Below, piece after piece: positions 1-64,000 of a stretch of 64,000 nucleotides of DNA (position 1 is its first letter; every line of letters starts with the position of its first letter). The notes under the pieces were generated by a model. That model did not search any database. It was given only the letters and a program-made list of their open reading frames with translations, and had not been told where the DNA came from. Source of the stretch: Escherichia phage vB_EcoM_CRJP21; sequence record OQ708376.1. The stretch is one strand, 5' to 3'. The position numbers were made by a program, and so were the translations under genes.

Positions 1-1059
1 AACAGTACACCAGCATCTGCTCGTTACACTTATGTTAAAAAGAATAAGAGTACTGAGATGCTTGTTTTGCGTGATGCTGATATTATACCAATGAAAGAGA
101 ACTATGACGGGACAACATATGAACCTGTTCATTTCTTGCCTATTATTCCATTATCATTGTTTGGTAATGATAGTATGTCAGTTGGTTATAAGAGTACAAT
201 TCTACCACATAAAATTGAAGATATTATTGATAATTGCATTCGTGCTATTGATAAAAAACCACTAAAAGAAATGACCCCATATTATGTTTCATGTGGTGCA
301 AGTGATGTTGTGACTAAGCTTGATGAAAATAAGTATGAATTCTATGGTAAAGCTGAGGTTATTGATGCAAGCACTGTTAAAGTAACAGGCTTACCACCTA
401 ATTACAGTATTGAGAAATTCATCGAAAAACTAATCAAAATGAGTGATGATGGTGAGATTCGTGATTATGACAATGATAGTACTGATGTAATTGATATTAC
501 CATTAAACTTCCACGTGGAACGTCAGCTAAATGGACAGAGATGGATGTTATTGAGTATTTTGGCATTAACAAAAAAATGACTCAACATTTAACTGTTCTA
601 GGTGAAAATGGCAAAGTGAAAGTTTACGATACTACGATGGATTTGATTAAAGACTTCGTTGATTTCCGTTTCAAATATTACATCAAGCGTTATGAAAAGA
701 AACTTGATGATTGTGCTGCTGAAGTTCGTTATAAAATTCTAATTAAAGAATGTTTCGATAATGATATGATTGCTAAGGTAAAAGGATTTGCAAACCGTGC
801 TGAAATGGTTGAATTCGTTAAATCGTTAAATACCGAAATTGAAGCAACGGAAGAGAATATTCAAAGCATTGTAAACTTCCCTTCATATCGCTGGACGCAA
901 GATAATTATCAATCAGTACTACAAGATATTCAAGATAATCTTGATTTGATGGATAAGTACAATGAACTGTTATCTAATCATGACTTAATTTGGGACATTT
1001 ATAAATCTGAACTAAAAGAACTAAGAAAGATTGACTTTACTCCTAAATCAGACAATTGA
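1..1059 (+). CDS. 52: DNA topoisomerase II, GyrA-like subunit (T4 gp52-like); 5'-truncated by window edge
   Basis: Frame 1 is open from nt 1 (no upstream stop), so the CDS starts outside the window. Segment PIIPLSLFGNDSMSVGYKSTILPHKIEDIIDNC matches the GyrA/ParC region around P-LLVNG..GIAVGMAT-IPPHNL-EV; downstream tower-like region follows. Confidence 0.75.
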   Translation, partial: NSTPASARYTYVKKNKSTEMLVLRDADIIPMKENYDGTTYEPVHFLPIIPLSLFGNDSMSVGYKSTILPHKIEDIIDNCIRAIDKKPLKEMTPYYVSCGASDVVTKLDENKYEFYGKAEVIDASTVKVTGLPPNYSIEKFIEKLIKMSDDGEIRDYDNDSTDVIDITIKLPRGTSAKWTEMDVIEYFGINKKMTQHLTVLGENGKVKVYDTTMDLIKDFVDFRFKYYIKRYEKKLDDCAAEVRYKILIKECFDNDMIAKVKGFANRAEMVEFVKSLNTEIEATEENIQSIVNFPSYRWTQDNYQSVLQDIQDNLDLMDKYNELLSNHDLIWDIYKSELKELRKIDFTPKSDN

Positions 1060-1069
1060 TATATTTAAT

Positions 1070-1100
1070 GGAAGACCTTATGGGTCTTCCTTGTCCTTTA
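1070..1100 (+). terminator. Putative intrinsic terminator after the topoisomerase gene
   Basis: Hairpin GGAAGACC-TTATG-GGTCTTCC followed by TTGTCCTTT; the U-tract is weak. Confidence 0.45.
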
Positions 1101-1108
1101 TATAAATA
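1101..1108 (+). promoter_or_regulatory. T4-type late promoter box TATAAATA
   Basis: Exact TATAAATA about 39 nt upstream of the ATG at 1147, consistent with gp55-dependent late promoter geometry in T4. Confidence 0.5.
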
Positions 1109-1146
1109 ATCTATAGATAATGGCAGCTTGGCTATGGAGAATTATA

Positions 1147-3540
1147 ATGACAACTTTTACCCCACGATGGGATATAAAAGCCGATGCTCGATATATACAA
1201 GAAGGACAAGACATTCTTGTGCGTTTGAGTATCAATAAAGAAAGCACAACGGATGATAGCTATGTATTAAATGAAGATGAATACTTAGAAATGATTCTTA
1301 ACATACAATGCTTGGATAGTTCAGGTGCTGTATTTGATCCAGAACCACATTATACTTTTTATGTTGGTAATGACGAAAATACTTTTGTTCCTATTTCAGA
1401 TGGTACAACTGGTAATAAATTAGTAAATGGTAAGCATAAGTGTAAAATCAGCAAAAATGAATTTAACTTATCTGCAAGTACTAATAGTGAAGATGTTTAT
1501 TTTATAAAAATTCATTGTAAAAATGATGGAACCTATAATAATACAGAAATTATAAATTTTTATTTACAAGCAGTAAATGTTATGTATTTTGGAAATATTT
1601 CACCAAGTGGTGTTCTAGGATTAACTGATACATCAATAACATATGATAGTCAAGAAGTTTGGGTTACACCAGGAGTTGAGATTGGTGATGACAAAAAGCT
1701 TTATTGTATTGGTGATGTTGAGTATGGCTCCAACAGTACATTGTTCGTTCAAGGATTTGGAAGAAGACGACCTTTCATTTTGGGTACTGACATGACTACT
1801 GATATTACACCTCGTGTCTTTTTTCCAGCATATCGTTTGATTGACATGGATATTTCTGAAGTTCCAGATAAACATATTACGAATGATTTCGCAGTATTCA
1901 AGCCAGCACAATCAACATGGCCTATTTCTGGTATAAACAAAGAAGTAAAAGTTAATATTCAAAATAGAAATGGTAATTTAATTGACACTGGAATGGTGTT
2001 CAACCCAAATGGGCAATTATTGCAAACATTTTTATATGACTCAGATGCTTGTGATGCATATTTTAAAGTTGAGATTGTTGATATATTAAGTACATACACC
2101 GAAGAAAGTGAAAGGTTTGCTATCAATCAACGATATAAAGCATATCAAATGTGGGTTTGTCCTGAAGACATAGATACTATATATTCTATTTCAGAAAAAC
2201 CACTACCCAATCATTTATATCAATTAAAAGATAATGTTGTGTATCCATACGTAATTAGTGGTGAATACGATAATGGAACAATTAAGCCCGTTTATGATAG
2301 TAGTGATTGGATTGATTTAGGATATTATGACTCTACTCTTGGTGATAATATCATTGGTATGCAAAAAATGTTCAGGGTTTTGATAAACGCAGAAGAAGGT
2401 AATAATATAAACTTTATTACTGATAGTGATTTAGGAACCATACATGTTGGTGAATATTTTGGAGACAGTATATATCCTAAAATTGAAACTGATAGCTCTA
2501 ATCAAGTTTCGTATGTTTTAGATGGTGGTGATGACATTAGAAAGTATGGGATAGATTTGACACCAGATGGATATCTTGTAGGAACTGCATATGCCAAAAG
2601 TATTGATTTTAGTGAAAATGATGATATTAAATTATCGTTTTATGTTAAAGCATTTAGTACTGAAGGTGGTGAAGCAAGAAAAATATTTAACCTTAAGATT
2701 GTAAGAGGATTCGGACAGAATTATTTGAGTGCACATGTATTACCTTCGGTTGCATTTGAGAGAGAATGGTTTAAATGTATAAGTACTTCATCATTCACTA
2801 ATCAACTATTTTTCCGACAATCTGACAATAGATATGGTCTTCAGAAAATACCGAAGATGTTATTGAAAGAAAACTTCCTAAGTCAAACGTATCCATATAC
2901 TAACCTTTCTGATATCAAGAAAGTATTGAGAAATAGTATAATTAACCCAAATGGAACTACTATTCCAAATGGAAAATTTAAAATGGTAATGGGTAATTAT
3001 AAAATAATATCAGCACTTGACAATCAAGGTAACTTACAATATGATCTATTATATAGAGAGGTTTTACCTGAAGGTTCTTTAGTATCTGTATCCAAAAATC
3101 CACGTCAATATACTCAAATCGACAACGGTCAGCTTGGTGAATTATTTGGTTTACGACAAAATATTTTTCAGGCTATTGGTGAAGACACAACCAACTTAGT
3201 AAAAGACCCAACCGATTTACAAAATCGTGGTCTATACGTTGATGCGATACCAAGTATCAGTGATGAAATGCTTGATACGGTCCCAAGATTTATGAATCAC
3301 CCATACATTGAAGATGGTATACAGAAAAAATTCATGCCTATCATTCCAGTTGCATATTGTCAACCAGGCAAAGGTGAAGCATTTTTCAACACTTTACTTC
3401 AGAACAATGAACATGGTACAATGGTAGGTGTAGAGTTCGAAATCACATCGGTTGAATTCGGATACTTTTCGCATGAATCAGTGAATTATGTTTCAGATAC
3501 ATTTTTGATTACATTGCAAAACAATAACATAGGAGGTTAA
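1147..3540 (+). CDS. Large hypothetical protein (about 797 aa), probably a late/structural gene
   Basis: Long ORF (track 1120..3540); start moved to ATG 1147, which has an upstream GGAG. Preceded by a TATAAATA late box. No catalytic motif recognised. Confidence 0.6.
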   Translation: MTTFTPRWDIKADARYIQEGQDILVRLSINKESTTDDSYVLNEDEYLEMILNIQCLDSSGAVFDPEPHYTFYVGNDENTFVPISDGTTGNKLVNGKHKCKISKNEFNLSASTNSEDVYFIKIHCKNDGTYNNTEIINFYLQAVNVMYFGNISPSGVLGLTDTSITYDSQEVWVTPGVEIGDDKKLYCIGDVEYGSNSTLFVQGFGRRRPFILGTDMTTDITPRVFFPAYRLIDMDISEVPDKHITNDFAVFKPAQSTWPISGINKEVKVNIQNRNGNLIDTGMVFNPNGQLLQTFLYDSDACDAYFKVEIVDILSTYTEESERFAINQRYKAYQMWVCPEDIDTIYSISEKPLPNHLYQLKDNVVYPYVISGEYDNGTIKPVYDSSDWIDLGYYDSTLGDNIIGMQKMFRVLINAEEGNNINFITDSDLGTIHVGEYFGDSIYPKIETDSSNQVSYVLDGGDDIRKYGIDLTPDGYLVGTAYAKSIDFSENDDIKLSFYVKAFSTEGGEARKIFNLKIVRGFGQNYLSAHVLPSVAFEREWFKCISTSSFTNQLFFRQSDNRYGLQKIPKMLLKENFLSQTYPYTNLSDIKKVLRNSIINPNGTTIPNGKFKMVMGNYKIISALDNQGNLQYDLLYREVLPEGSLVSVSKNPRQYTQIDNGQLGELFGLRQNIFQAIGEDTTNLVKDPTDLQNRGLYVDAIPSISDEMLDTVPRFMNHPYIEDGIQKKFMPIIPVAYCQPGKGEAFFNTLLQNNEHGTMVGVEFEITSVEFGYFSHESVNYVSDTFLITLQNNNIGG

Positions 3541-3541
3541 T

Positions 3542-3853
3542 ATGTTTAATCCGTTTTTTGACCCGTCTGGAATGACGGAAAAAGAACTACAGTTAAAAAT
3601 TAATGAACAGTCAATGCGTTTAACTTCTGCTCGTGCTGCTGGCCTAAGCGACATGATTATTGGTAATATGCAAACTGTCTTAAATCAATGTTATGCTGAA
3701 CTAGAACTTCGCCAAGGACAAAAAGAAAAAACTGTTTATGACGAAGAAGATCCATGTATCTTCGATATGGATTCATATCTAACTGACAACGAAGAGGCCC
3801 AGAAGAAGAAAAATGAAAGTACAAGGAAACAGATTTATAAGTCCCAATGGTGA
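3542..3853 (+). CDS. Hypothetical protein (103 aa)
   Basis: ORF with strong RBS (TAGGAGG, then ATG); start overlaps the upstream stop (TAATATG). Confidence 0.5.
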   Translation: MFNPFFDPSGMTEKELQLKINEQSMRLTSARAAGLSDMIIGNMQTVLNQCYAELELRQGQKEKTVYDEEDPCIFDMDSYLTDNEEAQKKKNESTRKQIYKSQW

Positions 3854-4331
3854 TGTGAAATGTAATCTTAACGCAGTTGTTTATGCAATCAATTGCGGTG
3901 CAGATATCCAGTACTTACAATTGCAGGAAATTGATGAACCTGAAAGGTTGAAATTCAATGATAACTGTAAAAAATTTGGCTTAGAACAACGTATGCTGGA
4001 TTATACAATTGAGCATGATAAAAATCATGAACTGTGGCGATATGATCCAGTATACGACAATATAAATCTGCGTGACTTTTTCTTACAAAAATGCACATCC
4101 GATGAAGCACGAAAACGTGTTGAGTATGAACTTGATTTATATGAATATTATAATATGACAAAGCTACTAAGATGTATGATATGGCTTGTTGATTATATGG
4201 AAGAAAATGAGATCTTTTGGGGTCTAGGTCGTGGAAGCTCTGTTGCATCATACTGTTTGTTTTTGATTGGACTACATATGGTAGATTCATTGAAGTATGA
4301 ACTTGATGTTAACGAATTTTTGAAATGGTAG
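3813..4331 (+). CDS. DnaE-like (Pol III alpha) fragment; non-catalytic PHP/palm-junction segment (start may be ATG 3753)
   Basis: C-terminal segment RVEYELDLYEYYNMTKLLRCMIWLVDYMEENEIFWGLGRGSSVASYCLFLIGLHMVDSLKYELDVNEFL resembles the DnaE region [55 protein letters not shown] (from memory). The ORF ends just before where the catalytic PDFD aspartates would lie. Confidence 0.45.
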   Translation: MKVQGNRFISPNGDVKCNLNAVVYAINCGADIQYLQLQEIDEPERLKFNDNCKKFGLEQRMLDYTIEHDKNHELWRYDPVYDNINLRDFFLQKCTSDEARKRVEYELDLYEYYNMTKLLRCMIWLVDYMEENEIFWGLGRGSSVASYCLFLIGLHMVDSLKYELDVNEFLKW

Positions 4332-4349
4332 AAAAACATGTGATATAAT
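4320..4349 (+). promoter_or_regulatory. Sigma-70-type early promoter
   Basis: TTGAAA, 18 bp spacer, TGTGATATAATGTTT (extended -10) upstream of the gene at 4395. Confidence 0.5.
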
Positions 4350-4394
4350 GTTTATTGTAGGCTTATATCACACATACAATAAAAGGATTTTGAT

Positions 4395-4739
4395 ATGTCT
4401 AAACATACAACTTATCGTGGTACAACAATTGACATGGATATGCTCAAGTACCAAAATCAACATCAGGTAGCATTAGGTAATGCTAATTTAAACGCACGTG
4501 GTGATAAAATCGGTTCAGGTGGAACAATTATTAAAACTCGTGAAGAGTTGATTCAAGAAAAAGAACGAGAAATGCAAATTCCTGATTATATCCCTGAACA
4601 TCAACTTCATAGTACTGAACATGGTACGGATGAAGTATGGGATGATGAGAGTTTTGAAGTTAAGCCCGAAGAACAAGAAGCTGAGGTTTCTGAAGAGAAG
4701 AAAGCACCACGTCGAGCTAGAACCAAAGATCAGGAGTAA
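4395..4739 (+). CDS. Hypothetical protein (114 aa), acidic C-terminus
   Basis: ORF with RBS AAAGGA upstream of the ATG. Confidence 0.55.
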   Translation: MSKHTTYRGTTIDMDMLKYQNQHQVALGNANLNARGDKIGSGGTIIKTREELIQEKEREMQIPDYIPEHQLHSTEHGTDEVWDDESFEVKPEEQEAEVSEEKKAPRRARTKDQE

Positions 4740-4747
4740 TATATTAA

Positions 4748-5074
4748 ATGACTAATAAAGTAATGACTGCATGTAAAGGTAAAGTACTGGTAACTGAACT
4801 GGAACATGGTGAACGCAAAACAGCAGGTGGTATCGTTTTAACAAACGATGACGGTAAAATTAGAGGTATTCGTTCTCGCTGGGCAAAAGTTTATTCTGTA
4901 GGCGAAGACATTACTGATATTAAAGAAGGTCAATGGATTTTAATTGATCATGGTCGATGGTCAAGAACTATTGAAGTTGATGGTATTGAATTAAACTTGG
5001 TTGATTATCCAGCCGCAGTTAGTTTAGTTTCAGATGAAGATCCACGAACTAAAATGCTAACCTTTGGTCGTTAA
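4748..5074 (+). CDS. GroES-like co-chaperonin (functional analogue of T4 gp31)
   Basis: 108 aa; KTAGGIVLT, VYSVGED and EGQWILIDHG segments match the GroES pattern (K.AGGIVLT, V.AVG.G, GD.V.F). Confidence 0.65.
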   Translation: MTNKVMTACKGKVLVTELEHGERKTAGGIVLTNDDGKIRGIRSRWAKVYSVGEDITDIKEGQWILIDHGRWSRTIEVDGIELNLVDYPAAVSLVSDEDPRTKMLTFGR

Positions 5075-5088
5075 TAAAATATAATTAA

Positions 5089-5120
5089 AGCTCGGATGAA
5101 TATCTGGGCTTTTTATTTGG
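5089..5120 (+). terminator. Weak putative terminator
   Basis: Imperfect hairpin CTCGGAT-GAAT-ATCTGGG followed by CTTTTTATTT. Confidence 0.35.
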
Positions 5121-5127
5121 ACAGATT

Positions 5128-5400
5128 TTGATGATAACTGATGATGGAAAATTTAGTTTCAAGGATGTAACATTAGTATCTAAAAACGGAAGATTCATGT
5201 TTGAAGATAGAAAAAATACCAAATATGTATATGAAGTTTCACATGATATGTTTAAAGTTTTATTAGTTGCATCGGCCCAAGCTGAAAGTACTGGGATTAA
5301 AAATAAGGCAAATTCTTTTAATTTTTTATTAAATCAATTGGAAATGACAGAAGAACTTTTCACGGCTTTATTATATAATTCAGCCGATTGGATTCTATAA
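5128..5400 (+). CDS. Hypothetical protein (90 aa)
   Basis: ORF in the gap between the GroES-like and clamp-loader genes. Confidence 0.45.
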   Translation: MMITDDGKFSFKDVTLVSKNGRFMFEDRKNTKYVYEVSHDMFKVLLVASAQAESTGIKNKANSFNFLLNQLEMTEELFTALLYNSADWIL

Positions 5401-5423
5401 CACGTACACATAAGGAAATAAAA

Positions 5424-6377
5424 ATGACCACACTATGGACTGAAAAATATCGCCCACAATCAATGGAAGATTATGTATCAAAAAATGATGCACTACGCCA
5501 GAAAATGGAAGAATGGATTAAAACTGGTGACATTCCACATATTGGGTTTTTTGGCCCAGCAGGAACTGGTAAAACATCTGCGATCAAAGTACTCATTAAT
5601 GGATTGGTACAGAATGGACACCTTGACCCAAGTGATGTGACTACGCTTAACATGTCGGATGAGGGTATTGATGCAGTTCGTGATAAAATCGATGCCGCAG
5701 CAAAGCTATCATGTTTTGGTAGGTATCGTATCTTTGTTCTTGAAGAAATGGAGCAGATGAACCATAAAGCACAAGGTAGTTTGAAACGTGTAATGGAAGA
5801 CTACCATGAAAACGCTCGCTTTATTTTAACAAGTAACGAACCACATAAAATTCAAAAACCTATCATTTCTCGTGTTCAAGTTATTACAATCGAAAAGCAT
5901 GATATGGAACAATTCATGACTCGAATTTATAATATTCTTCTAGCAGAAGGTGTTGATTTGAGTAGTGATGATAGTGTTGAACAAGTTCAAAAGTATATCA
6001 ATGCTTCCTATCCTGATTTCCGTAAAACACTAAACGTATTGCAAAGTTCAGTTGTTGATGGTAAGCTAGTAAAACTTGAAGATAGTATTGAAAATTCAGC
6101 AGGGTATCGTACTGCAATTGTTGAAGCATTAAAGGCAGGAAACATTCGCCAAATGCGTGAACAAATTGTACAAAATATCCCTGATGATGAGATGGATGCA
6201 TTCTTTTCTTATCTGTATCGTAATGCTGAAATGTTCAGTACTGATGAAATCACACTGATGAAGATTAAAGTTAAAATTCGTGATGCAGTTGTTAAGCAAG
6301 CAACAGTATCAGACCGTGAAATGAATCTTAGTGCTTTACTGTGTGAGATTGACCTAATTTGTTCGGGGAACATGTAA
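5424..6377 (+). CDS. 44: Clamp-loader ATPase subunit (T4 gp44-like, RFC/AAA+ family)
   Basis: Opens MTTLWTEKYRP; Walker A GPAGTGKTS; Walker B-like FVLEE; SRC-like IISRV; start moved to ATG 5424 behind RBS AAGGAA. Confidence 0.85.
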   Translation: MTTLWTEKYRPQSMEDYVSKNDALRQKMEEWIKTGDIPHIGFFGPAGTGKTSAIKVLINGLVQNGHLDPSDVTTLNMSDEGIDAVRDKIDAAAKLSCFGRYRIFVLEEMEQMNHKAQGSLKRVMEDYHENARFILTSNEPHKIQKPIISRVQVITIEKHDMEQFMTRIYNILLAEGVDLSSDDSVEQVQKYINASYPDFRKTLNVLQSSVVDGKLVKLEDSIENSAGYRTAIVEALKAGNIRQMREQIVQNIPDDEMDAFFSYLYRNAEMFSTDEITLMKIKVKIRDAVVKQATVSDREMNLSALLCEIDLICSGNM

Positions 6378-7003
6378 TGAAACCACGTTGTATAGTTTTT
6401 GATTGTGATGAAGTTCTATTGGACCATATGGGTATGCTTTCTGAGTTTGTAAAACAAACTTATAATATCACACCATCAACACCATACCCATTAGAATATG
6501 ATTTATCAGACTGGTTGGGTGTTCCTCAACCTGAAGTTAAAAAGATTCTTGAACAGTTCAACCAACAATCATATTTGTTTGGGTTGTTAAAGCCAGTCGA
6601 ACCAAATACAGTTGATATTGTACAAGAGCTACGTGATCGTTTTCATAAAGAAAAATTCGTAGTACTCACAAAATGTGGTAAAAAAGGCTATGGTGAAGTT
6701 TTACGAAATGTAAATCTAATGCGTGAATTTGGTGAAAACTGCTTTGATGAGATTATTATCATAGAAATGAATGAATCAAAGAAAGAAGCATTAGAGGATT
6801 TACAAACACGATATGATGTAAAACTAATGATTGATGATTATATCAATAATATTGAAACTGCTATGGGTCTTGGTATTCCATCAGTTATGATGGGATGTTC
6901 TCATAATACTATGTATAAGAATCATAGTGGTTTTGAATATATCGAAAACTGGACAGAACTTAGACTGAAAATTTATTCAGTACTAGGTAAATATTACAAA
7001 TAA
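6377..7003 (+). CDS. HAD-superfamily 5'(3')-deoxyribonucleotidase-like phosphatase
   Basis: N-terminal IVFDCDEVLLD (HAD motif I, DxDx[TV]) and C-terminal KLMIDDY (motif IV DD); start is coupled to the gp44-like stop (TAATG). Confidence 0.6.
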   Translation: MKPRCIVFDCDEVLLDHMGMLSEFVKQTYNITPSTPYPLEYDLSDWLGVPQPEVKKILEQFNQQSYLFGLLKPVEPNTVDIVQELRDRFHKEKFVVLTKCGKKGYGEVLRNVNLMREFGENCFDEIIIIEMNESKKEALEDLQTRYDVKLMIDDYINNIETAMGLGIPSVMMGCSHNTMYKNHSGFEYIENWTELRLKIYSVLGKYYK

Positions 7004-7015
7004 AACTTTTAAATT

Positions 7016-7045
7016 GGGGTTTGATTCAAACCCCTTTTGTTGTAT
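7016..7045 (+). terminator. Intrinsic terminator
   Basis: GGGGTTTG-ATT-CAAACCCC hairpin followed by TTTTGTTGTATTTT. Confidence 0.7.
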
Positions 7046-7099
7046 TTTAAAAGTAGTAAATAGTATTATATGTGCTAGTTTTTAAGGATAATATAAAAT

Positions 7100-7663
7100 A
7101 TGGACGATTTAGATTATACAGATAATGCTATTCAGCAGTTGTATGATAACAGTGGTATGTTAGATATACTTCTTGCTGTAGAGAAATATTTCGATGATAA
7201 TGATTTATATGCGTATAAAGGAATTATTGAGGGTGAGTTGGTAGAGGGGCCAATTGTAAGTAAGTATTGGTGTACTGTTACATTTAAATACTATCGTGAA
7301 AATTTTCCCGATCCTACCGCATTCTCTATTTTAGAGAAACATGGAACTAAAGTATATGTTAAAGCTGATTATGAAATAACTCCTATTAAAGAACCAAATC
7401 GTCAAGCTGACATGAAAAGTGTAGCGACACAATCTGGCTCTGTACGTATACCAAAAAATGAAAGAATCCCAGTACTATTGGTTAGAGTGCAGATTCCACG
7501 AAACTTGATTAATCCAGAAAGTTTTGATGAATATAAACTAATGGCAGCAGAATTCAATAGTAATCCAATGAATTCTCCTGAGAATATTGAAGAACCTGTA
7601 ACTGGTGATGATGTGGATTTAGATGTAGAAGTAACGGATGAGACACAAGAAGGTGGAATGTAA
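7100..7663 (+). CDS. Hypothetical protein (187 aa), acidic C-terminus
   Basis: ORF; same length as T4 gp62 and near the gp44-like gene, but no sequence motif supports that identity. Confidence 0.55.
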   Translation: MDDLDYTDNAIQQLYDNSGMLDILLAVEKYFDDNDLYAYKGIIEGELVEGPIVSKYWCTVTFKYYRENFPDPTAFSILEKHGTKVYVKADYEITPIKEPNRQADMKSVATQSGSVRIPKNERIPVLLVRVQIPRNLINPESFDEYKLMAAEFNSNPMNSPENIEEPVTGDDVDLDVEVTDETQEGGM

Positions 7664-8343
7664 TGAAAAAGAAATTAAATGAACAAGGCTTACGTCCGCA
7701 AGTTCTCAAAGATTTGATTCATCCTATCATTAGTGTTGATGAATATACTCCTAAAATTGAAGATAGTAATATTGTTATTATGTTTCAGGTACTTAACAAT
7801 TTTGATGCAGCATATGATTTATCTTCTTTTATTGAAAAATCACCTATTGATGTAGCTGATACAGAAGCAGCAGAAACACCAAATTTAGATGGTCGATATC
7901 AAGTTTATGTTGAAATGGAACGAAATGCCGAATTCCCTGAAAAACTTTTACGTTTAATTAAAACTATTGAAAATATTTGTCCAGACCCAGGTTGGAAAAT
8001 ACAACTATATGGTGTTAATGACCCAATCGATGTTGATTTTGAAGAAATACAGCAGAGAATTGATTTGGGTATTCCTAGTTCAATTAGTGAGTTCCTTGAT
8101 TATGCTGGTGTTTCAGTAATCAAAGAAGGAAACATGTTGACATTAAAAACAGCATATGGTAAATTACATTACAGTACTGGAAGCGGTTTTGTTTCAGAAA
8201 CATATGTGAAAAAGTTATTAAAGAATGATACACAATTAGACACTTCGCGTCTTAGTTCCATACTAGGGGAAAGCTATACAGTACTACGAAGTGGTGATCA
8301 ATATGTAATTGGAAGAAACGGGAAATATTTGGTGTTGCGATGA
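7663..8343 (+). CDS. Hypothetical protein (226 aa)
   Basis: ORF with start overlapping the upstream stop (TAATG). Confidence 0.55.
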   Translation: MKKKLNEQGLRPQVLKDLIHPIISVDEYTPKIEDSNIVIMFQVLNNFDAAYDLSSFIEKSPIDVADTEAAETPNLDGRYQVYVEMERNAEFPEKLLRLIKTIENICPDPGWKIQLYGVNDPIDVDFEEIQQRIDLGIPSSISEFLDYAGVSVIKEGNMLTLKTAYGKLHYSTGSGFVSETYVKKLLKNDTQLDTSRLSSILGESYTVLRSGDQYVIGRNGKYLVLR

Positions 8344-9158
8344 GAATTTTAAATATGCTTAAATCTCTTCACGAAACAACCAAATTACATCAGGATGAAA
8401 AGTATCGTCGCAGCCTTACTAAAGATTTAGCATGTCGTATGTATATGCGTAGATTTGAAATTTCAAGAATTGGTAAAGGCTGGGATGATGTAAATCGTGA
8501 AGACATTGATCCAGATGCAATTTTTAAAGCATACATGGCTAGAAAAGTTTTCATAAATGAAAAAACTTTTTATATTGATAGTGATAGAGAATTAGAAAAT
8601 AAATTTACAAAAGGTTTATGGAAGATATGGTGTGTTGAAGTATTCGGTGAAGTATTACCTGAGCCACCTGTTCCAGAAACTTATAAAGATTTAAAAAGTA
8701 TTTTTGATAATGAACATATACATTCAAATTTCTCATTATATGATACTGTGTCAGAAGCTGTATTTTATGGTGAGTTACATGGTCATAACAAATACTTTGA
8801 TAGTATGGTTAGTTTTGATTTGTTTTGTCACTTGCCTGGTGTATCAAGTTGGACATGTGACCAACACAGAGCAAGTAAGATTGATAAGCGAAAATTCTCG
8901 GCCCAAAGATTTATGCAAGTTGCTATGAGTATGTATAAACTTGATTATCTTGGTTGTCCAGAACCATATAAACATTTTTGGAAAGAAAGAGCACAAAAAT
9001 GTTTAAACTATTGTATAATCCGTTTAATGGACACATACATTCTTAAGTTTAGAAATGCAACTGTATACGACATGCCTGAACCACCAAAGAATGAAAAATA
9101 TCCACCTGTCAAGACATTTGTATGGTACAAGGATAAAAGTAACAAAAGGATGCACTAA
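8340..9158 (+). CDS. Hypothetical protein (272 aa)
   Basis: ORF overlapping the upstream stop by 4 nt. Confidence 0.55.
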   Translation: MRILNMLKSLHETTKLHQDEKYRRSLTKDLACRMYMRRFEISRIGKGWDDVNREDIDPDAIFKAYMARKVFINEKTFYIDSDRELENKFTKGLWKIWCVEVFGEVLPEPPVPETYKDLKSIFDNEHIHSNFSLYDTVSEAVFYGELHGHNKYFDSMVSFDLFCHLPGVSSWTCDQHRASKIDKRKFSAQRFMQVAMSMYKLDYLGCPEPYKHFWKERAQKCLNYCIIRLMDTYILKFRNATVYDMPEPPKNEKYPPVKTFVWYKDKSNKRMH

Positions 9159-9178
9159 GGTGCGTCCTTTTTTCTTTT
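9148..9178 (+). terminator. Intrinsic terminator
   Basis: GGATGCAC-TAAG-GTGCGTCC hairpin followed by TTTTTTCTTTT. Confidence 0.7.
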
Positions 9179-9184
9179 CAGGTG

Positions 9185-9213
9185 TTGACATGTGTAGTCG
9201 AAGTATGTACAAT
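9185..9213 (+). promoter_or_regulatory. Sigma-70-type early promoter
   Basis: TTGACA, 17 bp spacer, TACAAT. Confidence 0.5.
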
Positions 9214-9254
9214 ATCACCATAGCGTAAATTTTAATTGATTATGAGGTTTTATA

Positions 9255-10382
9255 ATGAAAGGTAAATATTTTTTCATTGAAAATGGCAAAGAAGTTGAGA
9301 TTCAAGAATTTAACTATAATTATGTACTGAACTCTTTATTGAAACAATATGACCGTTCATCAAACAAAAAATACATTTACAATGTAATTGTACGTCGCAC
9401 CTATGACTCGCTGGGTAATCCGTTATTTGATGTAAAAACTCTGTCATTAGATGAAATCTATTTTGATAATAAACGTCTGAAAGTTCTTGATTTAATGAAG
9501 GATAAAATTCATTTTAGTAATATTAGAATTGATCCTAACATGCCAGTACCGCCATTAGAGCGTGAATATCGTGAATGGAAAGAAGGTCGTGCCAAACCAC
9601 GTTTAGACTTGGTACAAACATCACCAGATGTACCTGCACCTATTGTTCTTAAGAAAAAACCTATCAACCCAGACGATAGCAGAATTGATGACATTGAAAG
9701 ATGGGTTGAATTCCCTAGTACTATTGAAAAGAATTCAGTAAAAGTACTAGACTGGTTTGTAAACTTACCAGTTTGTGCACAAGAAATTGGAACTAAGATT
9801 CAACAAATTTCAGAACGTCAATTGGATCTTAACTCAGCATTACAACAGCATAGTGATTATATTAGAATGCTTATGAATAACCTTACTGTTGCGTTGGAGA
9901 CGTTGTTCCCATTGAAGCCGACCTTTACACAGAAATTGTTTGGTAAAACTGATATCAAAGTGCAACCATCAGATTTGCCAAAAGTGATGAAAGCACTAAA
10001 TGAAGCAGTTAAGTATGACACTAATAAGTTTAGTGGTCTTAGTACGATGTTTTCAGAACTTAGAAACGAAGTTAATGAAATCAAAAATGAACTTGAATAT
10101 GGTAAGTTGGGTTGTGAATACGCACTACGTTGTGTGGATGATGCGTTTGAATATGAATTAACATTAGAACGTATTATGAAAATGGGAATCACCACCTCCA
10201 TGACTGAAACGAGCATTATTGCAACAAGTAAGCAATATCAAGTTGATATGAATCGTATGGTAGATATTCAAACTATTACTATTCCTTTGATTATCAATCG
10301 TTTACAATCACAGACAGGTAAAGCTGTGGATGAGAGTACTGTAGAAATTATTCGTAATCTGGCATATGGTAACAAAGAGTAA
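9255..10382 (+). CDS. Hypothetical protein (375 aa)
   Basis: Long ORF; no recognised motif. Confidence 0.6.
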   Translation: MKGKYFFIENGKEVEIQEFNYNYVLNSLLKQYDRSSNKKYIYNVIVRRTYDSLGNPLFDVKTLSLDEIYFDNKRLKVLDLMKDKIHFSNIRIDPNMPVPPLEREYREWKEGRAKPRLDLVQTSPDVPAPIVLKKKPINPDDSRIDDIERWVEFPSTIEKNSVKVLDWFVNLPVCAQEIGTKIQQISERQLDLNSALQQHSDYIRMLMNNLTVALETLFPLKPTFTQKLFGKTDIKVQPSDLPKVMKALNEAVKYDTNKFSGLSTMFSELRNEVNEIKNELEYGKLGCEYALRCVDDAFEYELTLERIMKMGITTSMTETSIIATSKQYQVDMNRMVDIQTITIPLIINRLQSQTGKAVDESTVEIIRNLAYGNKE

Positions 10383-10391
10383 AAAAAATAC

Positions 10392-10439
10392 TTGACTATC
10401 ATACGTGCTGCCCGTATAATGTTTATCACAGAGCAGCAC
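10392..10439 (+). promoter_or_regulatory. Sigma-70-type promoter flanked by an inverted repeat (candidate operator)
   Basis: TTGACT, 17 bp spacer, TATAAT; inverted repeat GTGCTGC ... GCAGCAC brackets the -10 box and the predicted start site. Confidence 0.55.
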
Positions 10440-10468
10440 ATCATATTAAATTAAACGAGGAATACTAA

Positions 10469-11605
10469 ATGTCCGAGAAAGAAATCAATCCTAAAAAAGC
10501 ATCCACCGCAGCTAAATCAGCAAAACGCACTACTAAAACTGCGTCTAAAGGTCATACAATTGATGCAAGTGATATTTTTAACCAAACTACAAAATCACTA
10601 CCAGTACTGAAAGATGTTAAGGGAAATACTATGTCTCTAACAGTTCAAAACATCAATACTGTTGGTACAACTGCTGGTGCTGCTGTTGGGCGTTTGGCTG
10701 ATGAAATTATGTCTAAAGTTAATGTAACGGATGACAATACCGAGTTTGGTAAATCAATCACCACAATTCTTACGTTGACTCGTGCAGTTGATATTGACAG
10801 TCTTCAAGAAGATAAATCAATTGTTGGTCGTATTAAGAAATTCTTTGTTAATGCTCAACAGAAAGTAGGTGATCAGTACAAAAACAGTAAAGAGCAAATT
10901 GACGAAATTATGAAAACTCTTCAAACTGGTATTAATCGCCAGCACGGAGAATGTGAATGGCTTGATAAAGCATATAATGAAAACAAAGAATATTTGTTTG
11001 AATTACGTGATACATTAGTTGGTTTAGAAGAAGTAACTAAAACACAAGATGCATTATTATTAGAAATGCAAGCAGACAAAAATGTAGACTCTTTTGCTAT
11101 TCAAGAGCAAAAGATGATTTGTGAAGCACTTTCTAAACAAGAAGATAAGATTCGTCGTCTTATCATGATGTGCGAGCTAAGTGGTCCACGTTTGATGAGT
11201 ATGAAAAAAGTAAACTTGAACACTGTTTCTAAGTTTGAAGATTTAAAATCTGTTGTTATTCCAGCATGGAAGTCTCAATTGGCTGAACAGTTAATTTCCG
11301 AGCGTCAACGTAAGGATAATGAACTAGGCAATCTAATTGATAATGAGACAAACCGTCTTTTGGAAACTAACTCTAAAATGGTTGCAGCAAATATGTTGGA
11401 CGCAGCAAAGGCAAACAACCGTGGTATTGTGGATATTAAAACCTTGCGTAATGTACATAAAACGATGATTGACAGTATTGAAGCAGTTATTGAAGAAGAG
11501 AAAAAAGGCAAATTGGAACGTGAACGTGCTAAACAGGAAATTGCACAACTTTCCTATGAACTGGAAGACACTCTTCGTGAAATTGCCGAAAAAGCTAACA
11601 AGTAA
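10469..11605 (+). CDS. Hypothetical coiled-coil protein (378 aa) with Lys/Ala/Thr-rich N-terminus
   Basis: ORF with RBS AACGAGGAA; low-complexity N-terminal region; no family assigned. Confidence 0.6.
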   Translation: MSEKEINPKKASTAAKSAKRTTKTASKGHTIDASDIFNQTTKSLPVLKDVKGNTMSLTVQNINTVGTTAGAAVGRLADEIMSKVNVTDDNTEFGKSITTILTLTRAVDIDSLQEDKSIVGRIKKFFVNAQQKVGDQYKNSKEQIDEIMKTLQTGINRQHGECEWLDKAYNENKEYLFELRDTLVGLEEVTKTQDALLLEMQADKNVDSFAIQEQKMICEALSKQEDKIRRLIMMCELSGPRLMSMKKVNLNTVSKFEDLKSVVIPAWKSQLAEQLISERQRKDNELGNLIDNETNRLLETNSKMVAANMLDAAKANNRGIVDIKTLRNVHKTMIDSIEAVIEEEKKGKLERERAKQEIAQLSYELEDTLREIAEKANK

Positions 11606-11608
11606 TAG

Positions 11609-11637
11609 TTGACATATGAGTGCGTTTTTAATATAAT
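11609..11637 (+). promoter_or_regulatory. Sigma-70-type early promoter embedded in the terminator hairpin
   Basis: TTGACA, 17 bp spacer, TATAAT; the -10 box lies in the loop of the upstream terminator. Confidence 0.6.
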
Positions 11638-11660
11638 CTTATTGAAAACGCACTCTTTTT
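11618..11660 (+). terminator. Intrinsic terminator
   Basis: GAGTGCGTTTT ... AAAACGCACTC 11 bp stem followed by TTTTT. Confidence 0.65.
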
Positions 11661-11684
11661 AATGTACAGATAAGGAACTAACTT

Positions 11685-12374
11685 ATGAAACGTCGTCATA
11701 TTAGTGTTGATATTGAAGCTCTTGGAACACCTGAACTTTCCGGTTATGATATTATTATCCCAAATTACGCAGCAGTAGTAGTTCCAAGTAAACCTGAAAA
11801 TGACATTCGTCAGTTCTTATATATTAAATTACCATACCAGGATCAAGTTGCTACTGGTTTAAAATCAGACGCAGGTGCAATGGATTTTTGGATGAATACA
11901 TGTCAGAAAGAATACCCTAATGCATATTATGAAGTTGCCAGTACTATGAAACTCAAAGCACCTGAACTGTATGGACCGAATGGTCAATCACGACGATTTT
12001 TTGCATACAGTAGTATTGTTGATTTCTGGAAAGAATTACGTTACAATGATTATGGTGAAGAAGTTCCTCATTCAGTATGGGGCAACGGATGTAACTTCGA
12101 TTGTAGTATTTTACAAGCAAACCATTTAAAACTAATGAACGCTGGTGAGTTGTGGAAGTATGATGCACCTGAAAATGCACGCACATTGAAACGTTTATTG
12201 AATGAAGAAGCTCGTATTGAAATGGATGAAATCGTTTCGGTACAGTTGGATAAATTTATCACATATGCAAATACGTGTGGGATTAATGGGTTGGAGTTAC
12301 ATCACCCACTGTTTGATGCAGCACGTGAAGCAATCCAGATTTCATTCTGTCTAAACAAGCTTAAAATGGATTAA
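11685..12374 (+). CDS. dexA: DnaQ-like 3'-5' exonuclease (T4 DexA-like)
   Basis: 229 aa; N-terminal ISVDIEALGT (Exo I DxE motif) and C-terminal HHPLFDAAREAI (Exo III-like H..D); size and motifs resemble T4 exonuclease A as I recall it. Confidence 0.55.
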   Translation: MKRRHISVDIEALGTPELSGYDIIIPNYAAVVVPSKPENDIRQFLYIKLPYQDQVATGLKSDAGAMDFWMNTCQKEYPNAYYEVASTMKLKAPELYGPNGQSRRFFAYSSIVDFWKELRYNDYGEEVPHSVWGNGCNFDCSILQANHLKLMNAGELWKYDAPENARTLKRLLNEEARIEMDEIVSVQLDKFITYANTCGINGLELHHPLFDAAREAIQISFCLNKLKMD

Positions 12375-12377
12375 TAC

Positions 12378-13472
12378 ATGAATTTCATTATTCTGTTAAT
12401 ACCTGCTCTTATCGTTGTATTCGTTATGAAATACATGTACGATAAGCATATCAGTACTAAAGAACTATTGATTCATATTGCTTGTTGTCTGGTTGGTGCG
12501 GCTCTTGTTCTTGGTATTTCATACGCAATCAACTATAGCCAGCTTTATGATGTTGAGATTCTGAATGGTCAAGTAACTTCAAAATACAGCCACAAAGAAT
12601 ATTGCACACAATCTAGTTCATGTAAGCACTATACATGGCATGAGAAGTGCCATACGCGATATGATAGTAAAGGTAAATCACATCGTGAGTGTGAATCATA
12701 TAAGGTTTTTGATTACTCATATGAAGTTGATTGGTATGTGAAAAGTACAGTAGGTGAGTTTGAGATTGAACGTGTGAACCGTCAAGGTACAATGACACCA
12801 CCACGTTGGCAGCAAGTTATTATTGGTGACTATGCCGCAGCAGAGAGTTCATATATCAACTATCTATTTGCTGATAAGAACTCATTGTTTAGTCCTGAAG
12901 AACTACACAACATGTATGATGAAAAGTATCTTAGTACTATTCCAGAATACCCAAGTGTAGTTGATTATTACAAAACACATCACGTAATTAACACTACAAA
13001 TTACAACGTTGATGGTTACGATGAATACCTTCGTAATGAGCTAAAAACGATGGGTGCACGAAAGCAGGTAAACATCCAAGTACTAGTTTATGATTACAAA
13101 GATGTTGATTTTGTTGATGCTACCCTTGCATCGTGGCGTGGTGGTAAGAAGAATGATGTTATTATGTTCTTTGGTATTGACAATGATGGTAACGTTGTAA
13201 AATTTTACAGTACATCATTTGCACAAGGAATGAAGAATGAAGAGTTACATGCAAAGATGCGTATTGATGCATTAAATGAAAAATTAACTCTTGACTTACT
13301 AGTTAAAGAAGTACATAATATTGACAAACATTTTGAGAGACTCTCTAATAAAGAGTTTGAGTACTTGTCAGTAAAAATGGAACCTAGAAAAGATGTTCTT
13401 ATCGGTGCTTCCATTGTGTTGTTGATTCTGTCTATTTTCATTGGCCTTTATATGAGGGATAACGATTTATGA
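12378..13472 (+). CDS. Membrane protein (364 aa) with Cys/His-rich soluble domain
   Basis: Hydrophobic helices at the N-terminus (IILLIPALIVVFV, CCLVGAALVLGISYAI) and C-terminus (VLIGASIVLLILSIFIGLYM); cluster CTQSSSCKHYTWHEKCH. Confidence 0.55.
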   Translation: MNFIILLIPALIVVFVMKYMYDKHISTKELLIHIACCLVGAALVLGISYAINYSQLYDVEILNGQVTSKYSHKEYCTQSSSCKHYTWHEKCHTRYDSKGKSHRECESYKVFDYSYEVDWYVKSTVGEFEIERVNRQGTMTPPRWQQVIIGDYAAAESSYINYLFADKNSLFSPEELHNMYDEKYLSTIPEYPSVVDYYKTHHVINTTNYNVDGYDEYLRNELKTMGARKQVNIQVLVYDYKDVDFVDATLASWRGGKKNDVIMFFGIDNDGNVVKFYSTSFAQGMKNEELHAKMRIDALNEKLTLDLLVKEVHNIDKHFERLSNKEFEYLSVKMEPRKDVLIGASIVLLILSIFIGLYMRDNDL

Positions 13473-14023
13473 ATGGTAAACTCCTTGCGTTAATTGGTAT
13501 TTTGGTAGTTATCGTACTAATGGTGTTTGGTTCTATTAGTATGTATGTTGGTGCACATGATCGTGCAGTTGAGTTTGAAGGAAACATTAAAAAGTACTAT
13601 GATGCATCAGAAAGTCAACTTAGCAATTATACTCTTACTATTCAAGATAAGGTTCAAGTAGCCGATAAGTATAAAGATGCGTTGAAAGAAACGATTGAAT
13701 CATACTTTAAAGGGCGTGAAGGTGTTGACCAGAAGTTTGTAATGTCACAGATTCAACAACAGGTTCCAAATCTTGATCCTAAAATTTATCAGGAATTGAT
13801 GGTGACAATTGAAACAGGACGTACAAAGTTCAACAATCTTCAGAAAATGAAAATTGACCAGTGTACTGATTATGCTAAGTTCCGCAAAGGCTTCTGGAAT
13901 TCCAAAATTCTTGATTCGAATACGTTTCCAAGTGAAAATATTGAACACCTTTGTACAGTAGTATCTGATACGCGTACCAAGAAAGCAATGGATACTGGTA
14001 TTCAAGAATCAATTAAACTATAA
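13469..14023 (+). CDS. Membrane-anchored protein (184 aa)
   Basis: N-terminal TM helix LLALIGILVVIVLMVFGSISMYV followed by a soluble domain; start overlaps the upstream stop. Confidence 0.55.
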   Translation: MNGKLLALIGILVVIVLMVFGSISMYVGAHDRAVEFEGNIKKYYDASESQLSNYTLTIQDKVQVADKYKDALKETIESYFKGREGVDQKFVMSQIQQQVPNLDPKIYQELMVTIETGRTKFNNLQKMKIDQCTDYAKFRKGFWNSKILDSNTFPSENIEHLCTVVSDTRTKKAMDTGIQESIKL

Positions 14024-14032
14024 TTAAATGTT

Positions 14033-14058
14033 GGGAGTACTTTGTACTCCCCTTTTCT
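14033..14058 (+). terminator. Intrinsic terminator
   Basis: GGGAGTAC-TTT-GTACTCCC hairpin followed by CTTTTCTAT. Confidence 0.65.
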
Positions 14059-14070
14059 ATGGGGTGTACT

Positions 14071-14658
14071 ATGTTTTTAAAAAATACTTATGAATTAATT
14101 AAAATGCTTCAAAATATGAATTCCGGCGGCTTGTTTCCCTATTACTCTGAGGATGAAACTCATCGTTTAGTCCTTAAATTGGATGAAACTGGACGTATTA
14201 TATCACTAAGAACAACAGTCCCCAGTGTAGAACCAGTAATTACCAAATCAACTCAAAATTCAGGAACTGCTGTTAAAACACCACAAACATACAACTCTAA
14301 TTACCAACAACCACAAATGTACACGATTAGCACTCCACCTATTAAACGAGTTGCTTGTATTGTGAATATAAAAGTATCTAAGGACTATCGCGACTTAATA
14401 TCAGTTGAATGGTCAGAACTAACATCATCATTAGCAACACATGGATTTGTAGTAACAAATACAGGTCTAGCACAAAATGTGAAAGAAGGACAACAGATCA
14501 TGAGTGCATTGTATCTTAGTAATGGTTGTGTTATCATCAATGGTAAGTTGTATAGCGATGCCGACCCCACTGCATTCACTGAAGATTTGATTGGTGATAA
14601 AGAATACAGCATTCTTGAAATTATGAATTTGAAAAAGGTATATGAAAACCATGACTAG
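14071..14658 (+). CDS. Hypothetical protein (about 195 aa)
   Basis: ORF (track 14059..14658); start moved to ATG 14071 because 14059 lies inside the terminator U-tract. Confidence 0.5.
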   Translation: MFLKNTYELIKMLQNMNSGGLFPYYSEDETHRLVLKLDETGRIISLRTTVPSVEPVITKSTQNSGTAVKTPQTYNSNYQQPQMYTISTPPIKRVACIVNIKVSKDYRDLISVEWSELTSSLATHGFVVTNTGLAQNVKEGQQIMSALYLSNGCVIINGKLYSDADPTAFTEDLIGDKEYSILEIMNLKKVYENHD

Positions 14659-15223
14659 ATTTCATCAAGATGATTTGCCATTTATACAAGAACTAGAAGA
14701 ACTGGTGATAAGTATTATGGATGAAATTAGTACTTGGGATATAACAGTTTTTCGAAATGTATATGATAAAGTGGTGAATTTTAAAAATGTTAATATTGAA
14801 GTAAAACATAATAATTTTTACTTAACAAAACAATTCATTCTAACTCGACCAGGATCAAAGCCAGTTAAACGTAATTTATCATTCGGACACCTGATTGGTG
14901 CAGAAAATGTACATGATGAATGGGTTGATTCAATCTATTCGTATACAAAAGAACTTATTCCTGATATTGAGAAAAAATATTATCTTAGTATCACATTAGA
15001 TGAAAACGGTAATCTTAATGCATATTCAATAAATTCTTCTTCAAATGTTCCATTACATTCAGTGACGATTGGTGATAAAAAAATGCTAATAAATTCTGAA
15101 ACATGGTATAATAGAGAAAATTTCGCAGCAGAATCATTTCAGTACTCAGTATCTGAACCAAAGTCACCTTTTGATTTAGTGTTTGTTAATAATATTATTT
15201 TACGTTTTGGTGTAGGAGTGTAA
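14642..15223 (+). CDS. Hypothetical protein (193 aa); weak resemblance to the FFQxS family (ESFQYSV)
   Basis: ORF overlapping the upstream gene end. Confidence 0.5.
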   Translation: MKTMTRFHQDDLPFIQELEELVISIMDEISTWDITVFRNVYDKVVNFKNVNIEVKHNNFYLTKQFILTRPGSKPVKRNLSFGHLIGAENVHDEWVDSIYSYTKELIPDIEKKYYLSITLDENGNLNAYSINSSSNVPLHSVTIGDKKMLINSETWYNRENFAAESFQYSVSEPKSPFDLVFVNNIILRFGVGV

Positions 15224-15226
15224 TTT

Positions 15227-15580
15227 ATGCTAATTTATTTAAGTGTTATTGTAATTTCATTACTGGTATCATTCGCTGTTCTTAAAATTGTTGCTATTTG
15301 TAGAAGTAAGATTGATAGTTCTGAAACTAGATCAGTACTTGACTTGATTATGGACCATCCTAAAATCTGTGGTATTATTGTATTATTCGTTGTACTGATT
15401 AATACATATATTGTCAGGGAACATTTATATAATATGTATGATTGTAGTGTGCGTTCTATTTCACAAGGTGTTGAAACAGACTATAGTTGGTACTATGAGA
15501 AATGTCGATTTAAAAACCAGCATGGTATTTGGGTTGATTTTGATAAACTACGTGGAACACCTTCAGGAGAAGAAGAATAA
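15227..15580 (+). CDS. Small membrane protein (117 aa)
   Basis: Two hydrophobic segments (LIYLSVIVISLLVSFAVL, ICGIIVLFVVLINTYIV). Confidence 0.5.
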   Translation: MLIYLSVIVISLLVSFAVLKIVAICRSKIDSSETRSVLDLIMDHPKICGIIVLFVVLINTYIVREHLYNMYDCSVRSISQGVETDYSWYYEKCRFKNQHGIWVDFDKLRGTPSGEEE

Positions 15581-15582
15581 TT

Positions 15583-16074
15583 ATGTTTGAATTCCCAGAA
15601 GAGTCATTTAACTTCATTGACCCTACTGATGATGGATACCGACATATTAACATTTATAGTAAAGCCAGAACGAAGTTAGGTAGAGATCTATCTAACTTTT
15701 CTTCGCATAGCTTCACACTTGAACCATATGGTTGGTTCCCTTCAGTTGAAACATTTTACTTTTGGTTTTTAACTGGGCAAAAACATGATGACCTTATAAA
15801 AGTATCTGGTGCAGCAGCAAAAGCAGCCGCTAACAAATATATGCATGATCGAATTGAAATGACGGATGATTGTATTTCTATTATTCAAGATGCTATTTGT
15901 GCTAAGATAATTCAAAATCCAGAGTTAGCCGAAAGATTAAGAAAAAGCAAGTTGCCTTTTTACCATTACTATGTATATGGTGGTAAAGTTGTAGATGTAT
16001 CCGACGAACATGATTGGTTTGTTAAAACATTCGAATATATAAGAACTGTGTTAAAGGAAAACTATGATGGGTAA
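15583..16074 (+). CDS. NADAR-domain (YbiA/DUF1768-like) protein
   Basis: INIYSKARTKLGRDLSNFS ... PSVETFYFWF and PELAERLRKS ... YVYGG segments resemble the NADAR pattern seen in E. coli YbiA (INFYS ... FSNF ... SEHYFQ ... ELRALL ... WGDGG). Confidence 0.55.
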   Translation: MFEFPEESFNFIDPTDDGYRHINIYSKARTKLGRDLSNFSSHSFTLEPYGWFPSVETFYFWFLTGQKHDDLIKVSGAAAKAAANKYMHDRIEMTDDCISIIQDAICAKIIQNPELAERLRKSKLPFYHYYVYGGKVVDVSDEHDWFVKTFEYIRTVLKENYDG

Positions 16075-16345
16075 ATGTTGGGTATGCTTCAAGGTGTTTG
16101 ATGAAGAATATGAAATAATATTAGATGTATTGCCACAGCAGTACATGGTATGTAATGGAAAATACAAATTGGACACCTACCCGACCCCCAAGTACATGGG
16201 AATATGTCCTTTGTGTGATGCAAATGGCGTGTCCAATAGTGAGATTTCATTCACTAACCAAGCCACAACTAACTGTGTATCTGGGTATATAAGAGAGAAT
16301 CGAGAATATTTTATTAGGAGATTATATGAACGACAAAATCTTTGA
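16064..16345 (+). CDS. Cys-rich zinc-ribbon-like protein (93 aa)
   Basis: CWVCF ... CNGKYK ... CPLCD cysteine pairs. Confidence 0.45.
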   Translation: MMGKCWVCFKVFDEEYEIILDVLPQQYMVCNGKYKLDTYPTPKYMGICPLCDANGVSNSEISFTNQATTNCVSGYIRENREYFIRRLYERQNL

Positions 16346-16556
16346 TACATATGACATCGATACTTTACTAACACCATCTGATAACAGTACTGTTAAAATG
16401 GACATGTACTGGATTGTCGTTGATAAAAAAGTATTTAGACATAAAATTACTAAAGTTTGGCAATGTAATAAAAACAAATCTATTGTTGAAGGATTGGCAC
16501 AATGCATTCCTAATGCAGAGGTTTTATTTTTACCATACGCATATACAAAGGAATAA
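16326..16556 (+). CDS. Hypothetical protein (76 aa)
   Basis: ORF with RBS AGGAG upstream. Confidence 0.45.
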   Translation: MNDKIFDTYDIDTLLTPSDNSTVKMDMYWIVVDKKVFRHKITKVWQCNKNKSIVEGLAQCIPNAEVLFLPYAYTKE

Positions 16557-16557
16557 A

Positions 16558-16719
16558 ATGAAAAAAACTTGGAAAATATTCACAATACCTGCTATAATGT
16601 TGTTATTGGCACTTTTCACACCGCAGAGTCATGTATTGTCTCTTAATATTGTGGAAATAATTCTTCTTGTAATTCACTGTGTCGTGTGTTATAATTATGT
16701 AAAAGGTGATAAAGAATGA
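16558..16719 (+). CDS. Small membrane peptide (53 aa)
   Basis: Start moved to ATG 16558 behind AAGGAA; hydrophobic IFTIPAIMLLLALF. Confidence 0.4.
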   Translation: MKKTWKIFTIPAIMLLLALFTPQSHVLSLNIVEIILLVIHCVVCYNYVKGDKE

Positions 16720-17138
16720 AGTTCTTTAAAATTCGAATTGGTGTAAGTTCTGGTTTATCTCATTGGGTATTTTATGATTTACCTGATAGTTATACTATTG
16801 ATGATGTAATTGATTTATATACCGAAGATCAACAATGGGTGTTAGATACAGAAACACATAGAATTGATTGTCAAGAGATTAGTGAAGAAGATTACAAGCA
16901 CGGAAAGCAAGCCATGAAGTATTTTGAAACAAATATCAAAATGCTGTCTGAAAACGTATTTCCTGTAAAAGAATGGGCAATTTTACTTGCTAATCCTAAA
17001 AAACCTGTTAGAATTGGTTATCCAAATTTTCATATGGTGTATCGTATGAATGATAAGCGAGAGCTTAACTATCAATACGATTACGATTCATCTAAGTTTG
17101 GAGTTCTTAAACAATTTTTAAAGGCTTATCCAGTATGA
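16716..17138 (+). CDS. Hypothetical protein (140 aa)
   Basis: ORF overlapping the upstream stop. Confidence 0.5.
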   Translation: MKFFKIRIGVSSGLSHWVFYDLPDSYTIDDVIDLYTEDQQWVLDTETHRIDCQEISEEDYKHGKQAMKYFETNIKMLSENVFPVKEWAILLANPKKPVRIGYPNFHMVYRMNDKRELNYQYDYDSSKFGVLKQFLKAYPV

Positions 17139-17470
17139 GTGAAGATAGTAAAGAGTATATTTTACGTTGTTCTTGTGGCGATAAAATGGAGCATTGCGTT
17201 CACATTGCACAATTTGACTTGACAGAGGAATATGGAGATGATAAACTTGGTCAATGTCTGATAAGTATGCGTTTAAATCCTTTTTTAAAATGGTATAACC
17301 GTGTATGGGTTGCAGTAAAGTATGTTTTTGGTGTAAACGACTATCAATATGTAGAAGCAACAATTGATGTTGACATTCTAAAAGAAGTTGTGTTACAATT
17401 AGAAGATACTAGAACTGATGAGGTTAAAAAAGAACAAAGAGAAAAACGTACTGATGTGAAGGTTTTATGA
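17135..17470 (+). CDS. Hypothetical protein (111 aa)
   Basis: ORF overlapping the upstream stop. Confidence 0.5.
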   Translation: MSEDSKEYILRCSCGDKMEHCVHIAQFDLTEEYGDDKLGQCLISMRLNPFLKWYNRVWVAVKYVFGVNDYQYVEATIDVDILKEVVLQLEDTRTDEVKKEQREKRTDVKVL

Positions 17471-17661
17471 GTACTGAACTTTATGAAAAAAAGTACTGTA
17501 CAAATTGCTCAACTGAGTATACAATACAAGGTATGTTGATTTGTACAATATGTCAGTCAAAGAAATCAGCAACTTTCATCGTTGATGATAGATTTGGTGA
17601 TTTGAAACAGTTTAAAGCAAACCGCAATCTTCGTATTTTTAGCAATCTAAATAAGGAATAA
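17467..17661 (+). CDS. Zinc-ribbon-like small protein (64 aa)
   Basis: CTNCS ... CTICQ CxxC pairs. Confidence 0.45.
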   Translation: MSTELYEKKYCTNCSTEYTIQGMLICTICQSKKSATFIVDDRFGDLKQFKANRNLRIFSNLNKE

Positions 17662-17664
17662 TAT

Positions 17665-18093
17665 ATGAATATCGAACAAACTATCCGTGAACATTCTTTC
17701 TTCGCTCCAGAAACTGGTCGTGTTATTGAGAGCGTCAAAATCGAAGAACTAATGGTCAATGTTAAATACAAAGAACCAAATGATGAGATTAGCAGTACTT
17801 TTTGTGCTCTACGTGCACCATTCCGTAATGAAAAAGCTAAGAAACCAGCATATGTTCTTGCCATTGCACTGGGTTGTGTTGTAAAACTTGCAGTTGATGA
17901 AAATCTTCTGAATATTAAAGTTGCACCAAGCAATGACGATGAAAACATTGATTTGAACTTTGATGGTTCTCTTGATGAAGATGTATTTTTCCAACAGTCA
18001 CTTGTTTACGACTTCCGTACAGTGACACATTCTCACATCAAGTTCATTAATGAAATGGTTGAGATTGTTGCTGAATACGAAGAATCTCTCTAA
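17665..18093 (+). CDS. FFQxS-motif paralog family member
   Basis: Motif instance DEDVFFQQSLVYD near the C-terminus; RBS AAGGAA. Confidence 0.6.
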   Translation: MNIEQTIREHSFFAPETGRVIESVKIEELMVNVKYKEPNDEISSTFCALRAPFRNEKAKKPAYVLAIALGCVVKLAVDENLLNIKVAPSNDDENIDLNFDGSLDEDVFFQQSLVYDFRTVTHSHIKFINEMVEIVAEYEESL

Positions 18094-18103
18094 GTAAATA
18101 CAA

Positions 18104-18128
18104 AAGCCTCCATTATGGAGGCTTTTAT
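18104..18128 (+). terminator. Intrinsic terminator
   Basis: AGCCTCC-ATTAT-GGAGGCT hairpin followed by TTTTAT. Confidence 0.5.
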
Positions 18129-18146
18129 CACATAAGGAAATGAAAT

Positions 18147-18698
18147 ATGATAGACCAAATTAAAATCCTTACAAAGCAAATCACTGATTTTCTTTCTGAT
18201 AAAGATGGATTTAATACAGAAGTAAAAATGCACGGTGTTAGTGTTGATGTAATTGCACCAAATGGTAATGTAACAAGTTACGACATGTATGAATTACTTC
18301 TTTATACTCTAGCAGTACGTAAACTAGGTAGTGATATTGAACTCAATATCAATACTGATGAAAGTGGGAATAAAATTTTTGCAATCAACACCAGTGCTAA
18401 ATTCGATATCAGTACTGAAATTAAAAAAATAAATGAAAGTTTTATTGGCTTTAAGCATGAATCAATTCAAAGTGTTTTTATTGGAAAGCAAACTTCTAAT
18501 AGTGAATGCCCATATTGTGTAATGACTTTATATAAAGATGGAAACTGGATGCGTCAAGATTTAGTATTTGCTGAACTTCTGTATGCATTTACACATGAAC
18601 TTAAAATCGAATTGGACGATAGTGTTTATTGCTTTAAGAAAATTCGAAATATAACTAAAGATATACAAACCCAACTTAAAGAATTAAATGATAAATAA
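18147..18698 (+). CDS. Hypothetical protein (183 aa)
   Basis: ORF with RBS AAGGAAA. Confidence 0.55.
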   Translation: MIDQIKILTKQITDFLSDKDGFNTEVKMHGVSVDVIAPNGNVTSYDMYELLLYTLAVRKLGSDIELNINTDESGNKIFAINTSAKFDISTEIKKINESFIGFKHESIQSVFIGKQTSNSECPYCVMTLYKDGNWMRQDLVFAELLYAFTHELKIELDDSVYCFKKIRNITKDIQTQLKELNDK

Positions 18699-18814
18699 AT
18701 ATACCAGAAATGGTTAACATATCATGTTACTTTCCTCCCTTACATAATAATGATGCGTTATTATATTTTCATTTTGTTCTTATTCCCCTTTTGGTACAAA
18801 ATCATTTTAGTACT

Positions 18815-18840
18815 GCCCCGATCTTCGGGGCATTTTTCTT
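18815..18840 (+). terminator. Intrinsic terminator
   Basis: GCCCCGA-TCT-TCGGGGC hairpin followed by ATTTTTCTT. Confidence 0.6.
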
Positions 18841-18858
18841 ATCTAAAATTGAGGATAT

Positions 18859-19254
18859 ATGAAGAACAATATTGGAACTTCAATAATTAAACCACTTTCT
18901 TATTACCTTGAAAAATTTAGAAGCACAAATGGTAATAAATTTAATAATATATTTCAGTTCTCTCATAAAGAATATATTACAATTGATCATTTTTCAAAGA
19001 AACTAATGTATGTAAATGATAATAGTCATATTATTAAATTATCATTCGATATTGAGTTAGATAAATTAACATTTACGGAATACATTAATCAAAAAACTTC
19101 TTTTTTATGTCAATACAATAGGAAAGTATATAGTAATATTTCTATGTATCTAAATGATGAATATCACTTTCAACAATCTACAATAGAAGAAGTATTGTTC
19201 AGTACTGAAGAATTAAAAGAACTATATTACTGGTATAATTATTTCACATCTTGA
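18859..19254 (+). CDS. FFQxS-motif paralog family member
   Basis: Motif instance NDEYHFQQSTIEE; first gene of a six-gene tandem array. Confidence 0.6.
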   Translation: MKNNIGTSIIKPLSYYLEKFRSTNGNKFNNIFQFSHKEYITIDHFSKKLMYVNDNSHIIKLSFDIELDKLTFTEYINQKTSFLCQYNRKVYSNISMYLNDEYHFQQSTIEEVLFSTEELKELYYWYNYFTS

Positions 19255-19309
19255 CATTATTGTGGGTTTATCCTACAATACATGATGATGCTGCATTGAG
19301 GATAAATTT

Positions 19310-19720
19310 ATGAGTTTAGATTTACACAATGAACTAAAATATTTTTTAGATTTGGACATATCAGAATTGAACCACCACGTCAATCATATGACTAGTACTG
19401 TATGGTGGTCTAATGATCAAGACGACCCAATTATCCAACTAAGTGATGAATCGTCAATTATGCGATTTTATAAGATTAATTATAAAAAGAACATCAAGAT
19501 CACATATGTACCATACAAAAACATACTACTAGTCGAAACACTTAATCCAAGTTCTTTATTAAAAATCACCGATTTAGATACATTACAAACAAGTGAATCT
19601 TTATTCCAACGTTCATTAGTTGATGATCTTGGTGGTATTACTTTTGAAGATATATTACAATTGAAGAATATGTATAGTGAATTGTTGGAGATTAAAAACA
19701 CTTTAGTAATGGGGAATTGA
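19310..19720 (+). CDS. FFQxS-motif paralog family member
   Basis: Motif instance TSESLFQRSLVDDLGGITFEDI. Confidence 0.6.
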   Translation: MSLDLHNELKYFLDLDISELNHHVNHMTSTVWWSNDQDDPIIQLSDESSIMRFYKINYKKNIKITYVPYKNILLVETLNPSSLLKITDLDTLQTSESLFQRSLVDDLGGITFEDILQLKNMYSELLEIKNTLVMGN

Positions 19721-19721
19721 T

Positions 19722-20126
19722 ATGGTAAGTTTACTAGATATTGATAATACCAGTTTAGTGCTGGTGAAAAAAGGTTTAATTCCAAATTCTAAAAAAATTG
19801 ATTATGCTGTTATTGAAACAAATATTGGAAATATCTGGTACGACTCTGAAAGGGATATTGTGTTTAGCTGTGTAGACAGTGATCGTTCTGAATGTTGTAG
19901 AGTCGGTCATGACGGACAATTTGTTTTTGAATTTCGTTATTGGAAGGACGCAAAATTTCACCAAGAACTGGTTGCTTTGTCAAATGAACTATATACAGAA
20001 GAATCGTTCTTCATGGCTAGTACTATTAATGATTTTGGTTCAGTTACATTTGAGTACTATAAAAAAATATACGCACTATCCAGAGAAGTTATGAAAATTA
20101 TCAGAACTGCTGAAGGTAAAGAATAA
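19722..20126 (+). CDS. FFQxS-motif paralog family member
   Basis: Motif instance TEESFFMASTINDFGSVTFE. Confidence 0.6.
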   Translation: MVSLLDIDNTSLVLVKKGLIPNSKKIDYAVIETNIGNIWYDSERDIVFSCVDSDRSECCRVGHDGQFVFEFRYWKDAKFHQELVALSNELYTEESFFMASTINDFGSVTFEYYKKIYALSREVMKIIRTAEGKE

Positions 20127-20127
20127 C

Positions 20128-20505
20128 ATGACTACTATATATGATATTTTGGGTGTTCTGAGTAGAAATATAGATGATGATTTTGTTATTGTTCAAGATA
20201 CTAGAAATACATTTCAACTACCAATAGGTTCACCAGATAGGTTAATTTTTAATAGATACTCAAATGAACTAACTTACATCCATGATGGGATTGCAATTGT
20301 ATCAGTTTCTATAAACGACTATACAATACGATATGTATATGACTTCAACGATTATTGTACAAGAATCCACAGTATTGATATTTCCGAAGAGGAACTATTC
20401 CAATTGTCATTGATTGAGAAAAATGTAATAGGAATTACAGAAATTGGTATTATTAAAAAAGCATTAAACTATACAAATATAAGAATTAATGGTGGGTGCA
20501 GATGA
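20128..20505 (+). CDS. FFQxS-motif paralog family member
   Basis: Motif instance SEEELFQLSLIEKNVIGITE. Confidence 0.6.
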   Translation: MTTIYDILGVLSRNIDDDFVIVQDTRNTFQLPIGSPDRLIFNRYSNELTYIHDGIAIVSVSINDYTIRYVYDFNDYCTRIHSIDISEEELFQLSLIEKNVIGITEIGIIKKALNYTNIRINGGCR

Positions 20506-20957
20506 ATGTTGACGAAATAAAAAATCATTTTGAAATTGCAATGTCATGTGAATTTGACACACAACGTGTTCATGACCCGAAAGAACATATACGCATTTGT
20601 TGTGAATTGTCAGATGATTGTAATATTTTTATTGGAAAAACCTATGACATGATCGATCTTTCATGTATAGATCCATTGGAAAGAAAAACAAAATATTTAT
20701 ATCTGTACAACACAACATCAGATACGATTGCAATACAACTAATATCAACCACAACATCCCACAGTTATTATAACATAACTGAGGTTAGTAGTTTAACGTT
20801 AACCGAAGAAGGATTCTTTCAACAATCGCTTATTCGTGAAATTGGTGTTAGTTATGATGAGTTAAATGTATTAGTAGATTGTTTCGAAAAATTGAGTACT
20901 TTTGTATTATCCCTTTTTAATATACAGTCGCAAAATCCAATGGTGGTGAAATGCTAA
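20496..20957 (+). CDS. FFQxS-motif paralog family member
   Basis: Motif instance TEEGFFQQSLIREIGVSYDEL. Confidence 0.6.
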   Translation: MQMNVDEIKNHFEIAMSCEFDTQRVHDPKEHIRICCELSDDCNIFIGKTYDMIDLSCIDPLERKTKYLYLYNTTSDTIAIQLISTTTSHSYYNITEVSSLTLTEEGFFQQSLIREIGVSYDELNVLVDCFEKLSTFVLSLFNIQSQNPMVVKC

Positions 20958-21391
20958 ATCCAAGTAAATTTCTCCACTTACTTTCGATAACATCAATACC
21001 GGATCTTACCAGTGAAACTAATGAATATCGTGAAGCTGGGGTGGTGTCTATGGAACTCGATACATTTGACCACAAATGCTATGTGACATATGACCCACCG
21101 CGTTATGGTAAAGAACATTCTTCTTTTATTTTTGTATTCGTATACACTGTATATGATAATACAACACTTGATGATGTTTGTATTGACACTTACGAAATTT
21201 GTGATAATATCATAACTGATGACAACAATAACTCATTTGATATGTCACTATATAACACAGAAGAATCGTTGTTTCAACTTAGTACTGTTATTGATGCACC
21301 ATCATTAGAAGATATAAAACAATTTCAAGAACATCTTGACGCAGTTCGTGAGATGTTCTATAATCATTATCCAGAAGTAGAGTTCAATTAA
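20951..21391 (+). CDS. FFQxS-motif paralog family member
   Basis: Motif instance TEESLFQLSTVIDAPSLEDI. Confidence 0.6.
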   Translation: MLNPSKFLHLLSITSIPDLTSETNEYREAGVVSMELDTFDHKCYVTYDPPRYGKEHSSFIFVFVYTVYDNTTLDDVCIDTYEICDNIITDDNNNSFDMSLYNTEESLFQLSTVIDAPSLEDIKQFQEHLDAVREMFYNHYPEVEFN

Positions 21392-21405
21392 CTAAAGGTA
21401 ATAAG

Positions 21406-21666
21406 ATGACTAAAGTAGTTCGTAAACGCCACATGATGAACATGGATGAATTTCGTACATTTGACAAATATCGTACTATGTTTCGTATGCTTTCACAGGG
21501 CCGTCCAATCGTCATTGTAACAGAGAATTACATGTCACCTGAGATTATGTTTGGTAATTATGAAAAGGTCTTCATGTTGTACGTGAAGCGTGGATTACTT
21601 ACAATCAAGACATTAGCTGAAGCAACTGATGAAGATATGGATGGTGATAATACCTTTACCATGTGA
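21406..21666 (+). CDS. Hypothetical protein (86 aa)
   Basis: ORF with RBS AAAGGTAA. Confidence 0.5.
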   Translation: MTKVVRKRHMMNMDEFRTFDKYRTMFRMLSQGRPIVIVTENYMSPEIMFGNYEKVFMLYVKRGLLTIKTLAEATDEDMDGDNTFTM

Positions 21667-21675
21667 GGAAATATA

Positions 21676-21753
21676 TGTCTGAAAAGCCAAAAGAACCATT
21701 AGATCGTGATGATGATTTTTATGACGAACGATATGGAGATGATGATGAGTGAA
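21676..21753 (+). CDS. Small acidic peptide (25 aa)
   Basis: Strong RBS GAGGAAA then ATG; MSEKPKEPLDRDDDFYDERYGDDDE; below the ORF-track length cut-off. Confidence 0.3.
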
Positions 21754-21996
21754 CATAGTGCTGTGCTTAAAAAGATTTTAAAGGAACTTGATGGTGAGTT
21801 TAATGTCACAGAAGAAGAATATCAGCATTGGAAGAAAGGTTTTGAACAACTAACCGAGTATGATAAAGTGTTCAATATGATTGGTGTAATTAGCCAGTAC
21901 TTACTTGGTGGAGGACGTGCAAGTGCTTCAATTCTGGCATCTGCAATCATCTGTACATCACGATGGTGTGATGAAAAAAGTTTGGAAGATTTCTAA
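21745..21996 (+). CDS. Hypothetical protein (about 83 aa)
   Basis: ORF (track 21706..21996); start placed at ATG 21745, coupled to the stop of the preceding small ORF. Confidence 0.4.
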   Translation: MSEHSAVLKKILKELDGEFNVTEEEYQHWKKGFEQLTEYDKVFNMIGVISQYLLGGGRASASILASAIICTSRWCDEKSLEDF

Positions 21997-22011
21997 ATAA
22001 GATGCTATAAT
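21982..22011 (+). promoter_or_regulatory. Putative sigma-70-type promoter
   Basis: TTGGAA, 18 bp spacer, TATAAT upstream of the methyltransferase gene. Confidence 0.4.
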
Positions 22012-22048
22012 ATATTATAGTACCTTAACAATATAAAAAGGATTTTAT

Positions 22049-22909
22049 ATGAAACCTATCCGAGTACTTTCTCTTTTTAATGGAATGAGTGTGGGATATA
22101 TGGCATTGCAAGATGCTGGTATCCCAGTTGAAAAATATTATTCATCCGAAATTGACAAGTACGCAATAGCTGAATCTCAAGCTAACTTTCCTGATATTAT
22201 CCAATTGGGTGATGTAACTAAGTGGAGAGAATGGGATATTGAGTGGGATAAAATAGATTTATTAATGGGTGGTTTCCCATGTCAAGCCTGGTCAGTTGCA
22301 GGTAAACAGGGTGGTTTAAATGATATACGTGGGCAGTTATTTTTAGTAATGGTTGAAATTTTTGATCATATCAAAAGTCTCAATCCTAACTTGAAATTTC
22401 TGTTTGAAAATGTTAAAATGAAGGAAGATTTCAAAGAATACATTAATAGTATTTTAGGAATCACGCCAGTACTGATAAACTCCCAGCATTATACGCCTCA
22501 CTTCAGGCAGAGATATTACTGGTACAGTACTGATAAGCTTTTTATACCACCTGCATTATCCAATGCACCTAAACTTCAAGATATTATTGAAGATGGTTGG
22601 TACACTGACAGAACCGCTTCGTACTGTATAGATGCTAACTATTTTAAAGGTGGTGATTGTAACCAGTACTTTAATAAATCCAGACGACAATTGGTGTTTC
22701 GTGACCCAGTGATCAGTCGTCAATATCTATTAGAGAATGGCAAAAGAAATATTGACTATAGACACTTAAGTGTAGTAGAATGTTGTAAATTACAGGGTGT
22801 TCCTGAAGATTTCTTTAAAGTGTCTAGTAAGACACAAGCATACAAAATGCTTGGGAATGGATGGACTATGCCAGTTATATCACATTTACTAAGAGAGATA
22901 TTCTTTTGA
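22049..22909 (+). CDS. DNA (cytosine-5)-methyltransferase
   Basis: Motif I LFNGMSVG, motif IV GFPCQAWS (catalytic PCQ), motif VI FENV, motif VIII FRQRYYW, motif X LGNGWTMPV; 286 aa. Confidence 0.8.
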   Translation: MKPIRVLSLFNGMSVGYMALQDAGIPVEKYYSSEIDKYAIAESQANFPDIIQLGDVTKWREWDIEWDKIDLLMGGFPCQAWSVAGKQGGLNDIRGQLFLVMVEIFDHIKSLNPNLKFLFENVKMKEDFKEYINSILGITPVLINSQHYTPHFRQRYYWYSTDKLFIPPALSNAPKLQDIIEDGWYTDRTASYCIDANYFKGGDCNQYFNKSRRQLVFRDPVISRQYLLENGKRNIDYRHLSVVECCKLQGVPEDFFKVSSKTQAYKMLGNGWTMPVISHLLREIFF

Positions 22910-23391
22910 ACATAAACAAATACCAAACTTATATAAAACGTACAGAAAGTTTCAAACGGCTGGCTGTAAAATCTGAATTAGAATTTAATTTGTATTATCC
23001 TAATATTGGTGATGAGGTATTTTATTGCTCTCATTCAAAGAATGGAACTTTACTTAAATCGGGTAAAGGAACTATTGTTGATATGACCGCAAATTTCAGA
23101 GGTAAACTTAATGTAATGTACAAAGTACAAGATTCAAGTACTGAGTGTATTCATGAAGTGATGCATAACATACCTGCATATCCAAAAGATTTTGTTCAGC
23201 TAATATCTCGAAGGGAGAAACCTATGTTTTATTGTGGTTATGACAAATTAACCAAACAAATTATTCCTAATACTATGGGAAAATTTAAAAGTGATGTGAA
23301 ATCTGAACTTGAAAAGAAATTTGGCACGTCATGGGAAACTGAAAACGAGTTTATCGAAATTCGTTTAATTGAAATTACTATACTTGAATAA
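22861..23391 (+). CDS. Hypothetical protein (176 aa)
   Basis: ORF overlapping the methyltransferase 3' end by 49 nt; start uncertain. Confidence 0.45.
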   Translation: MDYASYITFTKRDILLNINKYQTYIKRTESFKRLAVKSELEFNLYYPNIGDEVFYCSHSKNGTLLKSGKGTIVDMTANFRGKLNVMYKVQDSSTECIHEVMHNIPAYPKDFVQLISRREKPMFYCGYDKLTKQIIPNTMGKFKSDVKSELEKKFGTSWETENEFIEIRLIEITILE

Positions 23392-23397
23392 TTACAA

Positions 23398-23420
23398 ATC
23401 CACGCATTGCGTGGATTTTT
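23398..23420 (+). terminator. Intrinsic terminator
   Basis: ATCCACGC-ATT-GCGTGGAT hairpin followed by TTTT. Confidence 0.65.
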
Positions 23421-23433
23421 CATAGGTGCATAT

Positions 23434-23949
23434 ATGCCAATTCCTTATGTTAAAATTATTAATAATATTCTCGATTCATGGGAAGATGTTATTACTGGTA
23501 AAAAGCAACCATCACCAGTACATGCTTTATCTGGGAAACTTCAATTCAGAATGTCAAACCAAACTGAAACATTTAATAATCATGATATTTGCATTACATT
23601 AAAAACACCTATTAGTATTGTAATTAAAAAAAATAAAGATGATGAATTGACATTATCTATTGGTCGTGATAAAATCATTTTAAGTAATTTGTCTGAAGAA
23701 GAATTCTTTCAAAGAAGTACTATTATCGATATGAAAGATTTCACATATGAATCATTGGTTGAACTCAATACACGTTTTAACGATATTCAGGAACGATTGC
23801 GACCAATTCTTCGTATCGAAGAAGAAGCCTGGATTGAAAGTATTAGGAAGATGCAAGAAATGTTGAAAGAAAATATTAACAATCTGGGTAAAGCTACAAT
23901 GGAATTTGGTAAAACTTTTAAACTGAACTTTTCAAAGGATCGTAAATGA
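23434..23949 (+). CDS. FFQxS-motif paralog family member
   Basis: Motif instance SEEEFFQRSTIIDMKDFTYESL; track start 23407 is TTG inside the terminator, so ATG 23434 was used. Confidence 0.55.
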   Translation: MPIPYVKIINNILDSWEDVITGKKQPSPVHALSGKLQFRMSNQTETFNNHDICITLKTPISIVIKKNKDDELTLSIGRDKIILSNLSEEEFFQRSTIIDMKDFTYESLVELNTRFNDIQERLRPILRIEEEAWIESIRKMQEMLKENINNLGKATMEFGKTFKLNFSKDRK

Positions 23950-24401
23950 AAATTGATAATTTGATTCATGTTTTAGGATCTTTACATAAAATATTATCAC
24001 ATCTACATGAGATAAAGAAACTGGGATATAACATCTCAAATTCAATTGAAACTACATTTAAATATCAATCAATTACTGGTGATGGTTATTACATAATCGA
24101 ATATACCTATGAAACCGATCCAGACTTCTATCCTCTTACGTTGAGAATTTATCCAACAAATCCGAGAGGAATTCACGACATATCATCAATTTCACTTGAT
24201 CCAGATGGTGAAACGAGTATTGAATACAATAATGATTCAAAACCAGAATTTTACATTGATGATATTAAAATGATGTTCAACGATGAATATGTGTTCCAGC
24301 AAAGTACTGTGCATGATGTTGGAAGTACTAATGGACAATTTTGGAATACATGTTATTATCATATGATTGAAATTTGTAAATTACTAAAAGGCGATGATTA
24401 A
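23946..24401 (+). CDS. FFQxS-motif paralog family member
   Basis: Motif instance NDEYVFQQSTVHDVGST. Confidence 0.6.
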   Translation: MKIDNLIHVLGSLHKILSHLHEIKKLGYNISNSIETTFKYQSITGDGYYIIEYTYETDPDFYPLTLRIYPTNPRGIHDISSISLDPDGETSIEYNNDSKPEFYIDDIKMMFNDEYVFQQSTVHDVGSTNGQFWNTCYYHMIEICKLLKGDD

Positions 24402-24784
24402 TGAAATACAGCATTGAAGTACATTATACTACAGGGGACACTGAAAATTGTTATGACGTTCTTAATACAATTGATATTCAATGGTCTTCTAAAGAGGAAG
24501 CAGTTGCTGCTTTACAGTGCCTAAAAGAGCATTGGGTGTTTTATATGAAGCAAGATAATTGCTATACTAAAGAACACGAAACTATCGTTGAAAATGCTAA
24601 ACAAAAAGAGTGGTTTGACCCAATATCACCAGAATATTCATTCTTGGTTAAAGTTGGCGATGTGACAGTTCCATTACGAACACCGTGGAACGGCTACTTT
24701 GAAACTCTTCATAATGCACGAGTTGTCGCTGTTGATAATCCTGAGCAAATCGATTTCGATTCATTGGACTGGAAAAAACTATGA
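24401..24784 (+). CDS. Hypothetical protein (127 aa)
   Basis: ORF overlapping the upstream stop (TAATG). Confidence 0.5.
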   Translation: MKYSIEVHYTTGDTENCYDVLNTIDIQWSSKEEAVAALQCLKEHWVFYMKQDNCYTKEHETIVENAKQKEWFDPISPEYSFLVKVGDVTVPLRTPWNGYFETLHNARVVAVDNPEQIDFDSLDWKKL

Positions 24785-25224
24785 CAGTACTGCACCAATT
24801 GAAGAAGGTTAAGCATCCAGTTGTATACGAGGATTGGAAACGACAGAAGTTGATGGGTGATTTTTATTTCCCAAAATCTAAAGTTCTTGCGAATTCAAGA
24901 TGTACATATGTCACACATAATGATAAAGATACAGTATTTGTTGAAATGGGTTTCAATCCATCAAATACAATGTTCAGTACTAACCAGACATTTTACAAAT
25001 TTCATATCCAAAAAGATTCATTTTCTATCATGATTTTAAAACTTTTAGTTGAAGATCTGCTATACCGTGGTGAACGTGTTCCTTTATCATTAGTGGATAT
25101 TCCTTATGATAATTTAGAGGAAATGTACTTCCAACAGTTGACAGTACAAGAAAACTTTGGTATGATAGGACTTCAAGAGTTAGAGATGATTAAGCAAATT
25201 CGTGATATCTACTTTAAGGAGTAA
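24781..25224 (+). CDS. FFQxS-motif paralog family member
   Basis: Motif instance LEEMYFQQLTVQENFGMIGLQEL. Confidence 0.55.
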   Translation: MTVLHQLKKVKHPVVYEDWKRQKLMGDFYFPKSKVLANSRCTYVTHNDKDTVFVEMGFNPSNTMFSTNQTFYKFHIQKDSFSIMILKLLVEDLLYRGERVPLSLVDIPYDNLEEMYFQQLTVQENFGMIGLQELEMIKQIRDIYFKE

Positions 25225-25226
25225 CT

Positions 25227-25370
25227 ATGCCAGTACGTAACAGTACTTCACGCTTTACGCTTCAACAGAAAGCAGATCTTTTGAATATGGCTAACAAAGA
25301 TTCTAATTTTTACTATCTAGTACTCGGTGGGTCAGTAGAAAAGATTGACCTACGTGAGTGTATGAAATAA
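25227..25370 (+). CDS. Small hypothetical protein (47 aa)
   Basis: RBS AAGGAG then ATG 25227; not in the ORF track (below length cut-off). Confidence 0.4.
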   Translation: MPVRNSTSRFTLQQKADLLNMANKDSNFYYLVLGGSVEKIDLRECMK

Positions 25371-25387
25371 CAAAAAGGGGACTAAAA

Positions 25388-25558
25388 ATGAGTCTACGTG
25401 AATCATGGGAACAATTTAAAGAAGAGATTGGTTATCGTGGTGTTAAGATTGAAAAAATCAATCGAACCGAAAGCATCAAAGCCAGTACTAATGGCACTAC
25501 CTATGATCGTTATGATGAAAAGTATGGTTTGCATTCTAAACCGAAGGATACTGAATAA
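25388..25558 (+). CDS. Small hypothetical protein (56 aa)
   Basis: Track 25358..25558; start moved to ATG 25388 behind AAGGGGA. Confidence 0.4.
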   Translation: MSLRESWEQFKEEIGYRGVKIEKINRTESIKASTNGTTYDRYDEKYGLHSKPKDTE

Positions 25559-25701
25559 TGGTATACACTAACATTTTTACTGGTATTATGCGTAAATTTA
25601 TTAATGGTACTGGATACGTATCTAATGACAACGGTAGTACATGGGTAAAAAATAATACGTCTGAATCTTTAGTAAAAAGTCTTCCGTATTATAAAGCTTG
25701 A
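25558..25701 (+). CDS. Small hypothetical protein (47 aa)
   Basis: ATG overlaps the upstream stop (TAATG); not in the ORF track. Confidence 0.35.
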   Translation: MVYTNIFTGIMRKFINGTGYVSNDNGSTWVKNNTSESLVKSLPYYKA

Positions 25702-25726
25702 CACATGAAAATGGAGTATATATAAT
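25698..25726 (+). promoter_or_regulatory. Sigma-70-type early promoter
   Basis: TTGACA, 17 bp spacer, TATAAT. Confidence 0.55.
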
Positions 25727-25758
25727 ACTCCTATATTAATTAAACGAGGATATACGAA

Positions 25759-26331
25759 ATGGCTGGTGTTGATAAAATTTGTGAATTCAGTTCAGATTAT
25801 GAAGGTTACGAGATGTACAAGTCCAAGCGTAATCACATTCAAGTACTGTCAAAGTACCGTAAAGAATTCCGAGGCCACAAAGCAACATTGTATGTTTTTG
25901 AGAATGGATATTCTGAAGTTTTCACAAGTGGTGGGTACAGTACAGCTAACATGGCACATATCAACCCAAACCCAACTGAAGATGATTGGAATAGTGGTAA
26001 CGCTTTTCGTATTTCAATTTTGAATAAAATGAATCGTTACGACCGTTATTGTACATTCTTTGAAAATATTTCAGAATACAAGCAAGCATTAAAGAAATAT
26101 AATCAACGCTTACTAATGAATTATGATTACATTCTTCATGTGCCAACTGTTCCAGGTCAGGTTAATGGTCTGTATACGAATAGTACACATGATTTAACTG
26201 CGGTGAAGCGTCGCCTCAAACGTATGTTGGGTTGTCGTAATTTAACAATCAAGGTTATGCGTAATGAATCAATGTATAACTTTTTAGATGTACTACACTA
26301 CACACTGAAGGATAATAATGGAAACGATTAA
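25759..26331 (+). CDS. Hypothetical protein (190 aa)
   Basis: ORF with RBS AACGAGGA. Confidence 0.55.
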   Translation: MAGVDKICEFSSDYEGYEMYKSKRNHIQVLSKYRKEFRGHKATLYVFENGYSEVFTSGGYSTANMAHINPNPTEDDWNSGNAFRISILNKMNRYDRYCTFFENISEYKQALKKYNQRLLMNYDYILHVPTVPGQVNGLYTNSTHDLTAVKRRLKRMLGCRNLTIKVMRNESMYNFLDVLHYTLKDNNGND

Positions 26332-26515
26332 GTTTATGTTTGAGGTGTTTGTTGCATTCATCTTATGTGCTGTGTCTCTTACTATTGCTTTAATCCCAGT
26401 AATCGTTTACCAAGTTAATGGTGGGACAGATCCAACAATTGATATTTTACTTCGTTGTTTTGGCTTTTTTATATGGTTGGCGATGTTTATGTACTACATG
26501 CATCTTGAGGATTGA
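26318..26515 (+). CDS. Small membrane protein (65 aa)
   Basis: Two hydrophobic helices (FVAFILCAVSLTIALIPVIV, FGFFIWLAMFMYY). Confidence 0.5.
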   Translation: METIKFMFEVFVAFILCAVSLTIALIPVIVYQVNGGTDPTIDILLRCFGFFIWLAMFMYYMHLED

Positions 26516-27348
26516 TTATGTCATTAGAAAAAATAATCATTTCTGAATTCCGAAAGTATATCATGGATTGTGATAGAGATGTGCAGCGTAAGTTCAATGA
26601 GTACCTTGACAAATATCCGTATTTGATGTTTAATCCGTTTGAAACTGATGATGATTTATATCTTGGTTTTTACATAGGATTTACTCAACGAATTCTTCAT
26701 AAAGATGAAATGAAACAATCTGAGATTTGGGTAGAAACTGACTCATCAGAGTCTAATGTTTTTTATCTTTATACATATTATGCCGAAATTGTTAGAGATA
26801 CGACACCTGATGGTTGTCTATTTATACAATCGTCTGATATTGAAAGAATATATATCGAACCTGTATCTTTAGATATGGTTGCCCAGCTTCCAACTATCCA
26901 ACAGTTAGGTGCAGACGAATTAACTTATTCTGTATTTGAATATCTAGGTAGAGATGATTTGACTCAAGAAATTGATAAAATGGTTTCTAAATATACTTCA
27001 TCACTTATTTCAAATGGTAAACTTAAATTAGAATTAATTTTTGAAGATACTAGTATTAATCCAGTAAGAGGGGTAACAATTGGAAAAGTTACCATACGTG
27101 TTGTTTACGATAATGAAGTATTAGGATATATTTCAAAACGTGGACATGATTTATGTATAATTAGTACATTCGTTGTTTCTCGTAAAAAATGGAATGATTT
27201 AATGCAAAAAATCGTGGACGGTAGTAAAATTCGTGATATAATATGTAATGACATGGTAATTATTAATCCTGATGTTGACTGTGATGTATATTTTCCAGTT
27301 CCTGGATTTACACGAGAAAACTTTAGTAAATTGAAGGATAAGAAATGA
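26512..27348 (+). CDS. Hypothetical protein (278 aa)
   Basis: ORF overlapping the upstream stop. Confidence 0.55.
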   Translation: MIMSLEKIIISEFRKYIMDCDRDVQRKFNEYLDKYPYLMFNPFETDDDLYLGFYIGFTQRILHKDEMKQSEIWVETDSSESNVFYLYTYYAEIVRDTTPDGCLFIQSSDIERIYIEPVSLDMVAQLPTIQQLGADELTYSVFEYLGRDDLTQEIDKMVSKYTSSLISNGKLKLELIFEDTSINPVRGVTIGKVTIRVVYDNEVLGYISKRGHDLCIISTFVVSRKKWNDLMQKIVDGSKIRDIICNDMVIINPDVDCDVYFPVPGFTRENFSKLKDKK

Positions 27349-27635
27349 AAATTTTAGAAGTCTTGCTAGAAAAAGATGCATCTGGTACTCTTTATGTTGG
27401 TAATGAGTTCAGTCCAGATCCAATTGATATGTTACAGAGAATCCAAACACTGACTCAAAACATCTCGGTTAAAAAACCGTTTCAGAAAGAATTGGAAATC
27501 TTTTGTGATAAAGATATTGAACAGCATGATAATGTGATTTCAGATATTAAAAGTCTATTGACAAAAAATGGTTATGTAGAGTATAATCCTCCTATCGTAA
27601 TCGTTATTCCAGACTTCATGAAAGGAACAATTTAA
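27345..27635 (+). CDS. Hypothetical protein (96 aa)
   Basis: ORF overlapping the upstream stop. Confidence 0.5.
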   Translation: MKILEVLLEKDASGTLYVGNEFSPDPIDMLQRIQTLTQNISVKKPFQKELEIFCDKDIEQHDNVISDIKSLLTKNGYVEYNPPIVIVIPDFMKGTI

Positions 27636-27904
27636 TGACTAAAGAAGAAATGAAATCTCGCTTAAGCGAACTGAAGAAAGAACGTAAACTAGTACGTTTA
27701 GACTGGGATATCCTTAACAGGAAAGATGAGCAATCATATGCTAACTGGAGTTCTGATAAAGTACGAAATGACCGTTCTAAAGAAGATGCAAAGCAATTCA
27801 TGGCATTATCGAAGCGACTATCATCTTTGAACAGTGAAATTACTGGCCTTCAGAAAGAGATTATTTCCATTCTTAAAGCGGAGATTGAATCACTCTATGA
27901 ATAA
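27635..27904 (+). CDS. Hypothetical coiled-coil protein (89 aa)
   Basis: ORF with start overlapping the upstream stop (TAATG). Confidence 0.5.
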   Translation: MTKEEMKSRLSELKKERKLVRLDWDILNRKDEQSYANWSSDKVRNDRSKEDAKQFMALSKRLSSLNSEITGLQKEIISILKAEIESLYE

Positions 27905-28193
27905 ACATGAAGTAATTCATTTTGATGATAAGATCTATATTCCAAATATTGATAGTACTGAAACATATTACCTAATCAATAAGATTATGGCTGAAACAAA
28001 TACGTGTTGTCGTCAACAGCCAGGAAAATATGAGTTCAGTCAGACTATTGGTTATTACCGATATGATATGTTAGAATCATTTACAATTGATAAGTCTAAA
28101 GTTATTGACATTCTTGTACAGAATGGATATAATGAACAACGTGTAAATAATACAGATTTACCAGTTTCAAAAATTGTTCTTTCTAATAATTAA
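27897..28193 (+). CDS. Hypothetical protein (98 aa)
   Basis: Track 27834..28193; start moved to ATG 27897, coupled to the upstream stop. Confidence 0.45.
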   Translation: MNKHEVIHFDDKIYIPNIDSTETYYLINKIMAETNTCCRQQPGKYEFSQTIGYYRYDMLESFTIDKSKVIDILVQNGYNEQRVNNTDLPVSKIVLSNN

Positions 28194-28196
28194 AAA

Positions 28197-28225
28197 TTGG
28201 ACAAGAACAGATATTGTGATATAAT
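28197..28225 (+). promoter_or_regulatory. Sigma-70-type early promoter
   Basis: TTGGAC, 17 bp spacer, TGTGATATAATGTTT. Confidence 0.5.
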
Positions 28226-28308
28226 GTTTGTTATCGGCAGATATTAAAATGCAAACCATTCCTCAATGATGAGGGTTTTTCATAAAAAAGAAATAAAAGG
28301 GTATTAAA

Positions 28309-28518
28309 ATGGCTAAAGAAACTAACGCACAAGTACTAGATATCACCGACTTCGACCGCACTGTGAACTACATTCAATTCCAGATTCATCAAGCAGAAGA
28401 AGCTCTAGCAGTATTCCACGGTACTGGTGCAAGGCCAATCCGTTTTGCTCACTTGATTGCATGGAAGAAAAGTCTTCAAGAAGAACTATCTGAACTGCGT
28501 AAAGCAAATCGTAAGTAA
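28309..28518 (+). CDS. Hypothetical protein (69 aa)
   Basis: ORF with RBS AAAGGG. Confidence 0.5.
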   Translation: MAKETNAQVLDITDFDRTVNYIQFQIHQAEEALAVFHGTGARPIRFAHLIAWKKSLQEELSELRKANRK

Positions 28519-28529
28519 TTTATCTTACC

Positions 28530-28558
28530 GCCTCATCATTTTTGATGGGGCATTTTAA
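28530..28558 (+). terminator. Intrinsic terminator
   Basis: GCCTCATCA-TTTT-TGATGGGGC hairpin followed by ATTTTAAT. Confidence 0.55.
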
Positions 28559-28583
28559 TCATATAAAGTAAGAGGATTTATAA

Positions 28584-29090
28584 ATGAGTGTTGAATATTG
28601 GTTTTTGTTTGTGTGTATTGGTACACTTGCATTAATCACCATTGGATTGATTTTCAATACCATGATTAGTGGAAGTAAGTACTTTAAGACATTCCAACTT
28701 TTAATGTCTGCTATGCCATATAGTGCTGATGCCGAAAAAACAATTTCTCTAATTTTAGATAAGTTCGATGCAAATCTTTTGGTGGCTAAAATTTCAGCAT
28801 GTGATACAAATATTTCATTTTACACTGTAGAGACAGAACAGAATGGGATTGATACACAATACTCAAATCCAGTAGTTGCTGAAATTTTCATTGGTTCAAA
28901 ATATTATGCCTATGGATATGTAAGAAAATATTATTCAGAAGCAAAAGCTGAGTTGACGAAGAAGCGACCATCAATAAAAACTTTAAAACGCATCATTGCG
29001 TTGGAAAAATCACTTCGTGGTCAAACAAGCGTTAATGAGCCACCATCAGTGATTAAATCCAAAAAAAGTAATGTTGTGGAGTTGGAGTAA
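28584..29090 (+). CDS. Membrane-anchored protein (168 aa)
   Basis: N-terminal TM helix WFLFVCIGTLALITIGLIF; RBS AAGAGGA. Confidence 0.55.
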   Translation: MSVEYWFLFVCIGTLALITIGLIFNTMISGSKYFKTFQLLMSAMPYSADAEKTISLILDKFDANLLVAKISACDTNISFYTVETEQNGIDTQYSNPVVAEIFIGSKYYAYGYVRKYYSEAKAELTKKRPSIKTLKRIIALEKSLRGQTSVNEPPSVIKSKKSNVVELE

Positions 29091-29380
29091 TGGAACCAGA
29101 AAAATCAAGAAAAATTCTTATTGATGTCCAAACTAAATTACTAGATATTATGGAAATCATCAATGAGTTACCACAGGGTTATCAGTACAAAGTTCGTGAA
29201 ATGTTATCTTGTGCCGAAACCGTTGTTTCTATGTACGATGATATTCAACATGGTATTATCCCTGATATTCTCAAAGATGACGTAAATATTAACACTGAGG
29301 TAAAAGAAACTAAATTAGAATCAGAAACAGTATCTAATAAAAAAGTTCTAGACCTTAGTGGTATAAAAATTAATATCTAA
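29090..29380 (+). CDS. Hypothetical protein (96 aa)
   Basis: ORF overlapping the upstream stop (TAATG). Confidence 0.5.
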   Translation: MEPEKSRKILIDVQTKLLDIMEIINELPQGYQYKVREMLSCAETVVSMYDDIQHGIIPDILKDDVNINTEVKETKLESETVSNKKVLDLSGIKINI

Positions 29381-29402
29381 AAAACATCCAATAGGAGAAG
29401 TA

Positions 29403-29552
29403 ATGAGTAATCAAAAAATCGACTTAGTAGTAAAACTTCAAGAGATTCAAGCACTAGCTAAAGACCTTGATAACACACGTGCATCAGTAGTTGATTCACT
29501 ATGTGCAACAATCCTGACTGTTTTTACAGATTACGAAAAGAAATCTGATTAA
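29403..29552 (+). CDS. Small hypothetical protein (49 aa)
   Basis: RBS TAGGAGAAG then ATG; followed by a terminator; not in the ORF track. Confidence 0.4.
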   Translation: MSNQKIDLVVKLQEIQALAKDLDNTRASVVDSLCATILTVFTDYEKKSD

Positions 29553-29564
29553 ACGTTACTTTGT

Positions 29565-29597
29565 AAATACCCAGTCAAGTACTGGGTATTTTTTTAA
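29565..29597 (+). terminator. Intrinsic terminator
   Basis: AAATACCCAGT-CAAGT-ACTGGGTATTT hairpin followed by TTTTT. Confidence 0.7.
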
Positions 29598-29606
29598 GGA
29601 AATAAA

Positions 29607-29999
29607 ATGACTGAATCTGAACTACGTGAAATGATAGATTTCATTTATGAAATGGTACAAGATAAAAATAACATCAATACAATTGCATCTGGTCCAAGAC
29701 AAATTGGTAACCAAATAACATATTCTTTGTCCTTATGGTTACACCCGTGCATTAAGGTTGATTGTTTGTATTTCCGTCCTGATATTGATGCTTATTATTT
29801 TGTCAATCATGATGCATTAATGAAACCACATAATCGTCCAGTTGATGATAACTTTGTGACGCACCCATTTTACCTTGCTGATTCCGAAGAGGATGAGTTT
29901 CAAAAGAACACAACGTTAAGCCCAGGTGAAATTTGCATCCCTTACACACTAAAAGATAAAATGATTTACATCACAGAAGTTATGAAAACATGCTGGTAA
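29607..29999 (+). CDS. Hypothetical protein (130 aa); possible divergent FFQxS-family member (SEEDEFQKNTTL)
   Basis: ORF with RBS TAAGGAAA. Confidence 0.5.
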   Translation: MTESELREMIDFIYEMVQDKNNINTIASGPRQIGNQITYSLSLWLHPCIKVDCLYFRPDIDAYYFVNHDALMKPHNRPVDDNFVTHPFYLADSEEDEFQKNTTLSPGEICIPYTLKDKMIYITEVMKTCW

Positions 30000-30046
30000 G
30001 TGCAATGAAACTCTGATATAATACTATGACTTACTAAGGAGAACAT

Positions 30047-30616
30047 ATGAACTTTATTAAATTCAACACATATGAGTCAGAAGCATACTTTAATACAAAT
30101 AATAAATTTAATATTATTCTTAAAGACGGAACGGTTGTTATCGGAGTATCATTGCTTTCATTTGATGGCGAAAAACTCAAAACTGTTTATAAATTCACCA
30201 ATCTTGATGGTGATTACTGGGATACGTCAGATGTATCTAAAATTTGCACACATTATGTATTTGAATCTATTGAAGTTGGTGATGGCTGGGCATTGACCTG
30301 TAATGGTAATAAAGTATTTTCTGGTAACATATTTGGAGTAATTTCCAGTAAAGAAATCGTAGACCATCATCTTCATGTTCTCAATAATAACGCCAACACT
30401 TATACACCTGATAATATCAAAATTCACGATATTGTAACATATACTGATTATAATGGTTTCAGACATAAAGCAATCGTAACTGAAGTTAAAAAACCAAAAA
30501 ATTATTTAGACCACGGTTTAATTGAAGTATATATGGTAGGTGGCGAAAAACAATACTTTGATCATTTCACTTATACTGGTTGGGATAGATTCCTAACCGT
30601 TATTGAGGAATACTAA
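30047..30616 (+). CDS. Hypothetical protein (189 aa)
   Basis: ORF with RBS AAGGAGAA. Confidence 0.55.
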   Translation: MNFIKFNTYESEAYFNTNNKFNIILKDGTVVIGVSLLSFDGEKLKTVYKFTNLDGDYWDTSDVSKICTHYVFESIEVGDGWALTCNGNKVFSGNIFGVISSKEIVDHHLHVLNNNANTYTPDNIKIHDIVTYTDYNGFRHKAIVTEVKKPKNYLDHGLIEVYMVGGEKQYFDHFTYTGWDRFLTVIEEY

Positions 30617-30617
30617 C

Positions 30618-31106
30618 ATGCCGATTCGTGGTGTCCCAGAACCATTAATGGAAGTTATTAAGCATGTTCGCATTGGAGATCGAGAAGTTAATCTTCGCCG
30701 TAATAACATTTATTACTTTAAAACTTCAGAAATGAGTTCTGTGCAGATTGTCATTGGTACATCTATTAAGATTACTCGTGTACTTGATGGTAGTACTGAC
30801 TTCGTTGAATATAATGTACTTACTAATAAAGTAACGCATATATATAAATGGAGTGGGTATAAAACTATTAAGTATGAATTTGACTTAGCTAGAACTGAAG
30901 AAGAACGATTTATGCTGAGTACTATCAATCCAGCAAACTATCCCGATCTTGATGCATTTTTGCTAATTTTAAAATTGTATAATGAAGCAAATCAGAAAGC
31001 TAAAGAGTATGATAGAATCATGTATGAACGCCGAAAAGAACGTGCACAAAAAAGTTATGATCTGTATGATAGCCCATACGTGAAATATAGTAAGGGGTCG
31101 AAATGA
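30618..31106 (+). CDS. FFQxS-motif paralog family member (divergent)
   Basis: Motif instance TEEERFMLSTINPANYPDLDAF; start moved to ATG 30618 behind GAGGAA. Confidence 0.5.
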   Translation: MPIRGVPEPLMEVIKHVRIGDREVNLRRNNIYYFKTSEMSSVQIVIGTSIKITRVLDGSTDFVEYNVLTNKVTHIYKWSGYKTIKYEFDLARTEEERFMLSTINPANYPDLDAFLLILKLYNEANQKAKEYDRIMYERRKERAQKSYDLYDSPYVKYSKGSK

Positions 31107-31507
31107 ATAAAGAAGTTCAAATTATCATAACTCCACCTATACAAAGTCTGGATGTATCCATTAGTGATTTTTTGGAAAAATACTATGAATGGTTTAATGA
31201 AGATTCAGTAATTTATAACCATTCATTACCAGATGGTTTCGTGGAGCTTATCGAATTAAATTCAAAATCACTATACTTCTGTGTTGAATACAATGATTAT
31301 ATGACAGATGAAGCTTATCGCTTTCGTTGTACATTGTATCCGAATTATTTTTCAATAGGTTATAAAGATTACCAGTACTGTACCACTAACTATAGTGTTG
31401 AGGAAGAATTTCAGTACAATTTACTTTATCCTGATTTAGATTATACGATTGCAGTACTGTTGACTAAAATCATGGATTTTTATAAAGATAAATATAATGC
31501 AGCCTAA
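31103..31507 (+). CDS. FFQxS-motif paralog family member (divergent)
   Basis: Motif instance VEEEFQYNLLYPDLD. Confidence 0.5.
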   Translation: MNKEVQIIITPPIQSLDVSISDFLEKYYEWFNEDSVIYNHSLPDGFVELIELNSKSLYFCVEYNDYMTDEAYRFRCTLYPNYFSIGYKDYQYCTTNYSVEEEFQYNLLYPDLDYTIAVLLTKIMDFYKDKYNAA

Positions 31508-31682
31508 GACATTTGATGAGTGGTTTAATCTACACTATAATATAAATGCAGCAGATATATACTATTTTAAGCTTGAATTGTATATATCATTGCGTAACCC
31601 AATTGAGTACTATAACAACATTATCAATTGTGATGATTTTGGTACATATTTTAGTATAGCCGTTATGGATATTAAGAGATGA
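31497..31682 (+). CDS. Hypothetical protein (61 aa)
   Basis: ORF overlapping the upstream gene by 11 nt. Confidence 0.4.
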   Translation: MQPKTFDEWFNLHYNINAADIYYFKLELYISLRNPIEYYNNIINCDDFGTYFSIAVMDIKR

Positions 31683-31858
31683 CACATGAAGAATGGATGG
31701 CAATGATGAAAAAACGTTATGACCAGTTTGGAAATGGATTTATTGATGGTCATTTCGATATTTTACGAGACAAATATAAGTTCGAATCATATGTACTAGA
31801 TGAGAATGGAAATCGTTGGTTCATCTATGAGCTTGCGGTTAGAGACAAAAAAATATAA
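31679..31858 (+). CDS. MTHEEW mini-protein family, copy 1 (59 aa)
   Basis: MTHEEWMAMMKKRYDQFGNGFIDGHFDILRDKYKFESYVLDENGNRWFIYELAVRDKKI; not in the ORF track (below length cut-off). Confidence 0.5.
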   Translation: MTHEEWMAMMKKRYDQFGNGFIDGHFDILRDKYKFESYVLDENGNRWFIYELAVRDKKI

Positions 31859-31884
31859 TAACCTTTTCCATTGTCCATTGCAAT

Positions 31885-31955
31885 GCTTTCTTTACAGAAG
31901 AATAAATGAAACACTTAATTGAACTGGATACATAAAATGACACACAAAGAATGGA
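31885..31955 (+). repeat. About 71 bp direct repeat, copy A (degenerate upstream module plus start of MTHEEW gene)
   Basis: GCTTTCTTTACAGAAGAATAAATGAAACACTTAATTGAACTGGATACATAAAATGACACACAAAGAATGGAT is about 90% identical to 32404..32474. Confidence 0.7.
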
Positions 31956-32113
31956 TAGAGTCACTAAAATATAAACATGATCATTTTGGATTTGGTATAC
32001 GCCAAGGCCATTATGATGTTTTGAACGATAAAAAAACGTTCGAATCATTGGTTTTGGACGAAGATTCCAACCACTGGTTCATCTACGAGCTTGCTATTAG
32101 AGATAAAAAATAG
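31937..32113 (+). CDS. MTHEEW mini-protein family, copy 2 (58 aa)
   Basis: MTHKEWIESLKYKHDHFGFGIRQGHYDVLNDKKTFESLVLDEDSNHWFIYELAIRDKK; track 31919 start trimmed to the conserved ATG. Confidence 0.5.
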   Translation: MTHKEWIESLKYKHDHFGFGIRQGHYDVLNDKKTFESLVLDEDSNHWFIYELAIRDKK

Positions 32114-32118
32114 TAAGA

Positions 32119-32454
<336 letters not shown>

Positions 32455-32455
32455 A

Positions 32456-32638
32456 ATGACACACGAAGAATGGATGTCCAAACAGCATAAAGAACATGAC
32501 TGCTTTGGGAATGGCATTCGTCAGGTACATTATGATATATTAAGAGATGAAAATCTTTTCAGGTCATATGTTTTGGATACCAGAAAACCCTGGTTTATAT
32601 GCGAACTGGCATTTAGAAAGTCAAATAATCAAAACTAA
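32456..32638 (+). CDS. MTHEEW mini-protein family, copy 3 (60 aa)
   Basis: MTHEEWMSKQHKEHDCFGNGIRQVHYDILRDENLFRSYVLDTRKPWFICELAFRK; track 32438 start trimmed to the conserved ATG. Confidence 0.5.
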   Translation: MTHEEWMSKQHKEHDCFGNGIRQVHYDILRDENLFRSYVLDTRKPWFICELAFRKSNNQN

Positions 32639-32654
32639 ACAAGGAATACAAAAA

Positions 32655-32873
32655 ATGGAAACAACTTTATTAGAAGTTATTCAATCATTAAAACCTGAAG
32701 ATGAGGTTCAAGTACTACTACATGGTTATCGTGTAAAAGGTACTGTGGTTTTAGTCAATGATACAACATTGGTTATTACAGAAACAAACCCATATGATAG
32801 TAATCAACTTGCCAATATCCATATCGATATCACTGGAATTATTGGTGTCGGTGTATCTAAAACACTTGCATAA
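32655..32873 (+). CDS. Hypothetical protein (72 aa)
   Basis: Track 32547..32873; start moved to ATG 32655 behind AAGGAA, since the upstream part overlaps copy 3. Confidence 0.45.
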   Translation: METTLLEVIQSLKPEDEVQVLLHGYRVKGTVVLVNDTTLVITETNPYDSNQLANIHIDITGIIGVGVSKTLA

Positions 32874-32893
32874 ATCATTAATTCATTATATAA

Positions 32894-33022
<129 letters not shown>

Positions 33023-33026
33023 AATA

Positions 33027-33103
33027 CGGGGTATAGCACAATTGGATAGTGCAAGAGAATTCTAATCTCTAGGTTGGGGGTTCAAGTCCCTCTACCTCGG
33101 CCA
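33027..33103 (+). tRNA. tRNA-Arg (anticodon TCT)
   Basis: Acceptor CGGGGTA / TACCTCG; D-stem GCAC/GTGC; anticodon stem-loop AGAGA-ATTCTAA-TCTCT; T-loop TTCAAGT; CCA encoded. Confidence 0.8.
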
Positions 33104-33126
33104 ATTTTAATTAAAGGTTAAAAACC

Positions 33127-33453
<327 letters not shown>

Positions 33454-33461
33454 AAAAAAAG

Positions 33462-33875
<414 letters not shown>

Positions 33876-33935
33876 CTAAATAATTCAGTACTGAGGATAT
33901 TAATATGTTTAAAGATGAACGTCCAGATTTGTAAA

Positions 33936-34066
<131 letters not shown>

Positions 34067-34069
34067 TAC

Positions 34070-34229
<160 letters not shown>

Positions 34230-34244
34230 CAATGCGAGGTATAA

Positions 34245-34502
<258 letters not shown>

Positions 34503-34510
34503 GAATTTAA

Positions 34511-34912
34511 ATGAAAAAGAATGACTTGATCAAAATGCTTCAAGAAATTGACGGCAATCCAGAGATTGTTATTTGGAATGGATACGTCGATGATTATATG
34601 AACATCGAAAAAGGCTTGACTAAAATCACTCTAGTCAAAGAAACCGAACAGTTTCTTCAGGGTGCATTAGAGCACGAATGGTGTGAACGTAACAATACAT
34701 TCGACATTCCAGAAGACCAACGAACCAAGATTGCAGAACGTGCTAAAGAACTGCATAAGAAACGCGAATACGATTTCCAGAACCCATATGTCACTGAAGA
34801 CGAATTCAATCGCTGGTACGGTAAAAAGAAATTGACAAAGTATGTCCTTTCACCTAAACTACGTGGTAAGACTTCACTTGGTGTATTCAACGCCGCAGAC
34901 TTAAACTACTAG
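34511..34912 (+). CDS. Hypothetical protein (133 aa); paralog of 34925..35140 at the N-terminus
   Basis: N-terminal MKKNDLIKMLQEIDGNPEIVIW matches MKAKDLIKILQNNPEADILIH in the next gene. Confidence 0.5.
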   Translation: MKKNDLIKMLQEIDGNPEIVIWNGYVDDYMNIEKGLTKITLVKETEQFLQGALEHEWCERNNTFDIPEDQRTKIAERAKELHKKREYDFQNPYVTEDEFNRWYGKKKLTKYVLSPKLRGKTSLGVFNAADLNY

Positions 34913-34921
34913 CGGGTATTA

Positions 34922-35471
<550 letters not shown>

Positions 35472-35531
35472 TACAACCGACAATGACGAAAGAACAGTTA
35501 TCAACATTTATCAACGCAGCATTAGATAAAA

Positions 35532-35563
<32 letters not shown>

Positions 35564-35615
35564 TACCAAGCAGCTTGAAGAACTTTGTAGTGCTGCACCT
35601 ATGCCGACTCTTGGC

Positions 35616-35716
<101 letters not shown>

Positions 35717-35728
35717 TATCTTACTTCT

Positions 35729-35818
<90 letters not shown>

Positions 35819-35824
35819 TACACT

Positions 35825-36250
35825 ATGACATACAACATTGTTAAAATGGTGAACTATGTATTAAAAAACAACGCATGGTCACTGCATGATGTACAATTAG
35901 AAGATATTGGTGAAGTTAGAGTATTTTGCTATGATCCAGATTTGAATCAAACCACAGATTTGAGTAAATGTTTTAATATTTTTCTTGGTTATGAATTCAA
36001 TAATCATTTTTATTCATTTGATGTGTATTTTGAAAAAGTTATATTCAGAAGTTATGAATGTGATAATGAAGATTATGATTATGATGATGAATCAATTGAA
36101 TTGAATGTTAACGATATTGATACTGAAGAAAAATTCTTCCAGTACTGCCTCCTTAACGACACATTAGGATTAACATTTGAGGACATTAAAGCTATACTTA
36201 AAGTTCAAAAGTTGATTCCAGAAGAGGTACTAAATCCATTAAATGACTAG
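35825..36250 (+). CDS. FFQxS-motif paralog family member
   Basis: Motif instance TEEKFFQYCLLNDTLGLTFEDI. Confidence 0.6.
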   Translation: MTYNIVKMVNYVLKNNAWSLHDVQLEDIGEVRVFCYDPDLNQTTDLSKCFNIFLGYEFNNHFYSFDVYFEKVIFRSYECDNEDYDYDDESIELNVNDIDTEEKFFQYCLLNDTLGLTFEDIKAILKVQKLIPEEVLNPLND

Positions 36251-36608
36251 TCTAATAGTACGTATAATGCAAGATGTTTGTAATAACCTTTATACAGGCA
36301 ATTTTGACGATCCGAACATAAAAATATTATGTTATGATGGTTTTACAATGGTACATCCATCCTATTCAAATAATATCTACGTAGCATATACAGGTGAAAA
36401 TCTATTGTATCAATTTGATATATATAGTACAATGACAAAGATAATTTTGGATGCCTCTAAACCAGCAATCTTTATTGCTTCTCATGATTACCATTACACT
36501 GAAGAATCACTATTTCAGTACTCAATGATTAATGACATTGGTGGGTTGACATTGGATGAGGTTAATGCTATACTAGCTGTCTCACGTTTGGTTAAAACCC
36601 ACAATTAG
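36243..36608 (+). CDS. FFQxS-motif paralog family member
   Basis: Motif instance TEESLFQYSMINDIGGLTLDEV. Confidence 0.6.
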   Translation: MTSLIVRIMQDVCNNLYTGNFDDPNIKILCYDGFTMVHPSYSNNIYVAYTGENLLYQFDIYSTMTKIILDASKPAIFIASHDYHYTEESLFQYSMINDIGGLTLDEVNAILAVSRLVKTHN

Positions 36609-36617
36609 GAGATTCAT

Positions 36618-36809
36618 ATGTTCTGGAATTTATTATGCTTGTTTGGTCGTACATTGGTTCTTGCTATTATTCATACACCTGGTATTCGTAATTATGTTTC
36701 TTATGAATTTAAGAAAAATTATCACAACAATACTGAAGTTCGTACAACTAAGATGTGCAAAGACTTCAAGGTAGATGTTCCACCATTCAAGAAGTACGAG
36801 GATGAATAA
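36618..36809 (+). CDS. Small membrane protein (63 aa)
   Basis: Hydrophobic N-terminus FWNLLCLFGRTLVLAII; RBS TAGGAGA. Confidence 0.5.
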   Translation: MFWNLLCLFGRTLVLAIIHTPGIRNYVSYEFKKNYHNNTEVRTTKMCKDFKVDVPPFKKYEDE

Positions 36810-37093
36810 TGGAATTCATTGTTGCACCTGATGAACTTAAAACATTCACGTTCAGAGATAATAACAATTATCCTTATACAAATCATTCATTGAATTCATT
36901 ACATGTTATTGCAATCATTGCATCTGAATACAGGGATAATCCATGTATTGATTTTAAAACCACTGATGGCGAATATACATGGGTGATCCCAAAAGATAAA
37001 TATAGTTATCAAGGGGCAGTAGAAATTCGTGACTCGATTCTAAAACAAATCGAAGATGGAAATACTCATCCTAAACTAAACACTCAGTACTGA
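36809..37093 (+). CDS. Hypothetical protein (94 aa)
   Basis: ORF with start overlapping the upstream stop (TAATG). Confidence 0.5.
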   Translation: MEFIVAPDELKTFTFRDNNNYPYTNHSLNSLHVIAIIASEYRDNPCIDFKTTDGEYTWVIPKDKYSYQGAVEIRDSILKQIEDGNTHPKLNTQY

Positions 37094-37106
37094 AATCGTT
37101 TAACCC

Positions 37107-37160
37107 GATAGCTTCTAGTCAGTACTGATTCCTCCTTATGTATAGAAGCTATCACTTTTT
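37107..37160 (+). terminator. Intrinsic terminator (long hairpin)
   Basis: GATAGCTTCTA ... TAGAAGCTATC 11 bp stem with a 25 nt loop, followed by ACTTTTTT. Confidence 0.6.
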
Positions 37161-37249
37161 TACGTATAATGATATTACCCTCAAATTCATTATATTCGTT
37201 ACCCTCTAACAGTATCTTTTTATTCCTCTTGGATGCTGTAATTTAGAAG

Positions 37250-37309
37250 TTGACTTTTTAACTTCTACTGTGTTATACTTAAGGCTGATTCGATGAATCG
37301 GCCTTTTTT
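37250..37309 (+). promoter_or_regulatory. Promoter followed immediately by a terminator-like hairpin
   Basis: TTGACT, 18 bp spacer, TATACT; then GGCTGATTC-GAT-GAATCGGCC hairpin plus TTTTTT directly upstream of the gene start at 37328. Confidence 0.45.
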
Positions 37310-37327
37310 CTTATATAGGTGAATGCA

Positions 37328-37747
37328 ATGAGTTATTTGTTTACTTTAATTGATAAGTATGTTGACATTGTATACCGTCAAGTTTGTAGTGATACGTTTG
37401 AAACAAAAAACCCAATTAGAGATGGCATTTTTGATGTTGTCGTTGGATCATTTTTGAATGGATACACCGAGACATTATACAACAGTAATAATATTTTTAT
37501 TTCAGTTCAATCCAGACATACATCAGACTATGCTGTTAGCATTGATATTTGGGAAAATAATATAGAAATAGATATAACGGAACATACTAACATTCATGTT
37601 GATGATACATTTAATCAATTAACTGAAGAAATGTACTTGCAGTTGAATTTTGTACATAATCTTACAAATATCAGTTATGATACATTAAGGAAAATATGTT
37701 TTCTTAGTGGGGTGATCCGTAGTAATATGAGTAAGGATGGGAAGTGA
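37328..37747 (+). CDS. FFQxS-motif paralog family member (divergent)
   Basis: Motif instance TEEMYLQLNFVHNLTNISYDTL; track start 37319 is GTG, so ATG 37328 behind AGGTGA was used. Confidence 0.5.
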   Translation: MSYLFTLIDKYVDIVYRQVCSDTFETKNPIRDGIFDVVVGSFLNGYTETLYNSNNIFISVQSRHTSDYAVSIDIWENNIEIDITEHTNIHVDDTFNQLTEEMYLQLNFVHNLTNISYDTLRKICFLSGVIRSNMSKDGK

Positions 37748-37748
37748 A

Positions 37749-38165
37749 ATGTTAAAAATTCCACCTAAGTCGTTAACACATCTTATTGAATGTGGTGTAA
37801 TATTTTCCGAAGGTGATACCTCATCATACACATTGGTCGATGAGCCTTATAATTTTTCATACCAATCTTATAAAAATAATTCTAAAATTTCTTGTAGATA
37901 TGCTGAAAACATATTAATAGATGTTTCGTTACATAATGTTCCGAAATTTTACATTGATATCTTTGGTGATTCTTTGACAATTCGAACATATGATTATTTT
38001 ATTAATAAAGACCTCTTGAGTCTTCCAATTGAACATGATACTATAGATTCAGAGATGTTCTTTCAACTATCAACAGTTTACGATTTACAGGGTTTAACTG
38101 TTGAGCAGTTGAATGGAATATTTGAGATTTCACGAAACATACGAAGCAGGAATAAAAATGTCTAA
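37749..38165 (+). CDS. FFQxS-motif paralog family member
   Basis: Motif instance DSEMFFQLSTVYDLQGLTVEQL; start ATG 37749 coupled to the upstream stop. Confidence 0.55.
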   Translation: MLKIPPKSLTHLIECGVIFSEGDTSSYTLVDEPYNFSYQSYKNNSKISCRYAENILIDVSLHNVPKFYIDIFGDSLTIRTYDYFINKDLLSLPIEHDTIDSEMFFQLSTVYDLQGLTVEQLNGIFEISRNIRSRNKNV

Positions 38166-38568
38166 TATTTTAAATGAAAAAACAGTTGATGTTGTTATTG
38201 GTGTTCTTAACACCGCAACTTCATTTCAGAAGAAACACAGTGTTGTATACTTTGGTGAAGATTGTTGGCTGAACTATACTAATAATTCGTTTATAATTCG
38301 TGTAGAGGCTGATGATATTGGATTAACCGTTCAGGTAGGATGTGCCAAAACTGACAAACAAATCACTGTCATTGTTGATAAACTTACGTCTTCTTTTTAT
38401 GATAGTATAGATGATTGTGAACACTATAGTTCAACATTTTATGATACAGAAGAAGAACATTTTATGGAAAGTACTGTTCAAGAGTTAGCTATTCCATATA
38501 AGCTAATGAAAGCAGTGAGTGATTTAATTTTAAAATATAAAAAAATAGGAGTTACTAATGCAATTTAA
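38158..38568 (+). CDS. FFQxS-motif paralog family member (divergent)
   Basis: Motif instance TEEEHFMESTVQELAIPY; start moved to ATG 38158 behind AGGAA. Confidence 0.5.
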   Translation: MSNILNEKTVDVVIGVLNTATSFQKKHSVVYFGEDCWLNYTNNSFIIRVEADDIGLTVQVGCAKTDKQITVIVDKLTSSFYDSIDDCEHYSSTFYDTEEEHFMESTVQELAIPYKLMKAVSDLILKYKKIGVTNAI

Positions 38569-39004
38569 TGGTAAAGTTTCCAAAGTAGGTTTGGTTTTTG
38601 AAAACTGTGAATTTGTTGATATTGATGTAAAGAATGTTTTATGGATGCATATTGCTGATGAGAAGACTCTTTGTAGCCGTTTTTCAAACGGTCTGACAAT
38701 TAGTACTGTTATCGGTGAGTTCGGTATTGCATTACGCAGCAATACACCATCGGATTTCATGGACAACTCTACACTGTTAGACCGTTTAAAAATGCGTGAC
38801 GTTACACACGTTTATCTATATGATACTAACGGTGTTGAACAGCGTTATGTAGTTGAATGGGCTAATTATAACCTTAGTGATCAATATTCAGTAAACCAGC
38901 GTGTTCAAATCACCCCTGGTGGTAATATTGTGTTTGTTAGTTCAACTGGTAAATTAATCAGTGTAGATGATAAAAACATTGACCTATTCACAGCATATAA
39001 CTAA
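38558..39004 (+). CDS. Hypothetical protein (148 aa)
   Basis: ORF with RBS ATAGGAG. Confidence 0.55.
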   Translation: MQFNGKVSKVGLVFENCEFVDIDVKNVLWMHIADEKTLCSRFSNGLTISTVIGEFGIALRSNTPSDFMDNSTLLDRLKMRDVTHVYLYDTNGVEQRYVVEWANYNLSDQYSVNQRVQITPGGNIVFVSSTGKLISVDDKNIDLFTAYN

Positions 39005-39015
39005 TACGAGCTTCC

Positions 39016-39435
39016 ATGAAAACAATCAAAATTCATTTCAAAGACACTTGGACAGAAGTAAGTACTGGTAATATTCAGGATATTTTATATAGTACTGAAA
39101 CTATTCATGTTTATGATGAAGAGACTGCTTCCGAGCAGTTAAAAGTTTTGCATCGTAGTGTTGGTGTGCACACTGAATATGGCATTAAACATACTCGTGA
39201 ATTACTTAATACTAATCACATTGAAACCCGTAAAGCAAACTTATCAAAAGAAGAAATGTTCGATTTCATCCTGAACCATAAAGTTCATATTGAGCCTGAT
39301 GGGTCTATATGGGAGAACACTGCTGGACAAAAAGTGCTGAAAAAATATCATGTTTCAATTGATAATGTAAAAATGTCAGGGTATGATTTGGAAGATGCAA
39401 TTAATGAATATGTATCTAGGCAGAGGGCAAATTGA
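39016..39435 (+). CDS. Hypothetical protein (139 aa)
   Basis: ORF following the upstream gene by 12 nt. Confidence 0.55.
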   Translation: MKTIKIHFKDTWTEVSTGNIQDILYSTETIHVYDEETASEQLKVLHRSVGVHTEYGIKHTRELLNTNHIETRKANLSKEEMFDFILNHKVHIEPDGSIWENTAGQKVLKKYHVSIDNVKMSGYDLEDAINEYVSRQRAN

Positions 39436-39806
39436 TGAGCTTGATAACATTTACAATTATTTGTTGCATTACTATTGTACTTTGTCGCCTGATTCATGTA
39501 TACTCATATCATAAAGCGTTGCGAATCGAACAAGAGATTTACAACGAAAACCGAGAACCAGAACCAGTCAAGAAGCCACCATCACCTTATGGGTTGAAAC
39601 GTGAGATGCATTCTCAAAGTAAAAAGTGGGGTTATGCAATTACTAAAAATGGCTACATCTATACTGCAAGTAATGGTTATTTTCAAATTCACCACGAATT
39701 AGAAGTGGCAGTTCAAATTTTGTGGGAGATGGAGGACATTGGTGGTTATGAGCGTACTAAGTTTGAATTCATATCAAATGATCCAGGAACTTCACGAGAA
39801 ACATGA
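39432..39806 (+). CDS. Membrane-anchored protein (124 aa)
   Basis: N-terminal TM helix LITFTIICCITIVLC. Confidence 0.5.
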   Translation: MMSLITFTIICCITIVLCRLIHVYSYHKALRIEQEIYNENREPEPVKKPPSPYGLKREMHSQSKKWGYAITKNGYIYTASNGYFQIHHELEVAVQILWEMEDIGGYERTKFEFISNDPGTSRET

Positions 39807-39840
39807 TATAATTGTTGATGTGGAGAAGAAGGAAGTCGTT

Positions 39841-39951
39841 ATGAAAAAGCAAGCATATAGAATTTTAGAAGACTTCCATCTAAAAGCATTTATAATGAAG
39901 TTCTGTACAGATGAACATCTTACCGGACGAGTAATACGTAAGGAGTTGTAA
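39841..39951 (+). CDS. Small hypothetical protein (36 aa)
   Basis: Track 39739..39951 overlaps the upstream gene; ATG 39841 behind GGAGAAGAAGGAAG is the most plausible start. Confidence 0.3.
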   Translation: MKKQAYRILEDFHLKAFIMKFCTDEHLTGRVIRKEL

Positions 39952-40293
39952 ATGAACTTAAGTTCAACAATTCAGTACTTGAGCAGTAACTTCGAGAAAA
40001 TTATTTCTCGCGGTGGGATGATTGTACACCCAGAAACAGAGGAAATGTACATCATTGGATTTGATAAAAATTCTTATGATCAAGTACTTGTAATTTCCAA
40101 GTTAGAAAGTTATAATGAAGTTGTTCAGTTTTGCTGTACCGAATTTGGTATCTATATTAAAGACGCTGAAACTAATACAATTTCGCATTATTTTTACCAC
40201 ACACTGATGGGTACTAAAGACTTCGGCTTGAAGTTCGATGATTTAGTACAATGTCACTATATGTTTAAAACCTTCCCAGCTAGTGGGCATTAA
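39952..40293 (+). CDS. Hypothetical protein (113 aa)
   Basis: ORF with start overlapping the upstream stop (TAAATG). Confidence 0.5.
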   Translation: MNLSSTIQYLSSNFEKIISRGGMIVHPETEEMYIIGFDKNSYDQVLVISKLESYNEVVQFCCTEFGIYIKDAETNTISHYFYHTLMGTKDFGLKFDDLVQCHYMFKTFPASGH

Positions 40294-40306
40294 GGAGTAT
40301 ATCAAT

Positions 40307-41095
40307 ATGAGCAACATTTTCTTCAAAACTATTTCTTTCAAAAAAGCATCTTACTCCTACGCCTACGTTGATGGTAAAGTGCTTAATATTGTACTGGATG
40401 GTGTTGACGTACCAGTTGAATTTAAAACACATGAAGAAGCAGTTGAAGGTGCTAAAGAATTGAATTCAATTCTTAATGGTGAAGTAAGTCAAAAACAACA
40501 TGTAAAATCTGATTTAGATGTACTTTTGGAAAAAATCAAAACTGGTGAAGTATTAGAAATTTTAGACAACTGTAATGAAAAACTTCGTAATGTAGTTAAT
40601 AATGTTCGTGACCAGATTCAAGAAAAAGCACTAGAGCAAGCATTCAAACATGTATCCAAGAATGCTGAATCTCGTATTGACGGTATGGTTAAAAATCTTG
40701 ATGATGTACTATCTCATCTCTTTACTAAAGAATACGAACAAGAAGTTGAAGAAGAACCAGTAAAAGAAACTAAAAAAGAAAAACGTAGCTTTGGCTCAGG
40801 TGATGATGTGTTTGGTTTTACGAATGTCCGAACAAGTGCAGATGAACCAAAAGAAATTAGTGAGATGCTCATTGGTGACATGACAACTAAGCAGCTTCGT
40901 AATGAAATTGACAAGTTTGTAACTAGTTGTATCAAATCAGAACGTGCACAAAGTATGTTTAAAAGCATTAGTGAGAACTTTGGTCCAGAAGCAACTGAGC
41001 AGGCACTAACTGCATTTAAAGAATTGATTTATAATGTAGCCATTAGCAATCCAGATAAAACACTTGAAGAAGTTCTACGTGACAATTTCAAATAA
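40307..41095 (+). CDS. Hypothetical acidic protein (about 262 aa)
   Basis: Track 40283..41095; start moved to ATG 40307 behind TAAGGAG. Confidence 0.55.
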   Translation: MSNIFFKTISFKKASYSYAYVDGKVLNIVLDGVDVPVEFKTHEEAVEGAKELNSILNGEVSQKQHVKSDLDVLLEKIKTGEVLEILDNCNEKLRNVVNNVRDQIQEKALEQAFKHVSKNAESRIDGMVKNLDDVLSHLFTKEYEQEVEEEPVKETKKEKRSFGSGDDVFGFTNVRTSADEPKEISEMLIGDMTTKQLRNEIDKFVTSCIKSERAQSMFKSISENFGPEATEQALTAFKELIYNVAISNPDKTLEEVLRDNFK

Positions 41096-41110
41096 TTAGA
41101 TAAAATTAAA

Positions 41111-41137
41111 GCCACTACAATGTAGTGGCTTTTTTTA
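41111..41137. terminator. Bidirectional intrinsic terminator between convergent genes
   Basis: GCCACTA-CAATG-TAGTGGC hairpin with T-run on the plus strand and A-run upstream, so it is U-rich on both strands. Confidence 0.65.
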
Positions 41138-42292
41138 TTATGCGTTGTAACCAACTATTACGACTGAGCAGTCAAGCGGTTCTACTACTTTAAGAATTAC
41201 ATTATCATCTTCATCCACTTGTATTTCACTATGAACTACATGATTGTCTGAAGAATATAATTGAACTTGTGGTAGTGCTTTACCATGTTCAGTTACTGGA
41301 ACTGAGATAGAGTACATAGAGTCTTCACCGAGAACCCACTCACTTAAAGTATATTCTTTATGGAAAGGAGTAGTATGCAGTGTTTTTCCGATTATACTCA
41401 AAGAAACAGGTAAATTATCAGTTTGATACACAGTAATATTACCTTCTGCGTCTACAGAAAGATCTACACCAACTTGATATAAGTCACCACTGTATGCTTG
41501 AAGTGCTAAGTACTGTCCACGATCATGAACATCAAATGGAACAACCGCAGAAAATACACCTTCCGAAACAGGTTCAAATTGGGATAGAAGAACTGATGTA
41601 ACAAAATCAATATCCTCACCACTTTCAAGAACATCAAATTCCACCACTTTAGTGTTATAATATGGAGAAGTGAGCGTAGCAGTACCTTTCCCTGATTGTG
41701 TGATAACATCAACTGGAATTGTAAATGCATCATTAACAAATTGGGTAGTAAAGTATTCTGTCCCGTCTGGTAATACGATTGTTATTACCATACCGTTAGT
41801 ATCAATTTCTGAACCAGTGTTGAATAATTTACCACTAATTGAGTCATTACCAACAAATACTGGTGAAATGAGAATATTATCTATATCACGATCTATAATA
41901 CCACATTCAGGTGTATACATATGATACAAGGTTTGTGAACTACCTAAAATTGTTTTATGTAGCATAAATTTATATACAAATCCAGTATCAGTTTCTTGTG
42001 GCTCTTCAGAATATCCACGAACAAAGAAACAATTTTTATTAATTTCACTTAATAGTTGGTCATTAGTTTTATTGTAATTTAATAGATAACCTTTATTATC
42101 TTTAGTTGTTATTTGTACTTTACGATATATTATATTAGTTCTTGGATCAACTAAATCATATAATCTATGGCTTCTTTGGCGATAGATTCTAATATTTTTT
42201 AGTCTAGTTCCATCGTTGAGGATTGCACCATCAACAACATAACCACATTCACCAAACTTATAGCGTCCAGCCGCAGCAATTGACCTTGACAT
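41138..42292 (-). CDS. Hypothetical beta-rich protein (384 aa); the only clear minus-strand gene in the window
   Basis: Long minus-strand ORF not overlapped by any plus-strand gene; convergent with the upstream gene across the bidirectional terminator; candidate divergent promoter on the minus strand around 42300..42345. Confidence 0.6.
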   Translation of the reverse strand: MSRSIAAAGRYKFGECGYVVDGAILNDGTRLKNIRIYRQRSHRLYDLVDPRTNIIYRKVQITTKDNKGYLLNYNKTNDQLLSEINKNCFFVRGYSEEPQETDTGFVYKFMLHKTILGSSQTLYHMYTPECGIIDRDIDNILISPVFVGNDSISGKLFNTGSEIDTNGMVITIVLPDGTEYFTTQFVNDAFTIPVDVITQSGKGTATLTSPYYNTKVVEFDVLESGEDIDFVTSVLLSQFEPVSEGVFSAVVPFDVHDRGQYLALQAYSGDLYQVGVDLSVDAEGNITVYQTDNLPVSLSIIGKTLHTTPFHKEYTLSEWVLGEDSMYSISVPVTEHGKALPQVQLYSSDNHVVHSEIQVDEDDNVILKVVEPLDCSVVIVGYNA

Positions 42293-42352
42293 TTATCCCT
42301 CCATTGGTATAATTATTATAACGTATTTATTATGCATATCCAAAAAATGAGC

Positions 42353-42381
42353 TTGACTGGTGTATGATTTGGTGTTATCAT
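42353..42381 (+). promoter_or_regulatory. Sigma-70-type promoter
   Basis: TTGACT, 17 bp spacer, TATCAT. Confidence 0.5.
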
Positions 42382-42408
42382 GTAGTGAATGAATAATGAG
42401 GTGTTTTT

Positions 42409-42993
42409 ATGAATGTTATTGATAATAGATTAGTACTGAAAAATGGAAAAATGACTGTTAAGTTATATAAAGATGAAGCTGATTCTTTTATGGCAAAAGC
42501 GATTGAAAAATCAGAACGATATAAACTTTTGGCTCCAGCAAGTAAATCGCCATATGGTTTTAATCATGCACATAGTCATTTTGTTGGTATGGTGTGTGAG
42601 CACGCATCTTTAGTACTTTTTAATGAAATTGAAAACAATACTGGTATTAAACTTAATATCGATCCAGCATTCCAAAATGAAGCACGTGACGGTGAATGTG
42701 ATATTAAGGTAAACAACCTTCGTATTGAAGTAAAAGGTATCAAGTATAAATCATGGACTGACTTTGGACCATGTGTTAGTACTCGACAGTTAAAAAATAT
42801 CCAGAAAAAAGCTGACGTAATACTATGGGTATTGTATAATGAGAAAAAACAAGAGTTCACGTTTGAGGGATTCAACTATGTAAAAGATATTAGTTCTATC
42901 CCAGTTATCCTCACTGGTGTACCAGGGCGACCAATGATTGAAAATCACCCAGTACTCGGTATTATGAAACCACTACAGGAGTTACCATTGTGA
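42409..42993 (+). CDS. Hypothetical protein (194 aa), possible PD-(D/E)xK nuclease fold
   Basis: Segment ARDGECDIKVNNLRIEVKG fits a D ... ExK arrangement; weak. Confidence 0.5.
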   Translation: MNVIDNRLVLKNGKMTVKLYKDEADSFMAKAIEKSERYKLLAPASKSPYGFNHAHSHFVGMVCEHASLVLFNEIENNTGIKLNIDPAFQNEARDGECDIKVNNLRIEVKGIKYKSWTDFGPCVSTRQLKNIQKKADVILWVLYNEKKQEFTFEGFNYVKDISSIPVILTGVPGRPMIENHPVLGIMKPLQELPL

Positions 42994-43217
42994 TTACTGC
43001 AACTGTATATCAAGATATCAATGAAGAATTTCATTCTAAAATTGCGTTCTTATCATTTCCTGTACTCCCAGCAGTTGGGTCAACGTTGAATCTTACCATT
43101 TGTGGTTTTGAGAAATATTATAAAGTACTAGATATTGAGTACTGTGCTGATGTATATTCATGTAATAGTGAAATTGCAATTCCAGTATCAATCGATATTA
43201 TTGTAAAAGAGGTTTGA
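42990..43217 (+). CDS. Hypothetical protein (75 aa)
   Basis: ORF overlapping the upstream stop. Confidence 0.45.
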   Translation: MITATVYQDINEEFHSKIAFLSFPVLPAVGSTLNLTICGFEKYYKVLDIEYCADVYSCNSEIAIPVSIDIIVKEV

Positions 43218-43675
43218 TTATGTTTAAGAATTTTATGGTTATCGTAGCAGTACTGTTTGGTACATCATGTTTCATTTCCCCAGTACACGCAGAAGAACAA
43301 CGTCAAACTATTAAAACTATTGGGACTGGTAAAACTCCCCCTAAACGTACTGCTGAAGAATACATGCCTGAAATGCGTGAACGTTATCGTCAGACATACA
43401 GGGAAAAACATGCTAATGATAAACCCATCAAGAAGCATAAATGGGAAGTTGTTAAATCTCCTTCATTTTGTGCTGGATATGCTAAAGTAAAGATTGAGCA
43501 GCACAAAAACCAGTACTATAAAGATATGTATTCCTTCTATGACTCCAGAATTTCTGACACAGATATGATGGCAGGGAAGGTTGATAAAGAAGAATTTCTA
43601 CAAGGCTATGATATGATGGACGATGACAAAATCATGGAATGCGTTGAAGTGTATGAAAAATACAGAGGCTTCTGA
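43214..43675 (+). CDS. Secreted/periplasmic protein (153 aa)
   Basis: Signal-peptide-like N-terminus MIMFKNFMVIVAVLFGTSCFISPVHA. Confidence 0.55.
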   Translation: MIMFKNFMVIVAVLFGTSCFISPVHAEEQRQTIKTIGTGKTPPKRTAEEYMPEMRERYRQTYREKHANDKPIKKHKWEVVKSPSFCAGYAKVKIEQHKNQYYKDMYSFYDSRISDTDMMAGKVDKEEFLQGYDMMDDDKIMECVEVYEKYRGF

Positions 43676-44151
43676 TGTTAACAATAGTGTTGTTGGTTAG
43701 TCCATTTGTGTATTTTGTGCTGTATAATATTTTTAGTAATGCTAATCATTTTAAATATGCACAAACAATTGCAAAGCATGAAGGTTTTTGGAATTTTTTC
43801 CCAGCATTACTATGCTCATATCTATACCATGAACGCTATTTCATTTTTCCTGAATATAAAAATTATGGTTATGATTCTAAAGTAAATGGTATAATTGAGT
43901 ACTGTATAAGAAATTATATTAATAATAATGATAACGTCCAAGTAAGAATAGGAAATGGTAATATATCAAGAATAGTTTTCATACCTGATATACAAGACCC
44001 AATATACTTATATCCATATGATTATAGTATTAGTGTAGGTTGTTCGATACATGGTAGTAAATCTATGTACGATTATTTTATCTTACCACCAACACAAATT
44101 AGATTAATAGAAAAATATTTGAGGGAAAAGTTTGACAACAAAGATTCTTAG
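43675..44151 (+). CDS. Membrane-anchored protein (158 aa)
   Basis: N-terminal TM helix LTIVLLVSPFVYFVLYNIF. Confidence 0.5.
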   Translation: MLTIVLLVSPFVYFVLYNIFSNANHFKYAQTIAKHEGFWNFFPALLCSYLYHERYFIFPEYKNYGYDSKVNGIIEYCIRNYINNNDNVQVRIGNGNISRIVFIPDIQDPIYLYPYDYSISVGCSIHGSKSMYDYFILPPTQIRLIEKYLREKFDNKDS

Positions 44152-44192
44152 TATTATAATTAACACACCAAGTAACCCAAGGGGGATGGAAA

Positions 44193-44651
44193 ATGGATGT
44201 ATTAGCTACAAATTTCAAACGTAACACAGAAGAGCGTGAAGGTTATTTGAGTATTAGTGAAGTTGTCGATGACAATTTTAAACAATACATTTTTAATAGT
44301 GCAATTAAATTAAAATGCACAAAAGATTCACCTGATCGTAGCTTTACTAAATGGATTGCGTATTGGGAAGATTCACCAGTTGCAATTGAAATGACTGTGA
44401 TTACAACAGTACTTGAAACAGGTTACATCAAAGCCATTATAGTTGATAAGAAAGTCCGTACTCTTGATGAAATTAATCCATATCCAGCCCGAAATTCTAA
44501 AGTTTTTGGTGTGTTGGTTGATGGTAAATTTATGATAGAAAAAGATGCAAAGGAATATGTAATTAATAAACTTCAAACTACATCAGAAAAAAAGGAAGTA
44601 GTGGACCAAAACTCTGTTGATGCAATCAAAAAAGCATGGGGACTAAAGTAA
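44193..44651 (+). CDS. Hypothetical protein (152 aa)
   Basis: ORF with RBS AAGGGGGA. Confidence 0.55.
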   Translation: MDVLATNFKRNTEEREGYLSISEVVDDNFKQYIFNSAIKLKCTKDSPDRSFTKWIAYWEDSPVAIEMTVITTVLETGYIKAIIVDKKVRTLDEINPYPARNSKVFGVLVDGKFMIEKDAKEYVINKLQTTSEKKEVVDQNSVDAIKKAWGLK

Positions 44652-44652
44652 T

Positions 44653-45075
44653 ATGTTCACACTAAGTAATGCAAAATATCTTTTTCTTATTAGTATTATT
44701 GGTTGGGTTATGGCTCCAGTGCTAAATGCACTGGGGTTTTCCGATGAACATAAACTTTTAAATGTTTCAGGTTTAATTCAGGGTATTTCATGGTATACAT
44801 TAATTATATTTTCAGTGTGCATCAATACATTTGCCCGTGATTATCGACGTTTGTTATATCTGAAAGTATTTGGAACTACACGATATAGTTTTGTTTACAC
44901 TTTCATTTTAGTACCGTGTATGTTATATGCATTTGTATTTGATTACTATACATATCTATGGGTATGTGGAACTATGTTTGTTATGTTGGAATACATCAGA
45001 ACTGTTCAAAACTCATATGCCGATGAGTTTCATGATCTAGAAGTTAAACGAAAATTAACGGAGCTAAACAAATGA
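44653..45075 (+). CDS. Multi-pass membrane protein (140 aa)
   Basis: Several hydrophobic helices (LFLISIIGWVMAPVL, WYTLIIFSVCI, FVYTFILVPCMLYAFVF). Confidence 0.55.
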   Translation: MFTLSNAKYLFLISIIGWVMAPVLNALGFSDEHKLLNVSGLIQGISWYTLIIFSVCINTFARDYRRLLYLKVFGTTRYSFVYTFILVPCMLYAFVFDYYTYLWVCGTMFVMLEYIRTVQNSYADEFHDLEVKRKLTELNK

Positions 45076-45497
45076 GAGGCTATAATAAGATTTGTATTTT
45101 TGTATTTTTAGTTTGTGCATTCAATTCGTTTGGTTACTACTGTACAGAAAATAATATTTCATATGGTTTAAATCCTTTGTGGTTTACAATTTCCAATGTA
45201 GCACAAATTGGTATTGCTCTTATGTCTGCACTTATGTTCTGTCCAATTGTCACTATGGATACTGATCATGAAAGGCTTGGATTTCTCCGTGATACTGGAG
45301 ACGAACCTTACAGTAGATTGATTGTGTTGTATCCATTTATTGTTATTTTAGGTACTAACATCCAACTTGGGTCATTATCTAATAGTGTTACATCAGCAGC
45401 TATTGCTATATTTGCATTCACATTTTTTATGGTACACAAATCAGTACTTAATTGGTATATCACAAAAATGGCAGAAGAAGGTACTAAAAATACTTGA
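45072..45497 (+). CDS. Multi-pass membrane protein (141 aa)
   Basis: Several hydrophobic helices (ICIFVFLVCAF, IGIALMSALMFCPIV, LIVLYPFIVILG, AAIAIFAFTFFMV). Confidence 0.55.
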   Translation: MRGYNKICIFVFLVCAFNSFGYYCTENNISYGLNPLWFTISNVAQIGIALMSALMFCPIVTMDTDHERLGFLRDTGDEPYSRLIVLYPFIVILGTNIQLGSLSNSVTSAAIAIFAFTFFMVHKSVLNWYITKMAEEGTKNT

Positions 45498-45523
45498 CAT
45501 AATTTAGTATGTTATATATAATT
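45494..45523 (+). promoter_or_regulatory. Sigma-70-type promoter
   Basis: TTGACA, 18 bp spacer, TATAAT. Confidence 0.5.
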
Positions 45524-45556
45524 ATTTTGTTAAAAACAAATTAGAGTAAGGAACTT

Positions 45557-45808
45557 ATGAACATCGATAAGGTCAAAGAACTTAGTGCTGCACTAATTAA
45601 GAATGAAGAAGTTTGTGAAGAACTTCGCAGTACTATCAAAGTTGAGTACGCACGACTCCAAGGTATGCTTCAAGAATCAGAATGGGTAGTAACTAAATCT
45701 ATCGAAGCAATCTATAAGGATATCGAATCCCTTTTCAACAAGAAAAGTAAGATTGAATCTGATTCATATAACAAACGTAAAGAGTTATCTACTGCACTTG
45801 GTATCTAA
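45557..45808 (+). CDS. Hypothetical protein (83 aa)
   Basis: ORF with RBS TAAGGAA. Confidence 0.5.
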   Translation: MNIDKVKELSAALIKNEEVCEELRSTIKVEYARLQGMLQESEWVVTKSIEAIYKDIESLFNKKSKIESDSYNKRKELSTALGI

Positions 45809-45814
45809 AAGTAT

Positions 45815-45843
45815 TTGACATAACAAATAATATGGAGTACAAT
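45815..45843 (+). promoter_or_regulatory. Sigma-70-type promoter
   Basis: TTGACA, 17 bp spacer, TACAAT. Confidence 0.55.
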
Positions 45844-45882
45844 GTGCTCCTAATTTAATTATCAGCTAAAAAGGAAAACATT

Positions 45883-46143
45883 ATGAAATCTATTCTCGTT
45901 GCAGTTAACCTGGTTGCTTCCCCATCTTTCAACTTCAAACAAGTTGTTGCTGATAATCTGAAGAAGATCTGTCCAAACGCTGAATTGACTTTCTGTGTAT
46001 TTGATTCAGAAAAAGTAACTAAAGTTGATCTAAACTATCTTTTGAACGAAGTACAAAGCGTTTCTGGTGAAAGTAACTTAAAAGTTCTTCATGAGATTGC
46101 AGAAGATTATGATGACACTCTAGTAATTTCGGAGAAATTCTAA
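45883..46143 (+). CDS. Hypothetical protein (86 aa)
   Basis: ORF with RBS AAAGGAAA. Confidence 0.5.
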   Translation: MKSILVAVNLVASPSFNFKQVVADNLKKICPNAELTFCVFDSEKVTKVDLNYLLNEVQSVSGESNLKVLHEIAEDYDDTLVISEKF

Positions 46144-46148
46144 ATCAA

Positions 46149-46568
46149 ATGATTACATTCATTCAGTACTTAATCATTAAATTTTTTGGCTATTATACGA
46201 TTGAGGGCAAAGCTACGCTTGCACATAAAATCTTTGTAGCATTATGTACGGGTGATTATGACGTATTGAATAAGTACTGTAAATCTAAAGAATGTATTGA
46301 TATAATGGCACTTCGTATCTATGAGTGCCGATCCAATAGATACAATTTTTACCAGTACAGATTTGATAAAGAAGAATTTGATAGCATCAAAATGCTAAAG
46401 AATTTATGTAACAATAAAAAGAATATGCATATATCAGAATTTGTTGCTTTGTATTTTTATTTAAAAAGTTCATTGTATATGAACACGATGCAAAGATTCG
46501 ATACTAGAATTAATGTATTCACCGATAAAGAATTTTATATATACGATAAATTCTTAGATAAGGTTTAA
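46149..46568 (+). CDS. Hypothetical protein (139 aa)
   Basis: ORF 5 nt after the upstream stop. Confidence 0.5.
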   Translation: MITFIQYLIIKFFGYYTIEGKATLAHKIFVALCTGDYDVLNKYCKSKECIDIMALRIYECRSNRYNFYQYRFDKEEFDSIKMLKNLCNNKKNMHISEFVALYFYLKSSLYMNTMQRFDTRINVFTDKEFYIYDKFLDKV

Positions 46569-46569
46569 T

Positions 46570-47067
46570 ATGACAACTGTTTATATTGATAAACGATTAA
46601 ATTTATTGATTACCGATTCTAGAGTTACGTCAACTATACCACGAAACTTATTTGGTTTTTTCCCACTAAGACCAAAATATCAATATGGAGTTGTTAATCA
46701 AAAAACTTTATATGTACATGACCGTTTATTCAGTGCTAGTGGGTCAGTAAGTGAAATTGATAAAGTACTGGATTGGTTAATTAATAAAGTACCAGTTATA
46801 CCTGACAGAAAGTTAAGTTGCCATTGTGTGCTTCTTTCTAAAGATTATGTTATTCATATGATTTTAACTAAAGGAAAGTTTATTAAAAAACTTGAATATC
46901 TACATGAAGACTACACTTTCTTTATGGGAAGTGGTGGAGAATACATGGTAGATGCTGCTATTCATGAAGAACATACAACTTTATATGATAAAGTGTTTAG
47001 TACTTTCATGGATGTGCATAACCATGATTGCTTCACAGATGATAATATTAATGTATATCGATTTTGA
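46570..47067 (+). CDS. Hypothetical protein (165 aa)
   Basis: ORF with start overlapping the upstream stop (TAATATG). Confidence 0.5.
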   Translation: MTTVYIDKRLNLLITDSRVTSTIPRNLFGFFPLRPKYQYGVVNQKTLYVHDRLFSASGSVSEIDKVLDWLINKVPVIPDRKLSCHCVLLSKDYVIHMILTKGKFIKKLEYLHEDYTFFMGSGGEYMVDAAIHEEHTTLYDKVFSTFMDVHNHDCFTDDNINVYRF

Positions 47068-47088
47068 TTTCGTCATTAGGAGATGTAA

Positions 47089-48054
47089 GTGAAAAAGCTT
47101 GATTTAAATACAATTGCCGAAGAAGTTCTGGATGAATGTTTTTCTAATGAAGAAGTCAACACACTAGAAGCCTTAGATTTCGTTGAAGATAAAGATGAAA
47201 ATGAAGGTAAAGTACAAAGCAGTTTCAAATATAATATTACACTTAAGCGACCACCAAATGTTTCCAATGAAGATCTAATTCGTGATATTCAAGCTGGTAT
47301 CAATGTAAAGAAAAACACTGAACTGTTAGTTCGTTACAATTATGGACTTATTATTGATGTAGCAAGTAAATGTACTTGTTATATCCCATTTGAAGATAAG
47401 ATTTCATATGGTGTTGAGGGGTTCATGAGAGCACTAAAAACCTTTGATCTTAATAAGAATGTGAAGTTCATTACCTATGCTTCTTCTAGTATTTACATGA
47501 CAGTTTATAACGAAAGTTCTGACGCTAACTATATGGTACACTTCCCACGTTATATGAGTGTTCATAAGATCAAAGTAAAAAGATTCTGTCAGGAATATAT
47601 GCGTAAACATGGTGTTCGCCCAACTCCTGAAATAATCTCAGAGGGTACTGGGATTGAGATTCAGCATGTTAATAACTGTTTGTTATTTCAAAGCGAATAC
47701 ACTTCTCTGGATGCACCATTAGACGGTGTTACCGATGGTACACTAGGTGACATTATTCATTCACCTGCTTCTGATTTTAACCTCAATGTTGATAGTATTC
47801 GTGCACCTTTACGTTATGCTATCAATGAACTGACTAACGAATTGAGTACTAAAGAACGTGAGATTATCCAGCGTGTTCATGGTCTAGGTGAATATGAACC
47901 TGAAACGCTTCGTGAGATTGCTGATAATGGTTTTGTTGATGATAATGGAAAATATGTTAAATCCCGTTCATCAATACACCGAAAGTACAGTGAAGCTATG
48001 CAAAAGCTTAAGAAGTTAGTACTTGCAAAAGGGTACGAATACGAAGATTTCTAA
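47089..48054 (+). CDS. Sigma-70-family RNA polymerase sigma factor
   Basis: Region 2-like LLVRYNYGLIIDVASK ... FEDKISYGVEGFMRALKTFD ... FITYASSSI and region 4-like LSTKEREIIQRVHGLGEYEPETLREIA ... SRSSIHRKYSEAMQKLKKL; GTG start behind AGGAG. Confidence 0.75.
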   Translation: MKKLDLNTIAEEVLDECFSNEEVNTLEALDFVEDKDENEGKVQSSFKYNITLKRPPNVSNEDLIRDIQAGINVKKNTELLVRYNYGLIIDVASKCTCYIPFEDKISYGVEGFMRALKTFDLNKNVKFITYASSSIYMTVYNESSDANYMVHFPRYMSVHKIKVKRFCQEYMRKHGVRPTPEIISEGTGIEIQHVNNCLLFQSEYTSLDAPLDGVTDGTLGDIIHSPASDFNLNVDSIRAPLRYAINELTNELSTKEREIIQRVHGLGEYEPETLREIADNGFVDDNGKYVKSRSSIHRKYSEAMQKLKKLVLAKGYEYEDF

Positions 48055-48063
48055 AGAACAAGG

Positions 48064-48090
48064 GTTGGCTTATGCCAACCTTTTTTTTAT
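48064..48090 (+). terminator. Intrinsic terminator
   Basis: GGTTGGC-TTAT-GCCAACC hairpin followed by TTTTTTTT. Confidence 0.75.
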
Positions 48091-48118
48091 GGGATGAAGT
48101 AAAAGTTTGTGATATAAT
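48090..48118 (+). promoter_or_regulatory. Promoter with extended -10
   Basis: TGTGATATAAT with a weak -35; would transcribe into the ORF-free GC-rich segment downstream. Confidence 0.45.
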
Positions 48119-48129
48119 TATCTTGTACA

Positions 48130-48600
48130 ATTCTGTTGGCATGATATTCATGTACCTGATCCACTCGAAAACGTAGAGGGCAGTTGAGCAGTCCGACAGT
48201 GCGAACAGCAAAAGAAACCCGTTAGATGTGGGCATAGTTTGAACCCCTCACGGCAATGCGGCTGTATAAAGAACCACGTTAGGATAGCTGGTGGTTCCTT
48301 GATAGACATATAAGGATAACACCTTACGAATTATCTAAGGGAGAGTTATCGAATTTTGTACAGGAAAGTTGCGTCCAAAATTTGAGTACTCACATTAAGT
48401 ATTTGATTGCATAGATACTTAATGAAGATACACTATGTTTAAAAGTGTAGACCGTCATATGAAACTGAAGTAGAGAGAAACAGGATGACCCGCTTTCGCA
48501 CTCGTTATGAGTAATCTTCAATGCAATAGCTCTGATACCATCAGCGTCAAATTTCCCTCCTTGTGGGGGGAAGAAAAATCCCTTCCTCAAATCCCGTCAA
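48130..48600 (+). ncRNA. Candidate structured noncoding RNA (GC-rich, ORF-free segment)
   Basis: About 470 nt with no plus-strand ORF; local GC around 47-52% (hand count on two 60-nt lines) against about a third genome-wide; hairpins such as GAACCAC ... GTGGTTC, TTAAGTAT ... ATACTTAA and TTCCCTCC-TTGT-GGGGGGAA; own promoter upstream and a separate promoter downstream. Confidence 0.35.
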
Positions 48601-48611
48601 TATTAAAAGTC

Positions 48612-48640
48612 CTTGACAGTTATTAATCATTCGCGTAGAA
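48612..48640 (+). promoter_or_regulatory. Sigma-70-type promoter
   Basis: TTGACA, 17 bp spacer, TAGAAT. Confidence 0.5.
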
Positions 48641-48705
48641 TACGTAGTATTAGAAGCGAACAGACATCTCGAAGAGATGGATGATTAACCATTAAGGAAT
48701 ATCAA

Positions 48706-48915
48706 ATGAATTCAGTAATCTTTTTAGTAGTCGCTTTCTCTGTTAATTCCGGTGTACAAATAACCCCAATGAATTCCATGAATCAATGCATAGCAGTACG
48801 TGATAGTACATACGAACAAGTAAACAAAGATATTTGGATTACAGTTAGTAAAGAACAAATGTGGTGTTACAATAGTAATACTAACACAAAGCTTATTGTA
48901 GGACAAACTCAATGA
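48706..48915 (+). CDS. Small secreted/membrane protein (69 aa)
   Basis: Hydrophobic N-terminus MNSVIFLVVAFSVNSGV; RBS TAAGGAA. Confidence 0.5.
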   Translation: MNSVIFLVVAFSVNSGVQITPMNSMNQCIAVRDSTYEQVNKDIWITVSKEQMWCYNSNTNTKLIVGQTQ

Positions 48916-49142
48916 GTTATGGCGTTCGTTTTGAGATTCGTTCTATTGTCATCAATGCAGAGAAACAAGTATCGTTGGATGGTGATATACGTGAAATTTA
49001 TCTATCATGTATCCGTGCGAAATCTGAAGCAGATGCCTTAGTACAAATGTATAGTTTTAACTTTTCAAATGGATTCTATTTGGTACGAGTTATTGAAGTG
49101 AAAAAAGTACTTATTGGTTGTAGCATAGAAGGATTAATGTAA
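48912..49142 (+). CDS. Hypothetical protein (76 aa)
   Basis: ORF overlapping the upstream stop. Confidence 0.45.
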   Translation: MSYGVRFEIRSIVINAEKQVSLDGDIREIYLSCIRAKSEADALVQMYSFNFSNGFYLVRVIEVKKVLIGCSIEGLM

Positions 49143-49143
49143 A

Positions 49144-49932
49144 ATGAGCACTATAGATGAACTGATTCGACGGAATTCAAAATATTACCAACCATCAGAA
49201 ATTGTAGGTAACATTACCAAATCAGAGTTTGGTCCAAATACTCGAAAACTCATTCATGTAATGTCACGTGATGGCTTTAAATGTGATTGTTGCGGTGAAT
49301 CTAATGTAGTATTCACTTTACACAAGCACAGTACTAAAGATCGTTATAAATTCAGACCTTATGTACTTAAAGGGAAACGCCTTGTACGCATGACGTTAGA
49401 CCATAATGTACTGGACTGTCTTCAGGGCGGTAATGATAAAGAGAACATGACTGCACTGTGTGAAGATTGTAACGCATTACGCCAGCATAAGTTTGCTGAA
49501 TACAGTGAGTTTAAACACTGGTATAATAACGCGGATCGTTCAATCGAGCCTGACGTTAACTACTGCTTCATTGAGTACATTAAGAATGCCAAAGATACAT
49601 ACATTCTTAAATCAATGTCACCTATTACCGTGTTTCCTGAGAACCTATTCACTACATTAAAGAATAGTTTTATTGTAGGTGATATTGATGCATTCAAGTA
49701 TTTTGACAAAGGTGCAAAACATTTTGAAATTCAATGTCTTAGTACTGCACTATGTGAACTCATTAAAATTTACATAAAAGAGTATTTGGGTATTGACAAT
49801 GTACGTGTACCAGAGTATACTTTTTCTATTGAATTCGATTGTGAATCAATCAAAGAGTTTGGAATTCTTTTCAATAAACAAATAGAACTTGCAATTCAAA
49901 ACGAAATCAAGTACTATACTACTAACATTTAA
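49144..49932 (+). CDS. HNH-family endonuclease (homing-endonuclease-like)
   Basis: FKCDCCGES ... TLDHNVLDCLQGGNDKENMTALCEDCNALRQH: paired CxxC with His/Asn core typical of HNH. Confidence 0.6.
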   Translation: MSTIDELIRRNSKYYQPSEIVGNITKSEFGPNTRKLIHVMSRDGFKCDCCGESNVVFTLHKHSTKDRYKFRPYVLKGKRLVRMTLDHNVLDCLQGGNDKENMTALCEDCNALRQHKFAEYSEFKHWYNNADRSIEPDVNYCFIEYIKNAKDTYILKSMSPITVFPENLFTTLKNSFIVGDIDAFKYFDKGAKHFEIQCLSTALCELIKIYIKEYLGIDNVRVPEYTFSIEFDCESIKEFGILFNKQIELAIQNEIKYYTTNI

Positions 49933-49947
49933 TCAGAGGAAATTATC

Positions 49948-50130
49948 ATGCAAATTATCATTCTTATCGTTGGCATCATGCTGGGTGTTTACGGTCACTC
50001 CTGGATGAACGAGAAGTTTCCTAATACGCGTCCTGAGTATTGCAGTTCTAATGTATTCCAGAATGGTGAGAAACCAAAGGAAAGCATTGGTAAAAAGCTG
50101 GATAAAGTACTTGATGTGATCAATGAATAA
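49948..50130 (+). CDS. Small membrane protein (60 aa)
   Basis: Hydrophobic N-terminus MQIIILIVGIMLGVYG; RBS AGAGGAAA. Confidence 0.5.
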   Translation: MQIIILIVGIMLGVYGHSWMNEKFPNTRPEYCSSNVFQNGEKPKESIGKKLDKVLDVINE

Positions 50131-50341
50131 GGGCCATAAAATGTTTAAACCGAATTCCAATGTTGGTAAGAAAGTTCAATTACTTGAAGATGTATCCACC
50201 ATGAGTGGAATTTTCCCAAGAGGTCACATCATGACTATTATTGCCGAAACATCCCGTGGGTGGGATTTGGAAGATGCTGATGGTAATCGCATCCTTGAGG
50301 CTGGATTCTATGGTCATCGTGAATATAAAATCGTTGATTAA
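50123..50341 (+). CDS. Hypothetical protein (72 aa)
   Basis: ORF overlapping the upstream stop. Confidence 0.45.
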   Translation: MNKGHKMFKPNSNVGKKVQLLEDVSTMSGIFPRGHIMTIIAETSRGWDLEDADGNRILEAGFYGHREYKIVD

Positions 50342-50350
50342 GGATACAAC

Positions 50351-50434
50351 ATGACTTTAGAGATTGTCTTTGGTATTGTTAGCTTAGTCGTCTGTGTGGG
50401 TTGGTTTGGGTATCTGATGATTTTTAGTGATTAA
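50351..50434 (+). CDS. Small hydrophobic peptide (27 aa)
   Basis: RBS TAAGGATA then ATG; MTLEIVFGIVSLVVCVGWFGYLMIFSD; not in the ORF track. Confidence 0.3.
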   Translation: MTLEIVFGIVSLVVCVGWFGYLMIFSD

Positions 50435-50437
50435 TAC

Positions 50438-50465
50438 TTGACATAAGATATCAGTACTGTATAAT
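50438..50465 (+). promoter_or_regulatory. Sigma-70-type early promoter with CAGTACTG spacer palindrome
   Basis: TTGACA-TAAGATATCAGTACTG-TATAAT-GTTT. Confidence 0.6.
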
Positions 50466-50510
50466 GTTTATATCAAACGAAATCCACTTTAACAAATGAT
50501 AGGAAATATT

Positions 50511-50789
50511 ATGTCTTTTTCTAAAGAAGAACGTGACCTTATTAAAAAAGCAATCTGGTTTTATGCTAATGAAGGGAAGTGCGATGAAGAAAAAGCACGT
50601 GAACTGTGTAATATCTTTGAGAAGAAACAAGATCTAAAAGTGTATCGTATCCGTGATTTGGATGAAGGGGATCGTATTGTCCTAGCTGAAACAAAAGAAG
50701 AAGCAGAACAAATCTTCACTGATAAAAACGAAAATCCACATTGGATGGAAGAAGTCTGTGATGTTAAAAAAGGTACTTATATCGATTGA
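50511..50789 (+). CDS. Hypothetical acidic protein (92 aa)
   Basis: Track 50496..50789; start moved to ATG 50511 behind TAGGAAA. Confidence 0.5.
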   Translation: MSFSKEERDLIKKAIWFYANEGKCDEEKARELCNIFEKKQDLKVYRIRDLDEGDRIVLAETKEEAEQIFTDKNENPHWMEEVCDVKKGTYID

Positions 50790-50814
50790 CAGTACTGAAT
50801 AATAGCAGTATTAT
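50786..50814 (+). promoter_or_regulatory. Sigma-70-type promoter
   Basis: TTGACA-GTACTGAATAATAGCAG-TATTAT. Confidence 0.5.
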
Positions 50815-50827
50815 GTTTTATATAAAA

Positions 50828-50887
50828 GGGAATGCAGTGAAAGGAAAGACAGCATAATCGTACTCGTCACTGCGTTCCCGCCCTTTT
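50828..50887 (+). promoter_or_regulatory. Long leader hairpin (5'-UTR structure or attenuator)
   Basis: GGGAATGCAGTGA ... TCACTGCGTTCCC (13 bp, one mismatch) then GCCCTTTT, between the promoter and the RBS of the gene at 50909. Confidence 0.45.
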
Positions 50888-50908
50888 AAATTAAATGAGG
50901 AATTAACT

Positions 50909-51217
50909 ATGTTTCAAACTAACACTCAAGGTTTTGTAATCATCGATTTGAATCAAAACAGCGGTCATTGGATGAAACCTACTGACGCATGTATGCAGTT
51001 TGATTTCTTAGGTTACAAAATTAGTGTAAGTACTGGTGCTTCTGTACTGAGAGGTGGTTGTATCGTTGAACATCTGGTAACTGATCCAGAAGGTCGTGAG
51101 TATGAAATCGCAGGTTCAGTACAAGATGCCATTATGTTTGTATGTCAGCGTGAAATGAATGGTTCGAATTCAAATGCACTGACTCATGCTCTTTCTCAAG
51201 AAGTGGAGGTTCGTTAA
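50909..51217 (+). CDS. Hypothetical protein (102 aa)
   Basis: ORF with RBS ATGAGGAA. Confidence 0.55.
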   Translation: MFQTNTQGFVIIDLNQNSGHWMKPTDACMQFDFLGYKISVSTGASVLRGGCIVEHLVTDPEGREYEIAGSVQDAIMFVCQREMNGSNSNALTHALSQEVEVR

Positions 51218-51462
51218 TGAAATACATTGTAGCAGTACTCGTCGCATTTCTACTCACTGCATGTGATGCTTCTACCAAAGAACGTACAAGTGATTTTGTT
51301 CTACCTGCTGAATTAAAAGAAGCAGGGTGTAAGATTTATCGTATGCAACAAGATGGTGCTGGTGCGACTTTATACACTGTGTACTGTCCTAATGCAAATA
51401 CAAGTACTGGATACACTAGCGGTAAAACACGAATCAACACTTCCGTAATTCATGGAGAATAA
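51217..51462 (+). CDS. Putative lipoprotein (81 aa)
   Basis: Signal peptide with lipobox MKYIVAVLVAFLLTAC. Confidence 0.55.
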   Translation: MKYIVAVLVAFLLTACDASTKERTSDFVLPAELKEAGCKIYRMQQDGAGATLYTVYCPNANTSTGYTSGKTRINTSVIHGE

Positions 51463-51464
51463 CA

Positions 51465-51833
51465 ATGAGCCTTGATACAACACGTGCAGCAGATTTATTA
51501 ACTCGTCTGAATGATGAAGAATATCTTGCTGAGATAAAGTACAAGCTTGACAAACTTGTTCGAAGTGCTGAAGTAATTGAAGTTGAAGGTCACTTACCGA
51601 TGGATCAATACCATAGGTTCAAGGAAGATATGGTTTATTATCCTAATGAAATTTGGATTGAGTGGCAACATTGGACTAACAAAACTCTTCGCATTGAAGG
51701 GTATTGTGTGAAGTATGAAAGTTCACCTGGTGATGTTACAAAAACTCTATCAATTTGGTGTACAAAAACAAATGAACTCGTTGAGGTGAATTTGAATTAT
51801 ATGAATGGATTCCGTTGGGGTGATGTTAAATGA
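51465..51833 (+). CDS. Hypothetical protein (122 aa)
   Basis: ORF 2 nt after the upstream stop. Confidence 0.5.
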   Translation: MSLDTTRAADLLTRLNDEEYLAEIKYKLDKLVRSAEVIEVEGHLPMDQYHRFKEDMVYYPNEIWIEWQHWTNKTLRIEGYCVKYESSPGDVTKTLSIWCTKTNELVEVNLNYMNGFRWGDVK

Positions 51834-52105
51834 TTAAAAAACTCTTGACTGGAATCATTGTGTGCAGTACAATGTTTCTTACAGCATGTAATGATGACGG
51901 CAGGTTTAGTGCAAAAGACTTAGTTCGTCAGGATTGTACATTCACAGGTAAGTCTTTTATTAACGAGTATGAAATATGTACACAATCAGGTCGTATCTGT
52001 GGTGGTTGGGAAAAACGTCAGGAGCGATTGTATGTATATGAATGCCCTGGACATCACAACAAAGTACTAAGCACACACAAACTTGTTTATGATAAGGTTG
52101 AATAA
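51830..52105 (+). CDS. Putative lipoprotein (91 aa)
   Basis: Signal peptide with lipobox MIKKLLTGIIVCSTMFLTAC; several Cys residues. Confidence 0.55.
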   Translation: MIKKLLTGIIVCSTMFLTACNDDGRFSAKDLVRQDCTFTGKSFINEYEICTQSGRICGGWEKRQERLYVYECPGHHNKVLSTHKLVYDKVE

Positions 52106-52320
52106 TGACTACCAATGAAATGATGCAGGTTATTTGGGATAAAGGTTGTGATATTAAAATCACTAGTACTGATGTTCGTGTATTCAAAACTGAATATATG
52201 GAGTACTTGGACCTTGATACTTATAATAATATTGTATCAATTGAACACAAAGGTGCAGTACTGGAAACCATTGACGTAGTACTCAAGAAAGCTACCGACC
52301 TATTAGGAGTGGCAGTGTGA
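52105..52320 (+). CDS. Hypothetical protein (71 aa)
   Basis: ORF with start overlapping the upstream stop (TAATG). Confidence 0.5.
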   Translation: MTTNEMMQVIWDKGCDIKITSTDVRVFKTEYMEYLDLDTYNNIVSIEHKGAVLETIDVVLKKATDLLGVAV

Positions 52321-52463
52321 ATAACAAAGAGTGGGAAGATTACCGCAAGAAGTGCAGGGAGTTTGATAAAGAACTTACTGGTACAGTGAATGCAGTAATG
52401 TGGGTATCTGTAATTATTGCAGTTCTTGCGTTGGGTGCTATTATTATTAATAAATTATTCTAA
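52317..52463 (+). CDS. Small membrane protein (48 aa), GTG start
   Basis: RBS TAGGAG 7 nt upstream of GTG; C-terminal TM helix VMWVSVIIAVLALGAIII; not in the ORF track. Confidence 0.3.
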   Translation: MNNKEWEDYRKKCREFDKELTGTVNAVMWVSVIIAVLALGAIIINKLF

Positions 52464-52473
52464 GGCGAATATC

Positions 52474-52674
52474 ATGTTTACTTTATATCTCGCAGTAGTT
52501 CTCACCAATGGTGAAATCACTCGTACTATTGGTGAAGGTGTATATAAAACACCAGACCAGTGCTACTCTGCCACTCATTGGCCTCGCGATAGTGGGGATG
52601 AAACTCGCACTGAATTCAAATGCATGAAAGTAAAAGGTGATTTTGTTAACCTTAAGGTTATCGAGGCGAAATAA
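52474..52674 (+). CDS. Small protein with hydrophobic N-terminus (66 aa)
   Basis: Track 52417..52674; start moved to ATG 52474 behind TAAGGCGAA. Confidence 0.45.
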   Translation: MFTLYLAVVLTNGEITRTIGEGVYKTPDQCYSATHWPRDSGDETRTEFKCMKVKGDFVNLKVIEAK

Positions 52675-53192
52675 TGGATATTAATGAGTTGTTGAAATTA
52701 GTGTTTAATCGTGAACGCCGCGATACAAGACCAATTGAATATCAAGATGTGATACGCATTGAAACTGATTTCTGTTATGGTAAAACAACTCATGACCTTT
52801 TGAATCTCTCTGGAAAACGCTATGCTGATGTTTGTTTTTCAGAGAGAAGTGATGGTTCAGAAATAACGAGTACTGATATTGTTTGTTACGCACGCAGTGC
52901 TGATAAATCTTATGAAATAGAACTTATATATTCCCCTAGTTCTAAAACAAATCATCACCGCCATATTTTATATGATGTTTACACACCACCTGGTATTGCT
53001 GAATATTTTGTTATTGATTATAGTACTGAAGAAAATGTGTTTCAACAAAGTTTGATTCATAACTTTGAGGTGAATGATCCATTAGTACCAAAGTTGTTCA
53101 AACTACTTGACACCATCGATGTTGATTTTGAATTTGTTATGTGCATTAGAACTTCTTTATTCAATGAATTCATGGAACTTTTTAATATATGA
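52674..53192 (+). CDS. FFQxS-motif paralog family member
   Basis: Motif instance TEENVFQQSLIHNFEVNDPL. Confidence 0.55.
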   Translation: MDINELLKLVFNRERRDTRPIEYQDVIRIETDFCYGKTTHDLLNLSGKRYADVCFSERSDGSEITSTDIVCYARSADKSYEIELIYSPSSKTNHHRHILYDVYTPPGIAEYFVIDYSTEENVFQQSLIHNFEVNDPLVPKLFKLLDTIDVDFEFVMCIRTSLFNEFMELFNI

Positions 53193-53410
53193 ATAGATAC
53201 TATGTTGTGTATGAACACGTCTCTGAATTTAATAACATACGCGGGTTTTCCAGAGTAGTCACCAAGATGGATGTATTCATTCGTGCTCTTAGTGAAGTAG
53301 ATGCACTGTTTAAATTGTTTGATGAAATTACAAAGTATAACACACCTAAAACACACCGCTATGTGGAAACTGTACATAGCATTATGCTAACTGAAAGTGA
53401 TGAGGAATGA
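53189..53410 (+). CDS. Hypothetical protein (73 aa)
   Basis: ORF overlapping the upstream stop. Confidence 0.45.
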   Translation: MNRYYVVYEHVSEFNNIRGFSRVVTKMDVFIRALSEVDALFKLFDEITKYNTPKTHRYVETVHSIMLTESDEE

Positions 53411-53413
53411 TAA

Positions 53414-53632
53414 ATGAATTTATATCTAGTTGAAGGTTTAGTACAAGTCTATAAACCAGAAGGTGAAGGTCAACGTTTTTCACACGTAGAAGAATTTAAG
53501 TACGTTGTACAGGCTGATGGTCAGTACGATGCGGAAATTCAAGTAGATGAATCATTCCGTAAGAAAAATGAAATTGGTAAATTTCAATACCAGAACTTAC
53601 AATATAAAGTATGGCCTAGTATAAATGACTAA
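53414..53632 (+). CDS. Hypothetical protein (72 aa)
   Basis: ORF 3 nt after the upstream stop. Confidence 0.45.
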   Translation: MNLYLVEGLVQVYKPEGEGQRFSHVEEFKYVVQADGQYDAEIQVDESFRKKNEIGKFQYQNLQYKVWPSIND

Positions 53633-53840
53633 GATGTGGTGGTGTCATGGTGTATATAACGTGTATGTAAATGGTAGATATAAAATGTCTAGTACCTATG
53701 CAAGACGTGTTAATGCGAACAACCAAGTTGATGCTGCTTGTGAGATCATTGAGTGGTATGCTGAGTTCAATGCACCTGACTATATGTACGAAATAGTTAC
53801 AATAAATGTTGTACAAATCGATACATCTTTGATACAATAA
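53625..53840 (+). CDS. Hypothetical protein (71 aa)
   Basis: ORF overlapping the upstream gene by 8 nt. Confidence 0.45.
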   Translation: MTKMWWCHGVYNVYVNGRYKMSSTYARRVNANNQVDAACEIIEWYAEFNAPDYMYEIVTINVVQIDTSLIQ

Positions 53841-53872
53841 CCACATCAAAAAAATTGCATCTGAGGATACTT

Positions 53873-54535
53873 ATGTTAGTTAATCTTAATTTCATCACTT
53901 CACCTGACTGGGCATTACGTGGAGTTTCTTTAAACTTCAAGGAAACTATGTTTGACTACATTGGTGAGTGTACATTGGTAAATGCAACTTTTGATCCAAA
54001 TCATCCGTTTTGGGCTGAAATTCATGATCCAAATGTAAACAACAATACATCTGTTATGACTATTGTCCAGACTAAACATGCAGGTATCCTTGCAGGTTAT
54101 CGACCTGCACATGCAATTGAACACTTCACTGATTACGATGTCGTGGATGAATACCCAATGATCCATGAAGATGGAAGTCTATACACATCTGAAGACTTCC
54201 GTGCTATCTTTAATAGTACTGATGATATTCTACCAAGTGGACGTCCACGTCCTGAGTCTTATCTTATGCATCCATCTTATGGTGTAGCAGATACGCTTGA
54301 ACAGATTATGAATAAGTACAAGAACCTAATTGAAGGTCCAGAAGAAATTGTCCTGTGCTATCACCCAGTACTGAAGTCTGAACAACCAAAGGATGGTGGA
54401 TGGCGTTGGCATAAGAATGGTGAGTATATCGGTACTAAACGAAGTAAAGAACGTTTTGAGTACTTGTATGATGAGCCAGATGTTGATGTGGTTTTGTGTT
54501 ATAATTTTATTAAGGTGAAAAAGAAATGTATCTAG
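53873..54535 (+). CDS. Hypothetical protein (about 220 aa)
   Basis: Track 53855..54535 begins at TTG; start moved to ATG 53873 behind TGAGGATA. Confidence 0.5.
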   Translation: MLVNLNFITSPDWALRGVSLNFKETMFDYIGECTLVNATFDPNHPFWAEIHDPNVNNNTSVMTIVQTKHAGILAGYRPAHAIEHFTDYDVVDEYPMIHEDGSLYTSEDFRAIFNSTDDILPSGRPRPESYLMHPSYGVADTLEQIMNKYKNLIEGPEEIVLCYHPVLKSEQPKDGGWRWHKNGEYIGTKRSKERFEYLYDEPDVDVVLCYNFIKVKKKCI

Positions 54536-54768
54536 TACTAAGTTTTGTTGTTGCACTATTGTTTATGTTCTATCCTACACTAGTGGCATTAGCCACTAGA
54601 CGAACGATGGTAGATCTCACTACTGTATTCTTGCTAAACGTGGCATTAGTACTGGTGTCTATTATCATTCCAGTGAGCTTTACAGTTATTGATATTATTT
54701 CGGTATTACTCTTCGTGTTAAGTTATCTTATGCTTATTGAAGAAACAAATGTTGACAAACGTTCGTAG
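54526..54768 (+). CDS. Small membrane protein (80 aa)
   Basis: Two TM helices (LVLSFVVALLFMFYPTLVALA, LLNVALVLVSIIIPVSFTVIDIISVLLFVL). Confidence 0.5.
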   Translation: MYLVLSFVVALLFMFYPTLVALATRRTMVDLTTVFLLNVALVLVSIIIPVSFTVIDIISVLLFVLSYLMLIEETNVDKRS

Positions 54769-54779
54769 TACTGTATAAT
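54752..54779 (+). promoter_or_regulatory. Sigma-70-type early promoter with GTACTG spacer motif
   Basis: TTGACA-AACGTTCGTAGTACTG-TATAAT-GGTT. Confidence 0.6.
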
Positions 54780-54825
54780 GGTTCCTGTAGTCTGAAACTT
54801 AACACTTAAACTTGAGGTAAAAAAT

Positions 54826-55152
54826 ATGCTATCAGTACTAATTTCAATTCCGTCTTTAATTCTGATTTGGCTTCTGGTTTACGAATGCTTTATTACTGAT
54901 GATAATGATAAAAAAGAGTTCTCTGAGTTGTTTATGCTTGATTCACCGATTGTGCGTATTTTCTATACAGTAGTTGTGGTTTCAGTAATTGTATGGGTTT
55001 TGAGTTTTATCTTCCCACTCGGTGCAGTAGTTAAAACTTTGGATTTAGTTGAGAACTTTGTTGCAATTATGTGGCTAATCAAAGCACTATTTGCAGGAAA
55101 TGTTAAAATTTGGATTGATATTATCAAATTCAAGTTCACGAATAAGATGTAA
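54826..55152 (+). CDS. Membrane protein (108 aa)
   Basis: Multiple hydrophobic helices (VLISIPSLILIWLLV, FYTVVVVSVIVWVLSFIF). Confidence 0.5.
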   Translation: MLSVLISIPSLILIWLLVYECFITDDNDKKEFSELFMLDSPIVRIFYTVVVVSVIVWVLSFIFPLGAVVKTLDLVENFVAIMWLIKALFAGNVKIWIDIIKFKFTNKM

Positions 55153-55230
55153 CAGTGAAAATATCTCTATAGTATTAAATACTTCTGTACATATATATAG
55201 TACAGAAGTATTTCTCGTTAGAGGTTTGTT

Positions 55231-55590
55231 ATGAAGAGTTATATAAAATTAATAGCACTTGTGTGTGCATTATTTTCATGTTTTAGTTATGGTGCAGCAG
55301 CAGAAACATATTGTCGTAGTACTAAGGGAACGTGGCATGTATTGACTAACGACCCTAGAAATGGTAAAAATATAGTTGTTGATGGTGTGATTTATCGTTT
55401 TAAAGTAGAAAGTATTATCGGTAATAAAAAAATCTCGACTTATAGAGATGATTCTGGTACATTAGCAAACGTAATATTAATTGTAGACCCAAGAACTGGT
55501 AATGGTGATATCTATATAGTAATTTACTTGGACTCATCGGTACGCCGTGACCTAGATATAGATAAATTGAACTTACACTGTGAAATATAG
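55231..55590 (+). CDS. Secreted protein (119 aa)
   Basis: Signal peptide MKSYIKLIALVCALFSCFSYGAAAE. Confidence 0.55.
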   Translation: MKSYIKLIALVCALFSCFSYGAAAETYCRSTKGTWHVLTNDPRNGKNIVVDGVIYRFKVESIIGNKKISTYRDDSGTLANVILIVDPRTGNGDIYIVIYLDSSVRRDLDIDKLNLHCEI

Positions 55591-55601
55591 GACTTAAAAA
55601 A

Positions 55602-55979
55602 ATGGTAAACACTATTTTACTTTTGTTGTTGAATATTCCAATTATTCTGTCTTTTTTAATTTCTATTTTTATGGCAGGATATTGTTTAGTTGCAGTAATT
55701 CATTTCATTTTAACAAACAAATATGTCCTAATTTCTAAGCTTGATTCTATTTTTGCTTGCGATTCGATTGCTTATAACTTGTGGTTAATTTGTTCTTGCA
55801 TTATGGGAGTAACTTTCCTTCTGTATGTATTTGATGTCCTTGACCAAAAGTTCGTATACATCAGTACTGGATTGGCTCTTTATCCTGCTACGTGGTACTT
55901 GATTTACGTTGGTGATATATGGTATAGTACTTATAAAGAATATCAGTACAAGAAATCACTTAACGTTGGAGGAAAATAA
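55602..55979 (+). CDS. Membrane protein (125 aa)
   Basis: Hydrophobic helices (ILLLLLNIPIILSFLISIFMAGYCLVAVI, LWLICSCIMGVTFLLYVF). Confidence 0.5.
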   Translation: MVNTILLLLLNIPIILSFLISIFMAGYCLVAVIHFILTNKYVLISKLDSIFACDSIAYNLWLICSCIMGVTFLLYVFDVLDQKFVYISTGLALYPATWYLIYVGDIWYSTYKEYQYKKSLNVGGK

Positions 55980-55981
55980 TC

Positions 55982-56332
55982 ATGAAAATTATTTTATTTT
56001 TTGTATGTATGTTAATGTGTGGATTGTCATATGCTGAACCATTGGAAGGTTTAGTTTGTACAGATGGTAATATTAAACATATCTATCAAGGTGATAGTGA
56101 CGATCGAGATATTGTATATATTGATGGACAATCATATACGTTTGTTAAAGAGCATACAGTAGGCGACATTAGCTTCACTGAGTTTTCTAACGACACAGAC
56201 CCTAACTTCTTAGCGTTTATTGAAGTAGATGTATATGAAGATAGTAATGGCACACAATATGCTAAATTAGTTATGATGCGTCGTGGTGCTAAAGAAACTA
56301 GTTTTGGTGGCTTGTGTAAATATAAGGATTGA
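55982..56332 (+). CDS. Secreted protein (116 aa)
   Basis: Signal peptide MKIILFFVCMLMCGLSYA. Confidence 0.55.
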   Translation: MKIILFFVCMLMCGLSYAEPLEGLVCTDGNIKHIYQGDSDDRDIVYIDGQSYTFVKEHTVGDISFTEFSNDTDPNFLAFIEVDVYEDSNGTQYAKLVMMRRGAKETSFGGLCKYKD

Positions 56333-56336
56333 TATT

Positions 56337-56528
56337 ATGTTGATTTATCAAAGTGATAATATTCGTGTTATGCAGCATCCCTACTTACAAATCTTTGATG
56401 TGCAGCAGTATATGGAAGGTGATGACCCAAGAACCTATGGTCGTAAGTATGATTACTTCACTGTAAAGCAGTGTAAAAATATTAACGAAGTACGACAATT
56501 AGTTCAAGAACTTCAAAACAAAGGTTGA
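56337..56528 (+). CDS. Hypothetical protein (63 aa)
   Basis: Track 56283..56528; start moved to ATG 56337 behind TAAGGATTGA. Confidence 0.45.
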   Translation: MLIYQSDNIRVMQHPYLQIFDVQQYMEGDDPRTYGRKYDYFTVKQCKNINEVRQLVQELQNKG

Positions 56529-56554
56529 CTTCGGTCAGCCTTTTTTGTTATAAT
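56523..56554 (+). terminator. UUCG-tetraloop terminator that also carries a -35 box (composite terminator-promoter module)
   Basis: GGTTGAC-TTCG-GTCAGCC then TTTTTT; embedded TTGACT followed 18 bp later by TATAAT. Confidence 0.7.
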
Positions 56555-56582
56555 TCTCTTAATAAATTAGAGGATTTTAATT

Positions 56583-57023
56583 ATGTATGTATATCGTTTT
56601 GAACTTAAATTCAGTTACATTGAACCTAACTTAGAACCTGCACGAACTGTAGGTCCGTTTGCACGGTATTCAACCAGATACAGTACTAAAAATGGATTTG
56701 ACCGTTTGCTTATGACTACACCTTCTCAATTCCAACCTGAACCAACTGAGGATGGGATCTATTCAATCAAAAGTGGATGGGTATTTGGCTGTCAAAGTTT
56801 GAAAGATTTGTTCAGATTCTTCACTATGGACTTGGGTAAATTGCATCGTGCTGGGTTTGCTATATCTGTATATGAAGTTCCAGACCACCATGTAGACATT
56901 GGTCGTAATCAGGTTCAGTACTATTGCGGTAGTGCTAAATTAGTTCGTATCATGTCAGTTAAGGAAGCAAAGGATGAGTTCCGACAAAGTAAAAGAGAAA
57001 CACATGAGGTAATATATGGATAA
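56583..57023 (+). CDS. Hypothetical protein (146 aa)
   Basis: ORF with RBS AGAGGATT. Confidence 0.55.
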   Translation: MYVYRFELKFSYIEPNLEPARTVGPFARYSTRYSTKNGFDRLLMTTPSQFQPEPTEDGIYSIKSGWVFGCQSLKDLFRFFTMDLGKLHRAGFAISVYEVPDHHVDIGRNQVQYYCGSAKLVRIMSVKEAKDEFRQSKRETHEVIYG

Positions 57024-57360
57024 AACTCAAATAGAATTAAAGAAATTTGTTTCATTCTATCTTCCTGATGACCCACGTAATTCACAAAAAGATATTGAAT
57101 ATTATAATATCCTATCTAAACAGTTAATGAGAAAGTTTCAACAGTGTTTAACTATATTCAATACAGATGGAAGACGTAGATACCGAATCGTTTCAATGAA
57201 TGATGAAAACGCAAATTTCTTTGATTACGATGTAGTTTTTAGAGCATATAATGATGATCGTATAAAATTAAATTATGATCAAATTATACTTGACCTGAAT
57301 GTTATATGTGTTATAATCACTCACGTAGCCGAACTTAATGGTTTTAAAGAATGGTATTGA
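57016..57360 (+). CDS. Hypothetical protein (114 aa)
   Basis: ORF overlapping the upstream stop. Confidence 0.5.
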   Translation: MDKTQIELKKFVSFYLPDDPRNSQKDIEYYNILSKQLMRKFQQCLTIFNTDGRRRYRIVSMNDENANFFDYDVVFRAYNDDRIKLNYDQIILDLNVICVIITHVAELNGFKEWY

Positions 57361-57374
57361 ATAGAGGATAACAT

Positions 57375-57641
57375 ATGAAGCTTAAATTACAATATAATGG
57401 ATTTACTTTACGTAATGATACTGAATTTATTAATCGTTCTCCTGGTGCTGAACTGTTTTTACGAGAGATGAACATTCCTTTCATCATTACTACAGTGGGC
57501 GACCGTGAAGTTCTACAATATGCAGAGCATCCGATTATTGATGTTCCTTGGTACTCTGAGCATATGTACATGGATATGGCACGTCGCTACAACTGTAAGT
57601 TCGTAGTTGAAGGTGATAAAATTACAGTCGAATTTAAATAA
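57375..57641 (+). CDS. Hypothetical protein (88 aa)
   Basis: ORF with RBS AGAGGATAA. Confidence 0.5.
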   Translation: MKLKLQYNGFTLRNDTEFINRSPGAELFLREMNIPFIITTVGDREVLQYAEHPIIDVPWYSEHMYMDMARRYNCKFVVEGDKITVEFK

Positions 57642-57653
57642 GGTAAATTAAAA

Positions 57654-57947
57654 ATGATCAGTACTTCAGTTAATGAAAGCATCGTCGCTGACGTAGAAAT
57701 GGTTAAAGAATGTGCAGATGAAACTCTTCGTGATATGTACATTAATGATTTAATTACTGAATACGGTAGTCGTGGTGTACACGAATTTATTCGTTTAAGT
57801 GGAGAGTTGATGAAAAATCGAATTCGTATGAAGCTTAACGTACATCCAAAAGCATGGGCATTTACATTAAAATACGCAGAAGATATTGTTAATTTGCGTC
57901 GAACTGAAGTATATGAACGTTTGCACAATGGTATGTTAGATAAATGA
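57654..57947 (+). CDS. Hypothetical protein (97 aa)
   Basis: ORF with RBS AAGGTAAA. Confidence 0.5.
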   Translation: MISTSVNESIVADVEMVKECADETLRDMYINDLITEYGSRGVHEFIRLSGELMKNRIRMKLNVHPKAWAFTLKYAEDIVNLRRTEVYERLHNGMLDK

Positions 57948-57999
57948 TTGTAAAATAGGAATTCTTAAATGAATTCCTTTTTGTTTATAAGGTATAGTA

Positions 58000-58221
58000 A
58001 TGAAATATATAGTACTTGTACTGATATTATTCAGTACTGTTGTAAGTGCTAAACAAAAAGAATATGTTAAATGTATAAATTATGAAGAGAAATATGTTGA
58101 AACATATAAAAAAAGTATAATTAAAAACGTTTCGATTACTAACAGAGCAACAATCATTGTACTTAAAAATGGGTTAATTATGCTATATAAACCACACGTT
58201 AAATGTGAAATTATTAATTGA
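58000..58221 (+). CDS. Small secreted protein (73 aa)
   Basis: Signal peptide MKYIVLVLILFSTVVSA. Confidence 0.5.
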   Translation: MKYIVLVLILFSTVVSAKQKEYVKCINYEEKYVETYKKSIIKNVSITNRATIIVLKNGLIMLYKPHVKCEIIN

Positions 58222-58228
58222 GGAAATT

Positions 58229-58801
58229 ATGAATCGTAAAGGTCGTTTTAAAGTATCAAAAAAGAACAAAAGTTCTAGGTTTAAACCTATTGTTTTAACA
58301 GTTAAATCTAACAAAGATTTAACTGCACTTAGTAAAAAGATAATTTCATCTAAGATTGAAGTATCATACGTAAATTCATTAAAATATATGAATGTCAAAC
58401 CACTGGACCAACTCATTTCACTTATATTTGAACGTAATGATTTTGAGATATCAGTAGATGATTATAGAGCCTATAATGCTGGTTTCATTAATGTTACTTG
58501 TAATAAAAAACTAACTGAGTTGGAAAATTTGTCATGTATAATAAATCTAGATAAAGGTGTTGTGAAGTACCATTTTGTACATTTCACTAATATCAATAAT
58601 GGAATGGGTGTACAATCCAGACCTATAGTGCCTACGTGTGATGTTACTAAATTAGCAAAGCTCAATGATGAAGAATATTTTCAAGAAAGCATTGTAACTG
58701 AGCATTTAGATGATATAATAGCTACTTACAAAGAATGCATATGGGTGTTGAATGCTATAAAACCTAAATTGTGTTTAATGAATATTGTTCGTGATTTATG
58801 A
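58229..58801 (+). CDS. FFQxS-motif paralog family member (divergent)
   Basis: Motif instance NDEEYFQESIVTEHLDDI; start moved to ATG 58229 behind TGAGGAAA. Confidence 0.5.
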   Translation: MNRKGRFKVSKKNKSSRFKPIVLTVKSNKDLTALSKKIISSKIEVSYVNSLKYMNVKPLDQLISLIFERNDFEISVDDYRAYNAGFINVTCNKKLTELENLSCIINLDKGVVKYHFVHFTNINNGMGVQSRPIVPTCDVTKLAKLNDEEYFQESIVTEHLDDIIATYKECIWVLNAIKPKLCLMNIVRDL

Positions 58802-58814
58802 ATGGGGAATCGTA

Positions 58815-59258
58815 ATGAGTTGGGTAAATGTTAATAGTATTGAACTTAACGAACAAGATATTTTTGCATTTGTAAATTTAACTAATAACACAGTACTAAA
58901 AGGGCGTTTGTTCAGTGCTAGTGATGGGTACAAATGGATCTCTTTGATGGATGATAGTGGTGTGATTTATAATGTAATGCAATTACCCCAATGGGTATAT
59001 AGTAACACTGCTGACGATGTTCTTACCGCAGTTATGCGTGAGTTTGAAAAACTCCCAGGTGGTGATATCAAAAACAAAGTTTTTAATGCAGAACGTAAAA
59101 ATTATACAGCACAGCAATTGGAATCCCTTGCCATTGCTGCTTATCAAGCTGCTATTAAGAAGCCAGAGTGCGTTATTCTTAAGTATGTACCAGACTTAAA
59201 ACTTACGTTGGAAGACATGGATGCATTCATTTTTACATCTGAACTTGAACAGTACTAA
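58815..59258 (+). CDS. Hypothetical protein (147 aa)
   Basis: Track 58785..59258; start moved to ATG 58815 behind GGGGAA. Confidence 0.5.
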   Translation: MSWVNVNSIELNEQDIFAFVNLTNNTVLKGRLFSASDGYKWISLMDDSGVIYNVMQLPQWVYSNTADDVLTAVMREFEKLPGGDIKNKVFNAERKNYTAQQLESLAIAAYQAAIKKPECVILKYVPDLKLTLEDMDAFIFTSELEQY

Positions 59259-59266
59259 TTTAACTT

Positions 59267-59337
59267 TGGGACAACCATTCTTATTATGATATAATGTTTT
59301 ATGTCATTCGATATAAATGACAACGGAACTATAAATA
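59267..59337 (+). promoter_or_regulatory. Tandem early (sigma-70-type) and T4-type late (TATAAATA) promoters
   Basis: TGGGAC, 17 bp spacer, TGATATAATGTTTT; then exact TATAAATA at 59330..59337, about 37 nt before the ATG at 59374. Confidence 0.5.
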
Positions 59338-59373
59338 TTATAGTAAAATTTATCTCTTATAGGAGTTATAAAA

Positions 59374-59757
59374 ATGGTTGATAAATGGAATAAGAAAGAT
59401 CCATCACATGATGTTGATATTTCTGGTCTAGACAATGCACATAAGCACAAGTATCTAGATTCACTAGGTCTTCTAAAACCAGACCAAAGTCTTGCACATG
59501 ATCGTCCATCCCGTGAAAAAGCATTTAGCCTAGAATCACTAGGTCATGAGCTTAATCGTGTGTTTGAGGATCACCCAATCTATGTACGTGATATTATCGA
59601 GAAACTTAAAGTAACTCCTAAAGAGCACTTTAAAGCAACTGTACACTCTGCATTCCGTGCATTGCATGATTCTCTAAAGAAAACTCACAATCTTCGTAAA
59701 ATTCATGATGAAATCGTGAATGCAATCGAAAGTGAAAAACATAAGTTCAAGAAGTAA
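59374..59757 (+). CDS. Hypothetical protein (127 aa) with SLGLL module; probable late gene
   Basis: KHKYLDSLGLLKPDQ resembles KLRYVNSLGLLNATQ in the 60028 gene; TATAAATA box upstream. Confidence 0.55.
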   Translation: MVDKWNKKDPSHDVDISGLDNAHKHKYLDSLGLLKPDQSLAHDRPSREKAFSLESLGHELNRVFEDHPIYVRDIIEKLKVTPKEHFKATVHSAFRALHDSLKKTHNLRKIHDEIVNAIESEKHKFKK

Positions 59758-59762
59758 TAAAA

Positions 59763-59796
59763 AGGGGTTGACTAAGGTCAGCCCTTTGTTGTATCA
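59763..59796 (+). terminator. Terminator hairpin with embedded -35 (composite module)
   Basis: GGGGTTGAC-TAAG-GTCAGCCC then TTTGTTGT; embedded TTGACT followed 18 bp later by TATCAT. Confidence 0.6.
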
Positions 59797-59826
59797 TAAC
59801 TTCTCAATATAACTGAGGTATCATAT

Positions 59827-59940
59827 ATGCAAGGTTTGAAATTTGTAGTTGCTGCACTCATCGCCGCAGTTCTGGTTGGTGGTGTATTCTATGTAGTGGA
59901 TCAAAAAGTAAATCCACCTGCACAAGAACAATCTAAGTAA
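59827..59940 (+). CDS. Small membrane peptide (37 aa)
   Basis: RBS TGAGGTA then ATG; MQGLKFVVAALIAAVLVGGVFYVV; flanked by terminators; not in the ORF track. Confidence 0.4.
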   Translation: MQGLKFVVAALIAAVLVGGVFYVVDQKVNPPAQEQSK

Positions 59941-59948
59941 CAAAATAA

Positions 59949-59986
59949 GGTTGACTTCGGTCAGCCTTTTCTTTATACTATAAATA
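59949..59986 (+). terminator. UUCG-tetraloop terminator fused to an early promoter and a T4-type late promoter box
   Basis: GGTTGAC-TTCG-GTCAGCC then TTTTCTTT; embedded TTGACT, 17 bp spacer, TATACT; exact TATAAATA at 59979..59986. Confidence 0.65.
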
Positions 59987-60027
59987 TAGTCATAGAGAAA
60001 AAAATGAAATCTATGGAGAGAAATCAA

Positions 60028-61515
60028 ATGCCAAGTAATTTTACTGATAAAAATGGTGGTAACATGGCTGGTCACTCTGATAAATGGAGTGAACGCAACC
60101 GCCGTCCAAATAGTTATCAAGCAGGTCAAGGTTCACGTGGGTCACGTAACCAAGGAACTGGTCTAGCTGGTAAAGCAAACGCAGAAGCAGGTGAAGTTAA
60201 GAGTACTGAGAACATGACTGAGCTAGAAAAGCTACGTTATGTTAACTCATTAGGTCTTCTTAACGCAACACAAAAACAACGCCTTGCTGATATGGAACGT
60301 GCTGAGAAAGAACAAGCAGTTCCTAAAGAAGAACCAAAAGCAGAAGTACCTAAAGCTGCTAACCCTGTTAAAGAGTTATCAGATAACTTAGGTAAGATCT
60401 TTGCTAACAAACCACAGTTGATTCAGGGTATTGTCAAAGCACTACAGGCAGTTCCTAAAGAAGAACTCAAAGGTAAAGCACAAGCTGTACTTGATGTAAT
60501 GAAAGGTAATAAGAGCACTGAACCAACTGAAGTATTCAGTACTATCATGCGTGCACTTGAAGGTACACACAAAGAAGATTCCAAAGAACCTGAACAGGGT
60601 GAAGCAAGTCTTGATGGTATTCTTAAAACTTTTGATAATATTGGTAAAGCAGACCGTGCTAATGCCCAGCAAGTCAAGAATGTACTGGCTAAACTTGAAA
60701 ACCGTTTAGAAGGTAAAGACAATAAGGTTAAGCTCGTATCAGATGCAGTTAACAGTGCACTTAAATCTTATGTACAAGGTGAGAAAAGTCGCTTCGTAAC
60801 AGCTATGGATGCTGCATTCAACACTATGAAAAAGTATGAAGCAGAACATGGTGAGAAGGTAACACCAGATGGTTATCTAAAGCGTGCAGATGAAGAGGGT
60901 GCAGTTGAACAGAAAGATGTTGAGCCTGAGCAAGAAGAAATACCTGATACCGTTGATATGGATGGATACATTCATCGTCCTGAGATGGAAGAGTTTGGGT
61001 CAGATAAAGAAGGTTTTGAACATGCAATGGCAGTATATAAAGCATTAGTTAAAAATCCAGATTATGCTAACCGTTTTGTTGACGAGTTTGATAGTGCATG
61101 GAATAACTACAAAGAGAAAGGTTATGACTTCCCTGCTGAAGCTGCATTCTTTGAACTTGGTAAACTATTAGCTAAACATGGAATTGACGTTGGTTCATCT
61201 GATTCCGAAGGTATGGAAGAAGAACATCTTGAAATGACCGATAAATCAATTCATGAACTTCAAAAGCTAATGATGTGGATATCCGAGATTGGCAAAAAAG
61301 CAGGTGCTGATCGTAAAAGTATCAACAAAAACATTAGTTGGATTAAAGATAATGTTGGTAACAATGCTCGTAAACTTCAAAAGGCGTGGGCTGATTTAGT
61401 AAATGGTGCAGATGATGTTGACATTGAATCACCAGAAGCATATGAGTATGCACTAACTACACTTGATAACTCATTCAAAGAGTACGACAGTGGTGTTGGA
61501 AAGGATAAAAAATAA
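60028..61515 (+). CDS. Large charged hypothetical protein (about 495 aa) with SLGLL module; probable late gene
   Basis: Track 60004..61515; start moved to ATG 60028 behind GGAGAGAAA; Lys/Glu-rich; visibly higher GC than its neighbours; TATAAATA late box about 42 nt upstream. Confidence 0.6.
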   Translation: MPSNFTDKNGGNMAGHSDKWSERNRRPNSYQAGQGSRGSRNQGTGLAGKANAEAGEVKSTENMTELEKLRYVNSLGLLNATQKQRLADMERAEKEQAVPKEEPKAEVPKAANPVKELSDNLGKIFANKPQLIQGIVKALQAVPKEELKGKAQAVLDVMKGNKSTEPTEVFSTIMRALEGTHKEDSKEPEQGEASLDGILKTFDNIGKADRANAQQVKNVLAKLENRLEGKDNKVKLVSDAVNSALKSYVQGEKSRFVTAMDAAFNTMKKYEAEHGEKVTPDGYLKRADEEGAVEQKDVEPEQEEIPDTVDMDGYIHRPEMEEFGSDKEGFEHAMAVYKALVKNPDYANRFVDEFDSAWNNYKEKGYDFPAEAAFFELGKLLAKHGIDVGSSDSEGMEEEHLEMTDKSIHELQKLMMWISEIGKKAGADRKSINKNISWIKDNVGNNARKLQKAWADLVNGADDVDIESPEAYEYALTTLDNSFKEYDSGVGKDKK

Positions 61516-61525
61516 ACATTTAAAA

Positions 61526-61550
61526 GGTTGACTTCGGTCAACCTTTTTTT
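61526..61550 (+). terminator. UUCG-tetraloop terminator
   Basis: GGTTGAC-TTCG-GTCAACC followed by TTTTTTT. Confidence 0.75.
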
Positions 61551-61586
61551 GTAAATATAAAAGAGGAATTAAGAAGAGGGATTACA

Positions 61587-61838
61587 ATGAAAAAATATAT
61601 TATATTTGGAATTGTATTATTTTCCAGTACTAGTTATGGTGCAGATTATCATTGCTCCGTAGCAAGACAGGATTTCAGAAATGGGGATTTCTATACCACT
61701 TCATACACAAAAGGAATAATACACGACATCGACACAACTATTGGATTTAATGCATTTGATAACAAAGATTCATATACTTCAGGTATACTATCTGAGCGTA
61801 AGACTGATGTAATGGGAATAGAAAAAGAGTTCCGGTGA
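61587..61838 (+). CDS. Small secreted protein (83 aa)
   Basis: Signal peptide MKKYIIFGIVLFSSTSYGA. Confidence 0.5.
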   Translation: MKKYIIFGIVLFSSTSYGADYHCSVARQDFRNGDFYTTSYTKGIIHDIDTTIGFNAFDNKDSYTSGILSERKTDVMGIEKEFR

Positions 61839-61848
61839 TTCAGTAGCA

Positions 61849-62172
61849 ATGTGCAATGACATTGAAAGTACTAAAACAATTTATTATAATAATGAACGTA
61901 ATTATCGTTTTCATAATTTAACCACAAATAAAAGTTTACTATTTTACAATTGTAAAGAAGTAAAACTCCCACCCGACAATAGCTGTAACCCGACGAACCC
62001 ATCACCAGCACAATGTAATACTCAATCTGAACCTGATAACAATAAAAAAGACAAAGATAAAGATAAAAAAGAAGACAAAAAACCTTTAAAAGATAAAAAG
62101 AAAGATAAAAAACCTAATCCGTTTAAAAATAATAAACCAGCACAACCCGATATGACGTGTAAAATAAAATAA
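61849..62172 (+). CDS. Cys- and Lys-rich low-complexity protein (107 aa)
   Basis: KDKDKDKKEDKKPLKDKKKDKKPNP repeat tract; several Cys residues. Confidence 0.4.
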   Translation: MCNDIESTKTIYYNNERNYRFHNLTTNKSLLFYNCKEVKLPPDNSCNPTNPSPAQCNTQSEPDNNKKDKDKDKKEDKKPLKDKKKDKKPNPFKNNKPAQPDMTCKIK

Positions 62173-62181
62173 GGATATATA

Positions 62182-62601
62182 ATGAAAAAGATTTTTTTAA
62201 GTATTATTTTAGTACTTTTTAGTTTTAATGTATATGCAGCAGATGCTAAACAGGTTGCAAATACAGTAAAAGATGTTATAGTAGATAATGCTCCTACATT
62301 AGAGGAAATTGGGGTAAAAACTTGTGATATAGTAATATATAATTTAGTTAATGATGAACGAGTTATGTTGAATACGTATGAACAAGTAGTCCCATTGGTT
62401 GAATCTGGTGATGCTTTTAGCTTTACATATAAAGTTAAATTAACAGGAGGGGTTGAAGTTAATCTTGACATTGATACCGCTTCAGTACTAAAAGATAAAC
62501 TAGGATATGTGTTCAATCGTATTCGTGAAGAAGGTCATCTTAAGTATGTTTATGAAAGTAAAATACTAAAACGTGCAATAGTTATAGAAAACTGTAAATG
62601 A
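62182..62601 (+). CDS. Secreted protein (139 aa)
   Basis: Signal peptide MKKIFLSIILVLFSFNVYAADA; RBS TAAGGATA. Confidence 0.55.
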   Translation: MKKIFLSIILVLFSFNVYAADAKQVANTVKDVIVDNAPTLEEIGVKTCDIVIYNLVNDERVMLNTYEQVVPLVESGDAFSFTYKVKLTGGVEVNLDIDTASVLKDKLGYVFNRIREEGHLKYVYESKILKRAIVIENCK

Positions 62602-62609
62602 TAATAAAA

Positions 62610-62642
62610 GGGTTGACTTCGGTCAGCCTTTTTTGTTATGAT
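62610..62642 (+). terminator. UUCG-tetraloop terminator with embedded -35 (composite module)
   Basis: GGGTTGAC-TTCG-GTCAGCC then TTTTTT; embedded TTGACT followed 18 bp later by TATGAT. Confidence 0.7.
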
Positions 62643-62670
62643 GTTGATATTAACTACAGAGGATAAAGTA

Positions 62671-63312
62671 ATGACTAAGCAAGAAATATTCAAAACTTTA
62701 ATTGACATTTTGCGTCCATCAAAAACTCGTTGTGCGATGGAGTTTGATATTCCTTATGCTGAACGCGTAATCTTTCCACAAGTTAAAGCTGCTGGACTTA
62801 CTTTGCTTGGAATGGGGATGTACTCTGTAGTAGTTGAACATAAAAACTATCCTGGACGAGCATTTAAAGTAACCACTTCACGCTGGGATGGTTTTCGTGC
62901 TTATGCAAAGTACTGCATTGAAAACGCAGGAACCAAGTTTCTTCCAGTGATCTACAGTGCCAACGAACAAGGAAACTTTGGATGGTATGAGATGGACAAG
63001 TACTATCCTATAATTAAACAAAAAAATAATTATGATGACTTTGTTAGTACTAAAATTGGAGATTTGTATTCGTATGCACATGCTGGTCAGTACGCAACTT
63101 CAGTGAATGATATGCGTGGAAATTCTGAAGAGATTGCTATTGCAACGGTCGCTGCTAACATCATGAAAGAGTTTCACGGGCGTTTTGTACCAGACATTCA
63201 TTCAAGTAATGTGATGATGGATAAAGATGGGAATGTATTCATTACTGATCCTCTTTCGTGTGATGTGCGTAGAGAAATACCAATTACTGAAGAAGATCCA
63301 GTTTTTTATTGA
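62671..63312 (+). CDS. Putative atypical protein-kinase-like protein
   Basis: AFKV (VAIK-like lysine), DIHSSNVMMD (HxDxxxxN-like catalytic loop) and FITDP (DFG-like); track start 62638 lies in the terminator U-tract, so ATG 62671 behind AGAGGATAA was used. Confidence 0.45.
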   Translation: MTKQEIFKTLIDILRPSKTRCAMEFDIPYAERVIFPQVKAAGLTLLGMGMYSVVVEHKNYPGRAFKVTTSRWDGFRAYAKYCIENAGTKFLPVIYSANEQGNFGWYEMDKYYPIIKQKNNYDDFVSTKIGDLYSYAHAGQYATSVNDMRGNSEEIAIATVAANIMKEFHGRFVPDIHSSNVMMDKDGNVFITDPLSCDVRREIPITEEDPVFY

Positions 63313-63373
63313 CAGAACTGATGTTCTGATGTATTCTTAATAAACCATAAAAATTGCGGTAAAGGATAAAATC

Positions 63374-63655
63374 ATGCGTTCATTTGAAAACTTAATAGGT
63401 AAGCATCTTTTATCTGAAATTGATGCAGACGTTAAAGAATTATCCAAATCAAAAAGTTACATTCATTTGGATGAACTGTTTGTTAAGTACGGTGAGATTG
63501 GTTTTAAGTCATTATTTGTTTTTACTATGAAAGTACATAGTTTAAAGTACTTCGATTTGAGTGCTAAAGATGGTGAACCGAATCTATATTACATGTATTA
63601 CCTTAAGAACAAAGATGAAGCTAATACATTACTCTCTGAATATATATTGGGGTAA
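63374..63655 (+). CDS. Hypothetical protein (93 aa)
   Basis: ORF with RBS AAAGGATAA. Confidence 0.5.
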   Translation: MRSFENLIGKHLLSEIDADVKELSKSKSYIHLDELFVKYGEIGFKSLFVFTMKVHSLKYFDLSAKDGEPNLYYMYYLKNKDEANTLLSEYILG

Positions 63656-63657
63656 AA

Positions 63658-63996
63658 ATGGAACAATATTTTGAATTAATAAACAAAGTATCATTTTATG
63701 TAGTATCTTTGGTTTGGGTGTATTATATGTTTTGCTATATTATTGCATTCTTCCGATACACTACTTTATATGAACGTATCTACTATGATGCCCCAATTTC
63801 ATTCTTGATGTTTTGTGCCTGTACGTGGGGAATATTAGAAGTACTGATATGTGGGTATAGTACTGATGAATTAAATCTGGTATCGGTGTTGACTGGGTTT
63901 TCATTTGTTGTTATGATAGCTGCCGTTCCAGTATGGTTGTTCTTTGGACTAGTTCATCGCATTGATATATGGCGTTCTAATATCCCTGAAAAGTAA
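63658..63996 (+). CDS. Multi-pass membrane protein (112 aa)
   Basis: Hydrophobic helices (FYVVSLVWVYYMFCYIIAFF, FLMFCACTWGILEVLICGY, VSVLTGFSFVVMIAAVPVWLFFGLV). Confidence 0.5.
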   Translation: MEQYFELINKVSFYVVSLVWVYYMFCYIIAFFRYTTLYERIYYDAPISFLMFCACTWGILEVLICGYSTDELNLVSVLTGFSFVVMIAAVPVWLFFGLVHRIDIWRSNIPEK

Positions 63997-64000
63997 GGAT

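Follow-up and report, generated by a model that had tools for sequence, protein, structure and literature searches.

We found that a 172-aa open reading frame (ORF) of Escherichia phage vB_EcoM_CRJP21 encodes the N-terminal, NTP-binding unit (N-unit) of a known split minimal DNA polymerase III (Pol III) alpha subunit, an assignment that we consider about 97% probable. The gene occupies positions 3813..4331 of the stretch of DNA that was analyzed (64,000 nt of record OQ708376.1, hereafter the window). This system is already known: it was described computationally in 2021 by Iyer, Anantharaman, Krishnan, Burroughs and Aravind (Iyer et al. 2021, Viruses 13:63; PMC7824862), who reported a "split minimal DNA Pol III alpha" in group 2.2 jumbo phages. 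In their description, distant genes encode the two parts, one N-terminal and NTP-binding, the other C-terminal and Mg2+/template-binding (C-unit), and a family B polymerase is present alongside. The authors suggested that the pieces reconstitute an enzyme and argued that the minimal Pol III alpha is a model for an ancestral bacterial replicase (PMC7824862). Rak2-like phages are in the group 2.2 set, and the window N-unit belongs to the same system, with no difference in kind. Our analysis adds to that work unsplit forms of 336-375 aa, dN/dS estimates, a distinct gene neighborhood for each half and the occurrence of the system in a 141-kb phage; it also adds fold predictions, which confirm both halves at the level of the fold.

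The N-unit protein

A sequence-only reading of this region had pointed to a stand-alone DnaE-like protein that lacks the catalytic aspartates. The 172-aa ORF does exist, but its start had been placed at 3753, which is 60 nt too far to the left; the ATG is at 3813, and homologs begin with the same MKVQ. The protein shows 100% amino acid identity to PBECO4 ACQ29_gp449 and 121Q gp56, and the same protein is present in G17. It is an end-to-end member of PHROG 11127 (E 3e-87; aa 1-171 on positions 1-171 of the 171-position profile). The resemblance to DnaE was borne out by Pfam PF07733 (DNA_pol3_alpha), which matched aa 92-171 on profile positions 16-95 of 260 (E 1.9e-9); its score of 37.9 bits exceeds the curated cut-off, 23.9 bits. 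When a profile built from 34 diverse N-unit homologs was compared with the PDB, all nine matches at E<=1 were Pol III alpha (E 0.012-0.12), and aa 100-172 of the N-unit aligned with E. coli DnaE 320-392 and with Taq 383-454. The match had been thought to lie at the PHP/palm junction; instead, this region is within the palm, and a Pfam scan of the N-unit found no similarity to a PHP domain.

In the E. coli DnaE sequence, GRGS is at 361-364, the catalytic aspartates are D401, D403 and D555, RPG is at 639 and KSH at 758. Since the N-unit ends at a position equivalent to about DnaE 392, it stops 9-11 residues short of D401/D403, and the view of a stand-alone protein without the catalytic aspartates stands. 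It covers under 10% of full-length DnaE. With respect to the features that define C-family polymerases, the N-unit has the Pol-beta-like palm with the GRGS loop, whereas the catalytic carboxylates are absent from this chain and are found in the partner (D18, D20 and D82). Among the 34 diverse members, G137, G139, R140, G141, S142 and S143 are invariant, and W136 is conserved in at least 90%. The Gly-Ser motif is typical of Pol-beta-like nucleotidyltransferases, and in DnaE the GRGS loop adjoins the triphosphate of the incoming nucleotide. Orthologs of the N-unit are variously labeled "DNA polymerase III alpha subunit", "DNA polymerase" or "hypothetical protein", and these labels are misleading. 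The features discussed here and below are collected in Table 1.

Table 1. Positions of the N-unit gene, of its neighbors in the window and of N-unit and C-unit genes in closely related phages.
Sequence	Feature	Coordinates	Strand	Remarks
Window	Topoisomerase II medium subunit	58..1059		Neighboring gene in the window
Window	103-aa ORF, PHROG 15348, function unknown	3542..3853	+	Overlaps N-unit start by 41 nt
Window	N-terminal (NTP-binding) unit of split minimal Pol III alpha (N-unit)	3813..4331	+	172 aa; ORF list
Window	Segment homologous to Pol III alpha palm, directly 5' of catalytic strand	4086..4325	+	aa 92-171; Pfam, PDB profile
Window	W-G-L-G-R-G-S-S motif	4218..4241	+	aa 136-143; GRGS (Gly-Ser) loop of Pol-beta-like palm, E. 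coli 361-364
Window	Sigma-70-like promoter consensus, extended -10, TTGAAA-18-TG-TATAAT	4320..4349	+	11/12 matches, consensus match only; overlaps N-unit stop, precedes next gene
Window	114-aa ORF, PHROG 14844, function unknown	4395..4739	+	Next after N-unit in Rak2-like phages, Paride, XacN1 and Atu_ph07
Window	GroES/gp31-like co-chaperonin	4748..5074	+	Pfam Cpn10 E 2.2e-5; PHROG 931 E 1.5e-20
Window	Clamp-loader large subunit (gp44/RFC-like AAA+)	5424..6377	+	PHROG 168 E 1.1e-78; Pfam DNA_pol3_delta2, AAA
PBECO4	N-unit, gp449	239915..240433
PBECO4	C-unit, gp488, small "DNA polymerase"	270767..271405		Same strand as gp449; ~31 kb away
IA-38	C-unit	34287-34922
G17	C-unit	140985-141620

The partner gene

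PBECO4, which is 99.9% identical to the window over a 2.2-kb region, encodes the C-unit as gp488 (PHROG 11778, ~212 aa), a C-terminal unit that has the DxD strand for metal binding as well as the third aspartate and whose fingers are much reduced. The protein reads MQDSTDSKHYRKARTDIDIDFKDSK...HNSGVHF...YQKVDILSQ...MIRPGK...FKKPHAYAYSLM, with the N-terminal motif KARTDIDIDF. In 25 diverse C-units, D16, D18, I19, D20, H48, G51, K80 and D82 are invariant, as are R149, P150, K152, K187, H190, Y194 and Q201. With filters off, the C-unit profile aligned collinearly with three blocks of E. coli DnaE, 401-422 (DFDVDF), 594-641 (which ends with RPG) and 743-766 (KSHSAAYAL), and with phage FADO DnaE at 433-459 (DIDIDF) and 558-590 (KLDILG); each of these block matches is weak when taken singly. 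The same profile had no match among PDB sequences at E<=1 (HMMER), and the sole Pfam match of the C-unit, PF17657 (E 0.045), was below threshold. Homology of the C-unit therefore rests on its motifs, its predicted fold and the fused forms described below. C-units are often annotated as "membrane protein" or "hypothetical protein", and these labels mislead as well.

A six-frame scan of the window with the C-unit profile found no C-unit at E<=10. With both family profiles, such a scan found DnaE-related sequence at 3783-4328 only, contrary to the idea that other DnaE fragments might be present in the window, and Pfam and PHROG scans of the ten larger neighboring ORFs detected no polymerase. In IA-38, the start of the C-unit gene precedes the N-unit gene by 30,973 nt; from this spacing and the 100% identity of IA-38 to the window over 2.2 kb, the C-unit of the present phage should be located ~27 kb outside the window, on its left-hand side. 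A separate, DxD-bearing C-unit is thus assigned to the same genome by way of genomes that are 99.9-100% identical to the window over this 2.2-kb region.

Downstream of the C-unit gene come, in this order, a small ORF on the opposite strand, an ORF of ~300 aa, primase and DnaB-like helicase; this holds in PBECO4 (gp488-484), Paride (0017-0021), Atu_ph07 (gp074-070) and Slickus01. The distance between the N-unit and C-unit genes is ~31 kb in PBECO4 and IA-38 and 182 kb in Atu_ph07, and the two genes are in different modules, which counts against the proposed joint enzyme. A family B polymerase and a T4-like replisome occur alongside, as judged by the annotation of PBECO4 (DNA polymerase gp512 of 1001 aa, primase gp485, helicase-like ATPase gp484 and SSB gp498) and by the clamp loader in the window.

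Co-occurrence and fusion of the two units

In tblastn searches of phage records, the two units had almost the same counts per host genus. Records with the N-unit and with the C-unit numbered 33/33 in phages of Escherichia, 11/11 in Pseudomonas, 8/8 in both Salmonella and Erwinia, 4/4 in both Xanthomonas and Yersinia, and 10/11 in Klebsiella. The longest contigs were equally long in eight N-unit/C-unit cluster pairs. Alishewanella phage Slickus01, whose genome is 141 kb and which is not a jumbo phage, was in the C-unit list but absent from the N-unit list; a scan of its whole genome revealed an N-unit of ~170 aa (E 2.9e-17) with the same end point, ~11 kb from its C-unit.

Exhaustive searching with the C-unit profile yielded 517 representative clusters at E<=0.001. 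At least two fused forms were present among the 150 representatives listed, P0296 (375 aa) and P0384 (336 aa), both genuine ORFs on metagenomic contigs. The C-unit match begins at residue 190 in P0296 and at residue 109 in P0384, and the fused proteins have the N-unit in front (...GVGRGSSSASLLLFLLKIHLIDPIKYKLNIKEFIK-DNKEGIYNIA-DFDIDTK...). In P0296, the N-unit profile matched aa 15-182 (E 1e-41) and the C-unit profile aa 192-372 (E 1.1e-54); in P0384, the corresponding matches were aa 23-124 (E 3.1e-9) and aa 125-334 (E 1.9e-36). PHROG 11127 and then PHROG 11778 match both proteins, and PF07733 runs unbroken over the junction of P0296 (aa 97-207 on profile positions 12-121, E 4.8e-16). P0384 is encoded on an 8-kb contig, where its gene lies directly downstream of a PF03090 "Replicase" gene (552 aa), whose stop codon it overlaps.

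The junction was examined in an alignment of E. coli DnaE, FADO DnaE, the two fused proteins and the window N-unit joined to the PBECO4 C-unit. The chain break falls in a loop (FERFLN/PERVSMP/DFDVDF), no structural element is lost, and nothing is missing between "...EFLK" and "DIDIDF". No extra sequence occurs on either side of the break in the N-unit or the C-unit, which disposes of intein signatures, for which a check had been proposed. Joining of the halves by an intein or by stop codon readthrough does not fit, given three in-frame stops and the lack of intein sequence at the break.

The proposed enzyme

Judging from sequence comparisons, we think it probable that the N-unit and C-unit form an active enzyme that takes part in phage DNA synthesis. 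In this enzyme, the GRGS loop, which is invariant, and the helical N-terminal portion of the Pol-beta-like palm would come from the N-unit, and the DxD strand, the third aspartate and the reduced fingers from the C-unit. The two chains may associate non-covalently and rebuild one active site, with the break in the loop that corresponds to N393-P400 of E. coli DnaE, and the enzyme may act beside the family B (gp43-like) polymerase. Reconstitution of an active polymerase receives indirect support from the fusions, the co-occurrence and the conserved catalytic residues, and from these we infer the physical association, the polymerase activity and the biological role of the two units. Full-text searches of an open-access library, also for work after 2021, turned up no experiment, biochemical or genetic, on whether the units associate or are active.

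The pair lacks a thumb, full fingers and the beta-clamp-binding, HhH, OB and tau-binding domains, and the C-unit matches E. coli DnaE only in the three blocks given above plus the KxD block. Because PHP, thumb, clamp-binding, OB and tau-binding domains are absent, it is unlikely that this enzyme alone carries out processive genome replication, and the lack of the last four makes primer extension or repair seem more likely than bulk processive synthesis. In addition, with no thumb and most DNA-binding domains missing, template-directed DNA synthesis is not assured. Many non-polymerase nucleotidyltransferases share the Pol-beta fold, whose superfamily includes a large number of such enzymes. The halves might thus assemble into a terminal transferase, a primer-modifying enzyme or a synthase of a nucleotide signal, in line with the absence of the thumb, most of the fingers and the HhH, OB and clamp-binding regions and with a size of 384 aa, compared with 1160 aa. 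However, RPG and KxHAxxY are invariant, and in DnaE these finger motifs contact the incoming dNTP and the template. Moreover, genes for primase, DnaB-like helicase and clamp loader, all with roles in replication, are neighbors, and one fused form is encoded directly 3' of the PF03090 Replicase gene. We therefore regard a function other than template-directed DNA polymerization as unlikely.

A DNA polymerase made of the two units remains the preferred reading, and its role may be considered further. The position of the C-unit gene beside priming genes and that of a fused form by Replicase are the basis for preferring primer extension or hand-off. Tentatively, and with considerable doubt about the scheme as a whole, we propose that the 384-residue, two-chain enzyme could be an active, templated primer-extension/hand-off polymerase of a two-polymerase phage replisome, comparable to eukaryotic Pol alpha or to the DnaE that B. 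subtilis has in addition to PolC. Genetically, the C-unit is linked to primase and helicase and the N-unit to the clamp loader, such that assembly of the active site would couple the two modules. The unsplit, 336-aa P0384 would then be the smallest self-contained C-family polymerase and possibly the only polymerase of a small replicon. If active, the pair would represent by far the smallest C-family polymerase core and a tractable model of the minimal needs for Pol III-type catalysis, and a large phage clade would run family B and C-family polymerases side by side.

Genomic surroundings of the N-unit gene

Between positions 3000 and 5200 (2.2 kb), the window is 100% identical to IA-38, G17 and Sharanji and 99.5-99.9% identical to PBECO4 and its relatives; 121Q is 93.9% identical to the window over 2.2 kb around the N-unit gene. 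The window is from a Rak2-like jumbo coliphage (PBECO4/G17/121Q group, myoviruses of ~350 kb, genus Asteriusvirus). The topoisomerase, an 806-aa virion protein that is also encoded in the window, the GroES-like protein and the clamp loader fit this identification as neighbors. The 41-nt overlap of the 103-aa ORF with the N-unit gene is also annotated in 121Q, Turkey3 and RaK2. A promoter had been noted directly after the ORF, and a sigma-70-like site is indeed found there, overlapping the stop; as the number of promoter sites in the region does not exceed that in shuffled sequences, it is taken as a consensus match only.

In the window, Paride, XacN1 and Atu_ph07, the N-unit gene heads a string composed of the ~114-aa ORF, the GroES-like gene (at the equal position in the other three phages), sometimes an extra ORF, and the clamp loader, which is the conserved downstream anchor of this neighborhood. 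This conservation in Rak2-like phages, Paride, XacN1 and Atu_ph07, and the location of the C-unit gene elsewhere, next to primase and helicase, could be explained if the N-unit worked independently of the C-unit as a non-catalytic accessory of the clamp loader or chaperonin, for example, as a nucleotide-sensing or scaffolding subunit. Such a role is quite unlikely: conservation is highest exactly in the GRGS active-site loop, which would have no obvious role without the DxD strand, and the two units strictly co-occur in the genomes checked and are fused in P0296 and P0384.

Distribution and selection

By tblastn, full-length copies of the N-unit with 77-100% identity were found in all Rak2-like phages, and diverged copies in PA5oct/Paride, XacN1, Atu_ph07, RsoM2USA and Stenotrophomonas CM1. 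The homologs of XacN1 (182 aa), Paride (169 aa) and Atu_ph07 (177 aa) have the same aligned end point. A large protein collection contained 176 homologs, of which the complete ones are ~169-187 aa. Conservation in the alignment is strongest in WG-GRGSSV-SYCL-L-G-H---S-KY-LD--EFLK, and all sequences end within a few residues of "EFLK"; this C-terminal end point is kept across very distant phages and many metagenomic clusters. Compared with 121Q, the window N-unit gene has 21 synonymous and no nonsynonymous differences. dN/dS was 0.014 versus Turkey3 and 0.063 versus RaK2, with dS saturated, and 0 to 0.07 overall, values which indicate that the gene is under strong purifying selection.

The sequence-only reading had taken the gene for a remnant or a truncated polymerase-derived protein that might interfere with the host replisome through a PHP/epsilon contact, and it is true that the N-unit has no catalytic aspartates, covers less than a tenth of DnaE and was called "truncated" in the CBB genome paper; a decaying dnaE or a poison mimicking the DnaE surface is nevertheless very improbable, and the remnant already largely refuted, given a length and end point fixed across distant clades (~169-187 aa, constant "EFLK" end), dN/dS of 0-0.07, the lack of a PHP domain and hence of an epsilon-binding surface, a conserved, co-occurring C-unit that holds all the missing catalytic motifs, natural N-to-C fusions, and retention in phages that infect Pseudomonas, Xanthomonas, Agrobacterium and Alishewanella, hosts with differing DnaE proteins. 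The gene is no pseudogene, and it should not be taken as a host-takeover factor.

As for previous genome reports, the CBB paper noted the ortholog as a 172-aa Pol III alpha and also listed a gp43 homolog, the Atu_ph07 paper described the N-unit gene as conserved in most Rak2-like phages, and the PA5oct omics paper makes no mention of the N-unit or C-unit genes.

Relation to C-family polymerases

The N-unit/C-unit pair shares with bacterial C-family polymerases (E. coli DnaE, Taq Pol III alpha and PolC) the homologous palm, GRGS, DxD, the third Asp, RPG and KSHxxAY. It differs from them in having no PHP, thumb, beta-binding/HhH, OB and tau-binding domains, in being formed by two chains with a total of 384 aa, whereas E. 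coli DnaE has 1160 aa in one, and in the position of the chain break, in the loop that separates the DxD strand from the helix following GRGS.

Cyanobacterial split DnaE (DnaE-n/DnaE-c) is similar in that a dnaE-type polymerase is derived from two distant genes. In cyanobacteria, each half bears a split-intein fragment (~100 and ~35 residues), and protein trans-splicing ligates the two at a site within the fingers. In contrast, the N-unit ends 1-3 residues past "FL" and the C-unit has 5-15 residues before DIDID, termini so short that there is no room for intein fragments.

Full-length phage DnaE proteins (Bacillus phage FADO, Streptomyces phages and group 3.2 jumbo phages) are host-like single chains, with 1120 aa in FADO. 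The N-unit profile matched FADO DnaE at 350-425 with E 3.2e-15 in a local search of two sequences only, and tblastn of the N-unit against full-length DnaE genes of phages gave E values of 3e-4 to 9e-4. The full-length phage enzymes have an N-terminal PHP domain (PMC7824862).

The adjacent 114-aa ORF

The 114-aa ORF downstream of the N-unit gene was considered as a candidate for the catalytic half and rejected. The true C-unit, with DIDIDF and all other motifs, is located elsewhere, three in-frame stops intervene (TAG 4329, TGA 4341 and TAA 4380), and Pfam and PHROG showed no polymerase similarity of the 114-aa family.

Near its N-terminus, the 114-aa ORF contains "TIDMDM", and the corresponding residues are VDMD in Paride, VDFD in XacN1 and VDVE in Atu_ph07. 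It shares the reading frame of the N-unit in the window as well as in the three other phages.

Split and unsplit forms of the minimal polymerase

The split minimal Pol III alpha, consisting of a 172-aa NTP-binding half (N-unit) and a ~212-aa catalytic, DxD-containing half (C-unit), is not confined to jumbo genomes, because Alishewanella phage vB_AspM_Slickus01, whose 141-kb genome is well under the jumbo size limit, has both halves. In this phage they are located ~11 kb apart, with a clamp-loader gene ~1 kb from the C-unit, and both are annotated as "hypothetical protein". The same label is found in most records of C-unit orthologs. In GAP32, the Erwinia pEa_SNUABM phages and Klebsiella phage Muenster the C-unit is instead called a "putative membrane protein", and "helicase" is among the features beneath the C-unit match in WPEC3. 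These C-unit labels are misannotations of a polymerase catalytic core.

A DnaQ/RNase T-type exonuclease, gp495, is encoded ~4 kb from the C-unit of PBECO4 and is annotated as "DNA polymerase exonuclease subunit". An epsilon-like gene was described in the Atu_ph07 paper as conserved in most Rak2-like phages. A possible role for the gp495-type exonuclease is proofreading for the minimal polymerase.

Two metagenomic proteins represent the unsplit form. P0296 (375 aa) retains the whole N-terminal region of the N-unit; next to come after its gene is a small ORF on the opposite strand, as in the C-unit neighborhood of split phages. P0384 (336 aa) has DYDIEL in place of DIDIDF; its gene directly follows, with a 4-nt overlap, that of a 552-aa "Replicase" (PF03090), and a PG_binding_1 protein and a methyltransferase are encoded on the same contig. 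This contig may be a small replicon with the minimal enzyme as its only polymerase.

Features of the window and of related loci
Feature	Location	Strand	Remarks
Slickus01 C-unit	OQ508957.1 68346..68957		
Slickus01 N-unit	OQ508957.1 79796..80308		
gp495 exonuclease, 272 aa	PBECO4 NC_027364.1 275741..276559		outside window; PF00929, E 6.7e-15
P0296 gene	L012 1066..2193		ENA ERZ28653423 scaffold_211374, 2415 bp
P0384 locus	L013 1516..4181		JGI metagenome contig Ga0669126_0033275, 7992 bp
103-aa ORF	window 3542..3853	+	PHROG 15348; precedes N-unit
N-unit	window 3813..4331	+	
114-aa ORF	window 4395..4739	+	PHROG 14844; 3' of N-unit
GroES/gp31-like co-chaperonin	window 4748..5074	+	
NT5C-like 5'-deoxynucleotidase	window 6377..7003	+	E 9.1e-9
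TelA-like "toxic anion resistance" protein	window 10469..11605	+	PF05816, E 2.2e-37
DEDD 3'-5' exonuclease, Rv2179c type	window 11685..12374	+	E 2.2e-8

Neighborhood of the N-unit

In the window, the end of the 103-aa ORF overlaps the N-unit start by 41 nt. The annotations of 121Q, Turkey3 and RaK2 show the identical overlap, and its retention at 77-96% nucleotide identity suggests a conserved translational arrangement.

The 114-aa ORF comes after the N-unit in Rak2-like phages and in Paride, XacN1 and Atu_ph07, whose N-units are diverged. Its family keeps an N-terminal motif, RGxx[IV]D[MFV][DE], and, except in XacN1, a second one, VA[LV]GN..N.NA[RK]GD; the ORF ends in a low-complexity acidic/basic tail. 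It shares its reading frame with the N-unit in all four phages compared (that of the window, Paride, XacN1 and Atu_ph07), and three in-frame stops separate the two in the window.

In all four clades, the co-chaperonin gene has the N-unit on one side and the clamp loader on the other. PBECO4 has a second GroES-like gene annotated elsewhere (gp507, 286924..287259). The NT5C-like, TelA-like and Rv2179c-type exonuclease genes are all found shortly 3' of the clamp loader.

Follow-up and report, generated by a model that had tools for sequence, protein, structure and literature searches.

The window, i.e. the whole 64-kb stretch of DNA analysed here, encodes a small protein that is, judging from sequence profiles and a predicted structure, of NADAR (YbiA) fold and distantly related to the NADAR enzymes that free DNA of ADP-ribose, and T4 gp30.3/AdfN is by sequence comparison the nearest relative of its clade. 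By analogy with characterised NADARs, we tentatively read it as an N-glycosidase of this superfamily that would remove toxin-made ADP-ribose from phage nucleic acid, with the guanine-N2 adduct of DarT1 as leading candidate, and we rate this reading below an even likelihood. The gene was delimited as follows:

15583..16074, + strand: coding sequence of the putative NADAR-fold protein, 163 aa plus stop codon, a single-domain, divergent member of the NADAR superfamily

The open reading frame (ORF) fills exactly these bounds from its ATG to a TAA stop, and its product is identical (100%) to WIL00943.1 of the Asteriusvirus jumbo phage Escherichia phage vB_EcoM_CRJP21. The preceding gene ends with a stop codon at 15578-15580 and the following one starts with an ATG at 16064, an 11-nt overlap with the 3' end of the ORF, which places it within a tightly packed co-directional block. 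None of the 10 adjacent ORFs had an informative match in Pfam or PHROG, and they are orphan phage genes. A promoter scan found 52 sites compared to 42 +/- 7.6 in shuffled sequence, i.e. no excess. Virion-protein genes flank the ORF. Packaging into the virion was considered and rejected for phAPEC6, whose ortholog gp139c is missing from a virion proteome of 62 proteins determined by mass spectrometry; the NADAR-fold protein thus probably acts once made in the cell. It is named 'hypothetical' in all 23 Asteriusvirus records and in the database names encountered, and the two PHROGs that it matched (phrog_652 and phrog_11222) are both of 'unknown function'.

As a single sequence, the protein matched no Pfam family at E <= 10, including PF08719 (NADAR, gathering score 35.1) and PF08010 (Phage_30_3, gathering score 36), and scans of NCBIfam and PADLOC returned no match either. 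PADLOC fails to detect T4 AdfN, the positive control, as well, hence this null result is uninformative either way. A phmmer search of the PDB with the single sequence was likewise empty, and among the PDB searches the family profile alone succeeded: profile A1, made from 27 homologs and searched against 177,635 PDB sequences, gave two matches only, both of them NADARs (8bau_A, E = 1.2e-4; 2b3w_A, YbiA, E = 5.6e-4). In hhalign comparisons, A1 matched the YbiA family with 94.1% probability (96.0% with larger alignments), while the best profile-profile match was to the T4 gp30.3/AdfN family (98.1% probability, E = 8e-14, 130 columns covering the entire domain); the control comparison of gp30.3 with YbiA reached 97.6%. 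Reciprocally, when independent HMMs of YbiA and gp30.3 were run over the 378 ORFs of the window, both ranked this one at the top (E = 0.002). The AF2 model (pLDDT 90.8, pTM 0.84) combines short strands at the N-terminus with helices and a hairpin at the C-terminus. Foldseek returned three NADAR matches for it (probabilities 1.0, 1.0 and 0.99, TM 0.52-0.61) with the next match at 0.03, and in two fold-comparison programs the model matched NADAR structures only. That the protein is no NADAR and resembles one by chance would fit the empty single-sequence scans of PF08719, PF08010, NCBIfam and PADLOC, but this has next to no probability in view of four independent lines of evidence, namely the profile search of the PDB, profile-profile comparison, reciprocal HMM ranking and fold comparison by two programs.

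A preliminary description of this DNA had quoted four motifs, LSNFS (aa 36-40), PSVETFYFWF (aa 53-62), ELAERL (aa 114-119) and YVYGG (aa 130-134), all of which are present, and its claim of a NADAR pattern was borne out in every alignment made, where LSNF...S-x-E aligned with the hallmark motifs of NADARs. The NADAR profile match that it had foreseen appeared in HHpred-type profile-profile comparison (YbiA 94-96%, gp30.3 98%) but not in a plain Pfam hmmscan. Elsewhere in the window, a weak YbiA-profile match at 25358-25555 corresponds to a helical stretch of 38 residues lacking any NADAR motif and was discarded as a chance match; the 64 kb contain neither a paralog nor a canonical NADAR.

Conservation across 176 diverged family sequences, together with alignments to characterised NADARs, outlined the following features:

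15631..15663, + strand: N-terminal signature of the clade, D17-G18-x-x-H21-I-N23-x-Y25-S26-K27, from conservation and the YbiA alignment

15688..15699, + strand: L36-S37-N38-F39, the NADAR hallmark 'SNF' motif, with N38 98% and F39 95% conserved

15742..15750, + strand: S54-V55-E56, with E56 as putative counterpart of the Glu that coordinates the distal ribose in NADARs, invariant in 176/176 sequences

15769..15771, + strand: L63 at the Glu+7 site, replacing the essential Lys of canonical NADARs (PnNADAR K50, E. coli C7 K95, AdfN K43)

15796..15798, + strand: I72 (codon ATA), the private substitution R72I, aligned with the invariant R66 of YbiA

15820..15834, + strand: K80-A-A-A-N84, counterpart of the pyrophosphate-shielding K75...G78-R79 of PnNADAR according to the HMMER alignment to 8bau

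15964..15972, + strand: H128-Y129-Y130, start of the C-terminal beta-hairpin, with H128 98% and Y129/Y130 97% conserved

Much of the NADAR framework is shared. Within the N-terminal signature (D17 97%, G18 99%, H21 97%, N23 100%, Y25 95%, S26 98%), I-N-x-Y-S aligned with I17-N-F-Y-S21 of YbiA, while D17, G18 and H21 are specific to the clade. L36-F39 paired with FSNF in YbiA, FLSNF in PnNADAR (8bau) and ALSNF in T4 gp30.3, and four independent alignments paired E56 with the catalytic Glu (PnNADAR E43, E. coli C7 E88, T4 AdfN E36); the roles of this Glu and of the Lys of NADARs have been described before (PMC11543638, PMC11257639). In the family-family hhalign alignment, LPFYHYY paired with avLkHSI of gp30.3, i.e. 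H128 with T4 H123, a pairing that comes from one sequence alignment, with a different register around H128 in the alignment of A1 to YbiA. The 'phage NADARs' of gp30.3 type carry a His in place of the last-strand Glu/Asp (PMC11543638). The strands of the C-terminal hairpin span residues 129-132 and 135-138 in the AF2 model. Across ~2,000 clusters, conservation is 90% or higher at ~25 positions, including the polar residues E56, H21, N23, K80, K108 and H128.

The Glu+7 site sets the clade apart. [quoted passage not shown] In the clade, the three most frequent residues of the column are Ser (43), Leu (40) and Gly (40 of 176) with no basic majority, and the E56-L63 helix is ungapped in the alignments with canonical NADARs. 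Because this Lys is missing, the clade would have to bind the ADP-ribose diphosphate in another way than the characterised NADARs. The helix following E56 has the clade-level sequence G-Y-W-Y-W-L, for which the window protein has T-F-Y-F-W-F. The pyrophosphate region of PnNADAR comprises K75 and R79 as well as W89 and R93 (PMC11543638). The counterpart of K75, K80, is 99% conserved across the clade and retained in the window protein; at position 83, 93% of the clade have Gly and the window protein has A83, position 84 (R79 of PnNADAR) is Arg or Lys in 72% and N84 here, and at position 91 (W89 of PnNADAR) Trp is the commonest residue (49/171) and replaced by I91. Sequence comparison thus indicates that the K-x-x-G-R...W loop is remodelled in the Asteriusvirus subclade (A83, N84, I91).

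The substitution R72I, on the other hand, is private to CRJP21. Position 72 is basic in 98% of the 176 sequences (R148/K24), and Arg is found in JP4, 121Q, P0001 and P0002-P0010; the ORF of JP4 is one nucleotide apart from that of the window, so that the proteins differ at residue 72 alone. No phage record was 100% identical, and WIL00943.1 is a deposit of the I72 protein variant. All 23 Asteriusvirus records carry an intact ORF, with nucleotide identities of 88-99.8%.

The clade comprises ~2,000 clusters dominated by phages, with members in jumbo phages, in Ackermannviridae and in many viruses from metagenomes. It is almost confined to phages, with 11 prophage-like loci across 185,579 species genomes. 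In none of 148 relatives did the NADAR domain match PF08719, and matches to PF08010 occurred in 5/148, all under the gathering score. A scan of viral contigs for gp30.3 yielded near-identical T4-like copies only. Some 43% of the clade representatives are multidomain, and a census of 148 representatives found fusions to DUF4326 (25), YAcAr/YpsA SLOG (at least 18), Macro (6) and DUF488-N3a (5), and also to Metallophos; other fusions involve exonucleases, in some members an Rv2179c-like 3'-5' exoribonuclease. These architectures agree with the DUF4326/SLOG/Macro/NADAR fusions in the sections of Iyer et al. 2022 (Viruses 14:1977) that deal with them, where the authors take them to form a pathway that deals with soluble derivatives of ADP-ribose. 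Genes near relatives encode DNA ligase, exonucleases, 2H phosphoesterase, RNA ligase and Thg1, and once an ADP-ribosyltransferase. One homolog is convergent to an ADPrib_exo_Tox gene (locus L006), and another adjoins a Thg1-like 3'-5' polymerase (L019). At L010, the homolog shares a block with genes for an RNA ligase, a 2H phosphoesterase, a phosphoribosyltransferase and a Metallophos protein. At bacterial and MAG loci, a separate DUF488-N3a gene lies directly downstream in 2/8 and an AAA_28 gene upstream in another two. The 64-kb window contains no DarT-like, ADP-ribosyltransferase-like or other ADP-ribose-related gene, no RNA-repair gene, and no homologs of the relatives' partners (ADP-ribosyltransferase, 2H, Metallophos, DUF488-N3a, AAA_28, Thg1 or the additional fused domains).

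In the proposed function, the product of the window gene would be a small NADAR-superfamily enzyme of the cytoplasm that cuts the N-glycosidic bond by which ADP-ribose is held on a nucleobase, and might thereby clear phage nucleic acid of the ADP-ribose attached by ADP-ribosyltransferase toxins of the host. The adduct most readily envisaged is the guanine-N2 ADP-ribosylation of ssDNA made by DarT1, and phage nucleic acid freed of ADP-ribose could then be replicated. Catalysis, a nucleic-acid adduct as substrate and a role in counter-defence are all three what we infer, and anti-DarT1 activity of the window protein is plausible by analogy. The fold, the profile homology and the conservation of E56 (100%), K80 (99%) and H128 (98%) argue for this function, as do the ligase, exonuclease and RNA-ligase neighbours of relatives and their fusions to exonucleases and to Macro, the fold of anti-DarT2 enzymes. 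Every NADAR assayed, all from clades other than that of the window protein, hydrolyses guanine-ADP-ribose (PMC11125620, PMC11833690), and protection of phages against DarTG1 is known for T4 AdfN as well as for two unrelated NADARs of phage origin (PMC11257639; HIDEN-SEQ preprint). The proposed function is weakened by the absence of the Glu+7 Lys from the whole clade, by Ala, Asn and Ile as counterparts of G78, R79 and W89 of PnNADAR, by the acidic pI, the private R72I and a window that lacks ADP-ribose-related genes, and by multidomain relatives with DUF4326, YAcAr/YpsA SLOG and Macro, which their describers assign to the soluble-derivative pathway. NADARs had been credited in the preliminary description with reversing the DNA ADP-ribosylation of DarT-type toxins, which holds for guanine-N2 modified by DarT1 but not for thymidine modified by DarT2 (PMC11543638, PMC11125620). 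DarG1 itself is a NADAR, and the antitoxin of DarT2 is the macrodomain protein DarG (PMC11543638, PMC11125620). The relevant host for a rescue of the phage would therefore be a carrier of DarTG1.

Possible, if somewhat doubtful, is that the same fold and N-glycosidase chemistry act on a soluble ADP-ribose-derived molecule of host immunity, in which case a signal would be quenched and no DNA repaired; cyclic ADP-ribose variants (TIR/Thoeris-type) or toxic ADP-ribose-1''-phosphate are candidates. Degradation of soluble ADP-ribose signals or toxins is what the section of Iyer et al. 2021 (PMC7824862) on this ortholog group predicts, and the fusion partners in the census of 148 representatives (DUF4326 in 25, SLOG in at least 18, Macro in 6, DUF488-N3a in 5, and Metallophos) point in the same direction, as do DUF488-N3a downstream at 2/8 loci and AAA_28 upstream at another two. 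The window protein is moreover acidic (pI 5.65, compared to 9.0 for T4 AdfN and 9.4 for YbiA), and the loss of the Lys together with an aromatic Y-W-Y-W face replacing the polar Q-x-x-K suggests a changed ligand. However, NADARs are so far not known to process any soluble immune signal, and the assayed members all use base-linked ADP-ribose; Macro and SLOG/DprA-like partners suit nucleic-acid targets just as well, and the window protein stands alone, without neighbours of the DUF4326, SLOG or Macro type. A broader proposition, that the Lys-less, His-type clade is a functionally distinct NADAR branch directed at another NAD-derived product of immunity than the guanine-ADP-ribose of DarT1, seems unlikely to us; its substrate could be an ADP-ribose signal in cyclic or histidine-linked form, or else another base adduct.

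RNA as the site of damage and repair is quite unlikely. Here, the enzyme would take ADP-ribose off toxin-modified RNA bases or clear by-products of NAD-dependent RNA-end healing, which would fit the block at L010 (2H phosphoesterase, Metallophos, phosphoribosyltransferase, RNA ligase), the Thg1-like neighbour at L019 and the fusions to the Rv2179c-like 3'-5' exoribonuclease. NADARs do hydrolyse guanosine-ADP-ribose in RNA (PMC11833690), and a link between NADARs and RNA repair has been proposed in the literature. Such contexts are sporadic, however, with one or two loci each, and the window is devoid of RNA-repair genes. A weakened or non-catalytic NADAR fold, at least in CRJP21, that would serve as an ADP-ribose-binding sponge or persist as a relic without hydrolase activity is very unlikely. 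While the essential Lys is missing, the pyrophosphate loop has A83, N84 and I91 for Gly, Arg and Trp, and the private R72I hits a site that is 98% basic and aligned with the invariant R66 of YbiA, some 25 positions reach a conservation of 90% or more with a polar set as active sites typically show, none of the 23 Asteriusvirus records has a broken ORF, and relatives are fused to enzymes. Least probable among the functions that take the fold as given, and highly unlikely, is a housekeeping N-glycosidase for YbiA-like damage control (e.g. of intermediates of the riboflavin pathway), or else an enzyme that undoes the modifications made by the phage's own ADP-ribosyltransferases: the homolog convergent to ADPrib_exo_Tox at L006 and the location of T4 30.3 near alt would agree with it, but the last-strand Glu that defines YbiA is not conserved, the clade is almost restricted to phages (11 prophage-like loci in 185,579 species genomes), and adjacency to an ADP-ribosyltransferase occurred once, with no such gene in the window.

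To label a 'hypothetical' protein as a member of the NADAR superfamily is a useful annotation and no discovery. The gene, which hundreds of sequenced phages carry, among them candidates for therapy against E. coli O157, Salmonella and Klebsiella, raises a biochemical question, namely whether a NADAR devoid of the 'essential' Lys de-ADP-ribosylates guanine. The biological question is whether the clade targets DarTG1, another ADP-ribosyltransferase toxin or soluble ADP-ribose signals. Should the clade be a distinct branch, it would represent a widespread, uncharacterised class of anti-defence enzymes.

The NADAR assignment is correct and already known, since QAY00367.1 of the same ortholog group had been named as a jumbo-phage NADAR example (Iyer et al. 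2021, Viruses 13:63; PMC7824862). This protein (the P0417 sequence, 163 aa) is ~93% identical to the window protein and falls into the same 90% cluster. In the sections of Iyer et al. 2021 and 2022 concerned, the assignment is computational and does not touch upon the absent Lys, the His of gp30.3 type or the loop remodelling in Asteriusvirus.

Among known systems, antitoxins of DarG1 type (BC4488 family; E. coli C7 NADAR and Geobacter lovleyi NADAR, PDB 8BAT) adjoin a DarT1 gene, possess an N-terminal extension and carry a last-strand Asp (D171) and K95 at Glu+7; the window protein has neither of these two residues, with His instead of the Asp, no N-terminal extension and no DarT1 neighbour. 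YbiA (2B3W) and the Phytophthora NADAR (8BAU, an ADP-ribose complex; PF08719) have I-N-x-Y-S, SNF and S-x-E in common with the window protein and, at the level of the clade, an A-[KR]-x-x-G-R segment, and the helix ELAERL aligns with ELRALL. Identity to the two is 15-17%, the Glu+7 Lys is missing and R79 and W89 are replaced by Asn and Ile; moreover, the last-strand Glu (E125) and the Q-x-x-K that define YbiA are lacking, and the C-terminal hairpin has no conserved Glu. NADAR(Bas32) and NADAR(Bas60) of T5-like and rV5-like coliphages are phage NADARs outside the T4 group that counter DarTG1; they were found with DELTA-BLAST against conserved-domain models and grouped with archaeal and bacterial NADARs (Johannesman et al. 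2025). A search of the whole rV5 genome with three HMMs detected no NADAR of any clade.

The closest comparison is with T4 gp30.3/AdfN. Both are standalone proteins of ~150-160 aa with a NADAR fold, predicted in our case, from phages of myovirus type, and both genes are located among small non-structural ones; they have LSNF and the putative catalytic Glu (E56 = E36) in common and, according to the family-family alignment, a His at the hairpin start (H128 paired with H123). Counter-defence by AdfN requires E36 as well as K43. The latter, essential in vivo, corresponds to L63, AdfN is basic (pI 9.0) and the window protein acidic (5.65), and the N-terminal D-G-x-x-H-I-N-x-Y-S-K-G-x-T-x-L-G-R block and the aromatic G-Y-W-Y-W-L helix distinguish the clade from AdfN. 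Homologs of gp30.3 are standalone, whereas 43% of the clade of the window protein are multidomain. Given the absent Lys and the lack of a PF08010 match, we do not file the window protein under the AdfN family but regard it as a member of the nearest neighbouring clade, which is known from sequence, while anti-DarTG1 activity has been demonstrated for AdfN.

The NADAR fold and homology of the 163-aa window protein can be regarded as established as far as computation allows, judging from profile comparisons and a predicted structure. The NADAR assignment in the preliminary description was therefore right, and the profile match it had proposed as a check was recovered by family profile, profile-profile comparison and reciprocal HMMs, but not by a single-sequence Pfam scan (no family at E <= 10). 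With the single sequence, NCBIfam and PADLOC likewise gave no match, nor did phmmer against the PDB, and PHROGs placed the protein in two families of ‘unknown function’. A profile built from an alignment of 27 homologs (A1) retrieved exactly two of all 177,635 distinct PDB sequences, both NADAR: the Phytophthora protein 8bau_A (E = 1.2e-4) and E. coli YbiA 2b3w_A (E = 5.6e-4). Profile-profile comparison with a YbiA-family alignment reached 94.1% probability over 135 columns. Using larger hhalign alignments (176 family sequences, 108 gp30.3 relatives, 95 YbiA relatives), the probability was 96.0% for YbiA and 98.1% for the T4 gp30.3/AdfN family (E = 8e-14, 130 columns, whole domain), with 97.6% for gp30.3 against YbiA as positive control. 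Reciprocal HMMs built from YbiA relatives only or gp30.3 relatives only both ranked the ORF first among 378 window ORFs (E = 0.002). The AlphaFold2 model computed from A1 was confident (mean pLDDT 90.8, pTM 0.84) and matched three NADAR structures in Foldseek at probability 0.99-1.0, the next match being at 0.03; in a viral structure library, family members came top and annotated giant-virus NADARs next. A weak YbiA-profile match of a 66-aa ORF at 25358-25555 (+) (E = 0.008, 378 ORFs) was attributed to chance, as it covers 38 helical residues in which no NADAR motif occurs.

The ORF lies exactly where the preliminary description had placed it, and the strings quoted there are all present: LSNFS (aa 36-40), PSVETFYFWF (aa 53-62), ELAERL (aa 114-119) and YVYGG (aa 130-134).

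15583..16074, + strand, NADAR-like ORF (ATG start, 163 codons, TAA stop)
15796-15798, + strand, I72 codon ATA (AGA = Arg in JP4), R72I substitution
14033-14051, terminator-like GC-rich hairpin 3' of the virion-protein gene 13469-14023
18100-18128, terminator-like GC-rich hairpin 3' of ORF 17665-18093
18814-18832, terminator-like GC-rich hairpin 3' of ORF 18147-18698

A 2-nt gap separates the stop of the upstream gene from the ATG, and the last 11 nt of the gene are shared with the start (ATG) of the downstream gene, placing the gene in a tight block of small co-directional genes. The hairpins, of which 14033-14051 and 18814-18832 flank the gene, may be the limits of this block or transcription unit; the promoter scan of the window gave a count not above chance. 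The immediate neighbours are orphan genes, and the partner families of relatives are absent from the window. Both here (about 10469-11605, JP4 annotation) and in L008, a 50%-identical metagenomic relative (3704-4822), the NADAR-like gene is preceded at a distance of a few kb by a TelA-like (‘tellurite resistance’) gene, so synteny is kept beyond Asteriusvirus. Further, the ORF at 11682-12371 (+), 3.2 kb upstream and annotated ‘exonuclease’ in JP4, weakly resembles (E = 5e-4) the N-terminal domain of P0156, a fusion of an exonuclease domain with this NADAR-like domain; this similarity is a possible Rosetta-stone link.

The window belongs to an Asteriusvirus-type jumbo coliphage. Over 4 kb, it matches JP4, phAPEC6 and SP27 at 99.8% identity and 121Q at 98%. 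The label ‘hypothetical protein’ is used in each of the 23 near-identical phage records and also for WIL00943.1 of Escherichia phage vB_EcoM_CRJP21, which is identical in sequence. As this deposited entry has the same variant, R72I is not a window artefact. The substitution is private to CRJP21: Arg is present in JP4, in 121Q and in all further close relatives that were compared, 98% of the clade has R or K at this position, and the aligned residue of YbiA is the invariant R66. R72I might weaken the protein, making this a possible hypomorphic allele.

The NADAR identification is correct and already known, since an ortholog about 93% identical (P0417, in the same 90% cluster) has among its identical-sequence accessions QAY00367.1, the jumbo-phage NADAR example of Iyer et al. 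2021 (Viruses 13:63, PMC7824862). The same authors cite a jumbo-phage SIR2 protein, QAY00582.1, whose accession is of the same series and which probably stems from the genome of that phage; in that case, there would be more NAD-utilising genes in Asteriusviruses, beyond the window. The literature search brought up no experiments on members of this clade. Tests of phage NADARs have to date covered T4 AdfN and the proteins of Bas32 and Bas60; the rV5 genome has no NADAR of any clade, so Bas60 could not be placed through rV5. The rV5 gp204 (locus L032, 31671-32129) is a homolog of T4 tk.4, a macrodomain anti-DarTG2 factor that has lately received the name AdfM.

Residue roles were taken from Schuller et al. 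2023 (PMC11543638), Cihlova et al. 2024 (PMC11125620) and Johannesman et al. (PMC11257639), and conservation from 176 family sequences. E56, K80, H128 and polar residues specific to the clade together resemble an active site and are strongly conserved at the sequence level. E56, invariant (176/176), is the counterpart of the Glu coordinating the distal ribose (PnNADAR E43, E. coli C7 E88, AdfN E36; PMC11543638, PMC11257639), and K80 (99%) that of PnNADAR K75, which shields the pyrophosphate (PMC11543638). In contrast, the Lys at Glu+7 (PnNADAR K50, C7 K95, AdfN K43), essential in both mutational studies (PMC11543638, PMC11257639), is replaced by L63, in a column where Ser, Leu and Gly prevail and basic residues are not the majority; the assignment is robust, and the helix has no gap in four alignments. 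Where canonical NADARs have a polar Q-x-x-K face, the clade has G-Y-W-Y-W-L. The counterparts of PnNADAR G78, R79 and W89, which contact pyrophosphate and adenine (PMC11543638), are G (93%), R or K (72%) and most commonly Trp (49/171) across the clade, and Ala, Asn and Ile in the window protein and its Asteriusvirus relatives, whose segment reads K-A-A-A-N-K-Y-M-H-D-R-I versus the clade consensus K-k-l-G-R-x-L-x-x-x-D-W. The third catalytic position, on the last strand, is Glu in YbiA, Asp in DarG1-type and His in gp30.3-type proteins (PMC11543638, PMC11125620). H128 (98%) pairs with T4 H123 in the family-family alignment and would be equivalent to it in three dimensions; a smaller alignment to YbiA puts this region in another register.

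An exhaustive profile search yielded 2,087 clusters (50% identity) at E <= 1e-3, 641 of them at E <= 1e-30. Carriers among 501 phage records found by tblastn include jumbo phages of Escherichia, Klebsiella, Cronobacter and Erwinia, Ackermannviridae such as CBA120 (orf012) and many Vibrio phages. A pattern-limited scan of 185,579 bacterial and archaeal species (one genome each) gave only 11 loci, which look like prophage or phage DNA by gene layout. Standalone proteins (101/176) outnumber multidomain ones (75), and a Pfam census of 148 representatives identified as fusion partners DUF4326 (25), YAcAr SLOG (18, plus YpsA and weak DprA-like matches), Macro (6), DUF488-N3a (5), a separate canonical NADAR domain (2) and, as single cases, Metallophos and 3'-5' exo(ribo)nucleases. 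Among eight bacterial or MAG loci, DUF488-N3a is a separate gene directly downstream in two, and an AAA_28 (P-loop) gene lies directly upstream in another two. The loci concerned, which are prophage-like, are L019 (6481-6861, also with a Thg1-like gene upstream), L022 (6460-6954), L020 (5399-5956) and L024 (5464-5997), and P0024 is a DUF488-N3a fusion. Locus L010 has a member in a block with 2H phosphoesterase, Metallophos, phosphoribosyltransferase and RNA ligase, and L009 has one with DNA ligase, Rv2179c-like exonuclease, HNH and PIF1. On a 117-kb metagenomic phage contig (L006), the NADAR-like gene (8001-8435) is convergent to an ADPrib_exo_Tox/ART gene of 392 aa (8500-9678), 65 bp away, with DNA ligase and DenV nearby. 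All these partners of relatives have to do with the metabolism of NAD/ADP-ribose or of nucleic-acid ends.

All NADARs that have been assayed to date hydrolyse ADP-ribose linked to a base (guanine-N2) of DNA or RNA (PMC11125620, PMC11833690), and AdfN, of the nearest clade, thereby shields T4 from DarTG1 (PMC11257639). For these reasons we tentatively rank first that the window protein, presumed by analogy to be a catalyst, would act as an ADP-ribose-base N-glycohydrolase on phage nucleic acid, with DarT1-type adducts foremost. A counter-defence role, as put forward in the preliminary description, is plausible; of the DarT-DarG systems it had invoked, the relevant one is DarTG1 and not the macrodomain DarT2-DarG pair. 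Nearly as likely, if still doubtful, is the published prediction for QAY00367.1, degradation of host-generated soluble ADP-ribose-derived signals and toxins (PMC7824862), which is favoured by the fusion partners, the loss of the Glu+7 Lys, the remodelled pyrophosphate loop and an acidic pI (5.65 vs 9.0 in AdfN). RNA-linked roles appear improbable, an inactive or binding-only protein slightly more so, and a housekeeping role or reversal of modifications by the phage's own ADP-ribosyltransferases very improbable. Mass spectrometry detected 62 virion proteins in phAPEC6, and the ortholog gp139c is not one of them (PMC7247149), so the protein is probably made after infection and not injected.

What remains of interest is an active site without the Glu+7 Lys in a very large phage clade. 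Judged by its sequence, the window protein is in a distinct clade of the NADAR superfamily, beyond the reach of both Pfam NADAR models, with an N-terminal block (D17-G18-x-x-H21-I-N23-x-Y25-S26-K27-G-x-T30-x-L-G33-R34) invariant in the clade, of which YbiA has only I-N-x-Y-S in common. The arrangement in L006 recalls T4, in which only a few genes separate 30.3 from alt and ligase. The clade has its nearest relatives in the ‘His-type’ phage NADARs (gp30.3/AdfN) and lacks one residue considered essential in NADARs, the Glu+7 Lys.

Follow-up and report, generated by a model that had tools for sequence, protein, structure and literature searches.

Twenty small genes on the + strand of a 64,000-nucleotide stretch of Escherichia phage vB_EcoM_CRJP21 (OQ708376.1; hereafter the window), a PBECO4/G17-type jumbo coliphage (Asteriusvirus), encode proteins with a common motif near the C-terminus. 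The original prediction had listed these ORFs, and we found all twenty where it had placed them, each with the motif [TSDN]-[ED]-E-x-h-F-[QM]-x-[SNC]-[TL]-[VIL] lying 32–84 residues from the C-terminus. They make up 20 of the 133 non-nested + strand ORFs in the window (15%), in keeping with the earlier figure of one gene in seven, and form same-strand, operon-like arrays whose members are annotated as coding sequences in many genomes.

Along the + strand (with motif and its nucleotide positions, then leave-one-out and iterated-profile scores in bits, in brackets), the genes begin with a 142-aa member at 17665–18093 (DEDVFFQQSLV, 17974–18006; 18.4, 33.5), which has a syntenic ortholog of 48% identity in a RaK2-like phage. 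There follow members of 131 aa at 18859–19254 (NDEYHFQQSTI, 19153–19185; 27.9, 32.1), 136 aa at 19310–19720 (TSESLFQRSLV, 19589–19621; 30.7, 37.7), 134 aa at 19722–20126 (TEESFFMASTI, 19995–20027; 39.8, 44.0), 125 aa at 20128–20505 (SEEELFQLSLI, 20383–20415; 15.5, 27.0), 153 aa at 20496–20957 (TEEGFFQQSLI, 20802–20834; 30.5, 35.7), whose start is annotated in relatives at 20502, and 146 aa at 20951–21391 (TEESLFQLSTV, 21257–21289; 25.2, 38.2). The 180-aa ORF at 23407–23949 (SEEEFFQRSTI, 23692–23724; 25.6, 36.9) probably starts at 23434 (171 aa) and has a C-terminal extension of 50 aa; beyond it are members of 151 aa at 23946–24401 (NDEYVFQQSTV, 24279–24311; 25.2, 38.3) and 147 aa at 24781–25224 (LEEMYFQQLTV, 25114–25146; 13.0, 30.4). 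Next come a 167-aa ORF at 30603–31106 (TEEERFMLSTI, 30894–30926; 17.8, 30.8), with a likely start at 30618 and a basic C-terminal extension, the most divergent member, of 134 aa, at 31103–31507 (SVEEEFQYNLL, 31394–31426; 7.2, 25.0), and one of 117 aa at 33522–33875 (TEEEYFQMSTV, 33768–33800; 29.9, 38.7). A further block holds members of 141 aa at 35825–36250 (TEEKFFQYCLL, 36122–36154; 31.5, 38.6), 121 aa at 36243–36608 (TEESLFQYSMI, 36498–36530; 40.6 leave-one-out), 142 aa at 37319–37747 with a likely start at 37328 (TEEMYLQLNFV, 37622–37654; 15.6, 39.8), 142 aa at 37737–38165 (DSEMFFQLSTV, 38046–38078; 36.0, 37.5) and 151 aa at 38113–38568 (TEEEHFMESTV, 38446–38478; 20.9, 34.1). Two members are isolated: one of 172 aa at 52674–53192 (TEENVFQQSLI, 53025–53057; 22.5, 32.0) and one of 198 aa at 58205–58801 (NDEEYFQESIV, 58664–58696; 13.9, 36.2), which probably starts at 58229 (190 aa) and has a basic, disordered N-terminus. 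For six members the mechanical ORF list holds an upstream alternative start (23407/23434, 30603/30618, 37319/37328, 37737/37749, 38113/38158 and 58205/58229).

The motif defines a large and divergent family

Alignment and profile HMMs of the C-terminal module support the motif statistically. Leave-one-out models recovered 19 of the 20 left-out members at 13–41 bits, the member at 31103 being marginal, and across all six frames no ORF outside the family scored above 8 bits. After iteration on a related genome, the profile matched 20/20 members at 25–44 bits, with the next window ORF at 4.5 bits. Two possible divergent members that had been put forward did not hold up: 29607 scored only 5.4 bits (E=0.27), 14642 was unmatched, and the iterated profile found neither. 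Leave-one-out tests of the N-terminal regions detected no sequence similarity among members, just 9 of the 190 paralog pairs in the window reached a BLASTP E-value below 1e-3, and the highest pairwise identity among window members is 32%.

Column statistics from 150 representatives place the strongest conservation at polar motif positions (E in 140, E in 142, Q in 132 and S in 139), while hydrophobic positions vary within their class; the sole replacement of Q is M, in 12% of representatives. Such near-invariance (132–142 of 150) exceeds the usual need of a purely structural role, which leaves some likelihood of a site for a common ligand or partner. The conserved region spans ~35 residues, and the stretch predicted to trail the motif as G-x-T-x-E-x-[IL] is present, although in the looser form h-x-x-h-[TSD]-x-[LYF]-[ED]-[DE]-h. 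We also considered the beta-clamp-binding motif QL[SD]LF, which was rejected: in that alignment position 2 varies, 60% of representatives have T at position 4, position 5 is V/I/L, and the segment is helical and not a disordered tail.

The family reaches well outside the window and is far bigger than the twenty genes first noticed. Scans of related phages, as had been proposed, revealed at least 56 members in the close relative EC22.5-2 (iterated profile; ~1/10 of its genes). A RaK2-like Klebsiella phage has 40, and reversed or shuffled ORFs gave no matches in either scan. Proteins in the genome scanned are ~105–220 aa long. Public data hold 167 clusters at 50% identity, with lengths of 62–222 aa and the motif near the C-terminus in all, and relatives occur in jumbo phages of Salmonella, Klebsiella, Cronobacter, Pectobacterium, Yersinia and Erwinia. 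The family appears limited to RaK2/121Q-like jumbo phages of Enterobacterales.

The expectation that the motif belongs to no characterized family was borne out. No Pfam family matched above its cut-off, whether the query was one of 10 members or one of the 10 longest relatives from metagenomes, and NCBIfam gave no match for all 20 members. In PHROGs, 9 of the 10 scanned members match a small family nearly full-length (for instance PHROGs 24510, 17453, 21500, 38573, 30841, 28118, 33518 and 23322), and all these families are labeled 'unknown function'; phrog_17453 is the best match common to two members, the others fall in separate PHROGs, and cross-matches between PHROGs run chiefly through the C-terminal region. 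The best PDB sequence match was not significant (E=0.0056; 19 bits over 16 residues of a designed repeat protein). The 20 window genes encode one previously undescribed paralogous family of small, mostly acidic proteins.

A shared predicted fold with a C-terminal motif helix

To the question of whether the C-terminal module forms a conserved helix, AlphaFold2 models of two members give the same answer. The model of member 36243 (pLDDT 89.7, pTM 0.84) contains a helix at residues 4–15, five strands, the motif helix at 87–96 and a second helix at 104–114; that of member 58205 contains a six-strand meander followed by the motif helix at 147–156 and a helix at 160–176, with pLDDT 80–93 over residues 64–176. 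At ~15% mutual identity the two proteins are modeled with the same topology, a beta-meander, the motif helix and a second helix in one compact domain, and the motif is the first C-terminal helix in both (pLDDT 86–94). BFVD matches to paralogs extend over the greater part or the whole of the protein, with 13–30% identity, and are exclusively uncharacterized proteins from the same phage group. These models argue for a single shared domain, and against the original picture of a conserved docking or targeting module on diversified bodies.

Within the motif helix only columns 18, 22 and 26 vary, and they fall on one i/i+4/i+8 stripe that would be the solvent-facing side, a periodicity suggesting that the helix is largely buried. 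Because the helix varies only on the stripe expected to face solvent, the reverse of what an exposed docking peptide should show, a docking peptide is disfavored.

Fold comparison returned no significant structural relative and no match to known DNA mimics. The structures considered included the p32/gC1qBP/Mam33 fold and the TipC2 immunity protein (PDB 3qv0, 7te3, 1yqf, 6dhx). TipC2-type T7SS immunity proteins, for which significant structural or sequence similarity together with a neighboring cognate toxin would be required, were rejected.

Promoter context, virion status and selection

Near-consensus sigma-70 promoters (at least 11/12) number 31 on the + strand and 2 on the − strand, with ~3 expected by chance. 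One lies 31 nt upstream of member 19310 (TTGACA-17-TACAAT, 19251–19279, +; 11/12), another 32 nt upstream of member 33522 (TTGACT-16-TATAAT, 33463–33490, +; 11/12), and a perfect consensus (TTGACA-16-TATAAT, 35415–35442, +; 12/12) precedes a tRNA-Thr gene (35735–35808) and the 35825–38568 block. Early genes of the T4 type are marked by such promoters ahead of them on the coding strand, and in T4-type phages such a context is typical of host-directed genes. They are also marked by transcripts in the opening minutes of infection; a literature search retrieved no Asteriusvirus transcriptome. Since the arrays stand behind promoters of this kind, host RNA polymerase most likely drives early production of the proteins. 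The same region also holds a phage gene for an RpoD-like sigma factor (47089–48054).

Mass spectrometry of phAPEC6 virions identified 62 proteins. The main block has 16 annotated counterparts in that phage (gp083c–gp134c), and all of them are missing from this set, as is every gene product from gp078c to gp149c. The earlier suggestion of a packaging element is unlikely on this evidence. Members have a median pI of 4.7 and a net charge of −9; three are basic.

The genes are under purifying selection, with a pooled gene-wide dN/dS of ~0.22, equal to that of neighboring genes; this value gives no sign of diversifying selection and no short-range arms-race signature. Across genera, orthologs are syntenic yet highly diverged, positional orthologs having a median identity of 28% versus 48% for neighboring genes. 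Of the proposed diversifying host-takeover or anti-defense repertoire, the repertoire itself agrees with the acidity of the proteins and their non-virion status, with the early-promoter context and with rapid divergence over the long term, but ongoing diversification was not seen.

Comparison with known systems

Bacillus phage G carries a lineage-specific expansion of zinc ribbons in ~35 copies (Iyer et al. 2021, PMC7824862), likewise a small domain hugely expanded in a single jumbo-phage genome and of guessed function. The family described here differs in its unrelated fold without Zn ligands, its acidity and its higher copy number (56 and 40 per genome); it is also common to several phage genera, in which it is syntenic, and its paralogs have diverged enough to defeat BLAST. 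For RaK2, 'nearly 10%' of products were described as paralogs (PMC3622015), and a 2017 paper on the same phage group also remarks on 'very similar' genes (PMC5646251). These remarks, of one sentence each and without a family definition, motif, structure or count, may partly mean the family's second cluster, outside the window, and the window members, with a maximum identity of 32%, are not 'very similar'.

Early host-takeover and anti-defense proteins of the T4/T7 type, such as Arn, Ocr and AsiA, are small, often acidic, cytoplasmic, non-virion proteins that bind host proteins. The present family resembles them in size, acidity, non-virion status and probable early expression, with host-protein binding being putative here. 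Arn, Ocr and AsiA are, however, single-copy genes with other folds, and we found no sequence or structural link to them. Anti-restriction DNA mimics of the Ocr/ArdA/Arn type are defined by a strongly acidic surface with the phosphate spacing of DNA; on this point the family shows a median pI of 4.7 and a net charge of −9, together with three basic members. T4 internal proteins and the phiKZ inner-body paralogs are also small paralogs with a short conserved signal in large myoviruses. Their signals are N-terminal and cleaved and the proteins reside in virions, whereas the motif here is C-terminal and helical and the phAPEC6 counterparts are absent from the virion proteome.

Alternative functions

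The invariant E-E, Q, S helix might form a common surface, active or for docking, that serves a single factor of the phage or the host, for instance a protease, an RNA polymerase or a modifying enzyme, to which the variable part would bring different cargos or targets. Conservation does peak at these polar residues, and the motif is kept across genera though the rest of the protein drops to ~28% identity. Such an adaptor nevertheless seems unlikely: variation falls on the predicted exposed stripe, the motif lies within a confidently folded single domain in both models, replacement of Q by M suggests packing over specific hydrogen bonding, and no candidate partner was identified. A function internal to the phage, in regulating or chaperoning replication, transcription switching (with the sigma factor that the phage encodes) or the building of the complex hairy virion, would suit conserved, syntenic genes under purifying selection that resemble core accessory genes; the RpoD-like gene lies in the same region, and Iyer et al. 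suggested that the phage G zinc ribbons act as transcription factors (PMC7824862). The strong acidity of most members argues against DNA binding, none of the 16 main-block counterparts is in the phAPEC6 virion, and divergence between genera is faster than in neighboring genes. The early-promoter context, of a kind usual for host-directed genes in T4-type phages, also weighs against this reading, which we hold to be slightly less probable than a common docking partner.

The almost invariant polar residues could instead form a ligand site (E-E...Q.S) for a small molecule or metal, the proteins being sponges for immune-signaling nucleotides or an unrecognized enzyme. Members are small, acidic and probably early, as are known sponge-type anti-defense proteins, and there is no known fold relative to exclude such a site. 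We consider it improbable: 40–56 maintained, syntenic, diverged copies per genome would be needless for one ligand, no conserved residues beyond the helical hairpin complete a pocket, and Pfam, NCBIfam and PDB-sequence searches linked the proteins to no enzyme or sponge family. More doubtful still is a processing or packaging signal, a protease cleavage or capsid-targeting site of the T4 gp21 type (L/I-x-E↓) or a TEV/NIa-like one (E-x-x-Y-x-Q↓S). It would draw on a superficial match to E-x-x-[YF]-x-Q (P6, P3, P1), on L or I at P3 of the L/I-x-E site in ~43% of members, and on the T4-like prohead protease and inner body of phAPEC6 (PMC7247149). We rejected a TEV/NIa-type site, as S is at P2' and not P1', P1' is variable, and the models place the segment with confidence in a helix within a domain, not in an accessible extended stretch; the ~35-residue conserved region is also well over what a cleavage site needs. 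T4-type capsid-targeted internal proteins were rejected as well, since the counterparts are missing from the virion, the motif is C-terminal where T4 targeting sequences are N-terminal, and L or I stands at −2 in only ~43%. An artifact, through chance recurrence of the motif or non-coding ORFs, is ruled out by the empty reversed and shuffled controls, and the location of all members on the coding strand as annotated genes, the dN/dS of 0.22 and the confident AlphaFold2 model leave it next to no probability.

Discussion

We favor, with a probability of roughly 45%, an ancient expanded single-domain family that is expressed early and acts on the host through protein binders or inhibitors. All paralogs belong to this one greatly expanded and very divergent family, with a fold predicted to comprise an antiparallel beta-meander sheet and two C-terminal helices behind it. 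The segment [ST]-E-E-x-h-F-Q-x-S-[TL]-[VI] would be the first of these helices and, probably largely buried, the keystone of the fold, its residues supplying an N-cap and acidic N-terminus, an aromatic/Phe core, and small Ser and Gln against the sheet; sheet and loops have diverged past sequence recognition. The arrays would be transcribed early by host RNA polymerase from their near-consensus sigma-70 promoters, and the proteins would remain cytoplasmic and unpackaged. The conserved helical hairpin would give each protein its stable framework, and specificity would come from the variable face of the sheet; the family may in this way provide these phages with a repertoire of proteins that bind or inhibit particular host targets for host takeover and/or anti-defense.

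A C-terminal motif defines a family of small proteins

All 20 ORFs that the original prediction had grouped by a C-terminal TEExFFQxS-type motif are present in the window, and MAFFT aligned the C-terminal block they were proposed to share, with a core of [TS]-E-E-x-h-F-Q-x-S-[TL]-[VI]. Sequences used to build a profile will always match it, so we used leave-one-out profiles. Nineteen of the 20 left-out members were recovered at 13-41 bits (E <= 1e-3, 265 six-frame ORFs), member 31103 (members are named by start coordinate) was borderline at 7.2 bits, and no non-member rose above 8.1 bits. With a broader profile, obtained by iteration on a related complete genome, every member scored 25-44 bits, compared with 4.5 bits for the next ORF of the window. 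Two ORFs offered as possible divergent members, 14642 and 29607, found no support from any profile; the latter contains SEEDEFQKNT and may be a decayed relative of the family, and it was left out of the count.

Over the N-terminal two-thirds, leave-one-out HMMs stayed at noise level and sequence similarity went undetected across the family. BLASTP connected 9 of 190 paralogue pairs at E<1e-3, with a maximum identity of 32%, and tblastn with one member returned a single locus in nearly every genome. We attribute the family having been overlooked so far to these features, as the paralogues share only a short helix that such searches largely miss.

The family occupies about a tenth of the genes in related jumbo phages

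Window positions 17000-39000 match Escherichia phages vB_EcoM_G17 and Sharanji at 99.3% and PBECO4, phAPEC6, JP4 and others at 97-98%. Of these phages, G17 and phAPEC6 are placed in the genus Asteriusvirus, and the relatives are jumbo myoviruses of 350-370 kb in the RaK2/121Q group. The window has a G+C content of ~32-35% and carries nearly all of its genes on the + strand.

The family extends well beyond the window count. Applied iteratively to every ORF of the close relative EC22.5-2 (OR845138.1; unannotated, 351,992 bp), the profile identified 56 members on a single strand, and reversed or shuffled EC22.5-2 ORF sets gave 0 family matches. Twenty of these match the window, 31 lie in a second dense cluster (57087-85036, loci L005-L006) ~60 kb past the window end, and five are scattered at 26660, 98219, 138931, 151756 and 152341. 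The RaK2-like Klebsiella phage OU509535.1 has 40 members in the same two-cluster arrangement, with a clean control. As related phages have 551-593 predicted genes (PMC7247149, PMC11895373), the 56 members amount to about a tenth of gene content. Many second-cluster members have another tail following the motif (for example SEEYYFQQSTVYDDEVLDVIIIMWYF), and identity within a few pairs is higher, reaching 58%; this cluster may be the array of '>30 very similar genes' mentioned for phage 121Q.

Searching 1.84 billion cluster representatives with the C-terminal-block profile returned 167 clusters at E <= 1e-3, the best 150 of which are all 62-222 aa long with the block near the C-terminus. This search was far more informative than one with a full-length profile against a 5.8-billion-protein set, which yielded only 31 matches because the alignment is mostly gaps. 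Using two divergent metagenomic representatives, tblastn located relatives in jumbo phages of Salmonella (Munch, 7t3), Klebsiella (fENko-Kae01, RaK2, K64-1), Escherichia (EJP2), Pectobacterium (CBB), Cronobacter (GAP32), Yersinia (fHe-Yen9-04) and Erwinia (pEa_SNUABM_47/49).

Members share a single diverged fold

AlphaFold2, given an alignment of orthologues and paralogues, predicted the 121-aa product of 36243-36608 as a confident single domain (pLDDT 89.7, pTM 0.84) consisting of an N-terminal helix, five antiparallel strands, and helices at residues 87-96 and 104-114. The proposed check for a helix in the module came out positive in this model, where helix 87-96 is exactly EESLFQYSMI and the preceding Thr86 serves as N-cap. 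The 190-aa product of 58229-58798 is basic, not acidic, and only ~15% identical to the first; from a shallow alignment it was predicted to adopt the same plan (pLDDT 80-93 over residues 64-176), with a six-strand meander, a short helix, the motif helix (147-156) and a further helix (160-176). Its lysine-rich residues 1-43 are predicted to be disordered. All Foldseek matches in BFVD were uncharacterised proteins from this phage group; for several, the alignment covered most or all of the protein, at 13-30% identity. Since both models follow one plan and several BFVD matches are near full-length, we conclude that one fold has diverged, which replaces the earlier picture of a conserved module grafted onto diversified bodies; the kinship of the N-terminal regions is visible solely through structure prediction. 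Domain fusions, sought as a functional clue, were absent from the ten longest relatives.

Among the best 150 of the 167 clusters, the conserved residues are the two Glu (140 and 142), Phe (149), Gln (132, with a further 18 Met) and Ser (139). Gln is replaced essentially by Met alone, and Ser seldom by Asn, Cys, Thr or Leu. The weakly conserved columns of the motif helix are 18, 22 and 26 (i, i+4, i+8), forming one stripe, and all remaining positions are conserved. Judged from this pattern, the variable stripe probably faces solvent while the rest of the helix packs against the sheet and neighbouring helices. At the start of the motif helix, [ST]-E-E-[E] has the look of an N-cap leading into an acidic first turn, and a [TS]-x-x-E capping box appears to open the second helix. 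Together the pattern favours a structural keystone rather than an exposed docking peptide.

Members lie in a putative early region, and main-block counterparts are absent from the phAPEC6 virion

We counted 31 matches to TTGACA-N16-18-TATAAT at >=11/12 positions on the + strand of the window and 2 on the - strand, against a chance expectation of ~3 (maximum 6) in first-order Markov simulations. Most of these promoter-like sites lie 30-50 nt before a start codon; two are immediately 5' of members 19310 and 33522, and the tRNA-Thr/35825-38568 block is preceded by a perfect match. In T4-type phages, near-consensus sigma-70 promoters mark the early region, which is read by host RNA polymerase. By analogy, the entire window looks like an early region for the host enzyme; a literature search for an Asteriusvirus transcriptome found none. 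Many members adjoin or overlap neighbouring genes by a few bases, suggesting co-transcription.

In phAPEC6 the main block has 16 annotated counterparts, gp083c-gp134c, none of which appears in the set of 62 proteins that mass spectrometry detected in the virion (PMC7247149). Both products of window genes 40283-42292, gp078c (270-aa ORF, + strand) and gp077 (384 aa, - strand), were detected in that virion (PMC7247149) and are the only virion proteins found in that part of the genome; the gp077 counterpart is among the very few - strand genes. Family members have a median pI of 4.7 and a net charge of -9, compared with 5.8 and -1.5 for other ORFs of 100-200 aa. Three members are not acidic, and these carry basic extensions.

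Several other features occur in the same stretch. Seven tRNA genes (Gly, Ser x2, Arg, Met, Asn, Thr) lie at 32141-35808 among small ORFs and family members. Relatives have additional genes in this region, including an HNH endonuclease and another motif-bearing ORF (EC22.5-2 319070-319453; 17 bits with the first profile, below threshold with the iterated one). Small ORFs on either side of tRNA-Gly (31919-32113 and 32438-32638; 64 and 66 aa) both begin M-x-WIHKMTH-x-EW and are a local duplication unrelated to the family. Several small ORFs at 51217-52105, 55231-56332 and 61587-62601 have signal-peptide or lipobox-like N-termini (for example ...LLTAC, ...FLTAC, ...SYGA) and nearby ORFs at 54526-55979 are hydrophobic and multi-pass; they may act in the envelope or in superinfection exclusion. 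For the C5-cytosine DNA methyltransferase, the window gene (22049-22909) spans 861 nt, versus 1881 nt annotated in UE-S1 (L020 5045-6925), which points to a fusion or insertion, or to a difference in annotation. At 48912-49932, a 262-aa ORF (HNH endonuclease in the JP4 annotation) and the ORF preceding it have no close counterpart at that place in EC22.5-2; a mobile homing endonuclease has probably inserted here, immediately 3' of an RpoD-like sigma factor gene (47089-48054).

Paralogues are ancient and individually retained

Members are real genes under purifying selection. Pooled Nei-Gojobori dN/dS against UE-S1 was 0.22 for 18 members and 0.22 for 31 neighbour genes (p = 0.84), and this equality led us to reject recent diversifying selection specific to the family. 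The RaK2-like phage carries same-order positional orthologues of 17665, 19310, 19722, 23946, 24781, 30603 and 38113 at 25-48% identity, so the expansion is older than the split of those genera. Against the same phage, the family has a median identity of 28% with 8 of 20 full-length matches, whereas other window genes reach 48% with 64 of 113. Each paralogue has therefore been individually retained, with long-term drift faster than that of its neighbours.

One patch, 23946-25224, shows ~74% protein identity to EC22.5-2, compared with 96-100% for most other window genes. We considered family-specific variation here and rejected it, because the patch holds, besides two members, the unrelated gene 24401-24784; it looks like a mosaic or recombination segment.

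Discussion

Members match no curated family, are spread over many 'unknown function' PHROGs families, and are hypothetical in every genome annotation inspected. We found the family described in none of the Sharanji, UE-S1, CBB, RaK2, phAPEC6 and 121Q papers nor in a 2026 jumbo-phage review, and the literature offers passing remarks only, such as 22 paralogous ORFs in CBB (PMC5259590). Iyer et al. described as unprecedented the expansion of a zinc ribbon to ~35 copies in phage G; the consulted passages of their survey do not mention the present family (PMC7824862), which exceeds that copy number. We rate it as an undescribed, larger and much more diverged case of lineage-specific small-protein expansion in jumbo phages.

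We propose that these small, cytoplasmic, mostly acidic and probably early proteins would form an ancient repertoire on one scaffold, kept one by one, in which the conserved helical hairpin would hold the fold and the diverged sheet would give specificity. Binding or inhibition of host proteins, for takeover or anti-defence, is the most likely function. An adaptor role with a shared partner would account for the polar invariants of the motif, and the four near-invariant polar residues do leave room for a common ligand or partner site; the stripe of the motif helix that would be exposed is, however, variable. The need for dozens of distinct copies speaks against ligand binding or a sponge role, and a phage-internal regulatory or chaperone role is a further alternative. 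That the motif is a cleavage or packaging signal is contradicted by virion proteomics, motif position and predicted structure; we also weighed and rejected capsid targeting, a clamp-binding motif and cleavage sites of the TEV or gp21 type.

A bolder form of the host-binding proposal, to which we give roughly three chances in ten, is that this is the largest paralogous family so far recognised in a phage genome, at ~10% of all genes, and a 'binder library' in which each of 40-56 paralogues, kept since ancient times, disables its own host factor or defence system through a hypervariable sheet surface borne on a scaffold with a fixed keystone helix. If true, a large part of the ORFan content of RaK2/121Q-like jumbo phages would be accounted for, and perhaps also the broad host range reported for CBB, one of this group.

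More than 80% of genes in the 350-kb phages of this group lack an assigned function. Once about a tenth of them are placed in one family, united by its fold and marked by a diagnostic motif, dozens of ORFans become a single tractable problem, for which a single structure, mutational logic and interaction-screen design would serve all members. If members share one partner, it would be a central node of jumbo-phage infection. If they are target-specific inhibitors, they would provide a wealth of new proteins for anti-defence or host shutoff, directly useful as phages of this group are already considered for therapy.
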